A stretch of 64,000 nt of DNA from a candidate division FCPU426 bacterium (lineage in GTDB: Bacteria > Oederibacteriota > Muellerivitia > Muellerivitales > Muellerivitaceae), in the NCBI GenBank assembly GCA_963847625.1, contig CAWKAR010000022.1:34405-98404 (forward strand), in the 5' to 3' direction. This document shows, piece by piece, positions 1 through 64,000 of this stretch. Numbering within the stretch: position 1 is the stretch's first letter; every line of letters starts with the position of its first letter. The notes under the pieces are model-generated. The model was not told the DNA's origin, did no database searches, and worked only from the letters and a program-made list of their open reading frames with translations. Position numbers and translations under genes: made by a program.

Positions 1-7
1 TTGAGTT

Positions 8-1126
8 TCATTTCTTTTCCGCCATTTCAAAGATTTCCCCGGCGATCTGACGGGCCGCTTCGGGTTTGGCTAGTAAGGCTGCCGCCTGTCCCATAGATTT
101 CAGCTTTTCCTCATCCGAGAGAAGGGAGATCAGGGTCCGGCTGAGCATTTCCTCTCCCAACTCCCTTTCCAAAATCACGACGGCCGCCCCCGCCGCCTCA
201 AGGGCCCTGGCATTCTTCTCCTGGTGCCCGGAAGCGTGAGGATAGGGTATAAAGAGAACGGGCAGGCCTCGGCTGACCACTTCCGCGCAGGTCAAGGCCC
301 CTGAACGGGCTACCACCAGATCCGCCACTGCGTAGGCCTCCTGGATGTTCCCGAAAAACGGCCGGACGACCATCCGAACCGGGCACTTTTCCAACTGGTC
401 CACGGTTCTGCGGTAGTCGGCCGTTCCGGTCATCATGAGGACCTGGAACCGGTGACCCCCTTCGCCCAGGAAAAGGATGGCCTCGGCCATGATTTGGTTC
501 AACATCCGGGCTCCCTGGCTTCCACCCAGCATCAGGATGTTTTTGACACCGGGAAAAAGTTTGAAGTTCTCGAGGGCCTTGGACCTCTCCGCCGCCCGGA
601 TTTCCTCCCTGACCGGAATTCCCGTCCATTGGGCCCTCCCCTTGGAAAAATGTCGAACCGTCTCTTCAAAACCCGCGAATATCTTCTTGGAAAACCTGCT
701 GGAGAACCTTGCTCCCAAACCCGGAATGACGTTGGGTTCCAGCAATCCCACCGGGATGCCCTTCCAGGCCGCGGCCAGCGAAACAGGAACCGACACGTAC
801 CCCCCCGTCGAGAAAACCGCGTCCGGCTTGAAGGAAGCCACCAATTCCCGGGCTTGTTTGAGTCCGGAAAAAAAGTCGTATCCGAAGGTGAAATACTTCC
901 AGGACGGTCGGCGGGGGAACCCGCTGGCCGGAATACCTTCGAATAGAAGCCCCGCCTCGGGTACCCATTTTTCCTCGGGTCCGTTTTTTTTACCCACGTA
1001 AAGCACGACTACCTCCGGTTGTTTCATTAATTCTCTCGCCACTGCGATGCCGGGGAATACGTGTCCCCCCGTTCCACCGCCCGTGATGATGAATCGTTTA
1101 ATCAAAATCGCCCGCCGTGAAAACAT
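8..1126 (-). CDS. murG: Undecaprenyl-PP-MurNAc-pentapeptide N-acetylglucosaminyltransferase MurG
   Basis: GGGTGGH, GGYVS, GGSQGA and ARSGA motifs plus HQEKNA; dcw context. Exact start uncertain. Confidence 0.97.
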   Translation of the reverse strand: MFSRRAILIKRFIITGGGTGGHVFPGIAVARELMKQPEVVVLYVGKKNGPEEKWVPEAGLLFEGIPASGFPRRPSWKYFTFGYDFFSGLKQARELVASFKPDAVFSTGGYVSVPVSLAAAWKGIPVGLLEPNVIPGLGARFSSRFSKKIFAGFEETVRHFSKGRAQWTGIPVREEIRAAERSKALENFKLFPGVKNILMLGGSQGARMLNQIMAEAILFLGEGGHRFQVLMMTGTADYRRTVDQLEKCPVRMVVRPFFGNIQEAYAVADLVVARSGALTCAEVVSRGLPVLFIPYPHASGHQEKNARALEAAGAAVVILERELGEEMLSRTLISLLSDEEKLKSMGQAAALLAKPEAARQIAGEIFEMAEKK

Positions 1127-1186
1127 ATTGAAAGGAACATATATCTCGAATGCAGCGTTGCTTTTTGCTTCCCTTTGAAAACAGTC

Positions 1187-2341
1187 TCATCGGACGGCCT
1201 CCCCTGCTTGGCTTAAGGGTATTGGCAGTCTGGTTTCCCGGGAGATGTTGAGCAGGAATCCGATTGAAATCAGCGTAAAAACCATGGAAGAACCCCCATA
1301 GGATATGAGCGGAAGGGGAATTCCCTTGGTGGGAAGCAATCCCGTCACCACTCCCAAATTCACGAGGGCTTGGAACCCGATCAGCCCGGTGATGCCCGCC
1401 GCCATCATTCCTGGGAAAAAGCCGCCTTCCCTCCGGCTGACGGCCCGGGAGACTTTGAACCCCCTCAAGATGAAGAGGGCGAAAAGAAACACGAGGGCCC
1501 CGGCTCCCACCAGGCCCAATTCCTCCGCGATGATGGCGAATATGAAGTCCGTATGCGGCGCCGGGAGATAGAAAAGTTTCTGGGAACTGTTGGAGAGTCC
1601 CACGCCCAGGGGGCCGCCGTTGCCCACTGCGATCAGGCTTTGGATCAGCTGGAACCCCGCACCCTGAGGGTCGTCCCCGGGATGCAGAAAGGATAGGATA
1701 CGGACCACCCGATAATGGACGGATTCCACCAGGAACACGAAAACCGGGACAAAGACAAAGAGAGGGATCAGGAAAAACTTCCATTCCATCCCAGCTAAAA
1801 ACAGTGAAAGGATGGTGACCAGAGCCAGGAGTACCGCCGTCCCAAAGTCATGTTGCTTTTCCAAGAGCAACATGCAGATTCCCAGCAGGACCAAATAGGG
1901 CATGAGCCCGGAAAAACTCCCCAAGGTCTGCCGGCGCCGGTCCAGGGAATCGGCTAGGTAAAAAACGAGAGCAATTTTCAGGATTTCAGAAGGTTGGAAA
2001 GAAAAGAACCCCAGCCGGAACCATCTTTGGGCCCCGCCGACCGTTCTCCCGATCCCGGGAACACAAACCAGGGCCATCAGGATCAAGGCCACGATTAGTC
2101 CCGGAATGGCCAAGGCCCTGAGTTCCTCCAAGTCAACCTTCGAGGCGAAGAAAAGGCCCAGGCTCCCCAGCGCCACCCAGAGGAGCTGGCGGAGGAAAAA
2201 ATAGTAGGAATTTCCGAAACGATCGTGGGCCAGGATGGCCGAGGCGCTATAAACCATGATCAGCCCGGCTGTGACCAGAACGAGCGTTAAAAGAAACAAG
2301 AAAAAATCAGGCGAGGCTTGTTTTTTGACATTAAAACTCAT
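1187..2341 (-). CDS. ftsW: SEDS peptidoglycan polymerase FtsW
   Basis: Multi-TM protein with GAQRW, FQPSE, HTDFIF, PTKGIPLPLISYGGSS motifs. The ORF is open to 2404; ATG at 2341 (MSFNVKK) gives the usual N-terminus. Confidence 0.96.
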   Translation of the reverse strand: MSFNVKKQASPDFFLFLLTLVLVTAGLIMVYSASAILAHDRFGNSYYFFLRQLLWVALGSLGLFFASKVDLEELRALAIPGLIVALILMALVCVPGIGRTVGGAQRWFRLGFFSFQPSEILKIALVFYLADSLDRRRQTLGSFSGLMPYLVLLGICMLLLEKQHDFGTAVLLALVTILSLFLAGMEWKFFLIPLFVFVPVFVFLVESVHYRVVRILSFLHPGDDPQGAGFQLIQSLIAVGNGGPLGVGLSNSSQKLFYLPAPHTDFIFAIIAEELGLVGAGALVFLFALFILRGFKVSRAVSRREGGFFPGMMAAGITGLIGFQALVNLGVVTGLLPTKGIPLPLISYGGSSMVFTLISIGFLLNISRETRLPIPLSQAGEAVR

Positions 2342-2633
2342 GAACTTCTCCAAAACATATTTTTTTACCCCGGTCTTCGTGATAAATCCCGGTTTTGGTT
2401 TCATCCTTCCGTTCGGATTCCGAGCGAAGTGTCGTAGACGTTGGAAGAGTGTCGGAAGTGTTGTTGTCAGAATCCGAACGCAGGGATGGAACCTCCTTTC
2501 CGGTTGTCACAACTCGAAGGACCGCCTTTTCCAATCGGAATACCACCAGCATCTCCGGCAGCTGGAGGCTTTCCAATTTGATGGCGGTGTTGTTGCGCTT
2601 CGTCCCACTCGGCTCCAACGGGTTGAAAAGCAT
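2331..2633 (-). CDS. Hypothetical 100-aa protein between murD and ftsW
   Basis: ATG overlaps the murD stop (TGATG at 2635-2631) and the stop overlaps the ftsW start, filling the gap exactly; no recognised domain. Confidence 0.5.
   Translation of the reverse strand: MLFNPLEPSGTKRNNTAIKLESLQLPEMLVVFRLEKAVLRVVTTGKEVPSLRSDSDNNTSDTLPTSTTLRSESERKDETKTGIYHEDRGKKICFGEVHEF
2402..2488. repeat. 87-bp palindromic element (22-bp imperfect inverted repeat)
   Basis: CATCCTTCCGTTCGGATTCCGA (2402-2423) matches the reverse complement of 2467-2488 (CATCCCTGCGTTCGGATTCTGA) at 19/22. Confidence 0.75.
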
Positions 2634-4069
2634 CAGTTGTTCCCCCCTCTGGCGTCCGGCGGCTGAAGCCCCTCGTTTTTTTTCTGGCCCGCTTTCATTT
2701 CAGCCAGCTTTTTCACCACGGCCTTGAACTTCCGGCCCCGGTCCTCGTAATTTTCGAACATATCATAGCTGGCGCAACCGGGTGAAAAGAGTACTACCCC
2801 CCCTTTCCCGCAGGACGCGAAGGCCCCTTGGACCGTCTCTTCCAAGCCGCCTGCCTCCACCACCGTCGCAGCGTTTGACAATTGCTGAACCACCTTGCGT
2901 TTGCACTCCCCGAAGGCCACTACTCGCGTGACTTTCTCCTGGACCAAGGGGGCTAGACGGGTGAAATCCCCCGCCTTATCCCGGCCGCCGAGGATCAGCA
3001 CGATGGGCGCCTTGAAGCTCTGCAGGGCCTTCACCACCGAATCGACGTTGGTTCCCTTGGAGTCGTTGACGAACATAACCCCTTCGACTTCCCCCGCCGG
3101 TTCCAGGCGGTGCTCGACTCCGGGGAATTCCGCCAGGGTCGAAGCGATGGCACCGTCAGGCACACCGCAGAGGGAGGCGGTCAGCGCCGCGGCACAGGCG
3201 TTTTCCAAATTGTGGGGACCGGGGATCTTCAATTCGGAAGTATGGATAAGGTGTCGTCCTAGAAGTTCGATCCGGTCCCCAACAACGTAACATCCGGGTT
3301 TCCCGGTATTACAGGCATTCTCAATAAAGCCGAACAAGTAAAGCCGGCTCTTCACCAGGCTGCTGTAGATGGGTGTGTACTTGTCGGATAGGTTCAAGAG
3401 AGCTGCATCCTCGGGTTTTTGGTTCGCGAAAATCCGACCCTTGGTTTCCACGTAGGCCTGCATCCCGGGATGCCGGTCCAGGTGGTCCGGCGTCACGTTG
3501 AGAATGGAGGCCACCTGGGGTCGGAATTCTCGCATGGTCTCCAGCTGGAAACTCGAGACTTCCAGGACCGCCCAATCGTTGGCGGAAAGTTCGAAAACCG
3601 CCTCCGCGAAAGCCTTGCCGATGTTGCCGCAGGCCACCGCTCCCTTTCCGGCGTTCTTGATCATGGCGGCAGTCAGAGTCGTAGTCGTGGTCTTGCCGTT
3701 TGTGCCGGTAATGGCCGCCATGGGCGCTGGACAGTAACCGAATGCCAGCTCCATTTCCCCGATCACGGGAATTCCTTTTTCACGGGCTCTTTCTAGGGCC
3801 GGATGGCAGTAGGGCACCCCCGGGGAGGTCACCACCAGATCCGAGTTAGTCACCGAGACCGGGTCGATTCCTCCCAGCATGAGCTTGGCGTGGGTAAGAC
3901 CCATGGCCTTGTCCATCCAGGCTGTGAGTTTCTCGGGAGTTTTGTCGTCCAGGATAACGACCCGGGCTCCGTGCACGGTTAAGAGCCGCGCCGCAGCGTA
4001 ACCCGACCTTCCCAATCCGATGACCGTCACTTGTTTTCCATGAACGTAGTACAAGTTGTTCTGCTCCAA
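2633..4069 (-). CDS. murD: UDP-MurNAc-L-Ala-D-Glu ligase MurD
   Basis: GLGRSG, ITGTNGKTTT, EVSSFQL, NDSKGTN, SPGCASYDMF motifs; TTG start. Confidence 0.98.
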   Translation of the reverse strand: MEQNNLYYVHGKQVTVIGLGRSGYAAARLLTVHGARVVILDDKTPEKLTAWMDKAMGLTHAKLMLGGIDPVSVTNSDLVVTSPGVPYCHPALERAREKGIPVIGEMELAFGYCPAPMAAITGTNGKTTTTTLTAAMIKNAGKGAVACGNIGKAFAEAVFELSANDWAVLEVSSFQLETMREFRPQVASILNVTPDHLDRHPGMQAYVETKGRIFANQKPEDAALLNLSDKYTPIYSSLVKSRLYLFGFIENACNTGKPGCYVVGDRIELLGRHLIHTSELKIPGPHNLENACAAALTASLCGVPDGAIASTLAEFPGVEHRLEPAGEVEGVMFVNDSKGTNVDSVVKALQSFKAPIVLILGGRDKAGDFTRLAPLVQEKVTRVVAFGECKRKVVQQLSNAATVVEAGGLEETVQGAFASCGKGGVVLFSPGCASYDMFENYEDRGRKFKAVVKKLAEMKAGQKKNEGLQPPDARGGNN

Positions 4070-4104
4070 TCCTTTTTTTATCGCGTCCTAGTGGACGCTT
4101 TTAC

Positions 4105-5193
4105 TTAACGCAGTTTCAGCGTGCTCAAGGTTAGTAAGGTCAGGATGATGGCGACGATCCAGAACCTGACGATCAGCTTGGACTCGGGTATGCCGGACAA
4201 CTCGAAATGATGGTGCAGCGGAGCCATCTTAAACACCCTTTTCCCGCTCACCTTGAAGGAGGTCACTTGGATGATGACCGACAGGGCCTCCGCCACGAAA
4301 ATACCTCCTACGATGATCAGGAGAATCTCCTGTTTCACCATGACCGCAATCGTTCCCAGCAGGCCTCCCAGAGCCAGGGAGCCAGTGTCCCCCATGAAAA
4401 CCTGGGCCGGATGGGCGTTAAACCAGAGGAACCCGAGGCCTGCTCCCGCCAGTGCCGCGCAGACCACGGTAAGCTCGCCGGCGCCGGGCACCATGATGAT
4501 CTTGAGGTATTCGCTGAACTTAATGTTCCCGGAAACGTAGGTGATGACCACAAAGGCCATGGCCGCGAAAATCGTGCAACCTACGGCGAGACCGTCCAAA
4601 CCGTCGGTCAGGTTTACCGCGTTGGAGGCGCTCACGATCACCAAAACCGCGAAAAAGGGATAAACAACGTCCAGGTTCAGGGGGTGTTTGAAAAACGGCA
4701 GGGTGATGGATGTCTTCAGGTGGAAATCGTCCGGGAGGACTGAAAGGTAGAAAAATACGATGATCATGGCCCCACAGGCCTGGAATATCAGTTTCCACAA
4801 GCCGGGAATGCCCCGGCTTTTCCCGATGCCCTTGAGTTTCAGGAGATCGTCAACGATTCCCAACATCCCGTACCAGATAAGGGAGAAGACACACAGCCAG
4901 AAAAGTTTGGAATCCCACCGCACCCATAAAAGGATGCTCAAGAGGAGGGTCAGGAGGATCAGAATTCCACCCATCGTGGGGGTGCCAGCCTTGGAGGAAT
5001 GGGCTGCTGGGCCATCGGAGCGGATTTTCTCGCCCAATTGGGCAGCTCGGATCCTGGCGATAACTGCGCTTCCGAAGAGAAGGCACAGTCCGAAAGACGT
5101 TACCGCCGCGTACACGCTCCGGAAAGTGACGTAACGGAAAACATTGAATCCGATGAATTTTCCAGCCAACGGATAGAGTAGGTGGTATAACAC
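4105..5193 (-). CDS. mraY: Phospho-MurNAc-pentapeptide translocase MraY
   Basis: KAGTPTMGG, NAVNLTDGLDGL, FMGDTGS, MAPLHHHFEL motifs; GTG start. Confidence 0.98.
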   Translation of the reverse strand: MLYHLLYPLAGKFIGFNVFRYVTFRSVYAAVTSFGLCLLFGSAVIARIRAAQLGEKIRSDGPAAHSSKAGTPTMGGILILLTLLLSILLWVRWDSKLFWLCVFSLIWYGMLGIVDDLLKLKGIGKSRGIPGLWKLIFQACGAMIIVFFYLSVLPDDFHLKTSITLPFFKHPLNLDVVYPFFAVLVIVSASNAVNLTDGLDGLAVGCTIFAAMAFVVITYVSGNIKFSEYLKIIMVPGAGELTVVCAALAGAGLGFLWFNAHPAQVFMGDTGSLALGGLLGTIAVMVKQEILLIIVGGIFVAEALSVIIQVTSFKVSGKRVFKMAPLHHHFELSGIPESKLIVRFWIVAIILTLLTLSTLKLR

Positions 5194-5219
5194 TTTTTCT
5201 CCTTAATTCCGGCCTTCGA

Positions 5220-6566
5220 TCAGAATGCCTTCAATACTTTTTCCAATCTCATGGCCCGCGATCCCTTCAATAAAACCGCGTCGCCTTTTTCGGCGATTTC
5301 CGCTAAAAATTTCCCGGCTCGATCCGCTTGATCGAAGCAATGAATGACTCCCCCGGAGACCCCTGGCAAACCCCGTATAGCTTCCTGGAAGGCTTTTCCA
5401 ACCAAAAGAAGGCAGTTTGGCTGCAAATCCAGGGCCCTTTGGAGGACCTGTTCATGAGCTTTCTTGGTAAATTCCCCCATTTCCAGCATGTCCCCTAATA
5501 CTGCGATTTTGCGCCTGACGCCCTGAAGACTCCGGAAAGTATCCAATGCCGCCTCCATGGAGGTAGGCGAGGCGTTGTAGGCATCGTTGACGAAAAGAAT
5601 GCCCTGCCGGTTTAGGATTTCCATGCGCATGGGAGCGCGGGGAATAAAGCTTCCCAACCTTTGCGCGAGGGCTTTTAGGGGCAAACCCAGGGCCAATCCG
5701 GCCGCGACCGCAGCCAGGGCGTTTTTCACGTTATGCTCCCCCGGCATGGAAAGACGGACGGGAATTTCCGCGCCTTGCGCCTCCAGCAGGAAGCGGGTCT
5801 TCCACCCATCCACCTGGAGGTCCTTGGCTCTCACTTGTCCCACCTTGATCCCGAATGTGAACACATCGTCTCCTTTGCGGCCCAACAACGGGTCCTCTGC
5901 GTTTAAAACCACTTTTCTACCGGCCCGGAAGGCCGTTCCGATTTTTAATTTTTCCAATGCCAGATGCCTTTTGTCCCGGAAAAATCCCAAGTGGGCTTCC
6001 CCGATCGCCGTTACTACCGCCACGTCGGGCCTGGCTGTTTCGGACAACCGCTCCATTTCGCCCGGGTGGTTGATGCCCAGTTCCACCACTGCCGCCTCAT
6101 GCCCCGGTTCCAAGCTCAACAAGGTCAAGGGAAGACCCCATTGGTTGTTCAAATTTCCCTCGGTCTTCAAGACTCTGAACTTCCCGGCCAACAAATGGGC
6201 CGTCATGTCCTTGACCGTCGTTTTACCCACGCTCCCCGTGACCGCTACCACCGGCCCGTCCCACTGCAGCCGTTGGGCCCTTCCAAGTGCTCCCAGAGCT
6301 TGGGTGGTGTCCTTCACCCGGATGACGGGTACTCCAATCCCAGATACAGACTTGGAAACCACCGCCGCCCTCGCGCCCTTCACCGCCGCCGCCCTCAGGT
6401 AACGGTGACCATCCAGCTGATTTCCGATGATGGCGATGAACAAATCCCCTTTCCGGATTTTCCTGCTGTCGTGGCAAACACCCGTCACTTGGATTTTTCC
6501 ATTTCCCGCCGTCAACCGCCCGTTCACGAGCGCTGTCGCTTCCCGCAGGGTCCATGGCAGCATCAA
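5220..6566 (-). CDS. murF: UDP-MurNAc-tripeptide D-Ala-D-Ala ligase MurF
   Basis: TGSVGKTTVK, GNLNNQWGLP, NDAYNASP, GDMLEMG, LKGSR motifs. Confidence 0.97.
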   Translation of the reverse strand: MMLPWTLREATALVNGRLTAGNGKIQVTGVCHDSRKIRKGDLFIAIIGNQLDGHRYLRAAAVKGARAAVVSKSVSGIGVPVIRVKDTTQALGALGRAQRLQWDGPVVAVTGSVGKTTVKDMTAHLLAGKFRVLKTEGNLNNQWGLPLTLLSLEPGHEAAVVELGINHPGEMERLSETARPDVAVVTAIGEAHLGFFRDKRHLALEKLKIGTAFRAGRKVVLNAEDPLLGRKGDDVFTFGIKVGQVRAKDLQVDGWKTRFLLEAQGAEIPVRLSMPGEHNVKNALAAVAAGLALGLPLKALAQRLGSFIPRAPMRMEILNRQGILFVNDAYNASPTSMEAALDTFRSLQGVRRKIAVLGDMLEMGEFTKKAHEQVLQRALDLQPNCLLLVGKAFQEAIRGLPGVSGGVIHCFDQADRAGKFLAEIAEKGDAVLLKGSRAMRLEKVLKAF

Positions 6567-6636
6567 TTGCTCGGACAGCCGACAGATGACAGTCGGCAGC
6601 TACCGCCTCCCTCCCCGATCTGTATAGTTGCAGGGT

Positions 6637-8111
6637 TCATTGCTTAAGTCCCTCCAGCGCCAGTAGGACTTCCTTCCGATCGTCGAAAGGGCGTTTTTCA
6701 TCGCCTATGATCTGGTATGTCTCATGCCCTTTGCCCGCGATCAAGACCAAGTCTCCTTTTTTAGCAATGGAAAGCGCTAGGCGGATGGCCGTCCCTCTTT
6801 CCTCTTCCACCCAAACCCGGCGGTGCCCGTTCTTGGAGAGCGGGGAGGGGATACCCTTGAGAATCTCGTTCAGGATGGCCTGGGCATTCTCCGTCCTGGG
6901 GTTGTCGGAAGTTAATACGGTCAAATCGGCTATCTGGGCCGAGATTCTTCCCATGATCGGCCGCTTGGTCCTGTCCCGGTCGCCTCCGCAGCCGAATACC
7001 GAGATGACGCGGTGCCCTTTTTTAGGGTTCAAAATCCCCCGGGCCGCTATCAAGGCTTGTTTCAAGGCGTCCGGGGTATGGGCGTAATCCACCAAGACCG
7101 TGAAATCCTGCCCCGCCGAGATTTCCTCGAAGCGTCCCGGGACGACCGGAGCCCGCATCAGGCCTTCCTGGATGGCTTCCCAGGAAAAACCCAGTTCCTT
7201 CGTCACCGAAAGGGCCGCAAGGCAATTGTAGACGTTGAAAATTCCAGTCAGGGGAACCTCGAATTTTTTTCCCCCACCCGGAAGGAAACACGGCCCGGAA
7301 GGGTCTTTACTTTTTCAGCGCGGTAGGTGCATTTGGAGCGGATACCGTAGCCAGCTGCCTTAGACTTCAATTCCTTCAACAGCCTTCGGCCGTAGGAGTC
7401 GTCGGCGTTAGCAACGCGGGCCTTGAGGCTTTTAAACTCGGTGAAGAGACGGCGTTTGGCCTGAAAATAGTTGGAAAAATTCTTGTGAAAATCCAAATGG
7501 TCCCGCCCCAGGTTGGTAAAGACGGCCCCCTGGAATTCGACGCCTAAAACGCGCTTCATTTCCAGGGCGTGGGAGGAAACTTCCATGACGGCCCACCCGC
7601 ACTTTTGAAGCCTCATTTCATTCAATAATTCCACCACCGCTAAAGCCGAGGGGGTGGTGTTGGGGGCGACGTAGGTCTTGTTTCCGACCTGGTAGCTGAT
7701 GGTGCCAATCAATCCGGCATCCTGTCCCGCAGCTTTCAGGATTGCGCGTAGGAGATAAGTCGTCGTCGTCTTGCCTTTGGTTCCGGTGACGCCAACCACC
7801 CTCACGCGTCGGGAGGGATTCCCGAAAAAAGCGTGCGCCAGGCGGGCCAGGGCTTCCCGGCTATCCGGTACTGTCGCCTGTGGGACAGGAATGTTTTCCA
7901 AGGGTTTCCCTTCCGTCACTAGCGCACAAGCCCCAGCCTGGACGGCCTCACTTGCGAATTTCCGTCCATCCAACTTGGCACCCGGCACACAGACGAATAG
8001 GTCGCCCGGATTGGTTTTTTTGGAATTCTCGGAAAGGCCCGTCACTTCGGGATTACCCTTTCCGATGGTTTTCACATGTTCCAATTTCCTCAGGAGGCTT
8101 TGGAATTTCAT
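6637..8111 (-). CDS. murE: UDP-MurNAc-dipeptide amino-acid ligase MurE, split by a single-base frameshift near 7264-7275
   Basis: N-part 7248-8111 (TGTKGKTTT, MEVSSH, NLGRDHLDFH) and C-part (FEVPLTGIFNVYN, PGRFE, DYAHTPDAL, DNPR, AGKGHE) join if one base is added to the G5A7 run; the DNPR motif suggests meso-DAP specificity. Confidence 0.92.
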
Positions 8112-10249
8112 GAGTTACCTCCCGCCGGGTTGCCCGACGACCGGGTAATCGGAAGGTTACAGTTGAGTTCGATGGCTGAGTCGACCTGGATTTTCCGTCC
8201 GGCCAATGGAAATTGGGCCCGCACCACTCCAGCCCCCTTGAAATTTACGCGGACCCCGATGGGCGCCAATAGAGCGAGGGCCTGACGCTTGGTCTTTCCC
8301 CTCAGGTCCGGCATCAGACCCTGACCCTCACCCAGGGGTGTTTCCACACCGAGGGTCAACAGGATCTTGCGGGTGTCCGGATCCATCGGCGAAGGCGATC
8401 CAGGGGAAGGATTTTGTTGGAACACTTTTTCGCCTTTCCCAGTAAATCCCAATTTCAAGTTATCGCGATCCGCCAGCCAGCGGCATTGGACTTTCGTCAA
8501 ACCCAGGAATGATGGAATGGTTTTTCCGGGAATGGAAGGCACGGCGGATACTTGGGTTATCACCGGTGGCACGAGGTCATAAGCTAGAACCCGCTTGGTG
8601 ACTTCCTTAAAGACGGGACCTGCGGTGTAACCACCCCAGTAAAGGCCCCGGGGATCATCCAAAGAGATATAAATGACCAGTCTTGGGTTATCCGCCGGGA
8701 CGAACCCAACGAAGGAGGAAACATAGTTGTATTTGGAGTAACGCCCATTCATGAACTTGTAGGCTGTTCCGGTCTTCCCGGCGATGGAATAACTGGGAAT
8801 AGAAACTGCGGTCCCAGTTCCCTTTTCCACGACCCATTTCAACATTTCAGTCAGGCGCCGGGCGGTTTTGGCCGAGCAAACCCGCCGAATCCTCTGAGGC
8901 GAGAAAACCTTGAGGGTCTTTCCATCGCGGGTTCGGAGTTCCTTGGCTAGGAATGGCTTCATCAGTACCCCGCCGTTAGCGATAGAAGCGTAGGCCGAAA
9001 GGATCTGGATGGGCGTGGCGGACACTTCGTATCCATAGGGAATGGTCGTCAAGGAGAGACCGCTCCACTTTGCCGGTTCCCGTAATAAGCCGAGCGCTTC
9101 TCCCGGCAGGTCGATGTGGGTGGCCTCGCCAAATCCGAGTCGCTTGGCATAGCGGTAGAGGTTTTCTTTCCCCAGCTTCGCCCCCACCTTCACCATGCCG
9201 ATATTGCTTGAATAGCCAAATACTTCCCTGAAAGTAAGCCAACCGTGTTTTTCATGGTCCGTCACGACTCGGCCGTATTGGGTTTTATAAGCACCGTTTT
9301 CGCAAAAAAACCTGTCTTCCTCGTTGACTACACCCTCTTCCAATGCCCCCAGGGCTGTCACCAGCTTGAAAGTGCTGCCGGGCTCGAACTCATCGTTCAC
9401 TACGCGGTTTTTCCAAAATTCCGGGGGGTAATTGCCGAAATGGTTCGGGTCGAAGGTAGGGTAATTGGACATGGCCAATATCTCACCCGTCCTCGGGTCC
9501 ATGACGACAGCCGAGGCAGCTTTGCAACGGTATTTTTCGAAGGCTTTCTGCAGTTCCACCTGGGTGATGTGCTGGATGGTCCTGTCCAGCGTGGTGACCA
9601 GGTCCAAGCCGTCCTTGCTGGCCTTGACCAGCTGGCTGTCAGCCGCCACTACGCGGCCGCGCGCGTCCCTTTCCGTGATCAGCAGGCCCTTTTGGCCGGA
9701 GAGGAAGCGGTCGAAGTATTTCTCTAGTCCGTTCAAGCCCTGGTTATCGAGCCCGGCGAAACCCAGTGCGTGGGACGCCATGTCATGGTCGGGATAAAAC
9801 CGCCTTTGCTCGCGGGAAGCCTCGATGCCGTCCAATTTCAGGTTTTCCACAGCCTGGGATCTTTCGTAAGGCACCTGCCGCGCTAGCCAGACGAAGGACT
9901 TGTTCTCGGACAACTTGGAAAGAAGTTCCCCGTAGGACATTCCCAAAGCCCGGGCCAGAACCGACGCCGTGTAGGACTTGTCGTGGATTTGGTCGGGATG
10001 TCCTGCCACGTTGTAGAGGTCGATATTCATCGCCAGTAGATCGTAATTGCGGTCCTCGATGAGACCGCGGGAAGGGCTGGTTTCCCTGGGTGAGAACTGT
10101 TGACGGTAAGCCATCTGGCGGAAGTCGGAGTGTTTGAGGATCTGGAGGTAAACTAAGCGGACTTCCAACGTCAGGGCGGCCACGATAACGAAAGCCTCCA
10201 ACAGGATGAGGCGGCTTTGGCTGAGGGCCGAGGGCCGTGAACCTTTCAT
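8108..10249 (-). CDS. ftsI: Cell-division class B penicillin-binding protein (FtsI/PBP3-like) with two C-terminal PASTA-like domains
   Basis: RGLIEDRN, EPGSTFK (SxxK), SSN (SxN), KTGTA; C-terminal IPSFLG and MPDLRGK PASTA-like repeats; ATG at 10249 overlaps the ftsL stop (ATGA). Confidence 0.93.
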   Translation of the reverse strand: MKGSRPSALSQSRLILLEAFVIVAALTLEVRLVYLQILKHSDFRQMAYRQQFSPRETSPSRGLIEDRNYDLLAMNIDLYNVAGHPDQIHDKSYTASVLARALGMSYGELLSKLSENKSFVWLARQVPYERSQAVENLKLDGIEASREQRRFYPDHDMASHALGFAGLDNQGLNGLEKYFDRFLSGQKGLLITERDARGRVVAADSQLVKASKDGLDLVTTLDRTIQHITQVELQKAFEKYRCKAASAVVMDPRTGEILAMSNYPTFDPNHFGNYPPEFWKNRVVNDEFEPGSTFKLVTALGALEEGVVNEEDRFFCENGAYKTQYGRVVTDHEKHGWLTFREVFGYSSNIGMVKVGAKLGKENLYRYAKRLGFGEATHIDLPGEALGLLREPAKWSGLSLTTIPYGYEVSATPIQILSAYASIANGGVLMKPFLAKELRTRDGKTLKVFSPQRIRRVCSAKTARRLTEMLKWVVEKGTGTAVSIPSYSIAGKTGTAYKFMNGRYSKYNYVSSFVGFVPADNPRLVIYISLDDPRGLYWGGYTAGPVFKEVTKRVLAYDLVPPVITQVSAVPSIPGKTIPSFLGLTKVQCRWLADRDNLKLGFTGKGEKVFQQNPSPGSPSPMDPDTRKILLTLGVETPLGEGQGLMPDLRGKTKRQALALLAPIGVRVNFKGAGVVRAQFPLAGRKIQVDSAIELNCNLPITRSSGNPAGGNS

Positions 10250-10686
10250 GGTTTCTCCGTATTCTTCATCTTGGTGGTCCATAAGGAAAGCCATCGGGGT
10301 ATCAAAGGCGATCCCTCTTTCAGGATCACAATCTGGTCATTGGATGGGGTGACCATGCCCAGCTGTTCCCGCGCGATTTTTTCCACCCGAGGAAGGCTGT
10401 TCACGTCGTACATCTGGTACTTGAGGTAATAGTATTGGTTGACGAGTTGCTGTTTCTGGACCCTGAGCGCCTGCACCTCGTAGCCAAGCTTGACTACCTG
10501 CATGTGCAGCCAAACGTATAGAAAGAGGAAAAGGCTCAGAAAAAGCACACCCCAGAGGGTTCCCCTGAAGTCGCGCCGGTGCACGGCCTTGGCTAGGTTT
10601 CCTCGCCAGAAAAAGCCGGCGTCCAAAGCGCGGTTGGCGGTGTCGAAAAACTGGTCCTTAATGGAATCGACTTGGTATCCGTTCAC
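10246..10686 (-). CDS. ftsL: Cell division protein FtsL-like
   Basis: Single TM, coiled coil, RVEKIAREQLGMVTP; lies between rsmH and ftsI with overlapping start/stop codons. Confidence 0.88.
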   Translation of the reverse strand: MNGYQVDSIKDQFFDTANRALDAGFFWRGNLAKAVHRRDFRGTLWGVLFLSLFLFLYVWLHMQVVKLGYEVQALRVQKQQLVNQYYYLKYQMYDVNSLPRVEKIAREQLGMVTPSNDQIVILKEGSPLIPRWLSLWTTKMKNTEKP

Positions 10687-11645
10687 GAGGCCGTCTCCAC
10701 TCGCAATTTTTCCGCAACCCTCAGTTTGGCGCTACGAGCCCTCGGGTTTTGCGCTAGTTCCGCTTCCGAGGCCATGACTGGTTTTTTAGTCAGGATCCGC
10801 AGGTTCGCCTTGTGCCCACAGACGCATTGGGGCAGATCGGGCGGGCAAAGGCAGTCGGTGCTTTCGGTCTTGAAGAATTCCTTGACAATCCGGTCTTCAA
10901 GGGAATGGAAGGTAATGACGGCGATCCGCCCGCTTTGAGCGAGAACCTTCAGGGCGGCCTGGAGCCCCTGGGAAAGAGCTTCCAGTTCCTTGTTCACTTC
11001 GATTCGGAGGGCTTGGAAAAGACGCGTAGCGGGATGGTGTCGAAGTTTCCTCCCTTTTTTAAAGGTTTTCCCGCAAACACGTTTGGCCAATTGGGCGAGT
11101 TCAAGAGTCGTTTCGAAACCCTTTTGGTTACGGGCCTGTACGATGGCGCGGGCCAGGGCGCGGGCCTTGGGTTCCTCTCCGTATTCATAGATGATTTTGG
11201 AAAGCTTTCCTTCGGGATAGTTGTTGACGATCCAGGCGGCTGTGCGGCCGGCGGCCTGGTCCATACGCATGTCCAGCGGGCCGTCCTGAAGGAAGGAAAA
11301 ACCGCGTTCGGCGGCGTCAAGTTGTAAGGAGGAAACCCCTATATCCATCAACACGCTGTTAACCTCGCTGATTGAAAGGTCTTTCAGCACCCACAGGAGG
11401 TCGGCGAAGTTAGCCTTGAAAAGAGAGACCCTTGGGTCTTTCTTGAGTGCTAGGCCAGCGTGTTGTAGGGCATCGACATCCTGGTCAATCCCAACCAAGC
11501 GGCCCTTTGGCAGGTGTTTCAAAAGCTCCTGCGAATGACCGCCCATCCCGACCGTCAAATCCAAGACCACCCCGTCGGGAGGGGGCGACAGCCATTCCAC
11601 CGCCTCTTTTATAAGAACTGGTTGGTGGACGTTTTCAGGGTTCAA
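10683..11645 (-). CDS. rsmH: 16S rRNA C1402 N4-methyltransferase RsmH (MraW)
   Basis: HQPVL, GMGGHS, DIGVSSLQLD, PLDMRMD, FQALRIEVN, FHSLEDR, NPRARSAKLR. ORF open to 11681; TTG at 11645 is the likelier start. Confidence 0.97.
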   Translation of the reverse strand: MNPENVHQPVLIKEAVEWLSPPPDGVVLDLTVGMGGHSQELLKHLPKGRLVGIDQDVDALQHAGLALKKDPRVSLFKANFADLLWVLKDLSISEVNSVLMDIGVSSLQLDAAERGFSFLQDGPLDMRMDQAAGRTAAWIVNNYPEGKLSKIIYEYGEEPKARALARAIVQARNQKGFETTLELAQLAKRVCGKTFKKGRKLRHHPATRLFQALRIEVNKELEALSQGLQAALKVLAQSGRIAVITFHSLEDRIVKEFFKTESTDCLCPPDLPQCVCGHKANLRILTKKPVMASEAELAQNPRARSAKLRVAEKLRVETAS

Positions 11646-11973
11646 AGCGGGCGAGGGCTTCTTCCTCGCTCGATACCACATCGAAGTAGGAAAAAGCTCC
11701 CACGAGCTTGAATAGGTTCACCACGTAAGGGATCAAGCCGGCCAGCTTGATCTCCCCTCCTATGGATCTGAACCTCATATTTTTTTCGGACAAAAGAGAT
11801 ATCCCGTCCAGGGAGACGTGGGAGACATTCTTGAAATTCAAAACAACCTTGTTCTGGTTTTTCAACACCATGTCGGTAAGCAAGTTCAAGACCGATTCCA
11901 TGTCCCTTTTTCTGATATAGCCGGATAAGCGGATGACGGAGGCGGTTTCGGTCGGAGTCAGTGTGGCGTTCAT
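11635..11973 (-). CDS. STAS-domain protein (anti-sigma-factor antagonist-like) 2
   Basis: 112 aa with STAS pattern VVLNFKNVSHVSLDGISLL...GGEIKLAGL...F...EEEAL; ATG overlaps the upstream stop (TGATG). Confidence 0.88.
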   Translation of the reverse strand: MNATLTPTETASVIRLSGYIRKRDMESVLNLLTDMVLKNQNKVVLNFKNVSHVSLDGISLLSEKNMRFRSIGGEIKLAGLIPYVVNLFKLVGAFSYFDVVSSEEEALARFEP

Positions 11974-12338
11974 CAGTCCTCCTGTGCCGGCGCGTAAACC
12001 GGCATACGTCCAGTTTTCACCATCATTTCTTTGACGTCTAAATAAATTTCAAACGCCTTTTCGACTCCCATGGACCGGAATAAGTGCATGAGGCGACTGG
12101 AAAGGCCTACGATTTTCAGGTCTCCTTTCCGGAATCGTATCTGGCCCCAATGGTTCAACAAGGCCCCCAAAACATTGGCGTTCATGAAAGAAACCCGGCT
12201 CAAGTCCAAAACCATGTGCCGGTAGCCTTTTTTGATCATGTTATCCATGGCTTCCCCGAGTTCCTGGATATCTAATTCACTTAGGTCCCCTTCAAGGGTA
12301 ATCAGCGAAAATTTTTCTTTTATTTCAATGCCCACCAT
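11973..12338 (-). CDS. STAS-domain protein (anti-sigma-factor antagonist-like) 1
   Basis: 121 aa with LEGDL, MVLDLSRVSFMNANVLGAL, GDLKIVGL pattern; GGAG SD upstream. Confidence 0.88.
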   Translation of the reverse strand: MVGIEIKEKFSLITLEGDLSELDIQELGEAMDNMIKKGYRHMVLDLSRVSFMNANVLGALLNHWGQIRFRKGDLKIVGLSSRLMHLFRSMGVEKAFEIYLDVKEMMVKTGRMPVYAPAQED

Positions 12339-12355
12339 CGGGTTACTCCTTTTCT

Positions 12356-12826
12356 TTACAATGGAATCGACTGGATACCCTTATCCGAAAGTTTCTGTCC
12401 CAACAGCTCGAGCGATTGCGATGTCTGGGCGTGGTAGTTTTCGTATTTAGCCTTGTCCCAAATCTCGATGCGGTGGAGCATTCCCACGATCACCACGCTC
12501 TTACTGATGCCCGCCTCCTTGCGCAAGACCGGTGAGATCATGATGCGTCCCTGCTGGTCGATCTCCACTTCGTCGAAGGCTTTCAGAATCGCGCGTTGGA
12601 ATTGCCTTTCCTCCGGGCTCAATGAGTTCAAAGAGGAGAGCTTCTCTTCGATTTTTTTCCATGCGTCCATGGGGTAAAGGAACAGGCACTGGTCGAATCC
12701 CAGGTTGAGGATCATGGGCGTTTCATGCTCGGAGCGGATTTGTTCCCGAAACCGGGCTGGAATGCTCATCCGGCCCTTGTCGTCCACTGTGTTGTAGAAA
12801 ATTCCTCTGAACACAAATTTCTCCAA
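12356..12826 (-). CDS. mraZ: Transcriptional regulator MraZ
   Basis: DDKGRMSIPARFR, DQQGRIMI and IEIWD motifs; first gene of the dcw cluster. Confidence 0.97.
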   Translation of the reverse strand: MEKFVFRGIFYNTVDDKGRMSIPARFREQIRSEHETPMILNLGFDQCLFLYPMDAWKKIEEKLSSLNSLSPEERQFQRAILKAFDEVEIDQQGRIMISPVLRKEAGISKSVVIVGMLHRIEIWDKAKYENYHAQTSQSLELLGQKLSDKGIQSIPL

Positions 12827-12855
12827 ACCGTAAAAAATAAAGGTTTTTCGGGGCC

Positions 12856-12918
12856 TCCCACTTTATCCCACCGCTCCCCATTTCGCGCCATTATTAGGGT
12901 AAACAATGACCTAGTCAA
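12856..12918 (-). promoter_or_regulatory. dcw promoter with four MraZ-binding direct repeats
   Basis: Minus strand reads TTGACT (12918-12913), TAATAAT (12896-12890), then TGGCG, TGGGG, TGGGA, TGGGA at exact 10-bp spacing, the known TGGGN MraZ-box arrangement. Confidence 0.85.
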
Positions 12919-13181
12919 GGTTTTTTTATTGAAAATAAAGGAATTCCTCGCTCATAAGCAGGCAGGGCAAGGGTAATTTCTAATGATTTATTGATATTTA
13001 TTGTTGAAACGGCCTATTTAGGATTTCTTCCAATGTTGATAAGAATGGGGGGAATATTGGAATTCCGGTGGGATTATCAAATTTTATGATGAATTAATCC
13101 GGCTTCCCATCTCAAGAAATGTTCAGCAACACCATCCCGAATCATGACGGATTACTTTTAGTCTGAAAGTGTAACGGTAAT

Positions 13182-15305
13182 TTAATTGTTATACCCATGT
13201 GGCTTCAAATCTCGGGTTTTAAGATTTGCATGAACAGATAGTATTCGGGCTATTTGCAGAGCCCTTTTTGATTCCTCACTTCGGCCCATGGCTTGTAAAC
13301 AAATCCCTTTGCCGTAATACAAATGGGCAAAGGAGTAACCTTGTTGGATGGCTTGATGGTAGGCATCGACGGCTGCCGCATAATCCCCGCCCCAAAATTT
13401 AAAACAAGCGAATTTTTCCCAATAAACCGCAGTGAGGAATCGGTCATCCTTCGCGATATCCTTCAATGGATCCAAGCGTTCCGAATAAATCCTCCAGGAA
13501 TCCAGGGGGTTCTTGTTTTTTATCTCCAGGTTGATCTGGCGATGGATGCGGTCGGACCGAATCCAACGGTTTAGGAGCGTAGGTGTCATCTGGGAAACGG
13601 GAATCAAGAAAATCCCAAAAGGGGGAGGATCGTTTGGTGAGGTTTTATCGGTCTTTAAGACTTCGAATTTCATCCCCGGGAAACATGCACCCAAATAAGG
13701 GGCGTATTGGGCATTGAGAATCAGGACCGCCCACTGGGGTGTCTCTCCGTAAAGAGAAGGGTTTTGGAGAACATCAAAAGGATAACTGGCGATATCTAGC
13801 GTCTTATTGTCGTAATCGGGGTTGAATTCAGAAAAAATATAAAGAGGTCCTGATTCCTTTTGAAGTTTGTTGATGATTTGATAGGCACTATAGTATTGCA
13901 CACTACGCCATTGCCGTACGGATAGAACCCTCGTGATGTCGCAATAGGGCCCAGTGAAATTGTAGAAGTTTAGAGAAAGGGAAACAAGAACCAGTCCTCC
14001 TAACCCAAACCATATTTTTTTTCCAGACAATCGAGAAAGAAGACATTGAGCGCCGAATCCGGCCAATAACATCCAGAGGGGCAGTGAAGGCGTCACCCGG
14101 TGCAATTCCAGACCGCTGGTGGTGATTCCGGGTAGCATGGAAACAAAAAGCACTAGGCTTAGGAATCCAAGCAATGCATTGCCGATTTTTTCAAAAGCAT
14201 GGACCGTCCCGATCATAATTAAGGAGCCGGTCACAGGATCGAACATTCCCCCGAAATTGGGTGCAAAAGGAAAACTGTTTTTACTGTTCCAAAAAAGTCC
14301 GATAATATAGGTGAAATAGGATTGGATTGAAAAAAAGCCAATCCAAATGTTTCGGAGATATGTCAACCCACCTAGCTGAAGGCGGGCTATAAGCAGGGGT
14401 AAAATGAGGACCAGCTCTACAAGTTGAAAAAAACCAAAAAACATCTTACCCTTTTTACCGTTTTTCAAAGCGTAGATACCCAGGGCGAGAGTGATGAAAA
14501 ACCAAACAGCCACCCAATTCACATAGGAATAAAATCCAAAAGCATTGCTCACGCATAGGCCCAACAACCATCGCCACCGGGCAGCTTCGCTCCTAGCCCT
14601 CAGAAACCCGCCCAATAAACCCAGGGATAATAGATGAAAAATTGGGATTAGGTCTTCTGGCGTGCAGAAACGCATGAGCGAGAATTCCCAAAAGGAAAAA
14701 GTGATGAAGCAAAGAAAAATAAAAGAGAAGTAAGGGGAAGAAAATCGTCGAATGGACCAGAAAGCGAGAAAAGCCGTCACGATGGAAAGCAGGGTAGGAT
14801 AAAGCCTTAGGGCGAAAAGGGAAGGTTTTACGAAACGGAAAAAAAACCCCATGGACCATATCAATAGAGGTTCGTTCTTTCCTGAAGTCCACAACAGATT
14901 CCAGTGCCATTTTTTCATGAGGCCCATGGCTAGTATTGAAAAAATACCTTCATCACATAAAGGCCAGGAGGGAATGCCCGTAAGCTGGTAAAAACGAGTG
15001 AAAAAAAGAAAGAAGCCAAAAAGAAACCACAACCATAGAGGCGGAGATGGACCAGGAACATCTATGGAAAAGGAGTCATGGGAAAAGGTTGTAGAAGAGG
15101 AGCTTTTCAATCGTTTTTCCAGGACAGTCCAAAGGGCCGCGAGGAAAGGAAGCATTACGCCTAGTATACCAATCCAGAGTTTGGCCTGCAGAGGCAGTGT
15201 TGTGTAGGAAAGAAGAAATCCGGAGACTAGGAAGATCCCGAAATAAATAGGCGCATGGAATGGAATTTGAAGTCTTAGGCCCGAAAGAATTTCCTTTTTA
15301 TTCAT
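13182..15305 (-). CDS. GT-C (GT39/ArnT/PMT-like) membrane glycosyltransferase with C-terminal TPR
   Basis: Many TM helices, FTRFYQL..IP..PLCDEG loop motif, FALRLYP; C-terminal TPR-like helices; AT-richer than its neighbours. Confidence 0.72.
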   Translation of the reverse strand: MNKKEILSGLRLQIPFHAPIYFGIFLVSGFLLSYTTLPLQAKLWIGILGVMLPFLAALWTVLEKRLKSSSSTTFSHDSFSIDVPGPSPPLWLWFLFGFFLFFTRFYQLTGIPSWPLCDEGIFSILAMGLMKKWHWNLLWTSGKNEPLLIWSMGFFFRFVKPSLFALRLYPTLLSIVTAFLAFWSIRRFSSPYFSFIFLCFITFSFWEFSLMRFCTPEDLIPIFHLLSLGLLGGFLRARSEAARWRWLLGLCVSNAFGFYSYVNWVAVWFFITLALGIYALKNGKKGKMFFGFFQLVELVLILPLLIARLQLGGLTYLRNIWIGFFSIQSYFTYIIGLFWNSKNSFPFAPNFGGMFDPVTGSLIMIGTVHAFEKIGNALLGFLSLVLFVSMLPGITTSGLELHRVTPSLPLWMLLAGFGAQCLLSRLSGKKIWFGLGGLVLVSLSLNFYNFTGPYCDITRVLSVRQWRSVQYYSAYQIINKLQKESGPLYIFSEFNPDYDNKTLDIASYPFDVLQNPSLYGETPQWAVLILNAQYAPYLGACFPGMKFEVLKTDKTSPNDPPPFGIFLIPVSQMTPTLLNRWIRSDRIHRQINLEIKNKNPLDSWRIYSERLDPLKDIAKDDRFLTAVYWEKFACFKFWGGDYAAAVDAYHQAIQQGYSFAHLYYGKGICLQAMGRSEESKRALQIARILSVHANLKTRDLKPHGYNN

Positions 15306-15525
15306 TGAGCCTCCGCCAAACTAATAAGTTCTTATTATTTTATTACTATTCCAGCAGTTAATGGAACCTAAAGAGATCTTGCTTTTTATTTTTGAATTTC
15401 GAATTAGCAAGTATTGTATGTTGAACCCCATAAAATATTTCTTGCGAAAGGTCACATTATTTAAATGGAAGCCTAGCTGGAATGGTTTGCCAATCAGAGT
15501 AATATAAAACTTTTTCGAAAAAAAC

Positions 15526-17016
15526 TTAGTTCTGGGTTAGGACCTGCCCCACGGCCCAAATCCAACCGGCCCATAATTTCTTTCGCACTGCTTCCTTCAT
15601 CCTCGGTCGGTACAATTTGTCCACCTTGCGGATTTTCTGGATTTCAGCGCTGTCCTTCCAGAATCCGACTTGCAAGCCCGCCAGGAATGCCGCGCCCATG
15701 GCGGTAGTCTCCACCACTTTCGGCCGGTTGATCTTGACATTCAGAATGTCGGCCTGGAATTGCATCAACAGGTTGTTCTTGCAGGCACCCCCGTCCACCC
15801 GCAACTCTTTCATCTTGAATTTTGAATCCTTCAGCATCGCATCCGCGACATCACGGCTTTGGTAAGCCAAGGATTCCAACGCGGCCCTTATCACATGTTC
15901 CCTTTTAGTTCCCCGTGTTATCCCAACAAGACCGCCGCGTGCTTTGGCATCCCAATAAGGCGCTCCCAATCCCACGAAAGCCGGCACCAGGTAAACCCCC
16001 CCGGTATCCGGTACTTTTCTGGCGGCCGCTTCTGATTCAGGTGAAGATTTAATCAATTGAAGTCCATCTCTAACCCATTGAATGGCCGCTCCCCCGATGA
16101 AAACCGACCCTTCCAAGGCGTAAACCGGTTGCCCCCTTCCATCGCAGGCAAGTGTAGTCAATAACTTGTTTTTTGAACTGAAATGACGCTTGCCGAGGTT
16201 TAAAAGAAGGAAGCATCCGGTTCCATAGGTATTCTTCAGGGTTCCAGGCTCGTGGCACCCCTGTCCAAACAGGGCCGCCTGCTGGTCGCCCGCGATTCCC
16301 GTAATGGGAACGCCGGCTCCCAAATAACTTTTCCGGGAAGTTTTTCCGAAGAGGCTTGCGGAAGCCTGAACCTTCGGAAGCAATGAGGAATGGATATGCA
16401 GGAACTTCAGGAGTTGGGAATCCCACTTTTTAGTCTTGATGTTGAAAATTAAGGTCCGGGAAGCATTGGAAAAATCCGTGGCATGGGAACTGCCTCCTGT
16501 CAGGTTCCATAAAACCCAACTATCGATGGTGCCGAAAGCCAGTTGGCCCTTGGCCGCCCGCCGGGCGACACCCGGCACGTTTTTCAAGAGCCATTCCACC
16601 TTGGTGCCGGAAAAATAAGCGTCGATCACCAAACCTGTTTTGCTTCGAAACAACTTTTCTTTTCCCTGAGCCTTCAACTGGTCGCACCGGGGAGCCGTCC
16701 TGCGGCATTGCCAGACGATGGCCTTGTGAATGGGTTTTCCCGTTTGGCGGTCCCATAGGACCGTGGTTTCCCGTTGGTTGGTGATTCCGATTCCAGCGAT
16801 TTGAGAAGGTTTTACTCCTGCGGTTTTTAATGCCTTTTTTCCTGTCTCCTCGACGGTTGCCCAGATCTCATTCGCGTCATGTTCCACCCAGCCCGGTTTT
16901 GGAAAATATTGAGTGAATTCCCGATAAGCGCTCCCCACGACTTTGCCCGAATGGTCGAAAAGATAAGACCTGGTTCCAGTCGTACCCTGGTCGATTGCAA
17001 GAATCAATTTTTCCAT
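15526..17016 (-). CDS. glpK: Glycerol kinase
   Basis: DQGTTG, ITNQRET, WQCRRT, YFSGTK, GDQQAALFG, KNTYGTG, YALEGS, LRVDGG motifs. Confidence 0.98.
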   Translation of the reverse strand: MEKLILAIDQGTTGTRSYLFDHSGKVVGSAYREFTQYFPKPGWVEHDANEIWATVEETGKKALKTAGVKPSQIAGIGITNQRETTVLWDRQTGKPIHKAIVWQCRRTAPRCDQLKAQGKEKLFRSKTGLVIDAYFSGTKVEWLLKNVPGVARRAAKGQLAFGTIDSWVLWNLTGGSSHATDFSNASRTLIFNIKTKKWDSQLLKFLHIHSSLLPKVQASASLFGKTSRKSYLGAGVPITGIAGDQQAALFGQGCHEPGTLKNTYGTGCFLLLNLGKRHFSSKNKLLTTLACDGRGQPVYALEGSVFIGGAAIQWVRDGLQLIKSSPESEAAARKVPDTGGVYLVPAFVGLGAPYWDAKARGGLVGITRGTKREHVIRAALESLAYQSRDVADAMLKDSKFKMKELRVDGGACKNNLLMQFQADILNVKINRPKVVETTAMGAAFLAGLQVGFWKDSAEIQKIRKVDKLYRPRMKEAVRKKLWAGWIWAVGQVLTQN

Positions 17017-18479
17017 AAACCGCTCCCTGCCTGGACTTCGCTTGCTTCCAGTTCCCGGTTAACGATAAGCATTAAATCCTCGCCGCTTTTTACAGGATAC
17101 CACTTCTTGACACCCACTTGGATTTCCGGCAGGTCCTTCCGGTGGGCCAGACACAGTACCGTATCGCGGTTTTGAAAAACCCTTTCCAGGTCCTCCACTT
17201 TTTGGAACAGGGGTTCGGCCGCGTGGTCAGAGAAAAACAAGAGAGCGTTGTTAAGCCCGTAAAATTCCTCATGCAAGGCTACGATCTTGGCCCCCCTGTC
17301 CCCGAAATATTTCACGTATGGCGCCAGGACGCGCGTATCCTTTTCCCGATCCTTGTCCAAACGGAACGGCAGAGCAGGCAATAAAACCGCGATGGACACC
17401 CCGGCAGTTAGGAGAATTTTTGCTGTAGTGAAACGCCACTTGGAAGTGGAAATAATCCGATCAGCTGCGTAACCCGACAGGAGGGCCAAGGCCGGGAAGC
17501 AAGGCATGAAGTACCAAATAACCCTGGCTTTCAGCAGGCTGATGATGATGAAAATGAGACTGAACCAAATTAAAACGAAAAGGTTGTTCTCGTTTTTCCT
17601 GAGTTTGGTACGCGCCATCCATACCCCCCCTAAAACCGACAGGGGCAACCAAGGCCAATAATAGGTCGTTAAATCCAATAAAAAGCCCAGGTGGCGGTAT
17701 AACGGCTCGGGATTTCCTTGGAACCCCCGTTGGAATATCAACCAGCTGAAATGAACTTCGATAAAATTCTGGCCGAAGGAAAGATATTCAACCGCATACC
17801 AACTGCATCCCACGAAAAGTGAAATCGCCAAGCCAGAGAAAAAAAACGGATTAAGAGCTTTTTTCCATTGGGAAGTAGACAAGAGAAAGGCTCCGGAAAT
17901 GGCCAGCGGAAACAAACCCAAAACACTTTTAACCAACATCGCCAACCCGATACAAAATCCCCACAATAGAAAGAACCGGCGGTCCTTCCGAAGGGCCAGA
18001 AGAAACAAGAAAAGGGCTGAAACCACGAAGAAAGTAAGGGTTACATCGACCATCGCGTGACGGGAATATTTAAGGAAAGGATAAGTGGTGGCCAGGATAA
18101 AACCCGCGTATAAGCCGACTCGTCGGTGGAAAAGATATTTTCCCAGGTGATAGACCAACATGACGTTTAAAAAACCCATGAGGGCTGATGGAAACTTCGC
18201 GGCGAATACACCGATTCCGAAAATTTTGTAAGAAAGGGCGGCCAACCACATGTAAAAGGGGGGATTTTCAAAGGCGGGGTGATGGTTATAAGTCAGCGTC
18301 CACCACTTGTGGTTTTGAAGAATTTCCTTGGCTTTTTCTGCATAAAAGCAGTCGTCGAAATTGGCCATGCCGTTTAGGCCAAGTTTGGAGAAATAGATAG
18401 ACAGCGTAAAAAGGGCCAGAACTCCTAGTTGGATTCTTTCGCTTAATGCCAGGTCATCCAGGTCCTGACGCTGGGCCAT
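17004..18479 (-). CDS. ArnT/GT39-family lipid-linked sugar transferase
   Basis: FDDCFYAEKAKE, PAFENPPFYMW, AAKFPSAL, SRHAMVD, LAMLVKS; multi-TM; coupled to the GT2 gene (TGATG). Confidence 0.85.
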   Translation of the reverse strand: MAQRQDLDDLALSERIQLGVLALFTLSIYFSKLGLNGMANFDDCFYAEKAKEILQNHKWWTLTYNHHPAFENPPFYMWLAALSYKIFGIGVFAAKFPSALMGFLNVMLVYHLGKYLFHRRVGLYAGFILATTYPFLKYSRHAMVDVTLTFFVVSALFLFLLALRKDRRFFLLWGFCIGLAMLVKSVLGLFPLAISGAFLLSTSQWKKALNPFFFSGLAISLFVGCSWYAVEYLSFGQNFIEVHFSWLIFQRGFQGNPEPLYRHLGFLLDLTTYYWPWLPLSVLGGVWMARTKLRKNENNLFVLIWFSLIFIIISLLKARVIWYFMPCFPALALLSGYAADRIISTSKWRFTTAKILLTAGVSIAVLLPALPFRLDKDREKDTRVLAPYVKYFGDRGAKIVALHEEFYGLNNALLFFSDHAAEPLFQKVEDLERVFQNRDTVLCLAHRKDLPEIQVGVKKWYPVKSGEDLMLIVNRELEASEVQAGSGLWKN

Positions 18480-19234
18480 CAGGGTTTCGTCTTCTCAAAG
18501 GTAAAAAGTTTCGTTTTCCATAACCCCATCCGCGCCAGGCGGAACTGGAGGGCCGTCCAGAGGCATCCTAAGCCATAGTTTAGACTGCGCATGAAGTTGA
18601 TGGAGGAAGCCTCGGGGAAATACTTGGTGGGACAAGTGACTTCAGCGATCCTGAACCTGAGAAAATGAATTTGCGAGAGCATCTGGTTATCGAAAATAAA
18701 GTCGTCCGAGTCTTGTTGGATGGGCACGGTTTCAAGCACCTGGCGCGTAAAGACCCGATATCCTGTGTGGTATTCGGACAGCTTGGCCCCCATCAGGAAA
18801 TTCTGGGTCAGGGTCAAGAAACGATTGCTGAGGTACTTGTAAAAAGGCATTCCCCCCTTAAGGGCTTGTCCCCCCAAAATACGGGAACCCAGCACCACGT
18901 CGTAAAGGCCCGAGTCCAAAAGATAGGCCATGGATGAAATGAGTTTCGGGGTGTATTGGTAGTCCGGGTGGAGCATTACGACGATGTCGGCGCCGCTTTG
19001 CAAGGCGGCCTTATAACAGGTCTTTTGGTTTCCCCCGTAGCCCCGGTTTTCGGGATGCACGATGGTCTTGATTCCCAATTCCAGGGCCACCCGGGCCGTA
19101 AAATCCCGGCTGGCGTCGTCCACCAGGATGACCTCGTCCACGATGTCCTTGGGAACTTCCGCGTAAGTCTGTTCCAAGGTCTTTTCGGCATTATAGGCCG
19201 GCATGACAACGACTATTTTTTTTCCGTGGATCAC
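18479..19234 (-). CDS. GT2 polyprenyl-phosphate glycosyltransferase (DPM1-like)
   Basis: VVMPAYN, LVDDAS, GYGGNQK, MLHPDYQY, SEYHTGYR motifs. Confidence 0.9.
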   Translation of the reverse strand: MIHGKKIVVVMPAYNAEKTLEQTYAEVPKDIVDEVILVDDASRDFTARVALELGIKTIVHPENRGYGGNQKTCYKAALQSGADIVVMLHPDYQYTPKLISSMAYLLDSGLYDVVLGSRILGGQALKGGMPFYKYLSNRFLTLTQNFLMGAKLSEYHTGYRVFTRQVLETVPIQQDSDDFIFDNQMLSQIHFLRFRIAEVTCPTKYFPEASSINFMRSLNYGLGCLWTALQFRLARMGLWKTKLFTFEKTKP

Positions 19235-19307
19235 GCTTTTTCCTTTTTCCGTATAAGTTTTGCTAAATCACAAGACTGGATTTCTATGCTTTTCTTTTTT
19301 CTCTGGG

Positions 19308-19562
19308 TTATCGGGAAGGCCGCAAAAGCCGAATAACCACCAATAACACAACCGCCCCCAAGATTGAAATCGCGAGGTTTCCCAATAGTCCTTCAGCGAT
19401 ATGGATATGAAGGGTATTGGCCAAAAAGCCCCCGATCAAGGCCCCTAAAATACCCACCACCATATCGGGAAGGACGCCCATCCCCTTACCTTGAACCAGG
19501 ATACTGGCCAGCCAGCCGGTAACCAAACCCACCAAAGCTGTCCATATCAAATGATGTTCCAT
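19308..19562 (-). CDS. GlsB/YeaQ/YmgE transglycosylase-associated membrane protein
   Basis: 84 aa, three TMs, GLVTGWLA...VGILGALIGG...ILGAVVLL pattern. Confidence 0.88.
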   Translation of the reverse strand: MEHHLIWTALVGLVTGWLASILVQGKGMGVLPDMVVGILGALIGGFLANTLHIHIAEGLLGNLAISILGAVVLLVVIRLLRPSR

Positions 19563-19618
19563 TCCAATCCTCCTTCAAGGTCTTAAGAAACCCAACGAGT
19601 TAAACCGAAAAATTCAAA

Positions 19619-20401
19619 TTATCGGAGGGCCTTTAAGACTTGGTTGTGGGTCAGGCCGTTGCTGGAGACGGCATTCCCTCCATATATAGTGTTCCTGCCC
19701 GATAGATCGGTGAATTTACCGCCAGCTTCCTCCACGCAAATCTTGATAGCCGCTACGTCATAGGGTTTCACGAGCGGATCCACCATGGCTTCCACCATCC
19801 CCTGGATCACCAGGGAATGCCCGAAGCAATCCCCGAAACCGCGGTCGTCATAGCATTTCGCGACTAACCGGCCCAGCTTGGGCCTGTAGGATAAAGGAAC
19901 CAGTCTTAAACCTCCGTAAGTCAGGGTGCCCCCTTTCAAATGGGGAATTTTAGACACCCGGGATCTTTTTCCATTGGTGTAACAACCTATTCCCCTGGCC
20001 GCCTCAATCGTGAGCCGGTAGGCCGGATGATGGATTACCCCGGCAATGACTTCCCCCCGGTATTCCAAGGCCACCAATGTTCCCCAAAAAGGAATACCCC
20101 GGATAAATTGCCTGGTTCCATCCACAGGGTCGATCCACCAGCGGAATTCCGCTTTCTGACGTTTATCCCAACCGTATTCCTCCCCACACAACTGGTGAGA
20201 AGGATGCGCCTTGCCGATGATCCGGCGGATCACTTGTTCAGCTTCCCGGTCAGCCCGAGTCACAGGAGACCGGTCGATCTTTTTGGAAATCGAAACATTT
20301 TTTCGGAAATACTTGAGCGCCCTTATCCCCCCCTGGCTTGTGGCCTGATGGGCAAGGGCCAGGAAAGTTTTTAATTGATCGCGGGAAAAGGATGAAGGCA
20401 T
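19619..20401 (-). CDS. Inositol-monophosphatase-family protein, HisN-like histidinol-phosphatase
   Basis: SPVTRAD, GEE, WWIDPVDGT, GIPFWGTL, KPYDVAA, EEAGGKFTD motifs. Confidence 0.85.
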   Translation of the reverse strand: MPSSFSRDQLKTFLALAHQATSQGGIRALKYFRKNVSISKKIDRSPVTRADREAEQVIRRIIGKAHPSHQLCGEEYGWDKRQKAEFRWWIDPVDGTRQFIRGIPFWGTLVALEYRGEVIAGVIHHPAYRLTIEAARGIGCYTNGKRSRVSKIPHLKGGTLTYGGLRLVPLSYRPKLGRLVAKCYDDRGFGDCFGHSLVIQGMVEAMVDPLVKPYDVAAIKICVEEAGGKFTDLSGRNTIYGGNAVSSNGLTHNQVLKALR

Positions 20402-20502
20402 GGCGGGGCTATTTTACAGGTGGGGTTGGGGGCGGAAAACAAAAAAGGACGCCCTTCTGCGCCTTCTTTTATGAATTATATTTCGTTTAGCAGTGAATAA
20501 TA

Positions 20503-20979
20503 TCAAGCCAGGCGGGAAATATCGTTCAAAGCCTTGGGAAAAAGCCTGATAAGTTCTTGTTTTTCTCCTAGGGTTAAGTCCTCGAATTCAAAACCCGGTG
20601 CCACGGTCATGCCCATCAACGCGAAATTGCCTCCCTCGTTCAAATAACCCCCGAACCAAGTTCCGGCTTTCACCACCGTTTGAAGTTGCTGGCCATGCTC
20701 CACTAGGCTCCCCATGACGGTTTTCTCGGTCTTTCCGTTTTCCTTTAACAAAACCCAAGTAACCGGATCGCCCAGGTAGAAATGAATCACCTCGTCGGAA
20801 AGTAGTTTATGCAGTTTTGAAACCGATCCGGAAACCAGCAGATAATAAATGGATGTGGAATAAACCCGCTCCGGATTGATTCCCGGGATGGATACGGGGC
20901 TTTTATAGGTTTCCCGGAAAAACCCCCCCTCGGGATGGGGTTTTAAATTCAGGATTTTGACCAATTGATCTGCGGTCAT
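20503..20979 (-). CDS. Cupin_5 (DUF985) family protein
   Basis: LKPHPEGGFFRET, TSIYYLL, SDEVIHFYLG, VAPGFEFED motifs. Confidence 0.92.
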   Translation of the reverse strand: MTADQLVKILNLKPHPEGGFFRETYKSPVSIPGINPERVYSTSIYYLLVSGSVSKLHKLLSDEVIHFYLGDPVTWVLLKENGKTEKTVMGSLVEHGQQLQTVVKAGTWFGGYLNEGGNFALMGMTVAPGFEFEDLTLGEKQELIRLFPKALNDISRLA

Positions 20980-21038
20980 TTAAATAAACCTCAGCCTCTC
21001 AGGTACTTATTCCAGGCAACTTTTTTAAAATAAAAAAT

Positions 21039-22136
21039 TCAAACCCCAAAGGAAACGTTGATTTTTTTGGCGGTCAGGACCAGCTCATGGCCCAGCGGAA
21101 CCTTGCTTATTTTCCCACCCACTTCGGAAATAGGCACTGATCCCAAGACCCCATGATGCCAGGTGACCATCCGGCCGAAATGCCGTTTCAACACCAGTTC
21201 CATGGCCCGCACCCCGAAAAGGGTGGCCAATATCCTGTCAAAGGAAGTCGGCGTGCCCCCCCGAAGGACATGGCCCAGGATGACGGCCCTAGTTTCCATC
21301 CCCGACTTGGATTCCAAGCGCTCGGCGAGCACCCGGCTGATTCCGCCGAGGCGTATTTTTTCCGGGGACATCGGATTGACCCGGTCCACCACTATCTTGC
21401 CCTTGCGGGGATAAGCTCCCTCCGCCACCACGATGATGCTGCTTTTCCTCCCCCGGTTATACCGGTCTTCGATGACTTCGAGTATTTTCCCTTCATCATA
21501 GGGGATCTCCGGGATGAGGATGATGTCCGCGCCTCCTGCGATTCCCGACCTCAAGGCCAACCAGCCGGCGTAGCGGCCCATCACCTCCACTACCATGACC
21601 CGGTGGTGGGAAGCTGCGGTGGTATGGAGGCGGTCAATGGCCTCTGTGGCGATGTGGACCGCCGTATCGTGGCCGAAGGCCTGGTCCGTTCCGACCAAGT
21701 CGTTGTCGATGGTCTTGGGAACCCCCACGACGTGCAAACCCTTGCGGCTGAACCGCTCTGCCACGGTCATGGTGCCGTCCCCGCCCAAAACCACCAGGAC
21801 TTCGATGCCATGGTTATTGAGGTTCTCGAGAACCTCATTGCTCCGATTCCGGCGGAGAATCCGGCCGTAAGGGTCCTTTTCCAGCATCCGGAAAGGGTCG
21901 TCCTTGTTGGAGGAGCCTAGGATGGTCCCGCCTAAAGTCAGGATATTGGAAACGTCGTCGTTTCCCAATATCTTGGTGGAATCTTGCATCATGCCCAGGA
22001 ACCCGTCCCTGAACCCGATGACCTCGATTCCCTCACAAACCGCGCTTCGGACGACCGCCCGGATCACGGCGTTCAAACCAGGGCAATCGCCGCCGCCGGT
22101 TAGAATGCCGATTCGTTTGATGCGGGAGGGGGACAT
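21039..22136 (-). CDS. pfkA: 6-phosphofructokinase (PfkA family)
   Basis: TGGGDCPGLN, GGDGT, PKTIDND, EVMGR, LGHVLRGG motifs. Confidence 0.93.
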   Translation of the reverse strand: MSPSRIKRIGILTGGGDCPGLNAVIRAVVRSAVCEGIEVIGFRDGFLGMMQDSTKILGNDDVSNILTLGGTILGSSNKDDPFRMLEKDPYGRILRRNRSNEVLENLNNHGIEVLVVLGGDGTMTVAERFSRKGLHVVGVPKTIDNDLVGTDQAFGHDTAVHIATEAIDRLHTTAASHHRVMVVEVMGRYAGWLALRSGIAGGADIILIPEIPYDEGKILEVIEDRYNRGRKSSIIVVAEGAYPRKGKIVVDRVNPMSPEKIRLGGISRVLAERLESKSGMETRAVILGHVLRGGTPTSFDRILATLFGVRAMELVLKRHFGRMVTWHHGVLGSVPISEVGGKISKVPLGHELVLTAKKINVSFGV

Positions 22137-22138
22137 TT

Positions 22139-22654
22139 TTACTTGATGCCGAGAAGCTCGACGTCAAAGATCAAGGTGGCGTTCGGGGGAATGGCATTGC
22201 CCGCGCCGCGTTCGCCGTAGCCCAATTCGGACGGAATGGTCAATTTGCGTTTTTCGCCGACCTTCATGCCAGCCACGCCCTCATCCCATCCCTTGATGAC
22301 ATTCCCAGCCCCCAGGTTGAACTCGAAAGGTTGCCCCCGGTCCACCGAGCTGTCGAACTTGGTTCCGTTGGTCAGCCATCCGGTGTAATGAACCGAAACC
22401 GTTTGGCCGGCTTGGGCGGCGGGGCCCTTCCCTTTCTTCAAGATTTGGTATTTCAGGCCGGAAGCGGTCGTCACCACCTTGGAAGCAGCTTTGGCTTTCT
22501 TGGAAACGACTTTGGACGTCGAGGCAGTCGGGGTCTGCTTATCCGCCGGGGTTTTGCCCGCGGATGTATTGTCCTGCGCCTTCGAGTAACTGGCCATAAA
22601 AGTTAATACTCCTATCAAAGAGATAAAGGCAAAAATGGCTTTACGGTAAAACAT
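22139..22654 (-). CDS. Exported FKBP-type peptidyl-prolyl isomerase
   Basis: Signal peptide, then [40 protein letters not shown] before the ATG at 22654 (ORF track start 22849 is too far upstream). Confidence 0.93.
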
Positions 22655-22806
22655 GTAAATCCTCCCTGGCGATGATTGAACAAACCGCAAGAAAGTATAA
22701 CCGAAGGAATAATCGAATGGACCGGGAAAATAGAGGCACAGAAAAACCTTTTGCTCATCTTCCTGACAGGATGCAGGAAGGTTCAAGTTCAGGCAAGTGA
22801 ACCGCC

Positions 22807-22834
22807 TTGTCAAGCCCCTGAATATTATTATAAT
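22807..22834 (+). promoter_or_regulatory. Sigma70-type promoter for the small-gene/aldolase/dehydrogenase operon
   Basis: TTGTCA-N16-TATAAT. Confidence 0.6.
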
Positions 22835-22866
22835 GTCACTCCCATTCATTATCGCGGAGACAGGTC

Positions 22867-23076
22867 ATGGCCATCCCAGGATATATCGACTACAAGCGCA
22901 GGGAATTTTGCAAGGACGTGAAGTGCCCTGTCCAGGTGGAAATGGACATAAAAAAAGAGGGTACAGAGGAATATGAAAAGCTGAGGCGGGACTGCCAGGT
23001 TGCCTGCCGCTACACCACCTATCAATTTCACCACTGGCTCATCAAAAAAGGCTATGAAATCGCAAGGCCGGCGTAA
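22867..23076 (+). CDS. Small Cys/His-rich hypothetical protein
   Basis: 69 aa, GGAG SD, Cx4C...Cx3C...HH; first gene of the aldolase operon. Confidence 0.75.
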   Translation: MAIPGYIDYKRREFCKDVKCPVQVEMDIKKEGTEEYEKLRRDCQVACRYTTYQFHHWLIKKGYEIARPA

Positions 23077-23097
23077 CTTCATTTCAGGAGGCGTGTT

Positions 23098-23893
23098 ATG
23101 GACTGGGGCAAAAAAAACCGACTTTCCAAACTGATCCAAAGGGACGGGCATTGTTTTTACATGCCCATTGACCACGGGTATTTTCTGGGGCCCACCCGCT
23201 ACCTTGAAAAACCCGGGGAAACCATCAAGCCCCTGCTGGAATACTGCGACGCCCTCTTTCGTGACCAGGGGCGTCCTACGCGCCTGCGTGATCCCGGAAG
23301 GCAGCAAGCCGATCATCCTGAGGGTGTCGGGCGGCACGAGCGTGATTGGCAAGGACCTGGCCAACGAATCGATCACCACTTCCATCGAGGAAATCATCCG
23401 CCTCAACGCGACCGCTGTCGGGCTTTCGGTATTCATTGGCAGCGATTATGAGAACCAGACCCTGATGAACCTCTCCAAGCTTGTCAATGAATGCGCAACC
23501 TACGGGATACCCGTGATGGCCGTGACAGCCGTGGGCAAGGAGTTGGAAAAACGGGATGCCCGCTACCTGGGTCTCTGCTGCCGCATCGCCGCCGAATTGG
23601 GGGCCGACGTGGTGAAGACCTACTGGTGCCCCGATGGGTTCGACAAGGTCGTGGCTGGTTGCCCCGTGCCGGTGGTGATGGCCGGCGGGCCCAAATGCGA
23701 GACCCAGAAGGAAGTCTTTGATTTCGTGTACGACGGCATGCAGAAAGGCGCCATCGGCCTCAACCTCGGCCGGAACGTCTGGCAGGACCCGCATCCGGTC
23801 GCGGTCGAGAGGGCATTGTGGGGTATCATCCATGAAAAAAAGAACGCCAAGCAGGCATTTGATCTTTACAACGAAGTCAAGAACTCGAAATAA
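23098..23893 (+). CDS. LsrF/DhnA-like class I aldolase/thiolase, frameshifted near 23257
   Basis: MDWG...NRLS...DHGYF.GP in one frame and VTRGVLR...AELGADVVKTY...AGGPK...GRNVWQ in another; removing one T from CTCTTTCGTG joins them. Confidence 0.88.
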
Positions 23894-23905
23894 GAGCGGT
23901 TTAAA

Positions 23906-24932
23906 ATGCGCGTAGCGATGTATTACAAAAACAACGATGTTCGCCTGCAGGAAATGCCAGCTCCGAAAATCGGGCCCTGGGGAAATGCTCGTGAAGATAC
24001 AAGCCAGCGGCATCTGCGGCAGCGACGTCCTGGAATGGTACCGCATCAAGAAGGCCCCCCTCGTGCTCGGGCATGAGGTCACAGGGGATGTCACCGAAGT
24101 GGGCGCGGGAGTGGAAAAATACAAGGTCGGGGACCGGGTCGCCGTTTCCCACCATGTCCCCTGCAACACCTGCCGATATTGCCTCAGCGGCAACCACACC
24201 GTCTGCGAAACCCTTCACACCACCCATTTTGACCCCGGCGGCTTTTCGGAATATGTCCGGGTACCCAAGATCAACGTGGACCGGGGGGTCTTTTTACTTC
24301 CTCCCGAAGTCTCCTACGAAGAGGGCTCCTTCATGGAACCGCTGGGATGCGTCCTGAGGGGGCAGAGGCTGGCGCGCCTGATGCCCGGGCAGACGGTGCT
24401 GGTGATGGGCAGCGGAATCTCAGGCCTCCTCCACGTGATGCTGGCAAAAGCCCTCGGTGCGGGCAGGGTTATCGCCACCGACGTTAGCCAGTACCGCCTG
24501 AACGCCGCCAGGAATCTGGGAGCCGACGCTCTCATCAACGCCAAGGAAGACGTGCCTTCGCGCCTGCTCGAGCTTAACGAAGGCAGACGGGCCGATCTTG
24601 TCATCGTTTGCACGGGAGCCATGCCGGCGTTCACGCAGGCCCTGAAGTCAGTGGACCATGGCGGTACCCTCATGTATTTCGCCACCACCGGCCCCGGGGA
24701 GACCCTGCCGGTGCCGATCAATGATTACTGGCGCAACGGCATCACCCTCCTGCCGTCCTACGGCAACAGCCCTTATGACGGCGAGGTCGCTATTTCGCTG
24801 ATCCATTCGGGCAGGGTTCCGGTCAAAAAAATGATTACCCACCGCCTAGGCCTGGCGGAAGCGGCTCAGGGGTTTCAACTCGTCGCCAGCGCCGGGGAAT
24901 CAATCAAAGTGATTATCGAACCCCAGAGATAG
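23906..24932 (+). CDS. Zn-dependent medium-chain dehydrogenase (threonine/sorbitol DH-like), frameshifted near 23975
   Basis: N-terminus MRVAMYYKNNDVRLQEMPAPKIG from ATG 23906 joins GEMLVKI after removing one base from GGGCCC; GICGSD, GHE, Cx2Cx2Cx7C, GSGISG motifs. Confidence 0.88.
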
Positions 24933-24946
24933 ATATCCGCCTCACG

Positions 24947-24975
24947 TTGACAGGCCCTCCTCCCGCGCCTAAGAT
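24947..24975 (+). promoter_or_regulatory. Sigma70-type promoter of the ABC exporter operon
   Basis: TTGACA-N17-TAAGAT, 18 nt before the ATG. Confidence 0.7.
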
Positions 24976-24993
24976 GCACCCTTTATATTCACC

Positions 24994-26010
24994 ATGAAAA
25001 CAGCCATCCGGGTTCAAAACCTATCGAAAAGCTTCAAGCGCCGCATCCGCCAGCCGGGCCTGGCCGGTGCTTTCAAGGCCCTTTTTTCCAGCCGTAGCGA
25101 GGAGCTTTACGCCGTCAGGAACCTCTCCTTTTCCATCCAACGGGGTGAGCGGGTGGGGTTGATCGGCGAGAATGGGGCGGGAAAATCCACTACCCTCAAG
25201 ATGCTCACGGGCATCCTAGTCCCCACCGGGGGAGAGTTGGAGGTCCTGGACCTCGTCCCCTGGAAGGAAAGGTCCCAGCTGGCCCTGAACATCGGGGTGG
25301 TCTTCGGCCAGCGACCCCAGCTTTTGTGGGATATCCCGGTTCGTGAGACCTTCCAGCTGTTGAAAACCATGTACCGGATCCCCTCCGACGTTTACGAGGC
25401 GGTTTACGGCGAGGCCTTGAAAAGATTGGGCCTGGAGCCCCTTCTGTCCACTCCCGTACGCCACCTTTCCCTCGGACAGCGCATGCGCTGTGACCTGACC
25501 GCGGCTCTCCTTCACGCGCCCGCCGTGGCCTTCCTCGACGAACCCACCATCGGATTGGATCTTTCCGTCCGGGAACAGGTCCGGGAATTTATCACCGATA
25601 TCCAGGAAAAATTCGGCACCACCCTCTTGATCACCACCCACGACCTGAAGGACATCACCGAAACCTGCGACCGCCTTCTGTTGCTGGACAATGGAAAATT
25701 GCTTTTCGACGGTTCCCTCCTGGCCTTCGAGAAGAAGTACGCGAGCGACCGCCGCATCGTGGCCGAACTTCAAAAGCCGGTGAGTGCGGAGGAAGTCCGA
25801 AACCTTTCCAAGGAAATCGCCTCTCTGGGAGGCACCCTCAAGGAAGCCCTGGGCCACCGGATCATCGTGGAACATAAGGAAGAAACCTCCGTTCCGGCGC
25901 TGACCCAGCTTCTTTTAAGCCGGCTCCCCGTGGTGGACCTGAACCTGGAAAAGACCGACATCGAGACCATTGTCACCCGGATATACCGTCAACCGGACGG
26001 GGAGGACTGA
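24994..26010 (+). CDS. ABC-2 type exporter ATP-binding subunit
   Basis: Walker A GENGAGKST, signature LSLGQ, Walker B FLDEPTIGLD. Confidence 0.95.
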   Translation: MKTAIRVQNLSKSFKRRIRQPGLAGAFKALFSSRSEELYAVRNLSFSIQRGERVGLIGENGAGKSTTLKMLTGILVPTGGELEVLDLVPWKERSQLALNIGVVFGQRPQLLWDIPVRETFQLLKTMYRIPSDVYEAVYGEALKRLGLEPLLSTPVRHLSLGQRMRCDLTAALLHAPAVAFLDEPTIGLDLSVREQVREFITDIQEKFGTTLLITTHDLKDITETCDRLLLLDNGKLLFDGSLLAFEKKYASDRRIVAELQKPVSAEEVRNLSKEIASLGGTLKEALGHRIIVEHKEETSVPALTQLLLSRLPVVDLNLEKTDIETIVTRIYRQPDGED

Positions 26011-26012
26011 CC

Positions 26013-26843
26013 ATGAGGGCCCTCGCCTCTCCCCTGAACTTTTCGGAAAAAATCTTCGGTTATTTCGCCCTCTTGAACCGGGCCCTCAAGGCCAATTTCG
26101 CCTATCGTTCCACCACGTTTCTCGGCCTTTTCACGGCCTCCCTGAGCTATGGGATCACGGTACTGGTCTGGAACCACGTCTACGTCCAGAGAGGGTCCAC
26201 CCTGGCCTTGCCCAAGGCTGAGATGTTCTCCTACCTGGCTCTGGCCTTTTGCCTCAACTACGTCCTTTCCATCAACATCGACCAGAGGGTGGGCCAGCGT
26301 ATCCGGATGGGTCTGATCGCCACCGACCTGTTGAAACCCGTTGATTTTCAGTTGTCCCAGGCGGTCCAAGCCTTGAGCGACAGCCTTTTCAATAGTTTCG
26401 TGGGTCTGGGCATCCTGGCGGTGGTGGCTTTCCTGTTAGGCCCCATGATCCTTCCCAAAAGCCCAGAGGCTTTTTGCTTGTTCTTCATCAGCCTTTTTCT
26501 GGCTTTCCTGGTCCAATACTCCATTGTTTTCATCTTTATTCAGGGGGCTTTTTACACCTACAGCGGCTACGGAATTTTCGCCTCCCGCATCGCCCTCCAC
26601 CAAACTTTTTCAGGTTTGCAGGCGCCCCTCACCCTTTATCCCCCCATCCTTTTTTCCATCGGCCGTTGGCTTCCCTTCCAGCACGTCGTTTACACGCCGA
26701 TCTCCCTTTACATGGGAAAGGTGCAGGGGGAGGCGGCGTGGAACCTTTTGGGCGAGCAGGCCCTTTGGGCCTTTGGCCTATATTTCACCGGAAAATGGGT
26801 CTTGCGAAAGGCTTTAGGGCAGTTGGAAATTCAGGGCGGTTGA
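26013..26843 (+). CDS. ABC-2 family permease (DUF990-like) 1
   Basis: Six TMs, IRMGLIATDLLKP, LPFQ, C-terminal IQGG typical of this family. Confidence 0.88.
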   Translation: MRALASPLNFSEKIFGYFALLNRALKANFAYRSTTFLGLFTASLSYGITVLVWNHVYVQRGSTLALPKAEMFSYLALAFCLNYVLSINIDQRVGQRIRMGLIATDLLKPVDFQLSQAVQALSDSLFNSFVGLGILAVVAFLLGPMILPKSPEAFCLFFISLFLAFLVQYSIVFIFIQGAFYTYSGYGIFASRIALHQTFSGLQAPLTLYPPILFSIGRWLPFQHVVYTPISLYMGKVQGEAAWNLLGEQALWAFGLYFTGKWVLRKALGQLEIQGG

Positions 26844-27652
26844 AGAAAAATTCGTTCTGGAGTTTTATGTTATCGGAATTGAAAATTTACTGGGCGACCT
26901 TTAACGCTTCGCTTCAGGCAAAGCTGGAGTACAAGCTGGATTTCCTGTTGGGTATCTTCACCTCCACCATGCTCCAATTGGCCGCGTTGGGTTTCCTTTG
27001 GGTCGTCTTCCACCAAACAACCAGCCTCCAAGGTTGGAACCAGACTCAGGTCCTGCTGCTCTTCGGCCTGACCGCCATGTCCCTGGGTCTATCTGAGCTT
27101 TTTTTCAACCATATTTGGATGGTGCCTTATTACATCGTCATGGGAGACCTGGACCGGCTGTTGGTTTATCCCGTGAAATCCCTTCCCTTTCTTTTGATTT
27201 CCCGGCCGGAGCTTCACTCCTTCGGAAACATGGCCACCGGATTGATCTTTACCGCAGTCTCCTTGGGAGCCCAACACATGCCCTGGTGGGATTGGGCCCT
27301 TGTTCCCCTTTGGGTCCTCAGTGGTTCGCTTATTTATACCTCGGTGTTGGTGATTTTTTGCAGCCTTTCCTTCAAGTTCGTGGGGCCCTATAGCTATACC
27401 CTGATGGTTCCCCACACCCTGCTCCAGGCCAGCCGCTACCCCTTGAGTATTTTTCCCGCTTGGGTGCATTACACGCTTTTGTTCCTGGTTCCTTACGGCG
27501 TTTTCAACTACCTGCCTGGTAACTGGGTATTCGGGAAGATCCTCTCGCCCGGTTACGTCCTCATCACGCCCCTGGTGGCCATCCTTTGCATGACCGTGGC
27601 CCAAAAAGCATGGACCTGGGGACTCACGCACTACCAAAGTACGGGCTCCTAA
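26840..27652 (+). CDS. ABC-2 family permease (DUF990-like) 2
   Basis: GW, GDLDRLLVYP, RYPLSIF, C-terminal YQSTGS; start at TTG 26840 (overlaps the upstream stop) or ATG 26867. Confidence 0.88.
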   Translation: MKKNSFWSFMLSELKIYWATFNASLQAKLEYKLDFLLGIFTSTMLQLAALGFLWVVFHQTTSLQGWNQTQVLLLFGLTAMSLGLSELFFNHIWMVPYYIVMGDLDRLLVYPVKSLPFLLISRPELHSFGNMATGLIFTAVSLGAQHMPWWDWALVPLWVLSGSLIYTSVLVIFCSLSFKFVGPYSYTLMVPHTLLQASRYPLSIFPAWVHYTLLFLVPYGVFNYLPGNWVFGKILSPGYVLITPLVAILCMTVAQKAWTWGLTHYQSTGS

Positions 27653-27671
27653 ATAAAACCGGCCTGAAAAT

Positions 27672-27705
27672 AAAAAAACCCGGGGACCAACTGCTTCCCC
27701 GGGTT
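27672..27705 (-). terminator. Intrinsic terminator
   Basis: 10-bp stem AACCCGGGGA / TCCCCGGGTT followed by a U-run on the minus strand. Confidence 0.8.
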
Positions 27706-27983
27706 GCCTACCTATACTTACTTTTGCTCATGGCCTGGGGATCATTCCCCGGGCAGGAAGGCCATAAAACTCTCTGATAAGGTTTTTTTTCATACCGGAA
27801 AGGGTCCGGCGTTTCAGATTGCCGTGTTACCTTTCTACCCTCTAGACGGCGAAAGTGAAATTTAATCCAAAAAAAGTGAATTTTTTTATCAAACCCATAT
27901 TTAAAATTCAGGGATTTGCTTAATACCCCCGGTTTTATTGAGGTTTAACCTGAAAAAAGGGGCTTCTACAAATGACTTCCGAG

Positions 27984-29333
27984 TTATTTTTCGCGATGAT
28001 TATTCTCTAGCCATTCCCTCAAGGAGTCATTATCCGGATCCATATCCAGGATTTTTTGATAGGCTTCCATTGATTTATCATAATAGATATGCGCCAACTT
28101 ATCCCATGCCGGTTTAAAACCAGGTTCCTTTTTAGTGGCTTTGATATACAAATCCAATGCCTCCAAGATCTCTCCTTCTTTTTCTTTTTTCTTACCCAAG
28201 TCAAGCAGTTGGCGGGCGCTCATATTCTCCTCATTCACAACTTTAAATTTGAGCAGAACAGGTTTTAAGGTTTCTTTGTTTGATAAGGATGAAACTGATT
28301 TGGGGTGGTCCCTGGACTGGTCAGTCTCTTGTTTGGAGTTTCGAGGGTTTTCATACGGGGGGAAAGACAGGGTCAGAGAAAGGCGCTGGACGTTTCCCAT
28401 ATCTCCCTCGAAGGTGAAGGAATAATCCAGTTGAAACCGGCCCAGGGCCGCGCCGGCTCCAAATCCCAGTCCATTCACGTCCCCCAAGTAGTTATCCTGC
28501 AAATCGGAGGAACAACCGGCCCGAATAAAGTAACTCCCCTGAAATGCGTACTCGAACCCGGCCTTAACGCTACTGACACCCTGGAATGCATTATCCAACT
28601 CGGCCGAGAGTAACAGCCTGTGGCGATCCCCCTCCGTCAACTCAATTCGGTAAGCCGCTCCCAATAGCAATTCCAAAGGAAGTTGATAAAACCCGCTTAC
28701 ATCCCCGATATTTTTCAGGTTCAATCCGAAGGATAGATCCGGGAGGGGTTTGGAGAGTAAACCCATGTCCCAAACCAAGCTCGAATAATCGTTGCCGCCG
28801 ATTTCCTGCTGGATCCATTGCGTTCGGAATCCGGCGAAAAGGAAATCCGCTATCGGGAAGCCGAAAGCGCCGCCAAAACTAAGGTCATAGGGGTCGTAAC
28901 TCCCCAATAAGATTCCTCCGGAATCCCTTTTTTCAATGGCTCCATAGTCGAAATAATTGAAGCCGAAGGCCAAAGTGCCGAGGTCGGATAAGGGATAAGC
29001 GACTTCGGCGGTTTCGTAATATCCGTTGGCGAGGTAGCTGTCATGCGTCAGGGATAATTCCGGGTGCCAAATTTGGGCCAAACCCGCAGGGTTATAGTGG
29101 TAAGCCGCTAAATCGTCCGCCACTGCGGCGAAGCTCTCCCCCATTCCTACCGCTCGGGCGCCCAATCCAATTGAAAGAACCGGAAAGGCGGTGGAACTGG
29201 ATGAATAAACGGTTTGCGCGGCCACTGGCATGGCCGCCAGGATCGCCAAGGGTAAGAACCAGGCAACAAGGACCCTGGAAAATTTTATTTTGGGGCAATA
29301 TTTAAATAACCATTTCAGGATTCGATAGTCCAT
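27984..29333 (-). CDS. PorV/PorQ-like outer-membrane beta-barrel with C-terminal TPR (module 1)
   Basis: Signal peptide; LSIGLGARAVGMGESFAAVADD...NPAGLA motif; amphipathic strands ending LDYSF...QRLSLTLSF; linker, then TPR helices ending DPDNDSLREWLE. Confidence 0.82.
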   Translation of the reverse strand: MDYRILKWLFKYCPKIKFSRVLVAWFLPLAILAAMPVAAQTVYSSSSTAFPVLSIGLGARAVGMGESFAAVADDLAAYHYNPAGLAQIWHPELSLTHDSYLANGYYETAEVAYPLSDLGTLAFGFNYFDYGAIEKRDSGGILLGSYDPYDLSFGGAFGFPIADFLFAGFRTQWIQQEIGGNDYSSLVWDMGLLSKPLPDLSFGLNLKNIGDVSGFYQLPLELLLGAAYRIELTEGDRHRLLLSAELDNAFQGVSSVKAGFEYAFQGSYFIRAGCSSDLQDNYLGDVNGLGFGAGAALGRFQLDYSFTFEGDMGNVQRLSLTLSFPPYENPRNSKQETDQSRDHPKSVSSLSNKETLKPVLLKFKVVNEENMSARQLLDLGKKKEKEGEILEALDLYIKATKKEPGFKPAWDKLAHIYYDKSMEAYQKILDMDPDNDSLREWLENNHREK

Positions 29334-29346
29334 CTTTTTACCCCAA

Positions 29347-30663
29347 TCAAGGCCGAATGATTGCGAATTTCACCGGTTTCGTCTTGTAGGTTCCGGAAAT
29401 CGAGGTCATTTGCAACAAGTAATAATAGATGCCGTGGGAAAAACCCGAGATATCCAGAGTTTCGGTGTTAGGTCCCGTAAGACCCTGGAATGAGTAAGTG
29501 GCCGCCAATCCTAAGCTGACGTTATAAATAGATACCTGGACCACCCCGGTTTCACACAAGGTGAAGGATAATGATAAATTCGGCTCGCTGACGGGGTTAG
29601 GATAGACGTAAGTCCCGAGGATGCCTTGGCAATGGCTTGGGGTCGGCGTCGAGGTGGGGGTGGGGGTAGATGTCAAGGGTGTCAGGGTGCCGGTGGGGGT
29701 GAGGGTCGGTTCCCACCCGCAACCTTGATAAACCGACACGGGACCACCGTTCACATTGCTCACGAAAACATTGCCGGATTTATTGACTGCCACTCCCCAG
29801 ACAACCGGTGTAGTATAAGTTGTTAATTGCGACCAATCCGGGCTGTATTTTTGGATGAAATTGCCCTGTGAAAATCCGTTATTATTAGATCCCCCCACGT
29901 AAAAATTTCCCGCCAGATCTGTTCTCATGCCAGATGGATAAGGCGGAACCGCCACCACAATGGGAGTGGGATTCGCCACAGTCGTGTCGAATTTTACGAT
30001 TGCGCCGCCATAAGTACTCGTCGCGTACAGATCATTCCCTACTTTGACAAGGGCATTAGTCCCCATAAGAATCCCAGGGCCCCCGTAGGTGGCTGTCGCC
30101 GAATAGGTGGTTCCGCTTCCGGTATATTGGTAAATATAATTCTGGGGGATTGCGGGCGTGGGAGGAGGGAGCGCGGGTATATAGACGTTCTGCTGCGAAA
30201 CACTCCCCGCTATATCTTCCACCCAAACCCCAGTGGCGCTGACGCCGGCGGCGATCGGTCCAAGATAATTGTAACCCGAATCGAATTTTTCAACCGCCGC
30301 AACCTCAAAATCCGCCACGTAAATATTTCCAAATCTGTCAACCGCCACGTCCCAGGGGTATTGGAAAGTGACAGGGTCTCCGGGTAAAGGAAAGACAGTG
30401 ACGGGGCTGAAGGTGTTGCTGTCAAATACCTGTACCACAAAGTGGGGAAAATCCGTGACGTAAAGGCGGTTTCTGGCATAATCGACAACCATACCGGCGG
30501 GCCCGCTCAATGGGTGGCCAGGGAGGCCTGTAATTTCAGTCAAGCCCTGGCAGAAAATGGAAGCAGGACAAAAAGGGGTGGAAGTTGCGGCTTGGGAAAA
30601 TCCTGATTGAGGCAATGCCCCCAAGATCAAGCCTAGAAGAATGGCCGTTTTGGTCTTTTCCAA
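29347..30663 (-). CDS. Secreted NHL beta-propeller protein with Thr/Pro linker and T9SS type-A-like C-terminal domain (module 1)
   Basis: Signal peptide; NHL-like repeats (PWDVAVDRFGNIYVAD); TPTPT linker; YVYPNP...VSIYN...GIYYY...KFAIIR tail. Confidence 0.78.
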   Translation of the reverse strand: MEKTKTAILLGLILGALPQSGFSQAATSTPFCPASIFCQGLTEITGLPGHPLSGPAGMVVDYARNRLYVTDFPHFVVQVFDSNTFSPVTVFPLPGDPVTFQYPWDVAVDRFGNIYVADFEVAAVEKFDSGYNYLGPIAAGVSATGVWVEDIAGSVSQQNVYIPALPPPTPAIPQNYIYQYTGSGTTYSATATYGGPGILMGTNALVKVGNDLYATSTYGGAIVKFDTTVANPTPIVVAVPPYPSGMRTDLAGNFYVGGSNNNGFSQGNFIQKYSPDWSQLTTYTTPVVWGVAVNKSGNVFVSNVNGGPVSVYQGCGWEPTLTPTGTLTPLTSTPTPTSTPTPSHCQGILGTYVYPNPVSEPNLSLSFTLCETGVVQVSIYNVSLGLAATYSFQGLTGPNTETLDISGFSHGIYYYLLQMTSISGTYKTKPVKFAIIRP

Positions 30664-30772
30664 TGATCAGATCCCTTACCGGTATTTCTTCCCTGATTTT
30701 AGTGGCCACCACTAAAGATGCCAGAAAAACTTTGCCGATTTTCCGGCAGACCTGGCTCGGAAGGTCATCGAA

Positions 30773-31786
30773 TTAATCGCCGAATATGACTTCCCTGGAT
30801 TGGATATTTCCCCCCGCATCCAACGTCACAGTATAGGTCCCGGGAGTAACGAGTTTTCCGTTATCGCCCCTTCCGTCCCAGCTGATGAAATTATTGCCTT
30901 CCTTGAAAACCCCGTTGAACAAAAACCTGATCAAATTCCCGGAGGCATTATAAATTTTGACCTCGCCCTGCAGGGAATTTGCCATCGGGAAGGACATGAT
31001 AACGGGAAACCCCTCGTCGGTGTGGATCTGGAGCACGGATCCTGTCGTGGGGGGGGGCCCTGCGGAAGGAGTCTGGAAAACCAATAACGAGTTGTTCGAG
31101 CTGGTCCCGGCTCCTTGGGAAGGCAAGGAAGGAGAATTTAACTTCGCGACAAGGACGCTTCCGACGATTCCATTGTCCAAGGGGGCCGCCATGGAATGAT
31201 TGGCACTACCCATTTCCCGGTAACCGGTGATTTTGCTTTTCAAGGTTGTTTTGGCCTTGGCCTTTAGCCGGGCCTTCATTCCACTCAAAACGTGATGTTT
31301 TACCTTCCTCACAGCCGTTTTTTTAATGATTGGAGTGAAGTTTGCGGTTTTCTGGACCTGCTCGGCGGTTTTCTGAATCGTACCGCTTTGATCCAATCCA
31401 GTGACAGCGGAATTCATTCCCGTTACGGCTGGACTGGTTACAGGTAGGTCGCTGGTGGCCTTCGAGGACGTATTGATCCGGAATCCGACATAAAGCAGGC
31501 CCACTACAGCGGCTATGATAAGGAGGGGCCGGAACGACCTGAAAAAGGACATCCAGGGGGAAGGTTTATACTGTTCCCAAATCGCGTCGATCTTGCTGTC
31601 CAGGTGCGAAGCGATGTCATCGATTCGCATGCCGGGGGCCGTCCCTAGCCTTTCCGCGACAGACTGAGTCACCTTTTCGGAGAATTTGGGGTCCTTTTTC
31701 ATGAGCTCGTCGAAAGCGGCTTGAGCCTCTTCCGTAAAGGATCCGTCTAGATAAATTTGGAGCAAATTGTCGGGTGTGAATTTCAT
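30773..31786 (-). CDS. Putative anti-sigma factor with single TM and C-terminal FlgD-Ig-like domain (module 1)
   Basis: N-terminal LLQIYLDGSFTEE helix, one TM, low-complexity linker, VKIYNASGNLIRFL...WDGRGDNGKLVTPGTY; ATGA overlap with the sigma gene. Confidence 0.75.
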   Translation of the reverse strand: MKFTPDNLLQIYLDGSFTEEAQAAFDELMKKDPKFSEKVTQSVAERLGTAPGMRIDDIASHLDSKIDAIWEQYKPSPWMSFFRSFRPLLIIAAVVGLLYVGFRINTSSKATSDLPVTSPAVTGMNSAVTGLDQSGTIQKTAEQVQKTANFTPIIKKTAVRKVKHHVLSGMKARLKAKAKTTLKSKITGYREMGSANHSMAAPLDNGIVGSVLVAKLNSPSLPSQGAGTSSNNSLLVFQTPSAGPPPTTGSVLQIHTDEGFPVIMSFPMANSLQGEVKIYNASGNLIRFLFNGVFKEGNNFISWDGRGDNGKLVTPGTYTVTLDAGGNIQSREVIFGD

Positions 31787-32340
31787 ATTTTAATCTCCTC
31801 CCCCTTGGGAAGTCTCTCACGGACCCGCTCGATAATTTTATTTCGGGCCCGGTATAATGTTGAAGTCACGGTACCTATGGGAATCCTGAGGCGATTGGCG
31901 ATGGCCTCGTAGGACAACCCCTTGAGATCCCGAAGGTTGACTATTTCTTTCTCACGGCCTTCCAGGTTCTCTATTTCCCGCCTCACCAGCTGTACCGTTT
32001 CTTCGGTGTAAGGGGGCTTCTGATCTATAGACGGCAAACTCGAAAAAAAATCCAAAGAAAATGGTAAATTTTTTTTCTTTTGTTCCAATAGGTCCCGGCA
32101 CAGGTTGACGGCGATATGGTTCAGCCAGGTCCCCAGGGAACACTCAAAACGGAAAAAACGCAGGTTTTTCAGGGCTTTTATGAAGGTATCCTGGATAACA
32201 TCCTCTACATCGGCGTCTTCCCCCAGGAAATACCAGCATGCGCGAATAAGGGCTTTTTTATAGGAATGATAAATGGCTTGGAAAGCCAGTTGATCACCCT
32301 TCAATACCTGGTTGACAAGATCGCGTTCGGTCTGGGCCAA
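31783..32340 (-). CDS. ECF sigma factor (module 1)
   Basis: DVEDVIQDTFIKA, LGTWLNHIAVNLCRD, GLSYEAIANRLRIPIGTVTSTLYRAR; TTG at 32340 with AAGGA SD. Confidence 0.93.
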   Translation of the reverse strand: MAQTERDLVNQVLKGDQLAFQAIYHSYKKALIRACWYFLGEDADVEDVIQDTFIKALKNLRFFRFECSLGTWLNHIAVNLCRDLLEQKKKNLPFSLDFFSSLPSIDQKPPYTEETVQLVRREIENLEGREKEIVNLRDLKGLSYEAIANRLRIPIGTVTSTLYRARNKIIERVRERLPKGEEIKI

Positions 32341-32593
32341 TGGATATTCCTTAAAAAACCCCAAAATTAGGTTAATTTTACGGCAATAAAACGGACCTAA
32401 AGAGGCCATTCCTTTAAGAACAAGGGTTTATTATTAAAAAAGGAATTGAATACCTTGTTTATAATAGAAATAGGCGATATCAATGTGGCCAAATTATACA
32501 TGATTCGGGTTATCTTTAAACTTCCTAAAATAGTCAATAATCCTGAGGTGGCAATGGGGGGGCAGGCTTCTTTTCCCTTAAAAAGGGGGTGGG

Positions 32594-32998
32594 TTATGAA
32601 CCGGATCCAACGCCAAGCTGGGTCAACACCTTTAGGCTATGGCTTGCGGCGGCCACGACTCGGGCGTTTATGGCGAATGCCGCTTTGGCGATGAGCATTT
32701 GGACCATTTCCGACGCCAGGTCGACATCCAAAGAATAGAAAAGACCCCCGGGTAAAAGATCAGAGTCCGGTGAACCTGCGGTTCCTTCAAGGCTTCCTGG
32801 TCCCACTTCCCCGTACTGTATCCCTTCCCTTCCGGCAACTCCCTGGACATTCGCAGGCAAGGCGGATTCCTGGTTCATGACTTCCGAAAATGGGACCTCC
32901 AAAGCGGAAGAAATCCTCACTCCGAGAGTATCCATCAGGGTGCTGTTGGATTGAAGCCCCGCTAATCCGTTTTCTAAAGCTGATAATCCCATTTCCAT
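32594..32998 (-). CDS. Short flagellar basal-body rod/hook-like protein (Flg_bbr_C terminal domain)
   Basis: C-terminal SLDVDLASEMVQMLIAKAAFAINARVV; N-terminal ALENGLAGLQ helix; start at 32998 or 32992 after an AGAGAGGA SD. Confidence 0.72.
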   Translation of the reverse strand: MEMGLSALENGLAGLQSNSTLMDTLGVRISSALEVPFSEVMNQESALPANVQGVAGREGIQYGEVGPGSLEGTAGSPDSDLLPGGLFYSLDVDLASEMVQMLIAKAAFAINARVVAAASHSLKVLTQLGVGSGS

Positions 32999-33011
32999 TC
33001 CTCTCTCTTTA

Positions 33012-33038
33012 TTAACGGCAAATTTATCGAAAACATGA
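33012..33038 (-). promoter_or_regulatory. Sigma28 (FliA)-like promoter
   Basis: TCATGTTT-N11-GCCGTTAA versus consensus TAAAGTTT-N11-GCCGATAA, directly upstream of the rod-like gene. Confidence 0.6.
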
Positions 33039-33092
33039 GTTATTTTTTTGGATGAGATATTTTGAAATAGGAGACCTATCGGCGGGAACTTC

Positions 33093-34298
33093 CTAAAAGA
33101 AATAAGCGTTGACCGACAAGCCCGCGTCAAAGCCGGAAAAATCCACCGAGGCCCAACTGTCCCCGCTGGGAACCTTGTCGGTCGGTTCCAGTACCAAGGC
33201 GCCTTTGAGGGTTTTATAGAGTCCGGCGGTTCCCGACCAAAGAGAAGGATTATTGCTGCTGGAAATCGTCGCGTTTCCCGTCAGCCCTGAAAAGGAGGCG
33301 TATCGCCCCCGGAGGGATAATTCGAGGCCGAATCCCGGTGAGAGCATCCACTCGTATCCCAACGCGCCGCTGAGGCAAAAACTGCCGGCCGTAAAATCCA
33401 GGGGCCCTTCGGTAAAGTCGTAGGGTGAGACGATGATCAATTGCCCGAAATAATTGACTACGGCTAAACCATATCCCGCCGCCGCCTTGAGGAAAAACCG
33501 GCCGTCTTTCTGGTTCCAAAAATGGTAATAGGCCAGTTCGGCCGAGAACAGGCTCGGCGCGGCGTCCTGGGCGAAATTATAAGTCACCGAATTACCTGAA
33601 ATGGTCGTCACCGCGAGGCCTTCCCCGGCGAAGGAAGTAAACTGGCCCCACGAAAAATCCAGGGCCAACCCGTTGGAAGGGTCCAAGAACGTGCCCCCCT
33701 CCAGGGTAAAAAGAGCCCCATCGTTACCCGCGTCGGCCTTGGCCACCGCCCGGTAAGTCTTGTGCCAGGCTGAAATGGCCTGGTTGAAATCACCCATGGC
33801 CCCGTAGGCGTAACCCCCGTATGTTTTCACCCAAAGCTTAGTGTCCGAAATTGGGTGGGATGGAATCGCCGTGGTTTCCTGGGTTTTTCTGCCCGCGTTC
33901 TCTTGATCCTGATCTCCTTTGGATCCAACCGTCTCCCCTTCGGAAGCGGCTGTTGGGGCAGAAACAGCTTCCGGATTCCCGGCCCCCAATTGGTCGGCGA
34001 ACTGCCGGAGCGAGGGATTATCCGGATGGATTTCCAGGCTCTTTCGGGCGGCCTGCAAAGCTTGGCTGTCTTTTTGAAGGCCGTGGTAGGACTTGGCCAT
34101 CACTTGGTAAACCTGCCAAAGGTCCGGCTTGATTTTCAGGGCGTTTTGGCAGAACTGGATGGCCTGGTCGTATTGGGCTTTTTCAAGGGCGTTCACCGCG
34201 GCGGCGTAGTATTGGCTGTAGGTCGTGGCATTTCCCTTGGAAAAGGAAAAAAGAAAGGGAAAAAGAAAAAGAAGGATTAGGAATTTATTCCACATCAT
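33093..34298 (-). CDS. Exported TPR + outer-membrane beta-barrel-like protein
   Basis: Signal peptide, TPR helices ending PDNPSLRQF, linker, amphipathic strands, terminal DFSGFDAGLSVNAYFF; start trimmed from 34364 to ATG 34298. Confidence 0.72.
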   Translation of the reverse strand: MMWNKFLILLFLFPFLFSFSKGNATTYSQYYAAAVNALEKAQYDQAIQFCQNALKIKPDLWQVYQVMAKSYHGLQKDSQALQAARKSLEIHPDNPSLRQFADQLGAGNPEAVSAPTAASEGETVGSKGDQDQENAGRKTQETTAIPSHPISDTKLWVKTYGGYAYGAMGDFNQAISAWHKTYRAVAKADAGNDGALFTLEGGTFLDPSNGLALDFSWGQFTSFAGEGLAVTTISGNSVTYNFAQDAAPSLFSAELAYYHFWNQKDGRFFLKAAAGYGLAVVNYFGQLIIVSPYDFTEGPLDFTAGSFCLSGALGYEWMLSPGFGLELSLRGRYASFSGLTGNATISSSNNPSLWSGTAGLYKTLKGALVLEPTDKVPSGDSWASVDFSGFDAGLSVNAYFF

Positions 34299-34381
34299 TC
34301 GCCTTCCAAATGATAAAAGCCGGTTTCCTAGGAAAAAGAAAACCGGCTTTTGTTGGAACCACATTCAAATCGGACAATCTG

Positions 34382-34867
34382 CTAATTAATGGCGGCCTCA
34401 GCCTTCATGCGGTACTGAGGCCCAACGCGCACGAGGCCCTTGCAGCTGGGCGCCCCGCACTGGCATTTGAACTCGTAGGACCAGTTCCCCACGTCGTCGG
34501 TTTCCGTGTAGTCCCAGCTGATTTCCTCGCCCGTGGAAATATCCCGGCAGGCCACCAAAACCACCCCGTTCACGACCTTTGAACTTGGTTCACAGGAATG
34601 GTTGACGAAACAGAGGGGATCGCAACCGTTCTCGTAATCGTGGAGCATGATGAAACCGGGGTAAATATACATGGCGTGGTCAATGTTCAGCTTTTCCTCG
34701 GGAACGACGCGGGAGAGTGATTCAATTGATTCCTCGGGTACCACGATCCCCCCGAACACCCCGATGACGTCGCCTTCCTTGATATCCCTGACCGCGTAAA
34801 CCCCTTTGCCTTCCATCCCGCTTTGCCTTACTTCCACTGCTTCGCTGACCCAAGGCTTTATTTTCAT
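34382..34867 (-). CDS. SET-domain protein (putative lysine methyltransferase) with post-SET zinc motif
   Basis: GKGVYA, FVNHSCEP, RDISTGEEISWDY, CQCGAPSCKG. Confidence 0.9.
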   Translation of the reverse strand: MKIKPWVSEAVEVRQSGMEGKGVYAVRDIKEGDVIGVFGGIVVPEESIESLSRVVPEEKLNIDHAMYIYPGFIMLHDYENGCDPLCFVNHSCEPSSKVVNGVVLVACRDISTGEEISWDYTETDDVGNWSYEFKCQCGAPSCKGLVRVGPQYRMKAEAAIN

Positions 34868-35120
34868 TTGTCCTTGTCTAACCGTCCTTTGTAACAGATT
34901 GAGGGTTTCCCCGCCGGCCGGGCGGGGTCCCTATATATGGGGGTGATTTTATCGCAAACCCCCCGGCGGTTCATCGGTTCTTTGGGATTTTTTTAGGGGG
35001 TTTTTAAAGGGCTTTTGCCCAAGGAGAGGTCCCCCAGGGGGGCAGAGAGGATGAAGGCTTGACCCGCCTGGGTGGCCTGAGAAACCCGTTATCGGCTTGG
35101 AGAACGAAGAGATAAAAGCC

Positions 35121-35194
35121 ACTGTGGGTTAACGACCCCGTATACAGGGTTACGGCACCTTATACTGGGTAACGCCTTCGTTTACCGGGTTGCG
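35121..35194. repeat. Imperfect 20-bp tandem direct repeats
   Basis: TATACAGGGTTACG (35141), TATACTGGGTAACG (35161), TTTACCGGGTTGCG (35181), plus a degenerate copy near 35121. Confidence 0.7.
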
Positions 35195-35234
35195 AGCCCA
35201 TGCCGCCAGGAATTCGGCTAGGGAATAATTCGGG

Positions 35235-35993
35235 TCAATTGATAAGCGGATCTTTCAATCCAGCTTCCTTGAAACCCTTGGCGCGAAGCAGGCAGGAATC
35301 GCACTTACCACATGGTATCCATTCCCCATAAGAATGGACACGGCCAATTCGCGCGCCTCGGCTTGTAGCCTTGGCGCTAGGCCCGTTCCCCTTAGGCTTG
35401 GGGTCGTAACAGGAATGGGTAAGGCTGTAATCCACCTTTAACTTTTGCCCAGCCCTGATGATTTGGGCCTTGGTCATGCGGATCAAGGGAGTGTGGATTT
35501 TGAGTTTCCCCTTCCCTTCCACCCCCTTCTTGGTGGCCAATTTGGCGAGTTTTTCAAAGGCCCGGATGAACTCCGGCCGGCAGTCGGGATATCCGCTGTA
35601 ATCCAGGGCGTTCACGCCGATGAAGAGATGCTCCGCGCCCAAGACCTCGGCCCAGGCCATGGCCAACGCCAGGAATACCGTGTTGCGGGCAGGAACGTAA
35701 GTGGAAGGAATTCCCTTCCCCATGGCCCGGAGGCTCCTTTGCTTGGGAACCTTGATCTTCCGATCCGTCAGGGACGAACCACCAATAGAAGTGAGCGGGA
35801 CATCCAACACCAGGTGTTTCTTCACCCCATAGGCCTTGGACACCCTCCGGGCGGCCTTCAGCTCAGCATGATGCCTCTGGCCGTAAAAAAGGGACAGCGC
35901 GTAGGGTTCAAATCCCTGTTTTTTCGCCAGGGCCAGGCAGGTCGTGGAGTCCAGGCCCCCGGAAACCAATACCACGGCCTTCTTTTTTTCCAT
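35235..35993 (-). CDS. queC: 7-cyano-7-deazaguanine synthase QueC
   Basis: [39 protein letters not shown]. Confidence 0.97.
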
Positions 35994-36039
35994 TCAGTAT
36001 CCCCTTGGTTGGCCATCAGCTATCCGCTACCCACTGCCT

Positions 36040-36702
36040 TTATTTTCCTTTTTTATCATTCGGCCAAACATACTTGTGCATTTGCAACTGGAACCTCACG
36101 GGCAACCGATCCGCTGTGATCCATTCGGCCAAGTCTGATGATTTGAGACTCTTATAAACGGGTGAAAAGAGAAGAGTGTTCTTCCCGGCCAATCCCCGCC
36201 CGATAACCACCCACTTCGCCCATTCGTAGTCCGCCTTGTCCCGGATGACGAATTTAATCTCATCCTGGCCCGGCACCAGTTTTTCGAGGTTTTCCAAAAG
36301 GTTCCTTAATTCCATGCCGGAACCGGGGCACTTGAGATCCATGATTTTGACAACTCGCCTGGGTACCCTACCCACATCCACCGCCCCGCTGGTTTCAAGA
36401 AGCACCTGGTAGCCCTTTTGGAGGAGGGCTTCCATCAAGGGATAAACGCCCTCCTGTTCGAGTGGTTCCCCGCCCGTGATTTCAACCAATTTGATTCCAT
36501 AGGATTCAACCTGAGTCAGGATTTCTTCCGGGTTCCGGTCCTGCCCCTCGTAAAAGGCGTAGGCCGTGTCGCACCATACGCACCTCAGGGAACACCCGGT
36601 CAGCCGCACGAAGACGCAGGGAAGCCCCGCCCAGGTGGATTCTCCCTGGAGGCTCAAATAAATTTCATTGATTTTCACGCGGATTGCGGATGGTACGGCC
36701 AT
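36040..36702 (-). CDS. queE: 7-carboxy-7-deazaguanine synthase QueE (radical SAM)
   Basis: SLQGE, RLTGCSLRCVWCDT, TGGEPL, LETSG, QLQMHK. Confidence 0.96.
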   Translation of the reverse strand: MAVPSAIRVKINEIYLSLQGESTWAGLPCVFVRLTGCSLRCVWCDTAYAFYEGQDRNPEEILTQVESYGIKLVEITGGEPLEQEGVYPLMEALLQKGYQVLLETSGAVDVGRVPRRVVKIMDLKCPGSGMELRNLLENLEKLVPGQDEIKFVIRDKADYEWAKWVVIGRGLAGKNTLLFSPVYKSLKSSDLAEWITADRLPVRFQLQMHKYVWPNDKKGK

Positions 36703-36705
36703 GGA

Positions 36706-37224
36706 TTAAAAAACCAGGCCCTGGATGGCCAGCTTGCCGCCCTTGCCCGCCAGTGCTCGCACGTAGATCTTTCCGGAGCGCAGGTTGGCCAGTTCGCTTT
36801 TCCGTTTTTCGCTGAAGTAATACTTCTCAATGCCGAATGTCACCGCGTTATTGTAAAACCATTCGCCCACCACCCAAACGCCCTCCCCGGTTTTCAGGTC
36901 GGAGGGAGGAGGCACCTGGCACCGGACGGCCTGCCAGAGCGTGTATTCGATACCGCCGACATTGACCTGTCCGCCCGCCTTGAGCAATACTCCGATTTGC
37001 GCCGCCCGGCCGGGCTCGGGTTTGGGGAACCCCAGAAGCTGTTCCACCTGCGCGATCTTATACTTCAATTGCAGGTACTGGCCCGAAATCAAGTCGCGCG
37101 GATCCACGGGCAATGTCTCCAGCAATACGACCTGCCCGGAAGCCTTTATCCACTCCTCGTAACCGACCCAAGCCGAGAAAAAAAGGATTTGGACGAGAAG
37201 CGTCCACCGGACCCAGCTTTTCAT
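36706..37224 (-). CDS. GDYXXLXY-domain membrane-anchored protein
   Basis: N-terminal TM, PVDPRDLISGQYLQLKY, FGIEKYY. Confidence 0.88.
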   Translation of the reverse strand: MKSWVRWTLLVQILFFSAWVGYEEWIKASGQVVLLETLPVDPRDLISGQYLQLKYKIAQVEQLLGFPKPEPGRAAQIGVLLKAGGQVNVGGIEYTLWQAVRCQVPPPSDLKTGEGVWVVGEWFYNNAVTFGIEKYYFSEKRKSELANLRSGKIYVRALAGKGGKLAIQGLVF

Positions 37225-38593
37225 GGCTTCCCCCTTCCCGCGGCGGCCAGCAGCTTTTTACGGCCCTGGTTCAAAAGCCAGGCCGACCCGACGAAAAAGA
37301 GCCCCGCCACGATAAAGGCGACCCCGCTTTGGAGCATGGTCCCGAAATAATCGATGAACCTCGTGAAAACCAAGAGGCCAATGAGCATAATCGCCCAGTT
37401 GATTCTCTTGGGTTGTTTCAGGATGACGGCTTCCCGGATCAGCCAAAGGGCGAAACCCAAATAAGCCAGGTTGGCGGTGACGGAAGCGGTTTTCCCATCC
37501 ACCCCGGCCATGAGAAGGAGCCCCAAAATACCGGGCGCCAGGATGAATAATTTTAGGGCACGGATCATCAAAGCGGAGGAAACGGTTTTCGACAGGTCCA
37601 TGAATCCCATCAAGAGGGTGCCGGCCAGCAAAAGGACCATGGCCGAAACACCCGAAAACATCGAACCTCTTTCGTACGGCGAATCACCATGCCAGAGGAA
37701 TGTGATCGAATAAAGGCACGCGAAGGCGAGGAAAAACCCCCAGCCTTCCCAGGGATGTTGCTCTAGGCGAAAAGCGCCCCTGAGTCCCCAGAAAAGGGCC
37801 AGGATGGCGCCGGCAACGGTAAAGTGCACGATTCCTTCGGACCAGAAAGGGGTGTGGGAAAAAAGAGGGCCCAAAGGAATACCAACAGGCAAAGAAGAAT
37901 CAGCAAGCGCCCTTTGTCGCCCAGGTATTTCCTGGCCTGATAAACCGTGTAGGTCCAGAACAAGGCAACTATCAAAAAAGCCGGGCCGTAATCCTGGAGG
38001 AACTGGGGGGAAGTGCCTTCCCAGCCCGTGAATCGCCAGGATAAGCCCGGGCACTCCATCGCGAACCAGGTTCCTTGCGCGTAGGTGCCCTGGAAGGCGG
38101 CCCAGACAAGGCCGATAGTATGGAGTAAAATCAGAGGCCTGTTTCCAGTGGCCAAAACCAGGGGAAGACCCAACAAAAGCCAAATCAACAAAGGCTTCAA
38201 GGGATCACCGGACAATTGGTAAATCTGGGCCCAGAGCCCGATACCCGCCAGTGGCAGCATGAGCCAAAGGATGAGAAGGGCCGTGCGGACGGTTTTGTTT
38301 TCTGCGGGCACCCGCTGGTAGCCCTCCCCGGCCAGGGCCAGCAGGACCAGGAATCCGGCTATCTTGATAAAAGCGGGTATTTTCTCCCAGTTGTAGGAAA
38401 TCACCAGGATGATACCCAGGGCCACGCAAAGGCCGCCCAAGGCGGTCAAGAGCATCGAGGCGTTGAAGGCGTAGGTCCCCGATTCCTTTTTTGTTTTTTC
38501 AAGGATGGCTTCGGCTTGTTGGGAAGTGATGAGTTTTTCCTTCGCCCATTCCCCAACCTTTTTTTCAAGCCATTTTTCTTCCCGAAACTTCAT
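37221..38593 (-). CDS. DUF2157-family membrane protein, frameshifted near 37859-37864
   Basis: W...LITSQQAEAI, LGGLCVALGIILVISYNW, IGLWAQIYQ; continues in another frame (FSHTPFW...FTRFIDYFGTMLQSG) if one base is added to the A6 run. Confidence 0.82.
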
Positions 38594-38814
38594 TTGACCG
38601 GTCCGTTCTTTTTGGGATGCGCCATTATTTCATAAATAAAAAGCCTTAACACATTTTTATCGTTTGCCAAATCGCGGGAATTGTAATGAAAAGGGGCCTT
38701 TTTGGAATGGGCGGACGATCCAAAGAACTCTTATAAGTTCCGCTTAAGTCAGAATTTTTTCTGGGTTAAAAAACCATCCGTAATTGAAGGAAACGGTTTA
38801 AGAAAAACCCGTTA

Positions 38815-40485
38815 TCAGTAACAGTATCCAGCGTAGATGACGCCTTGTCCGGTGTTGTAAGTCGGTGGCGGCGTTGCGGCTGGCGTTGCCAATATATCCA
38901 AGTAAGGATTGGGCATGACGGCTCCGCCCCCTTCCCACGTAATCAAGGCATTCGAACCAGATGCGGCTTCCAAAAAAATCGTACTATTTATTGTACTGGC
39001 GCAGGCCAGCCAATAAGTTCCCGCGGGAAGGTTGACGCTTGGCACGACGGGAATATCATTGATCCCGGTGACCAGGGATTGGGGGGCGGATACCCAAATC
39101 AGGTCCATTGGATAACCGCTGGGGTAATTGGTATAGATGCCCACGTACCCGTAATTGGGAATTCCCATATCGACCGATATCATGGAAACCGACGCGCTTT
39201 GGGTGATGGCGTACTGTTGAGCCATCGTAGACCCGACAAAGGTTACTGGGTAGCCACCTAGGGATGCGTCCCCAAAAACAGTCGTGGAGGCACAAACAAT
39301 CGTAATAGTAGGTGTCGGGGTGTAAGGAAGTGGCGATGGGGTCGGTGTTACGGTCGATGTTCCAGTTGGAGCGGCAGTGGGGCTGTTCGTGGATGTTGGA
39401 GTCCCCGGCGGGGTCGGCGTCATAGTGGAAGTAACAGTATTTATAGAAGTCGGAGTGGAGGTCATAGTCTTCGTAGACGTGTTCATGGCCGTGTTCGTCG
39501 CAGTAGAAGTCATAGTCTTCGTAGACGTTTCCGTGACCGTGTTCGTCGCAGTAGAGGTTATAGTCTTCGTAGACGTGTTCGTGGCGGTGTGTGTGGAAGT
39601 TGGCGATGGGGGTGGGGTTGAGGTTGGAGTTCCTGGATCAGTGGTGACTGTGGGGGTGAGGGTATTTGTTGGAGATGGAGTGGACGTGGAAGAATTCGTG
39701 GGTGTAGAGGTCACCAGTTGAGTTGCTGTCGGGGTAGTCGTTTCGGTCTCGGTTTCAGTCGCGGTGGTTGTAAAAGTGTCGGTGGATGCGGGAGTCAAGA
39801 TCGGCGTCGGCGTTAGTGTGGGAGTTTTAGTATCTGTATCAATCGGGGTGAAAGTGGATGTGTCTGTAGGTATTAATGTTACCGGCTGGGTCGCGGTTTC
39901 AGTCGCGGTGGATGTGGAAGTTTCCGTGGGTGTTGAAGTCAAGATCGAGGTCGGCGTTAAGATAGGGGTTACAGTCTCAGTATCAGTGGGGGTGTAAGTG
40001 GGGGTGTCCGTGGGTGTTAAGGCCACTTGTTGGGTCAGCGTTAAAGTGGGAGTTAAGGTCGTTGTATCAGTCGGAGTGTAAGTGGGGGTGTCTGTGGGAA
40101 TGAAGGACACCGGTTGGGTCAGAGTTAAAGTGGGAGTTAAGGTCGTTGTATCAGTGGAGGTGTCTGTAGGTATTAAAGTCACCGGCTGGGTTGGCGTTAT
40201 AGTAGGAGTTACAGTCTCAGTATCAGTCGGGGTGTAAGTTGGGGTATCCGTGGGAATGAAGGACACCGGCTGGGTCGCCGTAATAGAGGGGGTAATGGTT
40301 GTTGTAAAAGTCGCAGTGTTGGTTAAAGGCGGAGTCGCGGTAATGGTGAGAGTCGTGGTTTGGGAGATGGGTAAGGCCATGGTTGGGACTGGATTTGGCG
40401 CGAAAGGCAGGGGTGCGCGCTGGCATCCCCAAAAACCCGCAAAAACCAAGACCAAACAAATAAATAAGGAATATAGAATCCTCAA
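38815..40485 (-). CDS. Thr/Pro-rich (mucin-like) lipoprotein with small C-terminal beta domain
   Basis: Lipobox-like FWGC after a hydrophobic stretch; about 350 aa Thr/Pro repeats; C-terminal VNLPAGTYWLA domain; GGAGG SD, TTG start. Confidence 0.8.
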   Translation of the reverse strand: MRILYSLFICLVLVFAGFWGCQRAPLPFAPNPVPTMALPISQTTTLTITATPPLTNTATFTTTITPSITATQPVSFIPTDTPTYTPTDTETVTPTITPTQPVTLIPTDTSTDTTTLTPTLTLTQPVSFIPTDTPTYTPTDTTTLTPTLTLTQQVALTPTDTPTYTPTDTETVTPILTPTSILTSTPTETSTSTATETATQPVTLIPTDTSTFTPIDTDTKTPTLTPTPILTPASTDTFTTTATETETETTTPTATQLVTSTPTNSSTSTPSPTNTLTPTVTTDPGTPTSTPPPSPTSTHTATNTSTKTITSTATNTVTETSTKTMTSTATNTAMNTSTKTMTSTPTSINTVTSTMTPTPPGTPTSTNSPTAAPTGTSTVTPTPSPLPYTPTPTITIVCASTTVFGDASLGGYPVTFVGSTMAQQYAITQSASVSMISVDMGIPNYGYVGIYTNYPSGYPMDLIWVSAPQSLVTGINDIPVVPSVNLPAGTYWLACASTINSTIFLEAASGSNALITWEGGGAVMPNPYLDILATPAATPPPTYNTGQGVIYAGYCY

Positions 40486-40523
40486 AAACCGCCTCCGGGA
40501 AACGATTCACAGACCGTCAATCA

Positions 40524-40552
40524 TATAGTGTTGTTTGGGCGATATTTATTCC
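40524..40552 (-). promoter_or_regulatory. Putative ECF promoter, copy 1
   Basis: GGAATAAAT-N12-ACACTATA, identical in both blocks and spacing to the copy at 42675-42703. Confidence 0.7.
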
Positions 40553-40948
40553 CTCTCGCCACCACTTTTTTTAAGGTTTTTCCAGTTTATCACAACACGG
40601 GATTATTGGTTAAAATCAGCCTTTTCGGGGGATTTGCGGTTGTTTCAAGGCAATCCCCCCTTTTTCCGAACCCTCCTTAATCCATTTAAACCCTCTTATC
40701 TCATCCCGATACATGATTTTATTGAAAGAAGTTTGGAAAATGTTTTCACGTAATAACGCAAACAACCTACCTATAGGGATTGGTAAAGGCTTTTTATTCC
40801 CGCCCGTATAAAAAATATTCCCGAACCTTAAACGTTCCCAACCCCGTTCCAACGATATAAAATATTGCCTCGTTACGCGCGTTGACGCGTTATGGAACGA
40901 ATTCAAAATATTTACGAAACATCCCGGCCGTAAAAAGGCCTATAAGCC

Positions 40949-41335
40949 ATGATGAATTTCCGCTTCCTGCGCCATTTGAATAAGCGGCTTCTATTTGCGG
41001 CCGCCTTTCTTTTAATTACCTGGCTCGCCTCACCGGCTGTTCCTTTCCAGAATCCCCAACCCGGTTCCTGTTTCGTCTATCCAGCACCCGCCACCAGCAA
41101 CTGGGCCTGGGTGGTCTATAACATGCCCCAAAACGGATCGGTCAATGTAAGGGTCTACAACGAGGCCGGGGAATTGGTTTTGGAGGTTGGCGAACCAAAA
41201 TCGGCCGGCGTCCAGGAAACGTTTATGAACCTGTTTTATCTTCGCGACGGGGTCTTCCTCTGCAGGGTATTCCTCACCCCCGATGGCGGCGTAACACAGA
41301 CACTGAAAACCTTCAAATTCACGGTGGTTCGATGA
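40949..41335 (+). CDS. Signal peptide + stand-alone T9SS type-A-like C-terminal domain (module 2)
   Basis: FVYPAP...VRVYNEAGELV...GVFLCRV...KFTVVR; parallels the tail of 29347-30663; ATGA overlap with the next gene. Confidence 0.72.
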   Translation: MMNFRFLRHLNKRLLFAAAFLLITWLASPAVPFQNPQPGSCFVYPAPATSNWAWVVYNMPQNGSVNVRVYNEAGELVLEVGEPKSAGVQETFMNLFYLRDGVFLCRVFLTPDGGVTQTLKTFKFTVVR

Positions 41336-42681
41336 AAAGGCGGTTTTTTAAAAATATCCTATGGGCCTTCTGTCCGTTTTTTCTTTGGATCCCTCTTGTT
41401 TCCTTTGCTGACCAGACCGCTTATACGACCGCTTACATTCCTTATCCTTTGGAAGACATGGGCCATTCCCCCCGGGCCGCGGCCCTGGGCTCGGCTTTCG
41501 CAGCCGTGGAAGGGGACGCCTTCTGTCTATTTGAAAACCCCGCCGGCTTGGGAAACATCCTGGAACAGCAAATTTCGCTTGTCCACCAGTCCTGGATTTC
41601 CGACATAAACCAGGAAACCCTGGTAGGTGCCTTCTCCATGGAAAAACTGGGCATCCTGGCCATCGGGGCCAATTACCTCAATTTCGGGACCATGGACGGC
41701 TACGACGCCAACGGCTTTTCCACCTCGACTTACCGGCCTTACCGCGCCTCCCTGTCCCTGGGTTGGGGGTCTTATATTTATCCAAACTTATCCCTGGGAT
41801 TCTCCCTTCGGGGTCTGGAACAATCCCTGGCTTCGGACCAGAACAACATCGCTACATCGTTAAACGCCGGTATGCTCTGGAGCTTGTCTCCACGCCTGAA
41901 AATAGGTGGTTATGGCGCCTTTCTCTATAGCGATGCTGATGCCGGCCTGGGCCAGATGAAATGGGGCGCCTCCTATACCCTGCCGGTGATCGGGGATGAC
42001 CCGGCGCTTCTTTTGGCGGATATATCCATGCCGCCCCAGGGGGTTTACAAGATCCAATGCGGAATAGAGCAGACTTTTGTATCCGTGCTGAGTGTCCGGA
42101 TTGGGAACCAATGGGAATTTAAAAACAACGAAATCGGGGGATTTCGGGGATTCGCCGCGGGTTTGGGCCTCCGTTGGAAGGGTCTTGATTTAAGCGCCAG
42201 TTTCGCCCCTGACGGGGACTTGGGCTCCTCCCTCATGCTGGGTCTGACCTATCTTATACCGGTGGAACAACCTGGCCCTCCTCCACCCCCACCCCCTCCC
42301 CCCCAAAAACCCGAACCGGCCCTGGAACCGCCGGTAACTTTCAAACCCCCGGAGAAAATTTCTCCCAATGACGAGGTGATTTGGGTGAAAATGCAATTCA
42401 AGCTTCCAGAACTGGTTTCCGGTGGAACAGCCCCATCCGTCACCCCCTCCCCGGAACGGGACCGTAAGATTGAGATCCTGGCTAAAAAAGTCCAGTCCGA
42501 TCCCCAGGATTTCCAAGCCTGGCTGGCCCTGGGAAGCCTCTATTATCAGGCTGGAAAGCCTGATTTTACGGTCCAATGCTTCGAGGAGGCCCTCCGGCTG
42601 AAACCGGACACCCCCCCCTTGAAAGCCTGGTTGGAGCAATATCACAAGCTATTTCCACCGGTTTCCGCCCCCGGGGAATAA
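41332..42681 (+). CDS. PorV/PorQ-like outer-membrane beta-barrel with poly-Pro linker and C-terminal TPR (module 2)
   Basis: Signal peptide; SPRAAALGSAFAAVEGD...NPAGLG; barrel-like strands; PPPPPPPPP; TPR AWLALGSLYY...PDTPPLKAWLEQY. Confidence 0.82.
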   Translation: MKRRFFKNILWAFCPFFLWIPLVSFADQTAYTTAYIPYPLEDMGHSPRAAALGSAFAAVEGDAFCLFENPAGLGNILEQQISLVHQSWISDINQETLVGAFSMEKLGILAIGANYLNFGTMDGYDANGFSTSTYRPYRASLSLGWGSYIYPNLSLGFSLRGLEQSLASDQNNIATSLNAGMLWSLSPRLKIGGYGAFLYSDADAGLGQMKWGASYTLPVIGDDPALLLADISMPPQGVYKIQCGIEQTFVSVLSVRIGNQWEFKNNEIGGFRGFAAGLGLRWKGLDLSASFAPDGDLGSSLMLGLTYLIPVEQPGPPPPPPPPPQKPEPALEPPVTFKPPEKISPNDEVIWVKMQFKLPELVSGGTAPSVTPSPERDRKIEILAKKVQSDPQDFQAWLALGSLYYQAGKPDFTVQCFEEALRLKPDTPPLKAWLEQYHKLFPPVSAPGE

Positions 42682-42703
42682 ATCGGGCCCTTCCGACACT
42701 ATA
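42675..42703 (+). promoter_or_regulatory. Putative ECF (autoregulatory) promoter, copy 2
   Basis: GGAATAAAT-N12-ACACTATA ending 14 nt before the ECF sigma ATG; the upstream block overlaps the barrel gene stop codon. Confidence 0.72.
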
Positions 42704-42717
42704 GAGTAAGGACAAAA

Positions 42718-43290
42718 ATGGAAAGCGAACGGGACCTAGTCAAAAAAATACTTTCCGGCGACAAGGAAGCTCAAACCCGTTTTTACCAGGAAAACGCGAG
42801 GCGCCTTTACCCCATTTGCGTGCATTTTTTGGGATACCAGGACCTCGAAGCCGAGGACCTCGTGCAAGAGGCCTTCCTCATCGCCTTCAGGAAACTCGCG
42901 CAGTTTGAGTTCCGTTCCAGCCTCTATACCTGGATGGCCCATATTTGCGTGAACCTTTGTTACGAAAGGCTGAGGAAAAGAAAACGGGAGTTGGGGACCC
43001 TACATGAGGATTTGGAACGGATGTCCCAGCCCCAAGCGGGAATTCGGTTGCAGGAGGAACAATTGGAGGCGGAAAAAAGGAGCCAGCTGGAAACCCTGGA
43101 TCGGCTGATGAAATCCATGAGCGAAAAATGCCGGCAGGTCCTGGAACTTCGGGACCGCCAGGGCATTAGTTATATCGATCTCTCCCGGAAGTTGAAGATG
43201 CCGCCCGGGACCGTGATGTCCCAATTGGCCCGTTGCCGCCAGGCCTTGAAGAGCTTGCTGGAAAGCGAACGAAGGGAAGTGGAGATTTGA
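42718..43290 (+). CDS. ECF sigma factor (module 2)
   Basis: EAEDLVQEAFLIAF, SSLYTWMAHICVN, GISYIDLS...PPGTVMSQLARCR. Confidence 0.93.
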   Translation: MESERDLVKKILSGDKEAQTRFYQENARRLYPICVHFLGYQDLEAEDLVQEAFLIAFRKLAQFEFRSSLYTWMAHICVNLCYERLRKRKRELGTLHEDLERMSQPQAGIRLQEEQLEAEKRSQLETLDRLMKSMSEKCRQVLELRDRQGISYIDLSRKLKMPPGTVMSQLARCRQALKSLLESERREVEI

Positions 43291-43934
43291 ACCCATTGGT
43301 GGAGGAATATTTCAAGCGTGACCTGACCGAGGCGGAAGAAACGCGCCTGGCCGAGATTCTCCATGCCTCTCCCGACGAGGCCTTGCGGTTCGCCCAGGGA
43401 ATGGCCGCCCATTACCTGGAGTTGGGCCTGCCCGAACCCGTATGGCCCGAAAAACCCATGGCCTATCCGGACACCCTGGTAAAACCCGTGAAGCATTTCC
43501 CCTGGTTAGGCATGTCAGTCTTTCTCTTGATACTCATCCTTTTAGGTCTCATCAAATTGAATACCGTGAAGGAATCCTTGCCTGTGTCCGCACCCGTACC
43601 CCACCCGAAGGCCCTGCTCAAGAAAAATCCCCTGGCGGTTCATCGTGAGGCGCCGCCCGCTCCCTTCCTCCCCCCAGCCGCACCGCCCAGCCGGTATGAG
43701 GAGCTTTCGGTGACCGTAGAGATGCCCCAAAGCGCCTTGGCGACGGTAAAAGTTTTCGATCAAACCGGGAACGTCGTTCGCACCCTTTTCGCGGGCATTC
43801 TCCCGTCGGGCCGGCAGACATTCATTTGGGATGGAAAAACCACCCAGGGATTGAACTCCGCGCCAGGCCTCTACACCCTCGAGGTGCGCTCGGGCCAAAA
43901 CCTGATGAAAAAACAGATCCGGTTACAGCCCTAA
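43287..43934 (+). CDS. Putative anti-sigma factor with single TM and C-terminal FlgD-Ig-like domain (module 2)
   Basis: LVEEYFKRDLTEAEE helix, one TM, Pro-rich linker, VKVFDQTGNVVRTL...WDGKTTQGLNSAPGLY; TTGA overlap with the sigma stop. Confidence 0.77.
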   Translation: MNPLVEEYFKRDLTEAEETRLAEILHASPDEALRFAQGMAAHYLELGLPEPVWPEKPMAYPDTLVKPVKHFPWLGMSVFLLILILLGLIKLNTVKESLPVSAPVPHPKALLKKNPLAVHREAPPAPFLPPAAPPSRYEELSVTVEMPQSALATVKVFDQTGNVVRTLFAGILPSGRQTFIWDGKTTQGLNSAPGLYTLEVRSGQNLMKKQIRLQP

Positions 43935-43974
43935 CGAATGGTTTTCTTAAATTTGAAACTTAAAATTCAAAATT

Positions 43975-46900
43975 TTATTTAGTCGTTTCCACCAAGTAGT
44001 AGGTCACTTGGTCCTTGGGCGAGATCGTGAACTTCAACTTGCCTTCCTCCATTTTCGCGTCCAGCGCCTTGCCCTTGTTCCCCGACTCGTCTAAAGGCGT
44101 TACACTGCAACTCTTTCCCCCGACCTTCATGGCAATGTCCGCTTGGACCCCCTGCATGAGGATCGGGGTGTGTCCAGCGTCCTTCAGGGAGGTCCGGGTG
44201 GGGTTATAAACCTGGCCGCTGTTCTCGGCCCTGGCCACCGCCACTACCAGGATCTTTTCGGATTCCGCCAGGGGTTTCTTATCCAGGCTGACAGCCAGGA
44301 TGCTGGCCCAGGGATTGCGCTTGGCCGCGCTGACCACCAGGCCCTGAGCGCTGAAAGCCTCTCCCGTGCCGATGGCGCCCGTGAAGCCCTGCACAAAGGG
44401 GCTGTCCAGTTTCAAGACCCCCTTGCCGTAGTCAAGCGTTTGCTCGCCGGTGGAGCTTTGGATAACCTTGGCCTGGGCGTCGTAAAGTTTTTCCACCTGG
44501 GTCAGGTCGGAAGCCGCCTCTTCCTTGGCGCCCGTGAACTTCTTCGCGACCCTGGCGGCATAGGGCAGCCAGGGGTGGTCGAACAGCCAGTTGCTCTTGC
44601 TTCCGTTGGCGAGAATATCCTTGTCCTCGATGGGCTCCATGACGGTGACTTCCGAGGGTTTCAGGAGACCCTGCCTAAAAATCACGGCGCCCGCTTGGTT
44701 CAAGGGTTCGTTGTCCGGCCGGGAATTGATGGCGAAGTTTGACATCTTTTGCGACCCGATCAGCGAGGGCCCGTAGTCGTACTGCAACAGCCCGTCCCAG
44801 TCCTGCAGGCTCGCGTAGGCCGCCATCATGACGGGCCCCTCGATGCGGTACTCGTTAGGAACGCAATCGTTCCATTCGGTGATGATAAGGGGCAGGCCCT
44901 GGACGCGCACGTGGGACAGGCTGAAAAGAAGCGACCCCTGGAAGGGATTCTTGAGTTGGGAATTGTTGTTCATGGGAGCGTGGTCCACGTTCTGCCAGCC
45001 GCCCGCGATGTTCCAGATCTGCGGGTGGTCCCAGTAGGCGTGGGTGTCCATGAAATCCATGACCGAGTCGCTCTTGACGTTGCCCAAGACCGGCAGGCCC
45101 ATGTTGCTGCCGGTTAAAAGCGCGTGGGGGCTGACCTTCCTGAGGAAAGCCTTCATTTCCAGGTTGCTCTTCACGACCGTTTCGAGCAGGAACTTCAGGC
45201 TCGAGTCGGCGTTTTCCGGGTTCTGGGTGGGCAATAGCTTTTGCCCATCCCAATCGAACTTGAAGTGGGTGATCTTGCCTGTCCCGCCCCAGGCTTCGTA
45301 CATCTTCTGGAGTTCGTCCCAGAAGGGCTGGGGAAAGTTCTGCTCGCCGAAGCCGCAGAAGATGGAGGATTCGTTGACGATCTCGTTGCCCACGTAAACC
45401 GGGTCGTCCTTGAGGGCCATGCCCGTGTAGGGGTTCACGTGGGTAAGGAGCATTTGGGCATACTTCTTGTTGAGCTCGATGATGCGGCGGCTGAAATGGA
45501 TGACCGTCTTGGCGCCGTCCTCCAGCTCGGAGGAGCCGTCCACCTGGTCACCCTTGCGGAACTTGCGTCCCACCGACCAGTCGGGGTAAACGTAGATGCC
45601 GTTCTTTTTCAAGGCCGCGATGAGGTAGTCTATCTTGTCCAGCGATTCCGGGTTGAAGGTCTGGGTGTTGTCGGCATTCGGCACGAAAAGGCTCACGTCG
45701 CCCCAGTTGTTGTCCAGGAAAGGCATGCGCACCAGGTTGAAGCCGAGTTTCGCCATGCGCTCGGCCACCAGGCCAGCCTCCTCATGCCCGATAAACAGGT
45801 TGAGCCCCGAGCCGTCCGTGCCCCAGAACCTGACACGCGTGCCGTCGGCAAAGACAAAATGCCCCTTCTTGACTGAAACAAAGCCGTGGGTGCCGGCCGG
45901 CTTCTCATTCAGATAGGAAAAGTCAAGCGGGGCGTCCGAGGCCTTGGCTGGAGGCTTGTAGGCGTACCAATCGGAAGTGTCGGTGACCTGTTCGGTCTTG
46001 AGTGTGGCCTGGATTTTTTTTCCATCGGCGTCCAGGAGCGTGAGGGAAAGGTCGTCGAACCAGGCCTTGCCCGTGCAGTTGCCGAGCCCAGCGTCCACCC
46101 AGGCCTGAGTGGTTCCAGGCGGCAGAGTATATTTTCTCTCGTAATAGGTCCAGTCGGTGTCGCCGACCACTTTGCACACCGAATCCTGCCACCCGCCCAC
46201 CTGCTTGTTGTTGTCGTCCCGGAAATCGATGCCGAGCCGCGCGGCCTCCCAGGTTTCCTTGCCGCGCACCACTCCCTGGGTCTTCACCCAGCCTCCGTAA
46301 ACCAGAGAAGCGGGGGTTTTGCCCTGGAAAGACACCAACTGGCCCGCCAGGTTCCAGGAGGGTGTGTCGTTTTGGGCGACGCCGCAGTGAACCGACTGGT
46401 GCCCGTTCCCGGTGATGTGGCATTGGCTCCATTCGCCGGAACCGGGCATTTCAAAGCCAGGGTTCATGATCCAGTTGTCGCCCTTGACTACCAGGGGCGC
46501 CTGGAGGCCGGGATGCGTGGATTTACCGGCGGCCAGGGGTTTTAGGTCGTAGTCATACATGAGGCATTGAATGCCGCTGAACCAGGCCTTGCCCGTGCAA
46601 TGGTCCAGCACCACACCCACGCGCGCGTAGGACGCGCCTGGGGGAACCGTATATTGGTTGGAATAAAAGTCCCAATCGTGGGTGCCTTTGAGCCTGGCGA
46701 TGTCCGCGGGCCAGTCCCCGGCGCGAACGCCCCTTTCGTCGTAAAAGATCACCGTGATTCGGGCCATTTCCCAATCGTGCAATCCCGCCACCGAGACGCC
46801 CTCGGTCTTCATCCAGCCCGAGACCTCGATGGCCGGGGGAAGCGGCTGGGGCAGTTTAACGTCCTGCTCCAGGGAGTTCCAGGTGAATTGGGTGTTTTCC

Positions 46901-47073
46901 AGGAAGGCCGCGGGATTCCCTTCCCGGCCGGTTTGGGTGACCGGGGCGGGTTTCCACGCTTCCTGGGTCTTGAAATCGCCGTTCACGACCCAATTGAGGT
47001 TGGGGGTCGCCGCCAATTGGCTCCCCAGCGCAAGCCAAATAAGGATACAGATTAATAATTTGAACTTTTTCAT
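43975..47073 (-). CDS. Secreted clan GH-A glycoside hydrolase (GH5/GH148-like) with two N-terminal CBM4/9-like modules
   Basis: Signal peptide; two NGDF/NPGFE...GKAWF modules; RVRFWG, KLGFNLVR, HVNPYTG, EIVNES (acid/base), ITEWN (nucleophile). Confidence 0.8.
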   Translation of the reverse strand: MKKFKLLICILIWLALGSQLAATPNLNWVVNGDFKTQEAWKPAPVTQTGREGNPAAFLENTQFTWNSLEQDVKLPQPLPPAIEVSGWMKTEGVSVAGLHDWEMARITVIFYDERGVRAGDWPADIARLKGTHDWDFYSNQYTVPPGASYARVGVVLDHCTGKAWFSGIQCLMYDYDLKPLAAGKSTHPGLQAPLVVKGDNWIMNPGFEMPGSGEWSQCHITGNGHQSVHCGVAQNDTPSWNLAGQLVSFQGKTPASLVYGGWVKTQGVVRGKETWEAARLGIDFRDDNNKQVGGWQDSVCKVVGDTDWTYYERKYTLPPGTTQAWVDAGLGNCTGKAWFDDLSLTLLDADGKKIQATLKTEQVTDTSDWYAYKPPAKASDAPLDFSYLNEKPAGTHGFVSVKKGHFVFADGTRVRFWGTDGSGLNLFIGHEEAGLVAERMAKLGFNLVRMPFLDNNWGDVSLFVPNADNTQTFNPESLDKIDYLIAALKKNGIYVYPDWSVGRKFRKGDQVDGSSELEDGAKTVIHFSRRIIELNKKYAQMLLTHVNPYTGMALKDDPVYVGNEIVNESSIFCGFGEQNFPQPFWDELQKMYEAWGGTGKITHFKFDWDGQKLLPTQNPENADSSLKFLLETVVKSNLEMKAFLRKVSPHALLTGSNMGLPVLGNVKSDSVMDFMDTHAYWDHPQIWNIAGGWQNVDHAPMNNNSQLKNPFQGSLLFSLSHVRVQGLPLIITEWNDCVPNEYRIEGPVMMAAYASLQDWDGLLQYDYGPSLIGSQKMSNFAINSRPDNEPLNQAGAVIFRQGLLKPSEVTVMEPIEDKDILANGSKSNWLFDHPWLPYAARVAKKFTGAKEEAASDLTQVEKLYDAQAKVIQSSTGEQTLDYGKGVLKLDSPFVQGFTGAIGTGEAFSAQGLVVSAAKRNPWASILAVSLDKKPLAESEKILVVAVARAENSGQVYNPTRTSLKDAGHTPILMQGVQADIAMKVGGKSCSVTPLDESGNKGKALDAKMEEGKLKFTISPKDQVTYYLVETTK

Positions 47074-47178
47074 GACGGCTCCTTATATAAGTTCAACGCA
47101 ATTCTTTTGCCATGATTAGACAATTTTTTTCGTAAAAGTGTCGAGCGCAAAGACAATAATTTGTAAGGTTATTTGAAC

Positions 47179-47216
47179 AAAAAAAAAGCGGCCCGCCTTT
47201 TAGACGGGCCGCTTTT
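47179..47216 (-). terminator. Intrinsic terminator (probably bidirectional)
   Basis: A-run, GCGGCCCG stem, CGGGCCGC, T-run; just downstream of the large lipoprotein gene. Confidence 0.85.
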
Positions 47217-47234
47217 ATAAAACTGTTCAAACGA

Positions 47235-50200
47235 TCAATAGAACTCCACCGCATCAACAAGAGCGGTTCCGCCAGTCCAAGTTCCCGCGCCTCCCGCGCC
47301 GAATTGAATCCCAAACTTCTGGACTTGTGTAACATCGCTAAATGGCGATGGGAAATCTAAGGCTGTCCAGGTGGCCGCGGTTAAATTGGTCCAAGTACCT
47401 GCTTGATAGGCCCAACTTGCCCCGCTATTGGACCATATGAAAGAACCTGTTGGATTGGTGGATAAAGCAACATCTTCATAAACTTCAGCGCGAATTCCCG
47501 AAATGTTGTAAGAGGATAGATCTGTCGCGGAAGCGTATTGACAAAAGATATCGACGGTGTCATTTAATGCCCCGAAGGTAACTCCTGCGGCCAAACAACC
47601 CGCGCTTCCATCGTAGCCAGGCGCAAAAATGGATAATGCGCCAATTGCTGCAGATCCACTAAAGTCGGTTTGCCAGCCGGTTGGAACCGATCCACCGTCA
47701 AATTCGTAAGAGATGGCGGAAATCACGGGTAAAGGTGTTGAGGTAGGTGTAGGAGTGGGAGCACTTATGTTTATATTGACATCGTCAACATAAACATTTC
47801 CGGAAGCTCCGGCAGGGACGTTGCCCATCTGTAAACCAATAGCGGTAACAGCCGTGTCACTGGGGGAAACATTAATGGTTACCGGAACCCAACGAGCATC
47901 ATCCGCTCCCTTGTTCATTTTATGCCAATTGCCATTCCAATTGGTGATTGCACTCAGATAAAAAGGCTGAATATCTGTGATCCAATCGGTTGAATTAACC
48001 AAGCTGGTATCCACCCAAACGTACATTGTGATTTGAGCACCAGACATGTTTTGGGGTGTGGCGTAGAGAAGCGTCAAGTTGATGTTCACGGAACTACTTG
48101 ACGTGTTGTTGATATTGGTAAAGTAAGAATTCGTTCCGCTATGAGCTTCGGTCGAAGATAGACCGTGGGCTATAATGACGCTAGCCGGAGCGCCATTTGC
48201 GGGAAATGGATACCAGCAATCCTCCGAGGTTTCAAACGTATAGGTTGATTGAATGCTGGGCGCCATGCAGTAGGGTTTAATAGTGACCGCGTCGATGTAG
48301 ATATTGCCCGTAGCCCCCGGAGCGATTCCAGGAACCTGAAACCCAACCCGGGAAACATTATGGGTATCCACTTTACCGCCGGACCCAGAAGTCACCATGG
48401 TCATTTTAATCCACTGGCCACCGGTAATATTTGTCCATGACGTTTCCATAGGATAAGTAGCGCTTGTTCCACCCACAGCTGTTACGCTTTGGTCAAAGAG
48501 TTGGGCGCCGGTGTTGCCCAAACTGCCATCACAGTAAATATAGGCTTCAATCGTGCCGCCCTCGAAATCCTGGGCGGTACCATAGTCAACTTCCATTTGT
48601 AACGTCCCAGTATTTGTAGTGGATGGATTGGTTACGTTAATAGCCAAAGCTCCTGTACTGCCAATTTTATAATCCACTTGCGCCGTTGAAATGTTGATAC
48701 TGTTTACGTTCACATTCGTGCCGCCGTATGGATCCGAATGCCAACAATCCGTGCTGGTCGCGAAGGTGTAAGTTGTCTGGATAGAAGGCGCATAGCAGAT
48801 AGCTGGGACGGGGGTAGGTGTATTCAGCGCCTGTGCCGTCGCCTGGATAACCAGGTGGTAATCCCCGCTCGGCGCATTCTCCGAAAAGGCGTAAACCACC
48901 ACTGTATATTGTTGGGCGGTCAAGCTCACCGTCTGTTGATCCAAGGGAGTGTTCCCGGCTGAACACGCCGCCAGGGTGCCTGTCGAATCGTACAGGTCGT
49001 ATGCCGCGAGGACTTTGCCCGTCCCGTCGTCGAAGCAGTCCAGCGAGATCACAAAGTTACCCGCCGCCCCCGGTGTGAAGGTCCAGCTGTTGGTGTACTC
49101 GAAATTCCAGTCGATGTGGCCGGTTCCTACCGCGTCCGTCGTTACCGTCCCCAAGTCGGTGGTGCCAGTTCCTAGCGGCACCGGCACTGCCACGGGAGTC
49201 AGAGTGCAGGCAGGTTTAAAGGTGGTGAGACAAAGCGTGAAAGGCCCGAAGTCTCCCGCGGTGTTACCGTCCACGACCACATAATAGGTACCAGCCGGAA
49301 GAACTCCCGTTGCCAATGAGGAGGATGTGTTTCCGCAAGAGGCGGAATCATCGTCAAAAGCGATGGTGGTGTTAGGATCGGTCTCATTGGTCCGAACATA
49401 TAGGACCGAGTCGAAATTGTTGCTGGTACAGAGACTGATAAACAGGTTCTGGGGGGCCAGGAGCGTGAACGAGTAGGCAATGTCTGGTGCCCCAGATCCG
49501 TAATTGATAGAACCAATCGTTTCGCTGTGATGGTCGAGGAGATTGGTCGTATCGTCCGTTATGCAAGCCCCGTCGATATTGCCGGTAATGTCCGTAACGT
49601 TGGGAATAGCTGTCTCTGTCGCCCGCACCTGCTGAGTCGCCGTGGCTTGTGCCTGTGCCGTTTGCGTGGCCTGCTCTTGATAGGTCGCTGTAGCAATGGC
49701 TACTTGCGTTTGAGTGGCCTGCTCTTGATAGGTCGCAGTTGGGATGGCTATTTGCGTTTGAGTGGCCTGCGCTTGATAGGTCGCTGTAGCTATGGCTACT
49801 TGCGTTTGAGTGGCCTGCTCTTGATAGGTCGCAGTTGGGATGGCTACTTGCGTTTCCGTGGCCTGCTCTTGATAGGTCGCAGTTGGGATGGCTACTTGCG
49901 TTTCCGTGGCCTGCTCTTGATAGGTCGCCGTAGCAATGGCTACTTGCGTTTGAGTGGCCTGCTCTTGATAGGTCGCAGTTGGGATGGCTACTTGCGTTTC
50001 CGTGGCCTGCTCTTGATAGGTCGCTGTAGCGATGGCTACTTGCGTTTGAGTGGCCTGCTCTTGATAGGTCGCAGTTGGGATGGCTATTTGCGTTTGCGTG
50101 GCCTGTGCTTGATTGGTCGCGGTAGCTATGGCTACTTGCGTTTGAGTGGCCTGCTCTTGATAGGTCGCAGTTGGGATGGCTACTTGCGTTTGCGTGGCCT

Positions 50201-50603
50201 GCGCTTGATAGGTCGCAGTTGGGATGGCTACTTGCGTTTCCGTGGCCTGCTCTTGATAGGTCGCTGTAGCGATGGCTACTTGCGTTTGAGTGGCCTGCTC
50301 TTGATAGGTCGCAGTTGGGATGGCTACTTGCGTTTGCGTGGCCTGCGCTTGATAGGTCGCTGTAGCGATGGCTACTTGCGTTTGAGTGGCTTGTGCCTGC
50401 GCCGTCGCAGTCTGAATCACCTGCTGAGTCGCCGTGAGATTTGGCGTAGTGGTCGCCGTACTAGTGGTTGTTGGAGTAAAAGTTTTAGTGTCAGCAGGAG
50501 GGGGAGTAGTAGGGTTGGATTTAGAACCGCACCCTTGCCCGATCACCCAAGTCGCCATTAAAAGGATCAACGGCATGATCAAAATGAATTTTTTCGTCTC
50601 CAT
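47235..50603 (-). CDS. Large surface lipoprotein: 16-aa repeat stalk, two PPC-like domains, three CBM-like beta modules
   Basis: GQGC lipobox; GGAGGAA SD before ATG 50603; FDSVLYVR...DDD...AGTYYVVVDG; modules ending IYIDAV, VYVDDV, ALVDAVEF; no catalytic motif recognised. Confidence 0.78.
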   Translation of the reverse strand: METKKFILIMPLILLMATWVIGQGCGSKSNPTTPPPADTKTFTPTTTSTATTTPNLTATQQVIQTATAQAQATQTQVAIATATYQAQATQTQVAIPTATYQEQATQTQVAIATATYQEQATETQVAIPTATYQAQATQTQVAIPTATYQEQATQTQVAIATATNQAQATQTQIAIPTATYQEQATQTQVAIATATYQEQATETQVAIPTATYQEQATQTQVAIATATYQEQATETQVAIPTATYQEQATETQVAIPTATYQEQATQTQVAIATATYQAQATQTQIAIPTATYQEQATQTQVAIATATYQEQATQTAQAQATATQQVRATETAIPNVTDITGNIDGACITDDTTNLLDHHSETIGSINYGSGAPDIAYSFTLLAPQNLFISLCTSNNFDSVLYVRTNETDPNTTIAFDDDSASCGNTSSSLATGVLPAGTYYVVVDGNTAGDFGPFTLCLTTFKPACTLTPVAVPVPLGTGTTDLGTVTTDAVGTGHIDWNFEYTNSWTFTPGAAGNFVISLDCFDDGTGKVLAAYDLYDSTGTLAACSAGNTPLDQQTVSLTAQQYTVVVYAFSENAPSGDYHLVIQATAQALNTPTPVPAICYAPSIQTTYTFATSTDCWHSDPYGGTNVNVNSINISTAQVDYKIGSTGALAINVTNPSTTNTGTLQMEVDYGTAQDFEGGTIEAYIYCDGSLGNTGAQLFDQSVTAVGGTSATYPMETSWTNITGGQWIKMTMVTSGSGGKVDTHNVSRVGFQVPGIAPGATGNIYIDAVTIKPYCMAPSIQSTYTFETSEDCWYPFPANGAPASVIIAHGLSSTEAHSGTNSYFTNINNTSSSSVNINLTLLYATPQNMSGAQITMYVWVDTSLVNSTDWITDIQPFYLSAITNWNGNWHKMNKGADDARWVPVTINVSPSDTAVTAIGLQMGNVPAGASGNVYVDDVNINISAPTPTPTSTPLPVISAISYEFDGGSVPTGWQTDFSGSAAIGALSIFAPGYDGSAGCLAAGVTFGALNDTVDIFCQYASATDLSSYNISGIRAEVYEDVALSTNPTGSFIWSNSGASWAYQAGTWTNLTAATWTALDFPSPFSDVTQVQKFGIQFGAGGAGTWTGGTALVDAVEFY
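49671..50390. repeat. Coding tandem repeat, 15 x 48 bp
   Basis: Unit encodes AT(Q/E)TQ(V/I)AI(A/P)TAT(Y/N)Q(E/A)Q; 720 bp = 15 units, nearly identical at the DNA level. Confidence 0.95.
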
Positions 50604-50745
50604 ATTTCCTCCAAGATTTATTAAATTAATTTTCAGCACAAAGCTATTTTGCCAGGGTGGTAGGTTAAACTAAATGAATTGACATGTCCAATAAAAAAAG
50701 CGTTTAAATAAAGGGAAAATCGTTTCACTTAACGATAAATTTTTT

Positions 50746-52067
50746 CACAAGTGTCCGGTTAAAAACGCAGTAAAGACAATTGGTTTTCAGTGTTGGTGTT
50801 TTCTGAAATGCAGGCGTCGTCTGAAAACGCTTGTAGTATAGGGGTTTTCTCAAAAAGGGTGACGCTCAAAATCTGTAGGATTGTGTAAAGGCTTAATTGA
50901 AGGCCGAGTTTTTTCTTGACGATGGCGACTAAGACATACACGCAAATAGCGATCCAAATTTGGGTTTTGACGGCATTGGATGATGTGCCAAAGAAAGCTT
51001 TGATGCGAAGATGCTGTTTGATCCACTTGAAGAAGAGTTCGACTTGCCATCTAGATTTGTAGAGTTGACAGATGGTCAAAGCTGGTAAGACGAAGTTATT
51101 GGTAAGAAAAACCAAGCGCTTACGGGTGATGGGGTCAACGAAGCCGATGCGGCGTAGGGGATGAGGATATTCCTTGAACTTATTCGGATCGGCCAAGACG
51201 ACAGTCTGGTCGAACCGAAGGCCCAGAGATAAATTCACAGGGGCGGAATATCGCCGATAGAAGTTAAAATTGGACTTGGCACGTATGACAAAGAAGGAAA
51301 GGTTTTCGATGAGGCGGTTCAATCTGCTGAAATCCGTGTAGCCACGGTCGAGCATGTAGAAGGAGCCTGGTTCCAAGGGTAGGATGTCCAGCAAATGTAC
51401 GTCATGCACGGAAGCGTTGGAAACACAGGCAAAAGCGGGAATGTTGCTTCTGAGGTTGAGAAGGGTGTGTAGTTTGACGCCTGATTTCGTGGACCGAAAG
51501 CGCGCCCAAGGAAAGAGCGATAGGCATAGGTCGATGATGGTGGAGTCCAAGGCATAGGCGGCTTGGTTCAAGTCCACGCTAAAATCGTCATTGGTGTAAA
51601 GGGATTGGGCGGTTTTGATCAGGACTTGGGCGAAGTCGGCGTAGATACGCCAATCTCGCTTTTGGTTGGCGTCAGCCAGTGTAGCCCTGGCGACCCGTCC
51701 ACGGATACCTACGTGGTAAAGTTTGTTTTTGAAGGAACCCAGACAGGCTTCAATGTCGCGGAGACCTTCCCGGTAGGTAAGCTGGGCGAAAACCATGCAG
51801 AGGAATTGATCGAGACAGGAGAAGCTGCGGATCCTACGGTTGCCGTGGTAGCGATCAACGCATTTCTGAAACTCATGGCGGGGAAAGAAGTCCATCAACT
51901 GAGCAAAAACAGTACGTCCGGCATTCATAAGGAACCACCCTTTCTTGGATGAAAGGATGGTGAGGCAGGACGATTCAGTTCAAATCGAAAAAGGTCGTTT
52001 AGGCATGGAACAGATTACAGGCAAAGGCTTTTAGAGTTTTTGGAAGATCGTTAACCGGACACTAGTG
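50746..52067 (-). mobile_element. Complete IS4-family insertion sequence (1322 bp)
   Basis: 17-bp terminal IRs CACAAGTGTCCGGTTAA / TTAACCGGACACTAGTG (one mismatch); 9-bp target duplication AAATTTTTT at 50737-50745 and 52068-52076. Confidence 0.95.
50759..51928 (-). CDS. IS4-family DDE transposase (DUF4372-type N-terminus)
   Basis: ALDSTII, GVKLH, DRGY, YKSRWQVELFFKWIKQ; intact 389 aa. Confidence 0.96.
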   Translation of the reverse strand: MNAGRTVFAQLMDFFPRHEFQKCVDRYHGNRRIRSFSCLDQFLCMVFAQLTYREGLRDIEACLGSFKNKLYHVGIRGRVARATLADANQKRDWRIYADFAQVLIKTAQSLYTNDDFSVDLNQAAYALDSTIIDLCLSLFPWARFRSTKSGVKLHTLLNLRSNIPAFACVSNASVHDVHLLDILPLEPGSFYMLDRGYTDFSRLNRLIENLSFFVIRAKSNFNFYRRYSAPVNLSLGLRFDQTVVLADPNKFKEYPHPLRRIGFVDPITRKRLVFLTNNFVLPALTICQLYKSRWQVELFFKWIKQHLRIKAFFGTSSNAVKTQIWIAICVYVLVAIVKKKLGLQLSLYTILQILSVTLFEKTPILQAFSDDACISENTNTENQLSLLRF

Positions 52068-52350
52068 AAATTTTTTAAAAATTTAACGCATTTTTTACAC
52101 AAAAAGGCGAAAATTGTAAACCCCTGAAAAAACAGCGTATCCTTCAAGCGAAGCGCTTTTTTATGCCCAAAAACATTCCGATTTTTCCAACCTGAATGAC
52201 GCAAAAAATTAAAGGGTTCCCGGAATTTTCATGGTTTTTACCCTATTTTTATGGCAATTCAGAAGAATTTTAGTATCATGACGGCTTCCCAGGAGCCTTT
52301 CCGGGCTTGGGATGCAGTTAAATTTTAATTAGTAGAAAGGTAGTTGCAGC

Positions 52351-52551
52351 ATGGCACAAGGTACAGTCAAGTGGTTTAAGAACGAAAAAGGTTTTGGCTT
52401 CATTTCCCAAGACGGGGGAGAGGATGTGTTCGTCCATTTCTCCTCTATCCAAACAGATGGATATAAATCCCTCAACGAGGGAGACAGGGTGGAGTTTGAG
52501 GTTACCCAGGGACAGAAGGGGTTGAAGGCCGAAAACGTGCGCAAGATCTAA
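52351..52551 (+). CDS. Cold-shock protein (CspA family)
   Basis: GTVKWF, KGFGFI, DVFVHFS; 66 aa. Confidence 0.97.
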
Positions 52552-52565
52552 AGTCGAGCGGCGTC

Positions 52566-52605
52566 AAAAAAGCCTCCGGGGCAACCCCCGGGGGCTTTTT
52601 TATTT
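52566..52605 (+). terminator. Intrinsic terminator after the csp gene
   Basis: AAAAAAGCCTCCGGGG-loop-CCCCGGGGGCTTTTTT. Confidence 0.85.
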
Positions 52606-52738
52606 TCAGGGAATGCATTTTTCAAAGTCAGATGTAGCACTAAGGGTGCAAGGCACTCAAAAAAGAATTTCACAAAATAGTGCGCTTTATTCAATTTACG
52701 GTTAAATACTGCCCCTGCGGGTTATTCCCGAGTCTTCC

Positions 52739-53482
52739 TCACCATTTCTGGCATTTGGCTTGGGTTCTGCGGTAATTCTCCAAAGTATCGATCCGGGCGT
52801 TGCCCTCCAGGACCTCCCTTTTAAACCCCGAGTAGAGGTTGTCCACGATCCCCTTGATCCTTGACGCCAGTATTTTTTTTGCCTGCCCGAGGGATGAAAC
52901 CGAAAGGGGGTCGGCCTTTGTCGGCAGGGAAAGATCCCCCTTGAGGGCCCTTTCCATTTTATCCCGGTATTCTTTCAGCGCCCCCAAGTTGATGGCCACA
53001 TGCTGGTTCTCGTGGTCCCGAATGACCTGGTAGGGGCAGCTTCCCTCCCCGTACTGGCTGGAGATGAAGACATCCATTTTGGTGAACGAAAAATCCACGT
53101 TCACCGATTCCAACCAGACGCAAACCCGCCGGCTGTCGCTTCTCCGCATCCCCCCGATCCGGAAATCAGTTTTCAATTCATGCTCGGCGAGGGTGAGGCC
53201 CGGCTCATGCATGTTCCGCAAATGCAGTTTCTGGTGCCGCATTGCCTCGATCTGCCTCGTGCTATGGTCATGGTAGTAGGTAGGCTGGATGGGCCTGCTG
53301 GTGACGCGGATCACGGAGGTCCGGTCGAACATCGGGTCAGCCTTGCATTGGGCAAAAGCCTTTAATCCACCGAGGACGAGAAAGATGCCCAATACAACCA
53401 GGAATCCCTTTATCCACTGCAACCTCACAGTTGGTTTTTTGGCTTTAAACCCGTGGTTGGCTTCCTTTTTCGGTTTTTTCAT
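52739..53482 (-). CDS. Exported putative Zn-dependent protease-like protein (DUF922-like)
   Basis: N-terminal TM/signal, PGLT, HENQH (HExxH), four Cys; ATG 53482 overlaps the upstream stop. Confidence 0.6.
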   Translation of the reverse strand: MKKPKKEANHGFKAKKPTVRLQWIKGFLVVLGIFLVLGGLKAFAQCKADPMFDRTSVIRVTSRPIQPTYYHDHSTRQIEAMRHQKLHLRNMHEPGLTLAEHELKTDFRIGGMRRSDSRRVCVWLESVNVDFSFTKMDVFISSQYGEGSCPYQVIRDHENQHVAINLGALKEYRDKMERALKGDLSLPTKADPLSVSSLGQAKKILASRIKGIVDNLYSGFKREVLEGNARIDTLENYRRTQAKCQKW

Positions 53483-54138
53483 TTCAATTCTTTTATAACA
53501 CCCTGGATTTTTTTCCTTCCGGTCAAAAGATCCGCGCCCAGAGCATAAGGGTCCAAACCCATGTCCCCCCTTCGCAGAACCGACGCCAGGAAACCAAATC
53601 GCTCCAAGGAAGGATCGAACCGGAATTGCCAGACCCACCCGAGACACCGGCAGGCCGTCTCACCCAGATAGGTCCCCACCACACCCAACCGGATCAGGGC
53701 ATCTTCCCTTTTTATAATCTCGCCTAATATTACTGGGAGTTGCGCCGGAAGCCCGAGAAGGGATTCCAGGGTGAAGTCCGGGTTGATTTCCTTTAAATCC
53801 TCGTCGGCGTTCCGAACCAGCCGGGAAATGGTCCTTTCCGCATTCGCTAAATCGTTCTCAATCGGTTGATCTGTCGGTTTTCGGCTCGTGATGATTTGTT
53901 GGACCAGCCCTATGGCATTTTTTCTTTGTCGGGAGGTTGAACTCCACCGGCGATAGGCCACCGTACCGGAAAGTAGCCCCCCTAATAGGGCGGCTCCGAG
54001 CACTCCCATCCTTGGTGCGGCCGGGAAGAACAGATTAGGGTACAAGCCTCGCAAAATCCCACCTGCCACAAGCAGGATGGAAAGGATGAAAAAGGGCAGG
54101 GATAGGCTCATTTTCCTCTTCAAATCAAAACCTTTCAT
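53479..54138 (-). CDS. Hypothetical membrane protein
   Basis: Two N-terminal TMs, GTYLGE...GWVW; coupled to the next gene. Confidence 0.65.
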   Translation of the reverse strand: MKGFDLKRKMSLSLPFFILSILLVAGGILRGLYPNLFFPAAPRMGVLGAALLGGLLSGTVAYRRWSSTSRQRKNAIGLVQQIITSRKPTDQPIENDLANAERTISRLVRNADEDLKEINPDFTLESLLGLPAQLPVILGEIIKREDALIRLGVVGTYLGETACRCLGWVWQFRFDPSLERFGFLASVLRRGDMGLDPYALGADLLTGRKKIQGVIKELK

Positions 54139-54356
54139 CTAAGGCGTCTCTAACCGATTAGTGAAAAGTCTATAAAACAGACTTTTCAGCTAACGACATT
54201 TGTGGTAACCCCACGATTCCTGCGGAATCTTTGGGGTCGCAGGCTGTTTTGTCCCACTTTTCAATACTGATTTATTGAGAGCGGGACTATGCCGCATTCC
54301 ATATGATTAAAGAATTCAGAATAGCGGTATGTGGGACTATTTTTTTCAGCAGCCTG

Positions 54357-54935
54357 CTAAAACTCGATTCCCTCTTTTGGGGGTATTTTTTTATCGAAGT
54401 AGTGCTTTTTCTTGCGCATTTCCGTGACCAGATCCGCCTTTTTCACCAGCCCGGGCCAAACCTGGTGGCCGGTGATCACCAACTCGCACCGGCGTTTCCG
54501 GTCATAAAGTTCGACCAGGTCCATCACTTCTTTTCTGCTTATAAGCCGGCACATGACAGCCGCTAATATCTCATCCAGGATCAAAAGGTCTTGCTTCCCT
54601 TTTTGGATTAATTCCCGGGATTTTGCCAAGGCCGCTTGTGCCTGTTCAAAGTCTCCGGGCTCGTTCCGGAAACGAAAGGCTTTAGGCCCCAGCACCCTTT
54701 CCCGGCCGAAGGGAAAAAGCGACATATTCGATAGGGACCGAAGGATCTTACGTTCGGAATAAGGCACTCTGGTCCCCTCATGCCCCTTGTCAAATTGGAC
54801 CAGGGCCACTTTTTTCCCCGCCCCGAGCAACCTGACCGCCAAGCCGATGGCGGCGGTGGTTTTTCCTTTGCCGTAGCCGTAGTAAATATGCAACCGGTGT
54901 TGCAAGATTCCCATACGCGAAAGCTCCTTAAACAA
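54357..54935 (-). CDS. cobO: Cob(I)yrinic acid a,c-diamide adenosyltransferase (CobO/BtuR family)
   Basis: YYGYGKGKTTAAIG, VQFDKG, LILDEI, ELVITG, ADLVTEM...KHYF...GIEF. Confidence 0.9.
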   Translation of the reverse strand: MFKELSRMGILQHRLHIYYGYGKGKTTAAIGLAVRLLGAGKKVALVQFDKGHEGTRVPYSERKILRSLSNMSLFPFGRERVLGPKAFRFRNEPGDFEQAQAALAKSRELIQKGKQDLLILDEILAAVMCRLISRKEVMDLVELYDRKRRCELVITGHQVWPGLVKKADLVTEMRKKKHYFDKKIPPKEGIEF

Positions 54936-55055
54936 CTACAGTCTCAAGGAAAGGGTAATTGATTTCAACCGCAGACGATAAAAAGTTCGGTGAAAACAAA
55001 TTCATCGGAAAACATGGATTTTCAAAAGAAAAGTTCCAGACGGTATATCAATGTT

Positions 55056-55757
55056 TTATTTTGTTGTTAACTGCCTGAACACCTTGGAATCCTTTATCCT
55101 TTTAAAGTTCTCGTCTTTTAGGACATCCTTCTTGTACCGGGGGGAAAGAGTAAAGGCTTTCTTGAGCCATTGGACGGCCTCCTTTTCCTTGCCCTGCTCC
55201 GCGTAACAACTGGCGATGTTGTAAAGGGCGCTCGAGTCCTTGGAGTCGATCTTCGATTCCTTTTGGAAGGCCGGGATGGCGTTATCGTAGTCTTTTTTAC
55301 CGGCGTAACAGCGTCCCAGGAAGAACTGGAGCATGGGATCCCCGTCGTATTTGGCCTTCGCCTTCAGCAGCCAGGGCAGGGCCAGGTCGTACTGTTGGTG
55401 CCTTACGTAGTATTCCCCCAGCAGAAAATAGAGGTCCATGAAATTCGGGACAATCAGCTTGTAGGTTTTTCCCTCCTTCGCGGCCTGGGCTTTCTCGAGC
55501 TCATCATGGCATTTCGCGAAGTTCAGCATGGAAGGGACGGCTTCGTTCGCTTTGCCCTGATCCATTCGCATCATGGTAAGAAAATAATAGGAATATAGGG
55601 ATTTAGGGTTTGTCTTCAACCGGGTCCGGCAAATTAGTTCCAACCGGTCATACTGCTTGTCCTGCAATAGCTTGGCCATCGGGCCGAACGGATCGTCCCC
55701 CCGAACCCCTGGCGCCATTAGCACCGCCAGCAGGAAAAACAGGGAAAATTTTTTCAT
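55056..55757 (-). CDS. Exported TPR protein
   Basis: Signal peptide; TPRs; ALYNIASCYA...AVQWLKKAF...DENFKRIK tail. Confidence 0.8.
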   Translation of the reverse strand: MKKFSLFFLLAVLMAPGVRGDDPFGPMAKLLQDKQYDRLELICRTRLKTNPKSLYSYYFLTMMRMDQGKANEAVPSMLNFAKCHDELEKAQAAKEGKTYKLIVPNFMDLYFLLGEYYVRHQQYDLALPWLLKAKAKYDGDPMLQFFLGRCYAGKKDYDNAIPAFQKESKIDSKDSSALYNIASCYAEQGKEKEAVQWLKKAFTLSPRYKKDVLKDENFKRIKDSKVFRQLTTK

Positions 55758-55975
55758 GGAATTCGCCTCCGAAAGAGCAATATGTCTTCGATCCCCCGGA
55801 CCTTCGGGGGCCCTTGAATTACAGGATTAATTTAGTACCAAATGGGCGATTCCCGGAGAATAAAAAGGGGTTGATCGAAAAAAACTGGATTCTATTTAAA
55901 CCAAAAAAGCATTCGAAACATTGATAAACGCGTGCGAAACGCGTAATCATTCATCATCGTTTTTGGAGGAAAAGA

Positions 55976-56335
55976 TTATTTCTCGAGAACCGGCTGGTTG
56001 AGGGAGATGTTGCGAATGACTTTTTGGATTGACTTATCAGGCATCATGAATCGCACGCCACAATGGGCCTTTTGGGCCCAGATAATTTTCGCGTAAACCT
56101 CGACATTACTATCTTTTTCCGCCTCGAAACTCAACTTCAGTATGGAATCAACGTCGAAAGATTTTTTGGTCTCCAGCTTCAATCCGCCTTCACTGATGTT
56201 ATGGCTTTGGGCCGGAATGACTTTGTCTTGGACCTCATAGATGTTGCCGGATTTGGATGGAAGAACCGGATAAACTTGAATAGGTTTTTGGAACATAAAA
56301 CGATCGAAATGGCGTTTTTCCTCAAGATTTTCCAT
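55976..56335 (-). CDS. Single-domain PilZ protein (putative c-di-GMP receptor)
   Basis: RHFDR (RxxxR), NISEGG (D/NxSxxG), CGVRF. Confidence 0.88.
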   Translation of the reverse strand: MENLEEKRHFDRFMFQKPIQVYPVLPSKSGNIYEVQDKVIPAQSHNISEGGLKLETKKSFDVDSILKLSFEAEKDSNVEVYAKIIWAQKAHCGVRFMMPDKSIQKVIRNISLNQPVLEK

Positions 56336-56362
56336 TTACCACAACCCCTTGAAACCGCTCTC

Positions 56363-56400
56363 ATGAACATATGTTCATACAACGTAAGTTAATTATATCA
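56363..56400 (-). promoter_or_regulatory. Extended -10 promoter followed by a 16-bp palindromic operator
   Basis: TGATATAAT at 56400-56392; perfect palindrome ATGAACATATGTTCAT at 56363-56378. Confidence 0.62.
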
Positions 56401-56615
56401 GGTAAACGAAAAACATTTTTCTTGAAAAATGATTCACTCAAAAAATGGCGAAAATCGATTTTAGTTTTTTAGATCAAATTCGCTCACTTAAGTGAAAACG
56501 GAATTTCCTGTGAAGAGGAACTTTACTAATAAATATAAGAGGTATCCTCAGGTTTTAGATGGAATGAAAATATTTTCTAAGGATGTTTTCTTCGGAAGCT
56601 TATTCCACTCCGGCA

Positions 56616-59600
56616 TTAAGCGCCGTTTGCGGCGTAGGCTTGGAGGGATTTCACGCGGATCTCATGTTTTTTCAAGGCCTCGATTCCATTGGCCGCCGCC
56701 GCGCAAGCCGAAAGCGTCGTGATGCAAGGCACATTGTACAGGACCGCCGCCCGGCGGATCTGGAAATCATCGGAGCGCGGCCCCTTACCCGCCGGAGTGT
56801 TCATGATGAGCTGGACTCCTCCGTTCTTGATCAAGTCCACGACATTGGGCCGGCCCTCGAAAACCTTCCGCACCACCGTGACCTCGATGCCGTTGCTGAT
56901 AAGCGAATGGGCGGTCCCTTGGGTGGCCACCAAGTTGAACCCCATGTCGTAAAGCCGCTTGGCGATGAAGATGACGGAGCGCTTGTCCTTATTCTTGACT
57001 GAGACGAACACCGTCCCCTTCAGGGGCAGGGCTGCATTCGCCGCCATCTGGCTCTTGGCGAAGGCCATGCCGAAGTCCAGATCGATGCCCATGACCTCCC
57101 CGGTGGACTTCATTTCCGGGCCCAGCACTGTGTCCACGCCCGGGAATCGGTTGAAGGGAAAAACCGATTCTTTGACCGCGACATGGTTCATATAGGCCGC
57201 TTCCTTGAGTTTAAGCGAGGGAAGGGTCTTGCCCGTCATGAGGCGGGCCGCCACTTTGGCCCAAGGTGTGCCGGTGGCCTTGGAAACGAAGGGCACAGTG
57301 CGGGAAGCACGTGGGTTAACCTCCAACACGTAAACCATGTCGTTCTTGATGGCGTATTGAACGTTCATGAGTCCTTTGACCTTGAGCGACAAGGCCATTT
57401 CCCTCGTGTTTTTTCGAATTGTTCCGATCTGGTCCTCCCGAAGGGTGTAGGGCGGGATCACACAGGCCGAGTCGCCGGAATGGATGCCCGCTTCCTCGAT
57501 ATGTTCCATGATGCCCGCGATGAGTGCTTCCTTGCCGTCGCACACGCAGTCCACGTCCACTTCAATGGCATCCTCCAGGAAATGGTCGATCAGGATGGGC
57601 AGGTTGGGAGCCGCCTCGGCCGCCCGGGCCACGAAATCATCCAACATGGACTCGTCGAAAACGATCTCCATGGCCCTTCCCCCTAAAACATAGGAGGGCC
57701 TCACCATGACCGGATAACCGACCTTTCGGGCCACCGGCATGGCTTCCTTGACGTTCATGGCGATTCCGTTGTCCGGCTGGAGGATCTTGAGCCGCCTCAG
57801 TAGGTTCCCGAAAAGCCTTCGGTCCTCGGCCATGTCGATGGAGTCGGGCGAAGTGCCGATAATAGGCGCACCGCCCTTTTTCAAGGGCACCGCAAGTTTG
57901 AGGGGGGTCTGGCCCCCGAATTGAACGATTACGCCCTTGGGACGCTCCCGATCCAGAATGTTCATAACGTCCTCGAAAGTCAGGGGCTCGAAATACAGAC
58001 GGTTGGAAGTGTCGTAGTCCGTAGAGACTGTCTCGGGGTTGTTGTTGACCATGATGACTTCGTAACCATCCTCTTTGAGTGCGAAGGCACCGTGCACACA
58101 GCAATAGTCGAACTCGATGCCCTGCCCGATGCGGTTGGGTCCCCCGCCCAGGATTACGATCTTCTCCGCCTGGGATGGGGCAGCCTCGGGGTCGCCACCG
58201 AGGAATGAGGAACGGCCGACCTCGTAGGTGGAATAAAGATAGGGAGTGTAGGCCTCGAATTCGGCGGCACAGGTATCGACCATCTTGTAAACCGGCACGA
58301 TCTTGAGGGACTTGCGGTACTTGCGAACTTCCGTTTCCTTGACAGCGCAGAGGAAAGCCAGTTGTTGGTCGGAAAACCCCATGGTCTTTGCACGGCGTAA
58401 CAAATCTTCCGGCAATTTGGATTTAAGCTTCCCTTTCCTGGAGGTCGTTTTTTCCAATTCCTTTTCCAGGTCCACGATGTCCTTGAGCTCGTTTAGAAAC
58501 CAGGGGTCGATAGCCGTCAGCTTGTAAAGCTTATCCACGTCATATCCCTGCCACAGGGCTTGGCGCACGAAAAAGTGCCGCTGGGAGGTGGACTTGCGCA
58601 GTTGAGAGTCCAGAAGGTCGTGGGGCAGGTGCTTGGGTTTGCGGGCGCCCGTCTTCTGCCAGCGGCCTTCCTTGAACTCGCTACCGTCGGCTCCCAGGCC
58701 AATGGTTCCGGTTTCCATGGAGCGCAGGGCCTTCTGGTAGCTTTCCTTGAAGGTGCGGCCGATGGACATAGTCTCGCCTACACTCTTCATCTGAGTGTTC
58801 AGGATATCCTCCGCCTCGACGAACTTCTCGAAAGTGAAACGGGGGATCTTGGTCACAACGTAGTCGATGGTAGGCTCGAAGGCGGCCTTAGTGTAGCGCG
58901 TGATATCGTTGAATATCTCATCCAGCGTGTAGCCTACCGCAAGCTTGGCCGCGATCTTGGCGATGGGAAAACCCGTGGCCTTGGAGGCCAGGGCCGAGGA
59001 ACGCGACACGCGGGGGTTCATCTCGATCATGACCATCCGGCCCGTTTTGGGGTCCATGGCGAACTGAATGTTAGACCCGCCCGTGTCCACGCCGATCTCC
59101 CGGATGCAGGCGATGGAGGCGTCCCGCATGCGCTGGTATTCCTTGTCGGTCAAGGTTTGGGCCGGCGCCACCGTGACTGAGTCGCCCGTGTGGATACCCA
59201 TGGGGTCCATGTTCTCAATGGAGCAGATGATGACCACGTTATCCTTGAGGTCGCGCATAACCTCCATTTCGTATTCCTTCCAACCCAACACGGACTGTTC
59301 CACCAGGCACTGATGGATAGGTGAAAGATCCAGACCCTTGGCAAGGCCCTCCTCGAATTCCTGGCGGTTATAGGCGATTCCCCCTCCCGTGCCGCCCAGC
59401 GTGAAGGCGGGCCGGATGACGACGGGATAGCCGTTTTTCTCGGCGAATCCCAGGCCCTCCTCCAGGTTCTTGACCGTGTGTGAATCGGGCAGATCCAGGC
59501 CAATCTTGAGCATGGCTTCTTTAAATAGTTGCCGGTCCTCGGCTTTCTTGATGGCCGCCAAATTGGCGCCGATCAGCTCGACCTTGAACTCGTTTAGGGT

Positions 59601-59918
59601 GCCGTTCTCAGCCAAGGCTACCGCGGTGTTCAGGGCCGTCTGGCCGCCCAAGGTGGGCAAAAGCGCGTGGGGGCGTTCTTTTTCGATGATTTTGCGCACG
59701 ATTTCCGGCGTGATGGGCTCCACGTAGGTTTGGTGTGCGAATTCCGGGTCGGTCATGATGGTGGCAGGGTTTGAGTTGATGAGGATTACCTCAAAGCCCT
59801 CTTCTTTCAGGGCTTTGCAACCCTGCGTACCGGAATAGTCGAATTCGCAAGCCTGCCCGATGATGATGGGCCCCGCCCCGATGACCATGATTTTTTTGAT
59901 GTCGGTTCGTTTAGGCAT
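56616..59918 (-). CDS. carB: Carbamoyl-phosphate synthase large subunit
   Basis: [46 protein letters not shown]. Confidence 0.99.
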
Positions 59919-59937
59919 TTAAAACCAGCTCCGATTG

Positions 59938-61137
59938 TTAGCTGTTTTTTTCAATCAAATCTCTGAACTGTTTGAATAAGTAACTTGAATCGTGGGGACC
60001 TGGCGAGGCCTCCGGATGATATTGCACGCTGAAAACCGGTTTTTTTATCATCTCCATCCCCTCGCTGGTGTTGTCGCTTAGGTTGATGTGGGTGGTTATA
60101 ACCTCATGCGGATCCAAGCTCTCGTTCTCCACGCAAAACCCGTGGTTTTGACTGGTGATTTCTACTTTCCGGGTAATGTTATTGATGACCGGTTGGTTGG
60201 CCCCACGGTGCCCAAACTTAAGTTTGTAGGTCTTCCCCCCCATAGCCAGTCCCAGGATTTGGTGGCCCAGGCAGATGCCGAAAATGGGAACGTTTCTCTT
60301 GATCAGGTTCCTCACTGTATCAATAACGTAAGGGACGCCTTCCGGGTCCCCGGGGCCGTTGGAAAGAAACACCCCCCGAACCCCGCCGCCTAGCACAGTC
60401 TCGACATTGACCGTGGCTGGATGCACTTGCACGTCGAAACCTTGGGCCGTGAGTTTGCGAAGAATGTTGTACTTAATGCCGCAGTCAAGCGCCGCGATCT
60501 TGATCCTGGGCCCTTCGGATCCAAGGTTTTGGGAACGAAACTGCTCCAATAAATCTCCCTGGCGGTCCTTCTCCCCTTCCTTGGGGCCATGAGGGGAATC
60601 CAGGTTGTAAGGCAGTTCCGACCACCGGTAGGGCTTTTCACAAGTGACTTCCTTCACCAAATCCCGGCCGATCAGGCCCGGGCTGTCCTTGGCCTGCTTG
60701 ATTAGTTTCTTGGGGTCCAATTCGGTTGTGGAAAGCACACCCTTTTTGGCGCCGAATTGGCGCAGATGGGCAGTCAGGGCCCGGGTGTCAATTCCCTCGA
60801 TGCCGATGACGTTGTTCTTTTTAAGGTAATCGGAAAGCGGAGTGGTCATTCGATAATTGGATGGATGCTTGCAATATTCCCTCACCACGAAACCCTCTAC
60901 AAAGAGCTTGCGGGACTCGACATCCACCAGATTCACGCCGGTATTGCCGATCATGGGGTAGGTCATCGTGACGATTTGGCCCTTATAGGAAGGGTCGGTC
61001 AGAACTTCCTGGTAGCCCGTCATAGCGGTATTGAACACCACTTCCCCGAATGACTTGCCATCGGCCCCGAACGATTGGCCTTCGAACCAAGTACCATCTT
61101 CTAAAGCCAATAGAGCTTTTCGAACTTTATTTGCCAT
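59938..61137 (-). CDS. carA: Carbamoyl-phosphate synthase small subunit
   Basis: GEVVFNT, LSNGPGDP, GICLGHQ, QYHPEASPGP. Confidence 0.99.
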   Translation of the reverse strand: MANKVRKALLALEDGTWFEGQSFGADGKSFGEVVFNTAMTGYQEVLTDPSYKGQIVTMTYPMIGNTGVNLVDVESRKLFVEGFVVREYCKHPSNYRMTTPLSDYLKKNNVIGIEGIDTRALTAHLRQFGAKKGVLSTTELDPKKLIKQAKDSPGLIGRDLVKEVTCEKPYRWSELPYNLDSPHGPKEGEKDRQGDLLEQFRSQNLGSEGPRIKIAALDCGIKYNILRKLTAQGFDVQVHPATVNVETVLGGGVRGVFLSNGPGDPEGVPYVIDTVRNLIKRNVPIFGICLGHQILGLAMGGKTYKLKFGHRGANQPVINNITRKVEITSQNHGFCVENESLDPHEVITTHINLSDNTSEGMEMIKKPVFSVQYHPEASPGPHDSSYLFKQFRDLIEKNS

Positions 61138-61140
61138 TAC

Positions 61141-62427
61141 TTACTTTTCTGCCTCGTATTTGATTTCCCCGCTAACGATGGTAGTCACGGCCCATCCCCT
61201 TAGGTTCCAGCCGTTGAAGGGAGTGTTTCTTCCCCTGCTCTTGAACAGGTTCGCGTCTACCTTTTTTTCCGCTTTGACGTCGAAGATGGACACGTCCGCG
61301 TCGGCTCCCTCCGACAGCGTTCCCTTATTGATCCCGATGATCCTGGATGGCGCCAGGGTTAAAAGCTCGACCGCCCTGGACAGCGATACCACCCCCGGCT
61401 CCACCAGGTGGCTGACGGTCAGGGGAAAAAGGGTCTCCAACCCGACGATACCGAAAGCCGCCTCGTCGAATTCACAAAGCTTTTCGGTGGAGGCGTGAGG
61501 CGCATGATCAGTGGCGATGCAGTCGATGACCCCTTCCTTCAATCCCTTTCTTATGGCCGCCACATCCTCCTCCCCCCTTAGTGGCGGGTTTATCTTGAAG
61601 TTCGTGTTGTAATTCTTGATGGACTTGTCGGAAAGGGTCCAGTAATGGGGAGCGGTTTCGGCCGTTATCTTGAGGCCTTTTTCCTTGGCTTGCCGGACCA
61701 GCTCGACCGACCCTGCGGTAGATAAATGGGCCACATGGAATTTCGCCCCGGTCATCTCGGCCAGAAGAATATTCCGGGCCACCATGACCGTTTCGGAGGC
61801 CGCCGGAATGCCCCTCAATCCCAGCAGGGTCGAGGCCATCCCTTCGTTCATGACCCCGTTGTTGGCAAGGTTTGAGTCCTCGCAGTGGTCGATGATCACC
61901 AGGTCCAGCATCTTGCAGTATTCCATGGCTCGGCGCATGAGTTCGGCGTTCATGACGGGAGCCCCGTCGTCGGAGAGCCCGACCACGCCTGCCCGTTTCA
62001 ATTCCCCCAGTTCCGCCATTTCGGCGCCTTCCCGGCGCTTGGAAATGCAGCCGATGGGAAACACATGGCAGTGGCCTTCCTTTTCAGCCTTGGCCACGAT
62101 GAGGTCCACCATGGCCTGATCGTCGATGGGCGGGTTGGTGTTGGGCATGCAGGCGACCGAAGTCACCCCGCCCGCCACCGCCGCGAGAGTCCCGGTTGCG
62201 ATGGTTTCTTTATATTCAAACCCCGGTTCTCGCAGGTGGGTATGTATGTCCACGAGGCCCGGCGTGACAATCTTCCCCTTGGCGTTCAGGGTCTTATCCG
62301 CCTTCACTTTCAAGGACTTCCCCACCTTCTCGACAAGACCATCCTTGAGAAAAACATCGAATTGCCCGTCCAAGTGGTTGGCCGGATCGATGACGTGTCC
62401 GCCGCTGATTAAGACGCTTTTGCTCAT
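61141..62427 (-). CDS. pyrC: Dihydroorotase
   Basis: DIHTHLREPG, MPNTNP, KINPPLR, ATDHAPH; ATG at 62427 (ORF open to 62454). Confidence 0.97.
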   Translation of the reverse strand: MSKSVLISGGHVIDPANHLDGQFDVFLKDGLVEKVGKSLKVKADKTLNAKGKIVTPGLVDIHTHLREPGFEYKETIATGTLAAVAGGVTSVACMPNTNPPIDDQAMVDLIVAKAEKEGHCHVFPIGCISKRREGAEMAELGELKRAGVVGLSDDGAPVMNAELMRRAMEYCKMLDLVIIDHCEDSNLANNGVMNEGMASTLLGLRGIPAASETVMVARNILLAEMTGAKFHVAHLSTAGSVELVRQAKEKGLKITAETAPHYWTLSDKSIKNYNTNFKINPPLRGEEDVAAIRKGLKEGVIDCIATDHAPHASTEKLCEFDEAAFGIVGLETLFPLTVSHLVEPGVVSLSRAVELLTLAPSRIIGINKGTLSEGADADVSIFDVKAEKKVDANLFKSRGRNTPFNGWNLRGWAVTTIVSGEIKYEAEK

Positions 62428-62457
62428 TTGAAACCGAATTCTTTCATTAAACATTTT

Positions 62458-63399
62458 TCATTCTTCATTTTTCATTTCCTTTTGTTCACCCTGCAGCAAA
62501 TAGAGCACCGCCATTCTTACCGCGACCCCGTTGGTGACCTGGTCGTCGATGACGGAAGAGGGCCCGTCCGCCACCCCCGAGGAGATTTCCACGCCACGGT
62601 TCATGGGCCCCGGATGCATAACTATTGCGTCTTTCTTGGCCCTTTTCAGCCGCTCGGTGTTGACCCCGTAAAGCATGGAATACTCGCGGATGGTGGGGAA
62701 AAGATTGCTCTTTTGCCGCTCCAACTGCAACCGCAGGACGTAAACCACATCCGTCCCTTCCAGGGCCTTGTTCAGGTCCCAGAAAACCTCCACTCCCATT
62801 TTCTCGATGCCCATGGGAATCAGGGTGGGTGGTCCGCAAAGCCGGACCTTGGCACCCAAGCGGGTGAGCCCGTAGATGTCGGATCGGGCCACGCGGCTGT
62901 GAGTAATGTCCCCGATTATCGTCACTGTCAGCCCCGGGATGGAACCCTTGTGTTCCCGGATGGTGAAGAGGTCCAGGAGTCCCTGGGTGGGATGCTCGTG
63001 CGCGCCGTCCCCCGCGTTGACGACCGAGGCTCGGGTCACATCCGCCAGCATCCGGGGAACGCCGGAGCACTTGTGGCGTACCACCAGGGCGTCGATGGTC
63101 ATGGATTCCAGGGTTTTCAAGGTGTCGATCAGGGTTTCCCCCTTCACGAGCGAGGAAGCCGACGTCTGGACGTTGAGGATGTCGGCGGAAAGACGCTTGG
63201 CCGCGAGTTCGAAGGAAGTGCGAGTGCGGGTGGAGGGTTCGTGGAAGAAAAGAACCACCGTCCGGCCCCGCAAGGCCGGCACTTTCTTGACCGAACGTGT
63301 GGAGACTTCCTTGAAGGAAGCCGCCGTGTCGAGAATACGGACCATATCCTCGGCCGAGAGTTCCTCAAGCGTCAGCAGGTCCTTGGATTTCCAACTCAT
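62458..63399 (-). CDS. pyrB: Aspartate carbamoyltransferase catalytic subunit
   Basis: [23 protein letters not shown]. Confidence 0.98.
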
Positions 63400-63425
63400 T
63401 GACGATCCTTCCGGCTTGTCATGAT

Positions 63426-63971
63426 TTATTCCTTCTCCGCTATGACGACCTCATCCTTGCCGTCCTTTTCCTTCACATGGACCAAGACCTCCTCCCGCAG
63501 GGAGGAAGGGATGTTCTTGCCTACGTAATCGGCATTGATGGGAAATTCCCGGTGGCCCCGGTCCACCAGTACCGCCAGTCGGATCGCGATGGGCCTGCCG
63601 AAATCAATGATTTGGTCCAGGGCCGCGCGCACGCTGCGCCCTGTGTGGAGCACGTCGTCCACCAGGATGACTTTCTTGTTGCTCACGTCGAAGGGCAGGT
63701 GGGTGGCTTCCGGGACCTTTTCGGGTTTGCGGGTACCCGCGTCGTCGCGGTAAAAGGTGATATCCAGCGCGCCGCAGGGGACTTCGGTCCCCTCGATGGA
63801 CTTGAGCTTGGCGGCCAGCCGATCGGCCAATATTTCCCCGCGGCTCCGGATGCCGATGAGGACTAGGTTTTGGACGCCTTTGTTCCTTTCCAGGATCTCG
63901 TGGGCGATCCGGGTGAGGGCCCGGTCCATGTCGCTGGCCTCGAGGACGACTGTCTTAACTTTCGAGGTCAT
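63426..63971 (-). CDS. pyrR: Bifunctional pyr attenuator regulator / uracil phosphoribosyltransferase PyrR
   Basis: [37 protein letters not shown]. Confidence 0.97.
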
Positions 63972-64000
63972 AAGACACCGCCTAAAACGAATTTTGAATT

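Follow-up and report, generated by a model that had tools for sequence, protein, structure and literature searches.

The window analysed here, a stretch of 64,000 nucleotides from a candidate division FCPU426 bacterium, carries two divergent copies of a four-gene cassette, each encoding an ECF sigma factor, a putative anti-sigma factor ending in an Ig domain, a CTD protein, and a PorV-like outer-membrane barrel with a TPR tail. We propose, with a probability of about 0.5, that each cassette is a T9SS-linked trans-envelope switch, in which the state of the CTD protein at the barrel would decide the release of the sigma factor. An initial annotation of this DNA had read the cassette as a barrel-CTD-TPR signalling system, a reading that our analysis partly supports.

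Two modules and their four domain types

Both modules were found where the initial annotation had placed them, the first on the minus strand (27984-32340) and the second on the plus strand (40949-43934); gene limits are those of longest-ORF calls. In module 1, the sigma gene (31783-32340, minus; TIGR02937, 89.2 bits for a cut-off of 42.9) lies in an ORF extending to 32409. Judging from the upstream regions of orthologues, its true start is likely the TTG at 32340, in agreement with the start first assigned. Its end overlaps by 4 nt the anti-sigma gene (30773-31786, minus; 337 aa), the product of which consists of an N-terminal helix, one TM segment, a 159-aa linker and a C-terminal FlgD-type Ig domain (FlgD_ig, 40.7 bits, cut-off 27). 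The CTD gene (29347-30663, minus; 438 aa) encodes a secreted NHL beta-propeller protein (NHL, 49.2 bits) with a type-A-like CTD, which scored above the cut-off of 27 with Por_Secre_tail PF18962 (29.2) and below that of 23 with TIGR04183 (18.6), and stops 1 residue short of the C-terminus. After 13 nt comes the barrel gene (27984-29333, minus), for a 449-aa member of the PorV/PorQ family (PorV_fam NF033709, 141.2 bits, cut-off 90) that ends in a linker and a short TPR tail, the latter matched weakly by TPR models at residues 376-435.

Module 2 opens with the CTD gene (40949-41335, plus), whose 128-aa product has no passenger, being made of a signal peptide and one 7-strand beta-sandwich. It reached none of the curated CTD cut-offs (Por_Secre_tail, 18 bits only). 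Fold comparison of its AF2 model (pLDDT 90.4) ranks the PorU CTD near the top, but generic Ig sandwiches match equally, so that the resemblance is unspecific. The barrel gene (41332-42681, plus; 449 aa; NF033709, 103 bits) overlaps it by 4 nt and ends in a Pro-rich linker and a two-repeat TPR tail. The sigma gene follows (42718-43290, plus; 190 aa; TIGR02937, 82.1 bits, cut-off 42.9), then the anti-sigma gene (43287-43934, plus; 215 aa; FlgD_ig, 49 bits), with an N-terminal helix, one TM segment, a 49-aa Pro-rich linker and a FlgD-type Ig domain. The junction is again an overlap of 4 nt, the anti-sigma TTG starting at 43287 and the sigma TGA lying at 43288-43290. In both modules the CTD gene thus stands immediately before the barrel gene, and all four domain types assigned initially were recovered.

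Profile scores, sequence comparison with solved PorV, and fold all mark the barrels as PorV-like. A barrel profile matched PorV 6h3i_F with an E of 1.3e-23, and the AF2 model of the module 2 barrel (pLDDT 81) has PorV 8gl6_F and 6h3i_F as top matches (E 3e-10 to 5e-10, TMt 0.59-0.65), TodX and FadL ranking behind. The PorV, PorQ and PorV2 equivalog models gave 63, 89 and 50 bits, below their cut-offs of 250, 220 and 325. The identity of the anti-sigma factors is putative and rests on gene position, topology and the conserved N-terminal helix: 0 of 33 matched zf-HC2, and FecR-type models found none, a single DUF4880 match having an E of 0.12.

Conservation, T9SS context and candidate promoters

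The paralogues of modules 1 and 2 are only distantly related (26% identity between barrels, 31% between sigmas, 22% between anti-sigmas), as expected for the old arrangement first suggested. The same four clades, I to IV, recur in the barrel, sigma and CTD trees, which indicates that whole cassettes were duplicated long ago and then co-diversified; these trees come from fast searches, and their branch support is SH-aLRT only. The barrel of module 1 falls in clade I, and the CTD protein and sigma factor of module 2 fall in clade II. It is the CTD, rather than the passenger, that co-diversifies with barrel and sigma.

The genome, that of an uncultured organism, has a third module on contig C27. 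Cassettes number 3 to 7 per genome, and in nine genomes of the same family, including eight comparison genomes chosen by assembly quality, a sigma/anti-sigma pair adjoins 36 of the 45 barrel-TPR genes; hits were fetched from among the top matches listed, 1392 further matches lying beyond. Together with the third module, this pairing is beyond chance. Directly after 8 of the remaining 9 lies a gene for a PP2C-type membrane regulator (sCache-HAMP-SpoIIE-HATPase_c_2-HTH), so that a membrane signalling gene adjoins 44 of 45 TPR-tailed barrels. Among the non-TPR PorV paralogues of the genome itself, 0 of 12 are on a contig with an ECF sigma gene. A survey with HMMs built on this genome's own paralogues found module-type sigma factors (at least 184 bits) in 30/30 genomes of family f1 and in 5/68 other genomes of the phylum, with a full module in family f11.

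The initial annotation had missed further T9SS genes in the window, but the genome does encode the SprA translocon and about 125 CTD proteins; profile searches of it found no match for PorU, nor for GldK/L/M/N, the controls being likewise silent for GldL/M/N. Passengers of the cassette CTD proteins are of ligand-binding types, an NHL propeller in module 1 and PA14 plus CBM9 or lectin-like domains in other clades; those of clade II are bare CTDs.

An ECF-type promoter-like motif, GGAATAAA-N14-CACTA, is found near 15 of 36 sigma starts (clade II 6/8, III 4/6, IV 5/14, I 0/7, X 0/1), and its strict matches in the genome number 24 against about 5 expected by composition. In module 2 it reads GGAATAAATCGGGCCCTTCCGACACTA (42675..42701, plus) and ends 16 nt ahead of the sigma start; in modules ordered CTD, barrel, sigma, anti-sigma (CBSA), it sits between barrel and sigma. 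It also occurs upstream of flanking genes for secreted proteins, including CTD proteins of 1088 to 2792 aa. Within the window, one match (40526..40552, minus) ends 40 nt ahead of a gene (38815..40485, minus) for a 556-aa Thr/Pro-rich secreted protein of no Pfam family, a candidate target of sigma 2. At the clade I sigma genes, that of module 1 included, a sigma-70-like promoter is found instead: of the 7 modules, 5 have TGTATAAT or GCTATAAT close to where the sigma gene begins, and upstream of sigma 1 the sequence TTTAAA-16-TATAAT (32493..32520, minus) lies within TGTATAAT.

Predicted tail contact, proposed switch and competing explanations

The C-terminus of the barrel is a disordered linker followed by two TPR repeats. 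Since paralogues bear OmpA peptidoglycan-binding domains in that position, it is expected to lie in the periplasm. Complex prediction for the cognate pair of module 2 (barrel residues 27-449, anti-sigma residues 91-215) gave a score of 0.61, a measure of the model's own confidence, against 0.00-0.01 for three controls (best 0.01). Among solved complexes, 116 of 157 attain the mark that it passed, as do 2 of 215 mismatched pairs, counts that are only rough here because our own alignments were supplied. At least 85% of contacts are common to the runs, with partner pLDDT of at least 70. On the barrel protein the predicted interface comprises residues 331-362 and TPR helices 381-422, and on the anti-sigma it comprises Ig residues 132-215; none of the barrel-domain residues (27-310) takes part in it with confidence. 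The tail is thus predicted to bind the periplasmic Ig domain, in line with the relay from tail to anti-sigma that the initial annotation had supposed. Every check that could be run favoured that annotation, and none of the contrary outcomes it had set beforehand was found.

In the switch that we propose, the linker-plus-TPR tail would hold the Ig-like domain of the single-pass anti-sigma. The CTD protein would be exported, presumably through the SprA translocon, be captured by its own barrel as cargo CTDs are by PorV, and probably stay there, since the PorU sortase was not found. The tail's grip on the anti-sigma may then change with occupancy, with a ligand bound by the passenger, or with CTD protein backing up in the periplasm. 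Once freed, the anti-sigma would be degraded; the released sigma would transcribe its own operon and nearby genes for secreted proteins, possibly that of the 556-aa protein. Within this scheme, export or occupancy status is the somewhat better candidate for the signal, because co-diversification with barrel and sigma is seen for the CTD and not for its passenger, and because a passenger is absent altogether from clade II; an outside ligand is somewhat less probable.

A different use of the CTD is suggested by P. gingivalis, where the PorA CTD binds PorV and feeds PorXY-SigP (available text of PMC7712824). The available text of PMC12152298 describes PorA as acting directly on the inner-membrane sensor, its CTD binding PorY in the periplasm: PorA tethered to the inner membrane still signals, its lectin-like passenger is dispensable for signalling, and signalling is proposed to increase with a backlog. 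By analogy, and with these findings in its favour as regards the signal step, a periplasmic CTD protein could bind the anti-sigma Ig domain directly, the barrel only exporting or anchoring it and setting its level; the tail contact would be secondary or false, and the cassette would report export capacity with no outside signal. This alternative to a barrel-docked CTD antenna is live but, in our estimate, unlikely. The bare CTDs of clade II agree with it, as does the fact that barrel and sigma clades are tracked by the CTD and not the passenger, but the complex prediction seats the Ig domain on the barrel tail, and a mere exporter does not explain why TPR tails are confined to barrels beside membrane regulators (44/45, against 0/12 other paralogues).

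That same specificity of the tail, the predicted tail-Ig complex and the common clades of sigma, barrel and CTD also weigh against plain co-regulation, by which the sigma pair would answer generic envelope stress and switch on cargo plus a dedicated PorV-like carrier, with no contact between barrel and anti-sigma. We regard this as quite improbable, even though CTD-then-barrel gene pairs are general in the genome (11 of 16 PorV paralogues) and, outside family f1, occur without a sigma gene (5/6 on the same strand, 0/6 with sigma). In SACB and SABC modules the four genes follow the sigma promoter at close spacing, as in a self-regulated operon, but in CBSA modules the CTD and barrel genes lie ahead of the motif. 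Finally, the FlgD-type Ig domain might mimic the CTDs of "WDG" class cargo, with unsecreted cargo competing for the TPR tail, so that the switch would gauge how far many cargo proteins have backed up in the periplasm. For about 58 of the 125 CTDs the anti-sigma Ig type is indeed the closer one, ahead of the module CTD type, and many of these CTDs are on proteins of 1600-2100 aa. The profile of the anti-sigma domains nevertheless gives 65-95 bits for the domains themselves and at most 37 for any cargo, and it matches structures of flagellar FlgD and no T9SS CTD structure; we consider this explanation very improbable.

Relation to known systems

The logic proposed for the cassette is that of FecA/FecR/FecI-type systems, in which a periplasmic extension of a TonB-dependent transducer barrel contacts a single-pass anti-sigma holding an ECF sigma, the sigma often being autoregulated. 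The parts differ: the barrel is of PorV/FadL type instead of a 22-strand transducer and has no evident TonB box, the extension is a C-terminal TPR tail where those systems have an N-terminal signalling domain, the anti-sigma carries a FlgD-type Ig domain in place of a FecR domain, and the CTD protein is an additional fourth part. Several paralogous sigma/anti-sigma pairs also occur as SigI/RsgI in cellulolytic clostridia, plant-biomass degraders with extracellular carbohydrate-binding sensor modules; these hosts are Gram-positive, the sensor module is within the anti-sigma itself, and we know of no outer-membrane component.

For the barrel, the best match in sequence and fold is PorV of the SprA translocon (PDB 6h3i, 8gl6), which has no TPR tail; 8gl6 is, by its entry title, PorV in complex with a bound cargo CTD. 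In the PorE system, as given in the available text of PMC9143113, a cargo gene is likewise paired with its own surface-anchoring barrel, and periplasmic TPR/OmpA parts associate with that barrel. There, however, the barrel is PorP/SprF-like and not PorV/PorQ, the CTD is of type B where that of the cassette is A-like, PorE supplies the TPR/OmpA parts as a protein of its own whereas they are barrel-fused in the cassette family, and that text gives no link to a sigma factor.

The nearest known relative of the cassette is the PorA-PorV-PorXY-SigP circuit. According to the available texts of PMC7712824 and PMC12152298, a small CTD protein with a lectin-like passenger there binds PorV through its CTD, which is itself the signalling part, and controls an ECF sigma; a corresponding role is proposed for the CTD protein of the cassette. 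As far as these texts go, the PorA circuit is one per cell, runs through a two-component system without a dedicated anti-sigma, and uses PorV as a tail-less general shuttle. The cassette, in contrast, is self-contained, with its own TPR-tailed PorV paralogue and Ig-domain anti-sigma, and occurs 3 to 7 times in each genome, in a phylum other than the Bacteroidota, PorU and PorKLMN being undetected. A literature search found no paper describing the four-gene cassette, in line with the initial annotation, which knew of no description. The cassette is likely an undescribed route for signals across the bacterial envelope.

Organisation of the two modules

ORF calling retrieved the eight module genes at the positions proposed in the initial annotation. 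Module 1, on the minus strand, is composed of a PorV-family barrel with a TPR tail (barrel 1, 449 aa, 27984-29333, NF033709), an NHL protein with a C-terminal sorting domain (438 aa, 29347-30663), a single-pass anti-sigma factor ending in a FlgD-type Ig domain (anti-sigma 1, 337 aa, 30773-31786) and an ECF sigma factor (sigma 1, 31783-32409, with a likely TTG start at 32340). In module 2, on the plus strand, the order is a 128-aa protein (40949-41335) with a signal peptide and nothing else but a sorting-type domain, hereafter the CTD-only protein (CTD standing for the type IX sorting-type C-terminal domain), a second PorV-family barrel with TPR (barrel 2, 449 aa, 41332-42681, NF033709), sigma 2 (42718-43290) and anti-sigma 2 (43287-43934). 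The arrangement noticed earlier also held: sigma and anti-sigma genes overlap by 4 nt in both modules, a sorting-domain gene abuts each barrel gene, and the paralogues of the two modules are indeed divergent (22-31% identity). Both sigma factors match TIGR02937 (89.2 and 82.1 bits, cut-off 42.9), as well as Sigma70_r2 and r4_2.

Several neighbouring genes deserve mention. Between module 1 and a gene for a TPR-barrel protein lies a 178-aa ORF (32594-33130, minus strand) that matches Flg_bbr_C weakly (24.7 bits for a cut-off of 23) and is missing from the orthologous region of a same-genus genome. The TPR-barrel protein itself (423 aa, 33093-34364, minus strand) has N-terminal TPR repeats and an outer-membrane-barrel-like C-terminal part ending in NAYFF; it has paralogues on three other contigs of the genome (C50, C63 and C25, E 1e-26 to 1e-34), and its orthologue is found directly upstream of a module-1-type sigma gene in a same-genus genome (locus L069). 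Module 2 is adjoined by genes for two large proteins of 1032 and 1134 aa (43975-47073 and 47238-50639, minus strand), the first with a weak match to GH5 cellulases (23.9 bits, cut-off 23.5). The ECF-type promoter motif described below was not found before either of them.

The rest of the window holds the dcw cluster, glpK, pfk, queCE, carAB, pyrC and pyrR, and no Rfam family was detected in it. For murE, in the dcw cluster, two ORFs were called (6640-7206 and 7251-8111, minus strand), one for the N-terminal 287 aa and one for the C-terminal 189 aa; the gene may be split, or a frameshift or an error of assembly may account for the break. In the same cell-division cluster, a gene for a STAS-type anti-sigma-factor antagonist (11976-12338, minus strand) is placed between mraZ and rsmH. 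An IS4-family transposase gene (50762-51928, minus strand, 251.9 bits for a cut-off of 115) coincides with a strong positive GC skew.

Conservation of the cassette in the phylum

A third module was found on another contig of the genome (C27), with genes for an NHL/CTD protein, a barrel-TPR, a sigma and an anti-sigma factor, followed by one for a 2792-aa NHL CTD protein. When a profile of the four TPR-tailed barrels of the genome was used, PorV-family genes were detected in all 99 genomes of the phylum; among the matches listed, those of full length, tail included, were concentrated in the family to which the window belongs (f1). Neighbourhoods were collected from eight well-assembled f1 genomes, 6 kb on each side of the TPR-tailed hits among the matches listed (1392 weaker matches lay outside), and annotated with our own profiles. 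Over the nine genomes thus compared, a sigma/anti-sigma pair adjoined 36 of the 45 TPR-tailed barrels among the matches listed, so that the four-gene neighbourhood first seen in a single window is conserved. Among these same matches, the order sigma, anti-sigma, CTD, barrel was encountered 16 times (plus one mis-called case), CTD, barrel, sigma, anti-sigma 12 times, and sigma, anti-sigma, barrel, CTD 6 times; in one further module sigma and anti-sigma were read as a single ORF. Eight of the 45 listed barrels form a separate lineage with an sCache-HAMP-SpoIIE-HATPase_c_2-HTH regulator, and one has neither the pair nor the regulator. A membrane signalling gene is thus present beside 44 of the 45 TPR-tailed barrels listed. 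ECF sigma genes are absent from the contigs that carry the remaining 12 PorV paralogues of the genome.

The regulator-linked lineage, the fifth of the TPR-tailed barrels (C28:160556-170464, locus L034; orthologous loci L070, L076, L079, L085, L091, L097 and L108), has the same gene order in 8 of 8 genomes: a CTD protein of 1331 to about 2000 aa, a 550-aa barrel-TPR, directly after it an sCache-HAMP-SpoIIE(PP2C)-HATPase_c_2-HTH regulator of 800-857 aa, and then a 380-aa TPR protein. Here the same kind of outer-membrane receptor seems to be coupled to a partner-switching regulator rather than to an anti-sigma factor.

Trees of the barrels, of the sigma factors and of the C-terminal 95 residues of the CTD proteins, all obtained by quick searches with SH-aLRT support only, returned the same four clades (I to IV, module 1 belonging to clade I and module 2 to clade II), and gene order is constant inside each clade. 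From this we infer that the cassettes were duplicated as units before the f1 genera split, and that their genes have stayed together since. The agreement between the CTD and barrel trees is also indirect evidence that the barrels may bind the CTDs of their cargo. Module-type sigma factors are well separated by score, as they reach at least 184 bits and all other sigma factors at most 146; each of the 30 f1 genomes has them, as do 5 of the 68 other genomes of the phylum. Outside f1, one genome of family f11 has the cassette complete, its CTD-only protein being 149 aa long, and some module-type sigma genes of families f10 and f11 lie beside a barrel without TPR or beside giant proteins. No sigma gene was found beside six TPR-tailed barrels from outside f1, which follow CTD genes. 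A scan of public contigs with sigma 2 as single protein gave two MAG loci only, which were left out of the results.

Barrels, sorting domains and anti-sigma factors

The proposed kinship of the barrels with PorV and PorQ was confirmed by NF033709 (141.2 bits for barrel 1 and 103 for barrel 2, cut-off 90), a model matched by 16 genes of the genome, 12 of them above cut-off. On the models for PorV (NF033710), PorQ (NF033711) and PorV2 (NF052325), barrel 1 scored 63.3, 89.3 and 49.7 bits, and barrel 2 scored 35.2, 87.7 and 17.1 bits, all below the respective cut-offs of 250, 220 and 325. Judged from these sequence models, the barrels are members of the PorV/PorQ family, and not orthologues of PorV, PorQ or PorV2. 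An AF2 model of barrel 2 (44-row alignment, pLDDT 81) has short N-terminal helices followed by the barrel (residues 79-309), a disordered stretch (310-372) and four helices corresponding to two TPR repeats (374-440). Foldseek placed the PorV chains of the solved translocon (8gl6_F and 6h3i_F) above TodX and FadL for this model, so that a plain FadL-type transporter is not what it resembles most, and the barrel sequence profile matched PorV 6h3i_F at E 1.3e-23. The tails of the 16 PorV-family proteins of the genome are of four kinds: four OmpA, four fn3, four TPR and four without tail. Because an OmpA peptidoglycan-binding domain can occupy this position, the tail is argued to be periplasmic. 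In three of the four OmpA-tailed paralogues, a FlgD-type Ig domain is found in between.

A gene with a sorting-type domain lies directly 5′ of the barrel for 11 of the 16 PorV-family genes. Most of the 12 paralogues with OmpA, fn3 or no tail (loci L027-L033, L036 and L037) come directly after the gene of a large CTD protein with a lectin, fn3, subtilase or SBBP propeller part, which suggests one dedicated barrel per cargo. With a profile made from the tails that precede barrels, 125 CTD proteins were counted in the genome, and 107 of the 125 domains end exactly at the C-terminus. The domain of the NHL protein scored above cut-off on PF18962 (29.2 for 27) and below it on TIGR04183 (18.6 for 23); the CTD-only protein was below both cut-offs (18 and 17.1 bits). 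Orthologues attain up to 36.4 bits. The AF2 model of the CTD-only protein (pLDDT 90.4) is a 7-strand sandwich spanning residues 41-126 of 128, in keeping with the form of type A CTDs, which are Ig-like beta-sandwiches of about 80 aa placed at the very C-terminus. Foldseek returned the PorU CTD (6za2_A, rmsd 3.0) among the top hits of this model, unrelated Ig folds being equally close, so that the match is not specific. The module-CTD profile, run against PDB sequences, matched CTDs weakly (8glj_D at E 0.021, PorU at E 0.029); its top rows were discarded as spurious repeat matches with no aligned stretch. The passengers carried by the CTD proteins are of ligand-binding kinds, namely NHL or SBBP propellers in clades I and III, and PA14 plus CBM9, or a ConA-like lectin, in clade IV. 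Clade II CTD proteins have no passenger.

The window was described as devoid of other T9SS genes, and none was found among 40 other ORFs of it at E 1e-10 or better. Elsewhere in the genome (4.43 Mb in 63 contigs, 94% complete), the SprA/Sov translocon is present as a 2013-aa ORF (TIGR04189, 236.1 bits, cut-off 200). The search for the PorU sortase yielded a match limited to its C-terminal domain, that for GldK generic C-terminal matches of 72 bits or less for a cut-off of 350, and that for GldL, GldM and GldN no match, the control genomes being equally silent.

The anti-sigma factors have a common layout: a conserved helix at the N-terminus, a single TM segment, a linker of 46-167 residues that is rich in Pro or in Ser/Thr, and a C-terminal Ig domain, the latter matched by Pfam FlgD_ig in all 33 members and by the solved flagellar FlgD at E 2.8e-12. 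At the N-terminus, the known anti-sigma domain models were not recognised (zf-HC2 in none of the 33, DUF4880 in one at E 0.12), and the assignment is made because of the overlap with the sigma gene, the single TM segment and the conserved helix. In the ESM Atlas, all matches of anti-sigma 2 were below 0.9 and are taken as leads only (Bacteroidota CTD clusters and one Ignavibacteriota zf-HC2 cluster). We also considered that the Ig domain copies the CTD of its own module. This was ruled out, since its identity is 16% with own CTDs and 17% with those of other clades, compared to 37% within each family. By sequence comparison, the Ig domains of the anti-sigma factors form one subfamily and the module CTDs another, without cognate likeness. 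About 58 of the 125 cargo CTDs of the genome lean to the anti-sigma Ig type.

Promoter motif, predicted contact and proposed signalling

Many sigma genes of clades II to IV are preceded by an ECF-type promoter-like motif, GGAATAAA-N14-CACTA, whose general form is GGAATA(A/T)(A/T)-N12-15-(C)ACTA and whose end lies about 16 nt before the start codon. It was found near 15 of 36 sigma starts in the modules among the matches listed (clade II, 6/8; III, 4/6; IV, 5/14; I, 0/7; X, 0/1). Clade I sigma genes have instead TGTATAAT about 80 nt upstream. The motif also precedes flanking genes: in the window, at 40526-40552, a divergent one for a 556-aa Thr/Pro-rich protein; on contig C27, that for the 2792-aa NHL protein; and at other loci, those for CTD proteins of 1088 and 1300 aa, a serpin and others. 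Strict matches number 24 in the genome, compared to about 5 expected from base composition; two NHL proteins and one CTD protein of 940 aa are among them.

A complex was predicted for barrel 2 (residues 27-449) and anti-sigma 2, the latter limited to its periplasmic part (residues 91-215). This complex scored 0.61, the best of three controls 0.01; the mark passed here is reached by 116 of 157 solved complexes and by 2 of 215 mismatched pairs, rates that are rough in our case as own alignments were used. At least 85% of the contacts agreed between runs, and partner pLDDT was at least 70. On the barrel 2 side, the confident interface consists of the pre-TPR stretch 331-362, which contains the nearly invariant F356, and of TPR helices 381-422; on the other side it covers Ig residues 132-215. 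The barrel proper contributes no residue to it. We are aware of no solved TPR/FlgD-Ig complex whose memorisation by the model would account for this pass, and the prediction supports binding of the barrel 2 tail to the anti-sigma 2 Ig domain. Residue patterns at the interface differ between clade I and clades II-IV, a difference indistinguishable from shared ancestry and hence not counted as covariation. Residue 416 of barrel 2 (about 42577-42579), in the second TPR repeat and within the predicted interface, is a Cys in a QC motif; it is kept in nearly all clade II-IV barrels and absent from clade I and from the regulator-linked lineage.

The predicted contact has to be weighed against another scheme, in which the CTD protein itself would bind the anti-sigma factor in the periplasm, as PorA does with its own partner. 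In P. gingivalis, the PorA CTD is reported to bind PorV and PorA acts upstream of PorXY-SigP (PMC7712824), and the PorA CTD itself binds PorY in the periplasm, the lectin-like passenger being dispensable (PMC12152298). Because of this last result we keep such direct binding in consideration, as an unlikely explanation.

The cassette is read here as a T9SS-linked trans-envelope switch, whose signal step we infer. The barrel tail would hold the anti-sigma factor, and the cognate CTD protein would set the state, whether through docking on the barrel, through ligand binding or through accumulation in the periplasm; once released, the sigma factor would drive its own operon and nearby genes for secreted proteins. 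At a probability of about 0.4, each copy would combine an exchangeable surface "antenna" protein, plugged in by its sorting tag, with a TPR tail in the periplasm that connects to the anti-sigma factor of that copy; in one lineage, a PP2C partner-switching regulator would take the place of the anti-sigma factor.

In its way of working the cassette would resemble cell-surface signalling, yet it is outside the FecA/FecR/FecI family. In that family a TonB-dependent transducer, whose signalling domain is N-terminal, serves at the outer membrane; here a PorV-family barrel does, and its TPR tail is C-terminal. The cargo-barrel pairs and fused tails of the cassette have a parallel in PorP-like barrels, which anchor CTD proteins of type B together with PorE, a TPR/OmpA protein (PMC9143113). 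In full-text searches on PorV/PorQ, type IX secretion and ECF/anti-sigma factors, the PorA papers were the sole related work found. The main text of the ECF re-classification preprint mentions type IX secretion in one reference only; its supplements may list such a group.

To our knowledge, trans-envelope signalling to ECF sigma factors relies almost only on TonB-dependent transducers. The cassette would depart from these in its barrel family, in the contact made (TPR tail to Ig domain) and in having an extra secretion-tagged part, and it would tie gene control to the type IX sorting route, a link that we know so far only from the single PorA-PorXY-SigP circuit of P. gingivalis. In that circuit, how PorV-bound PorA communicates with the inner membrane remains a matter of debate, and the cassette, with its four genes, defined promoter motif and predicted interface, would offer a compact and testable model of this link. 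Its orthogonal sigma/anti-sigma/promoter sets are possible parts for synthetic biology. If the antenna-and-tail reading is true, an uncultured, plant-biomass-degrading phylum would hold a second, independent invention of cell-surface signalling, in several parallel copies, and the cassette suggests how uncultured cellulose degraders may match enzyme output to substrate or export capacity.
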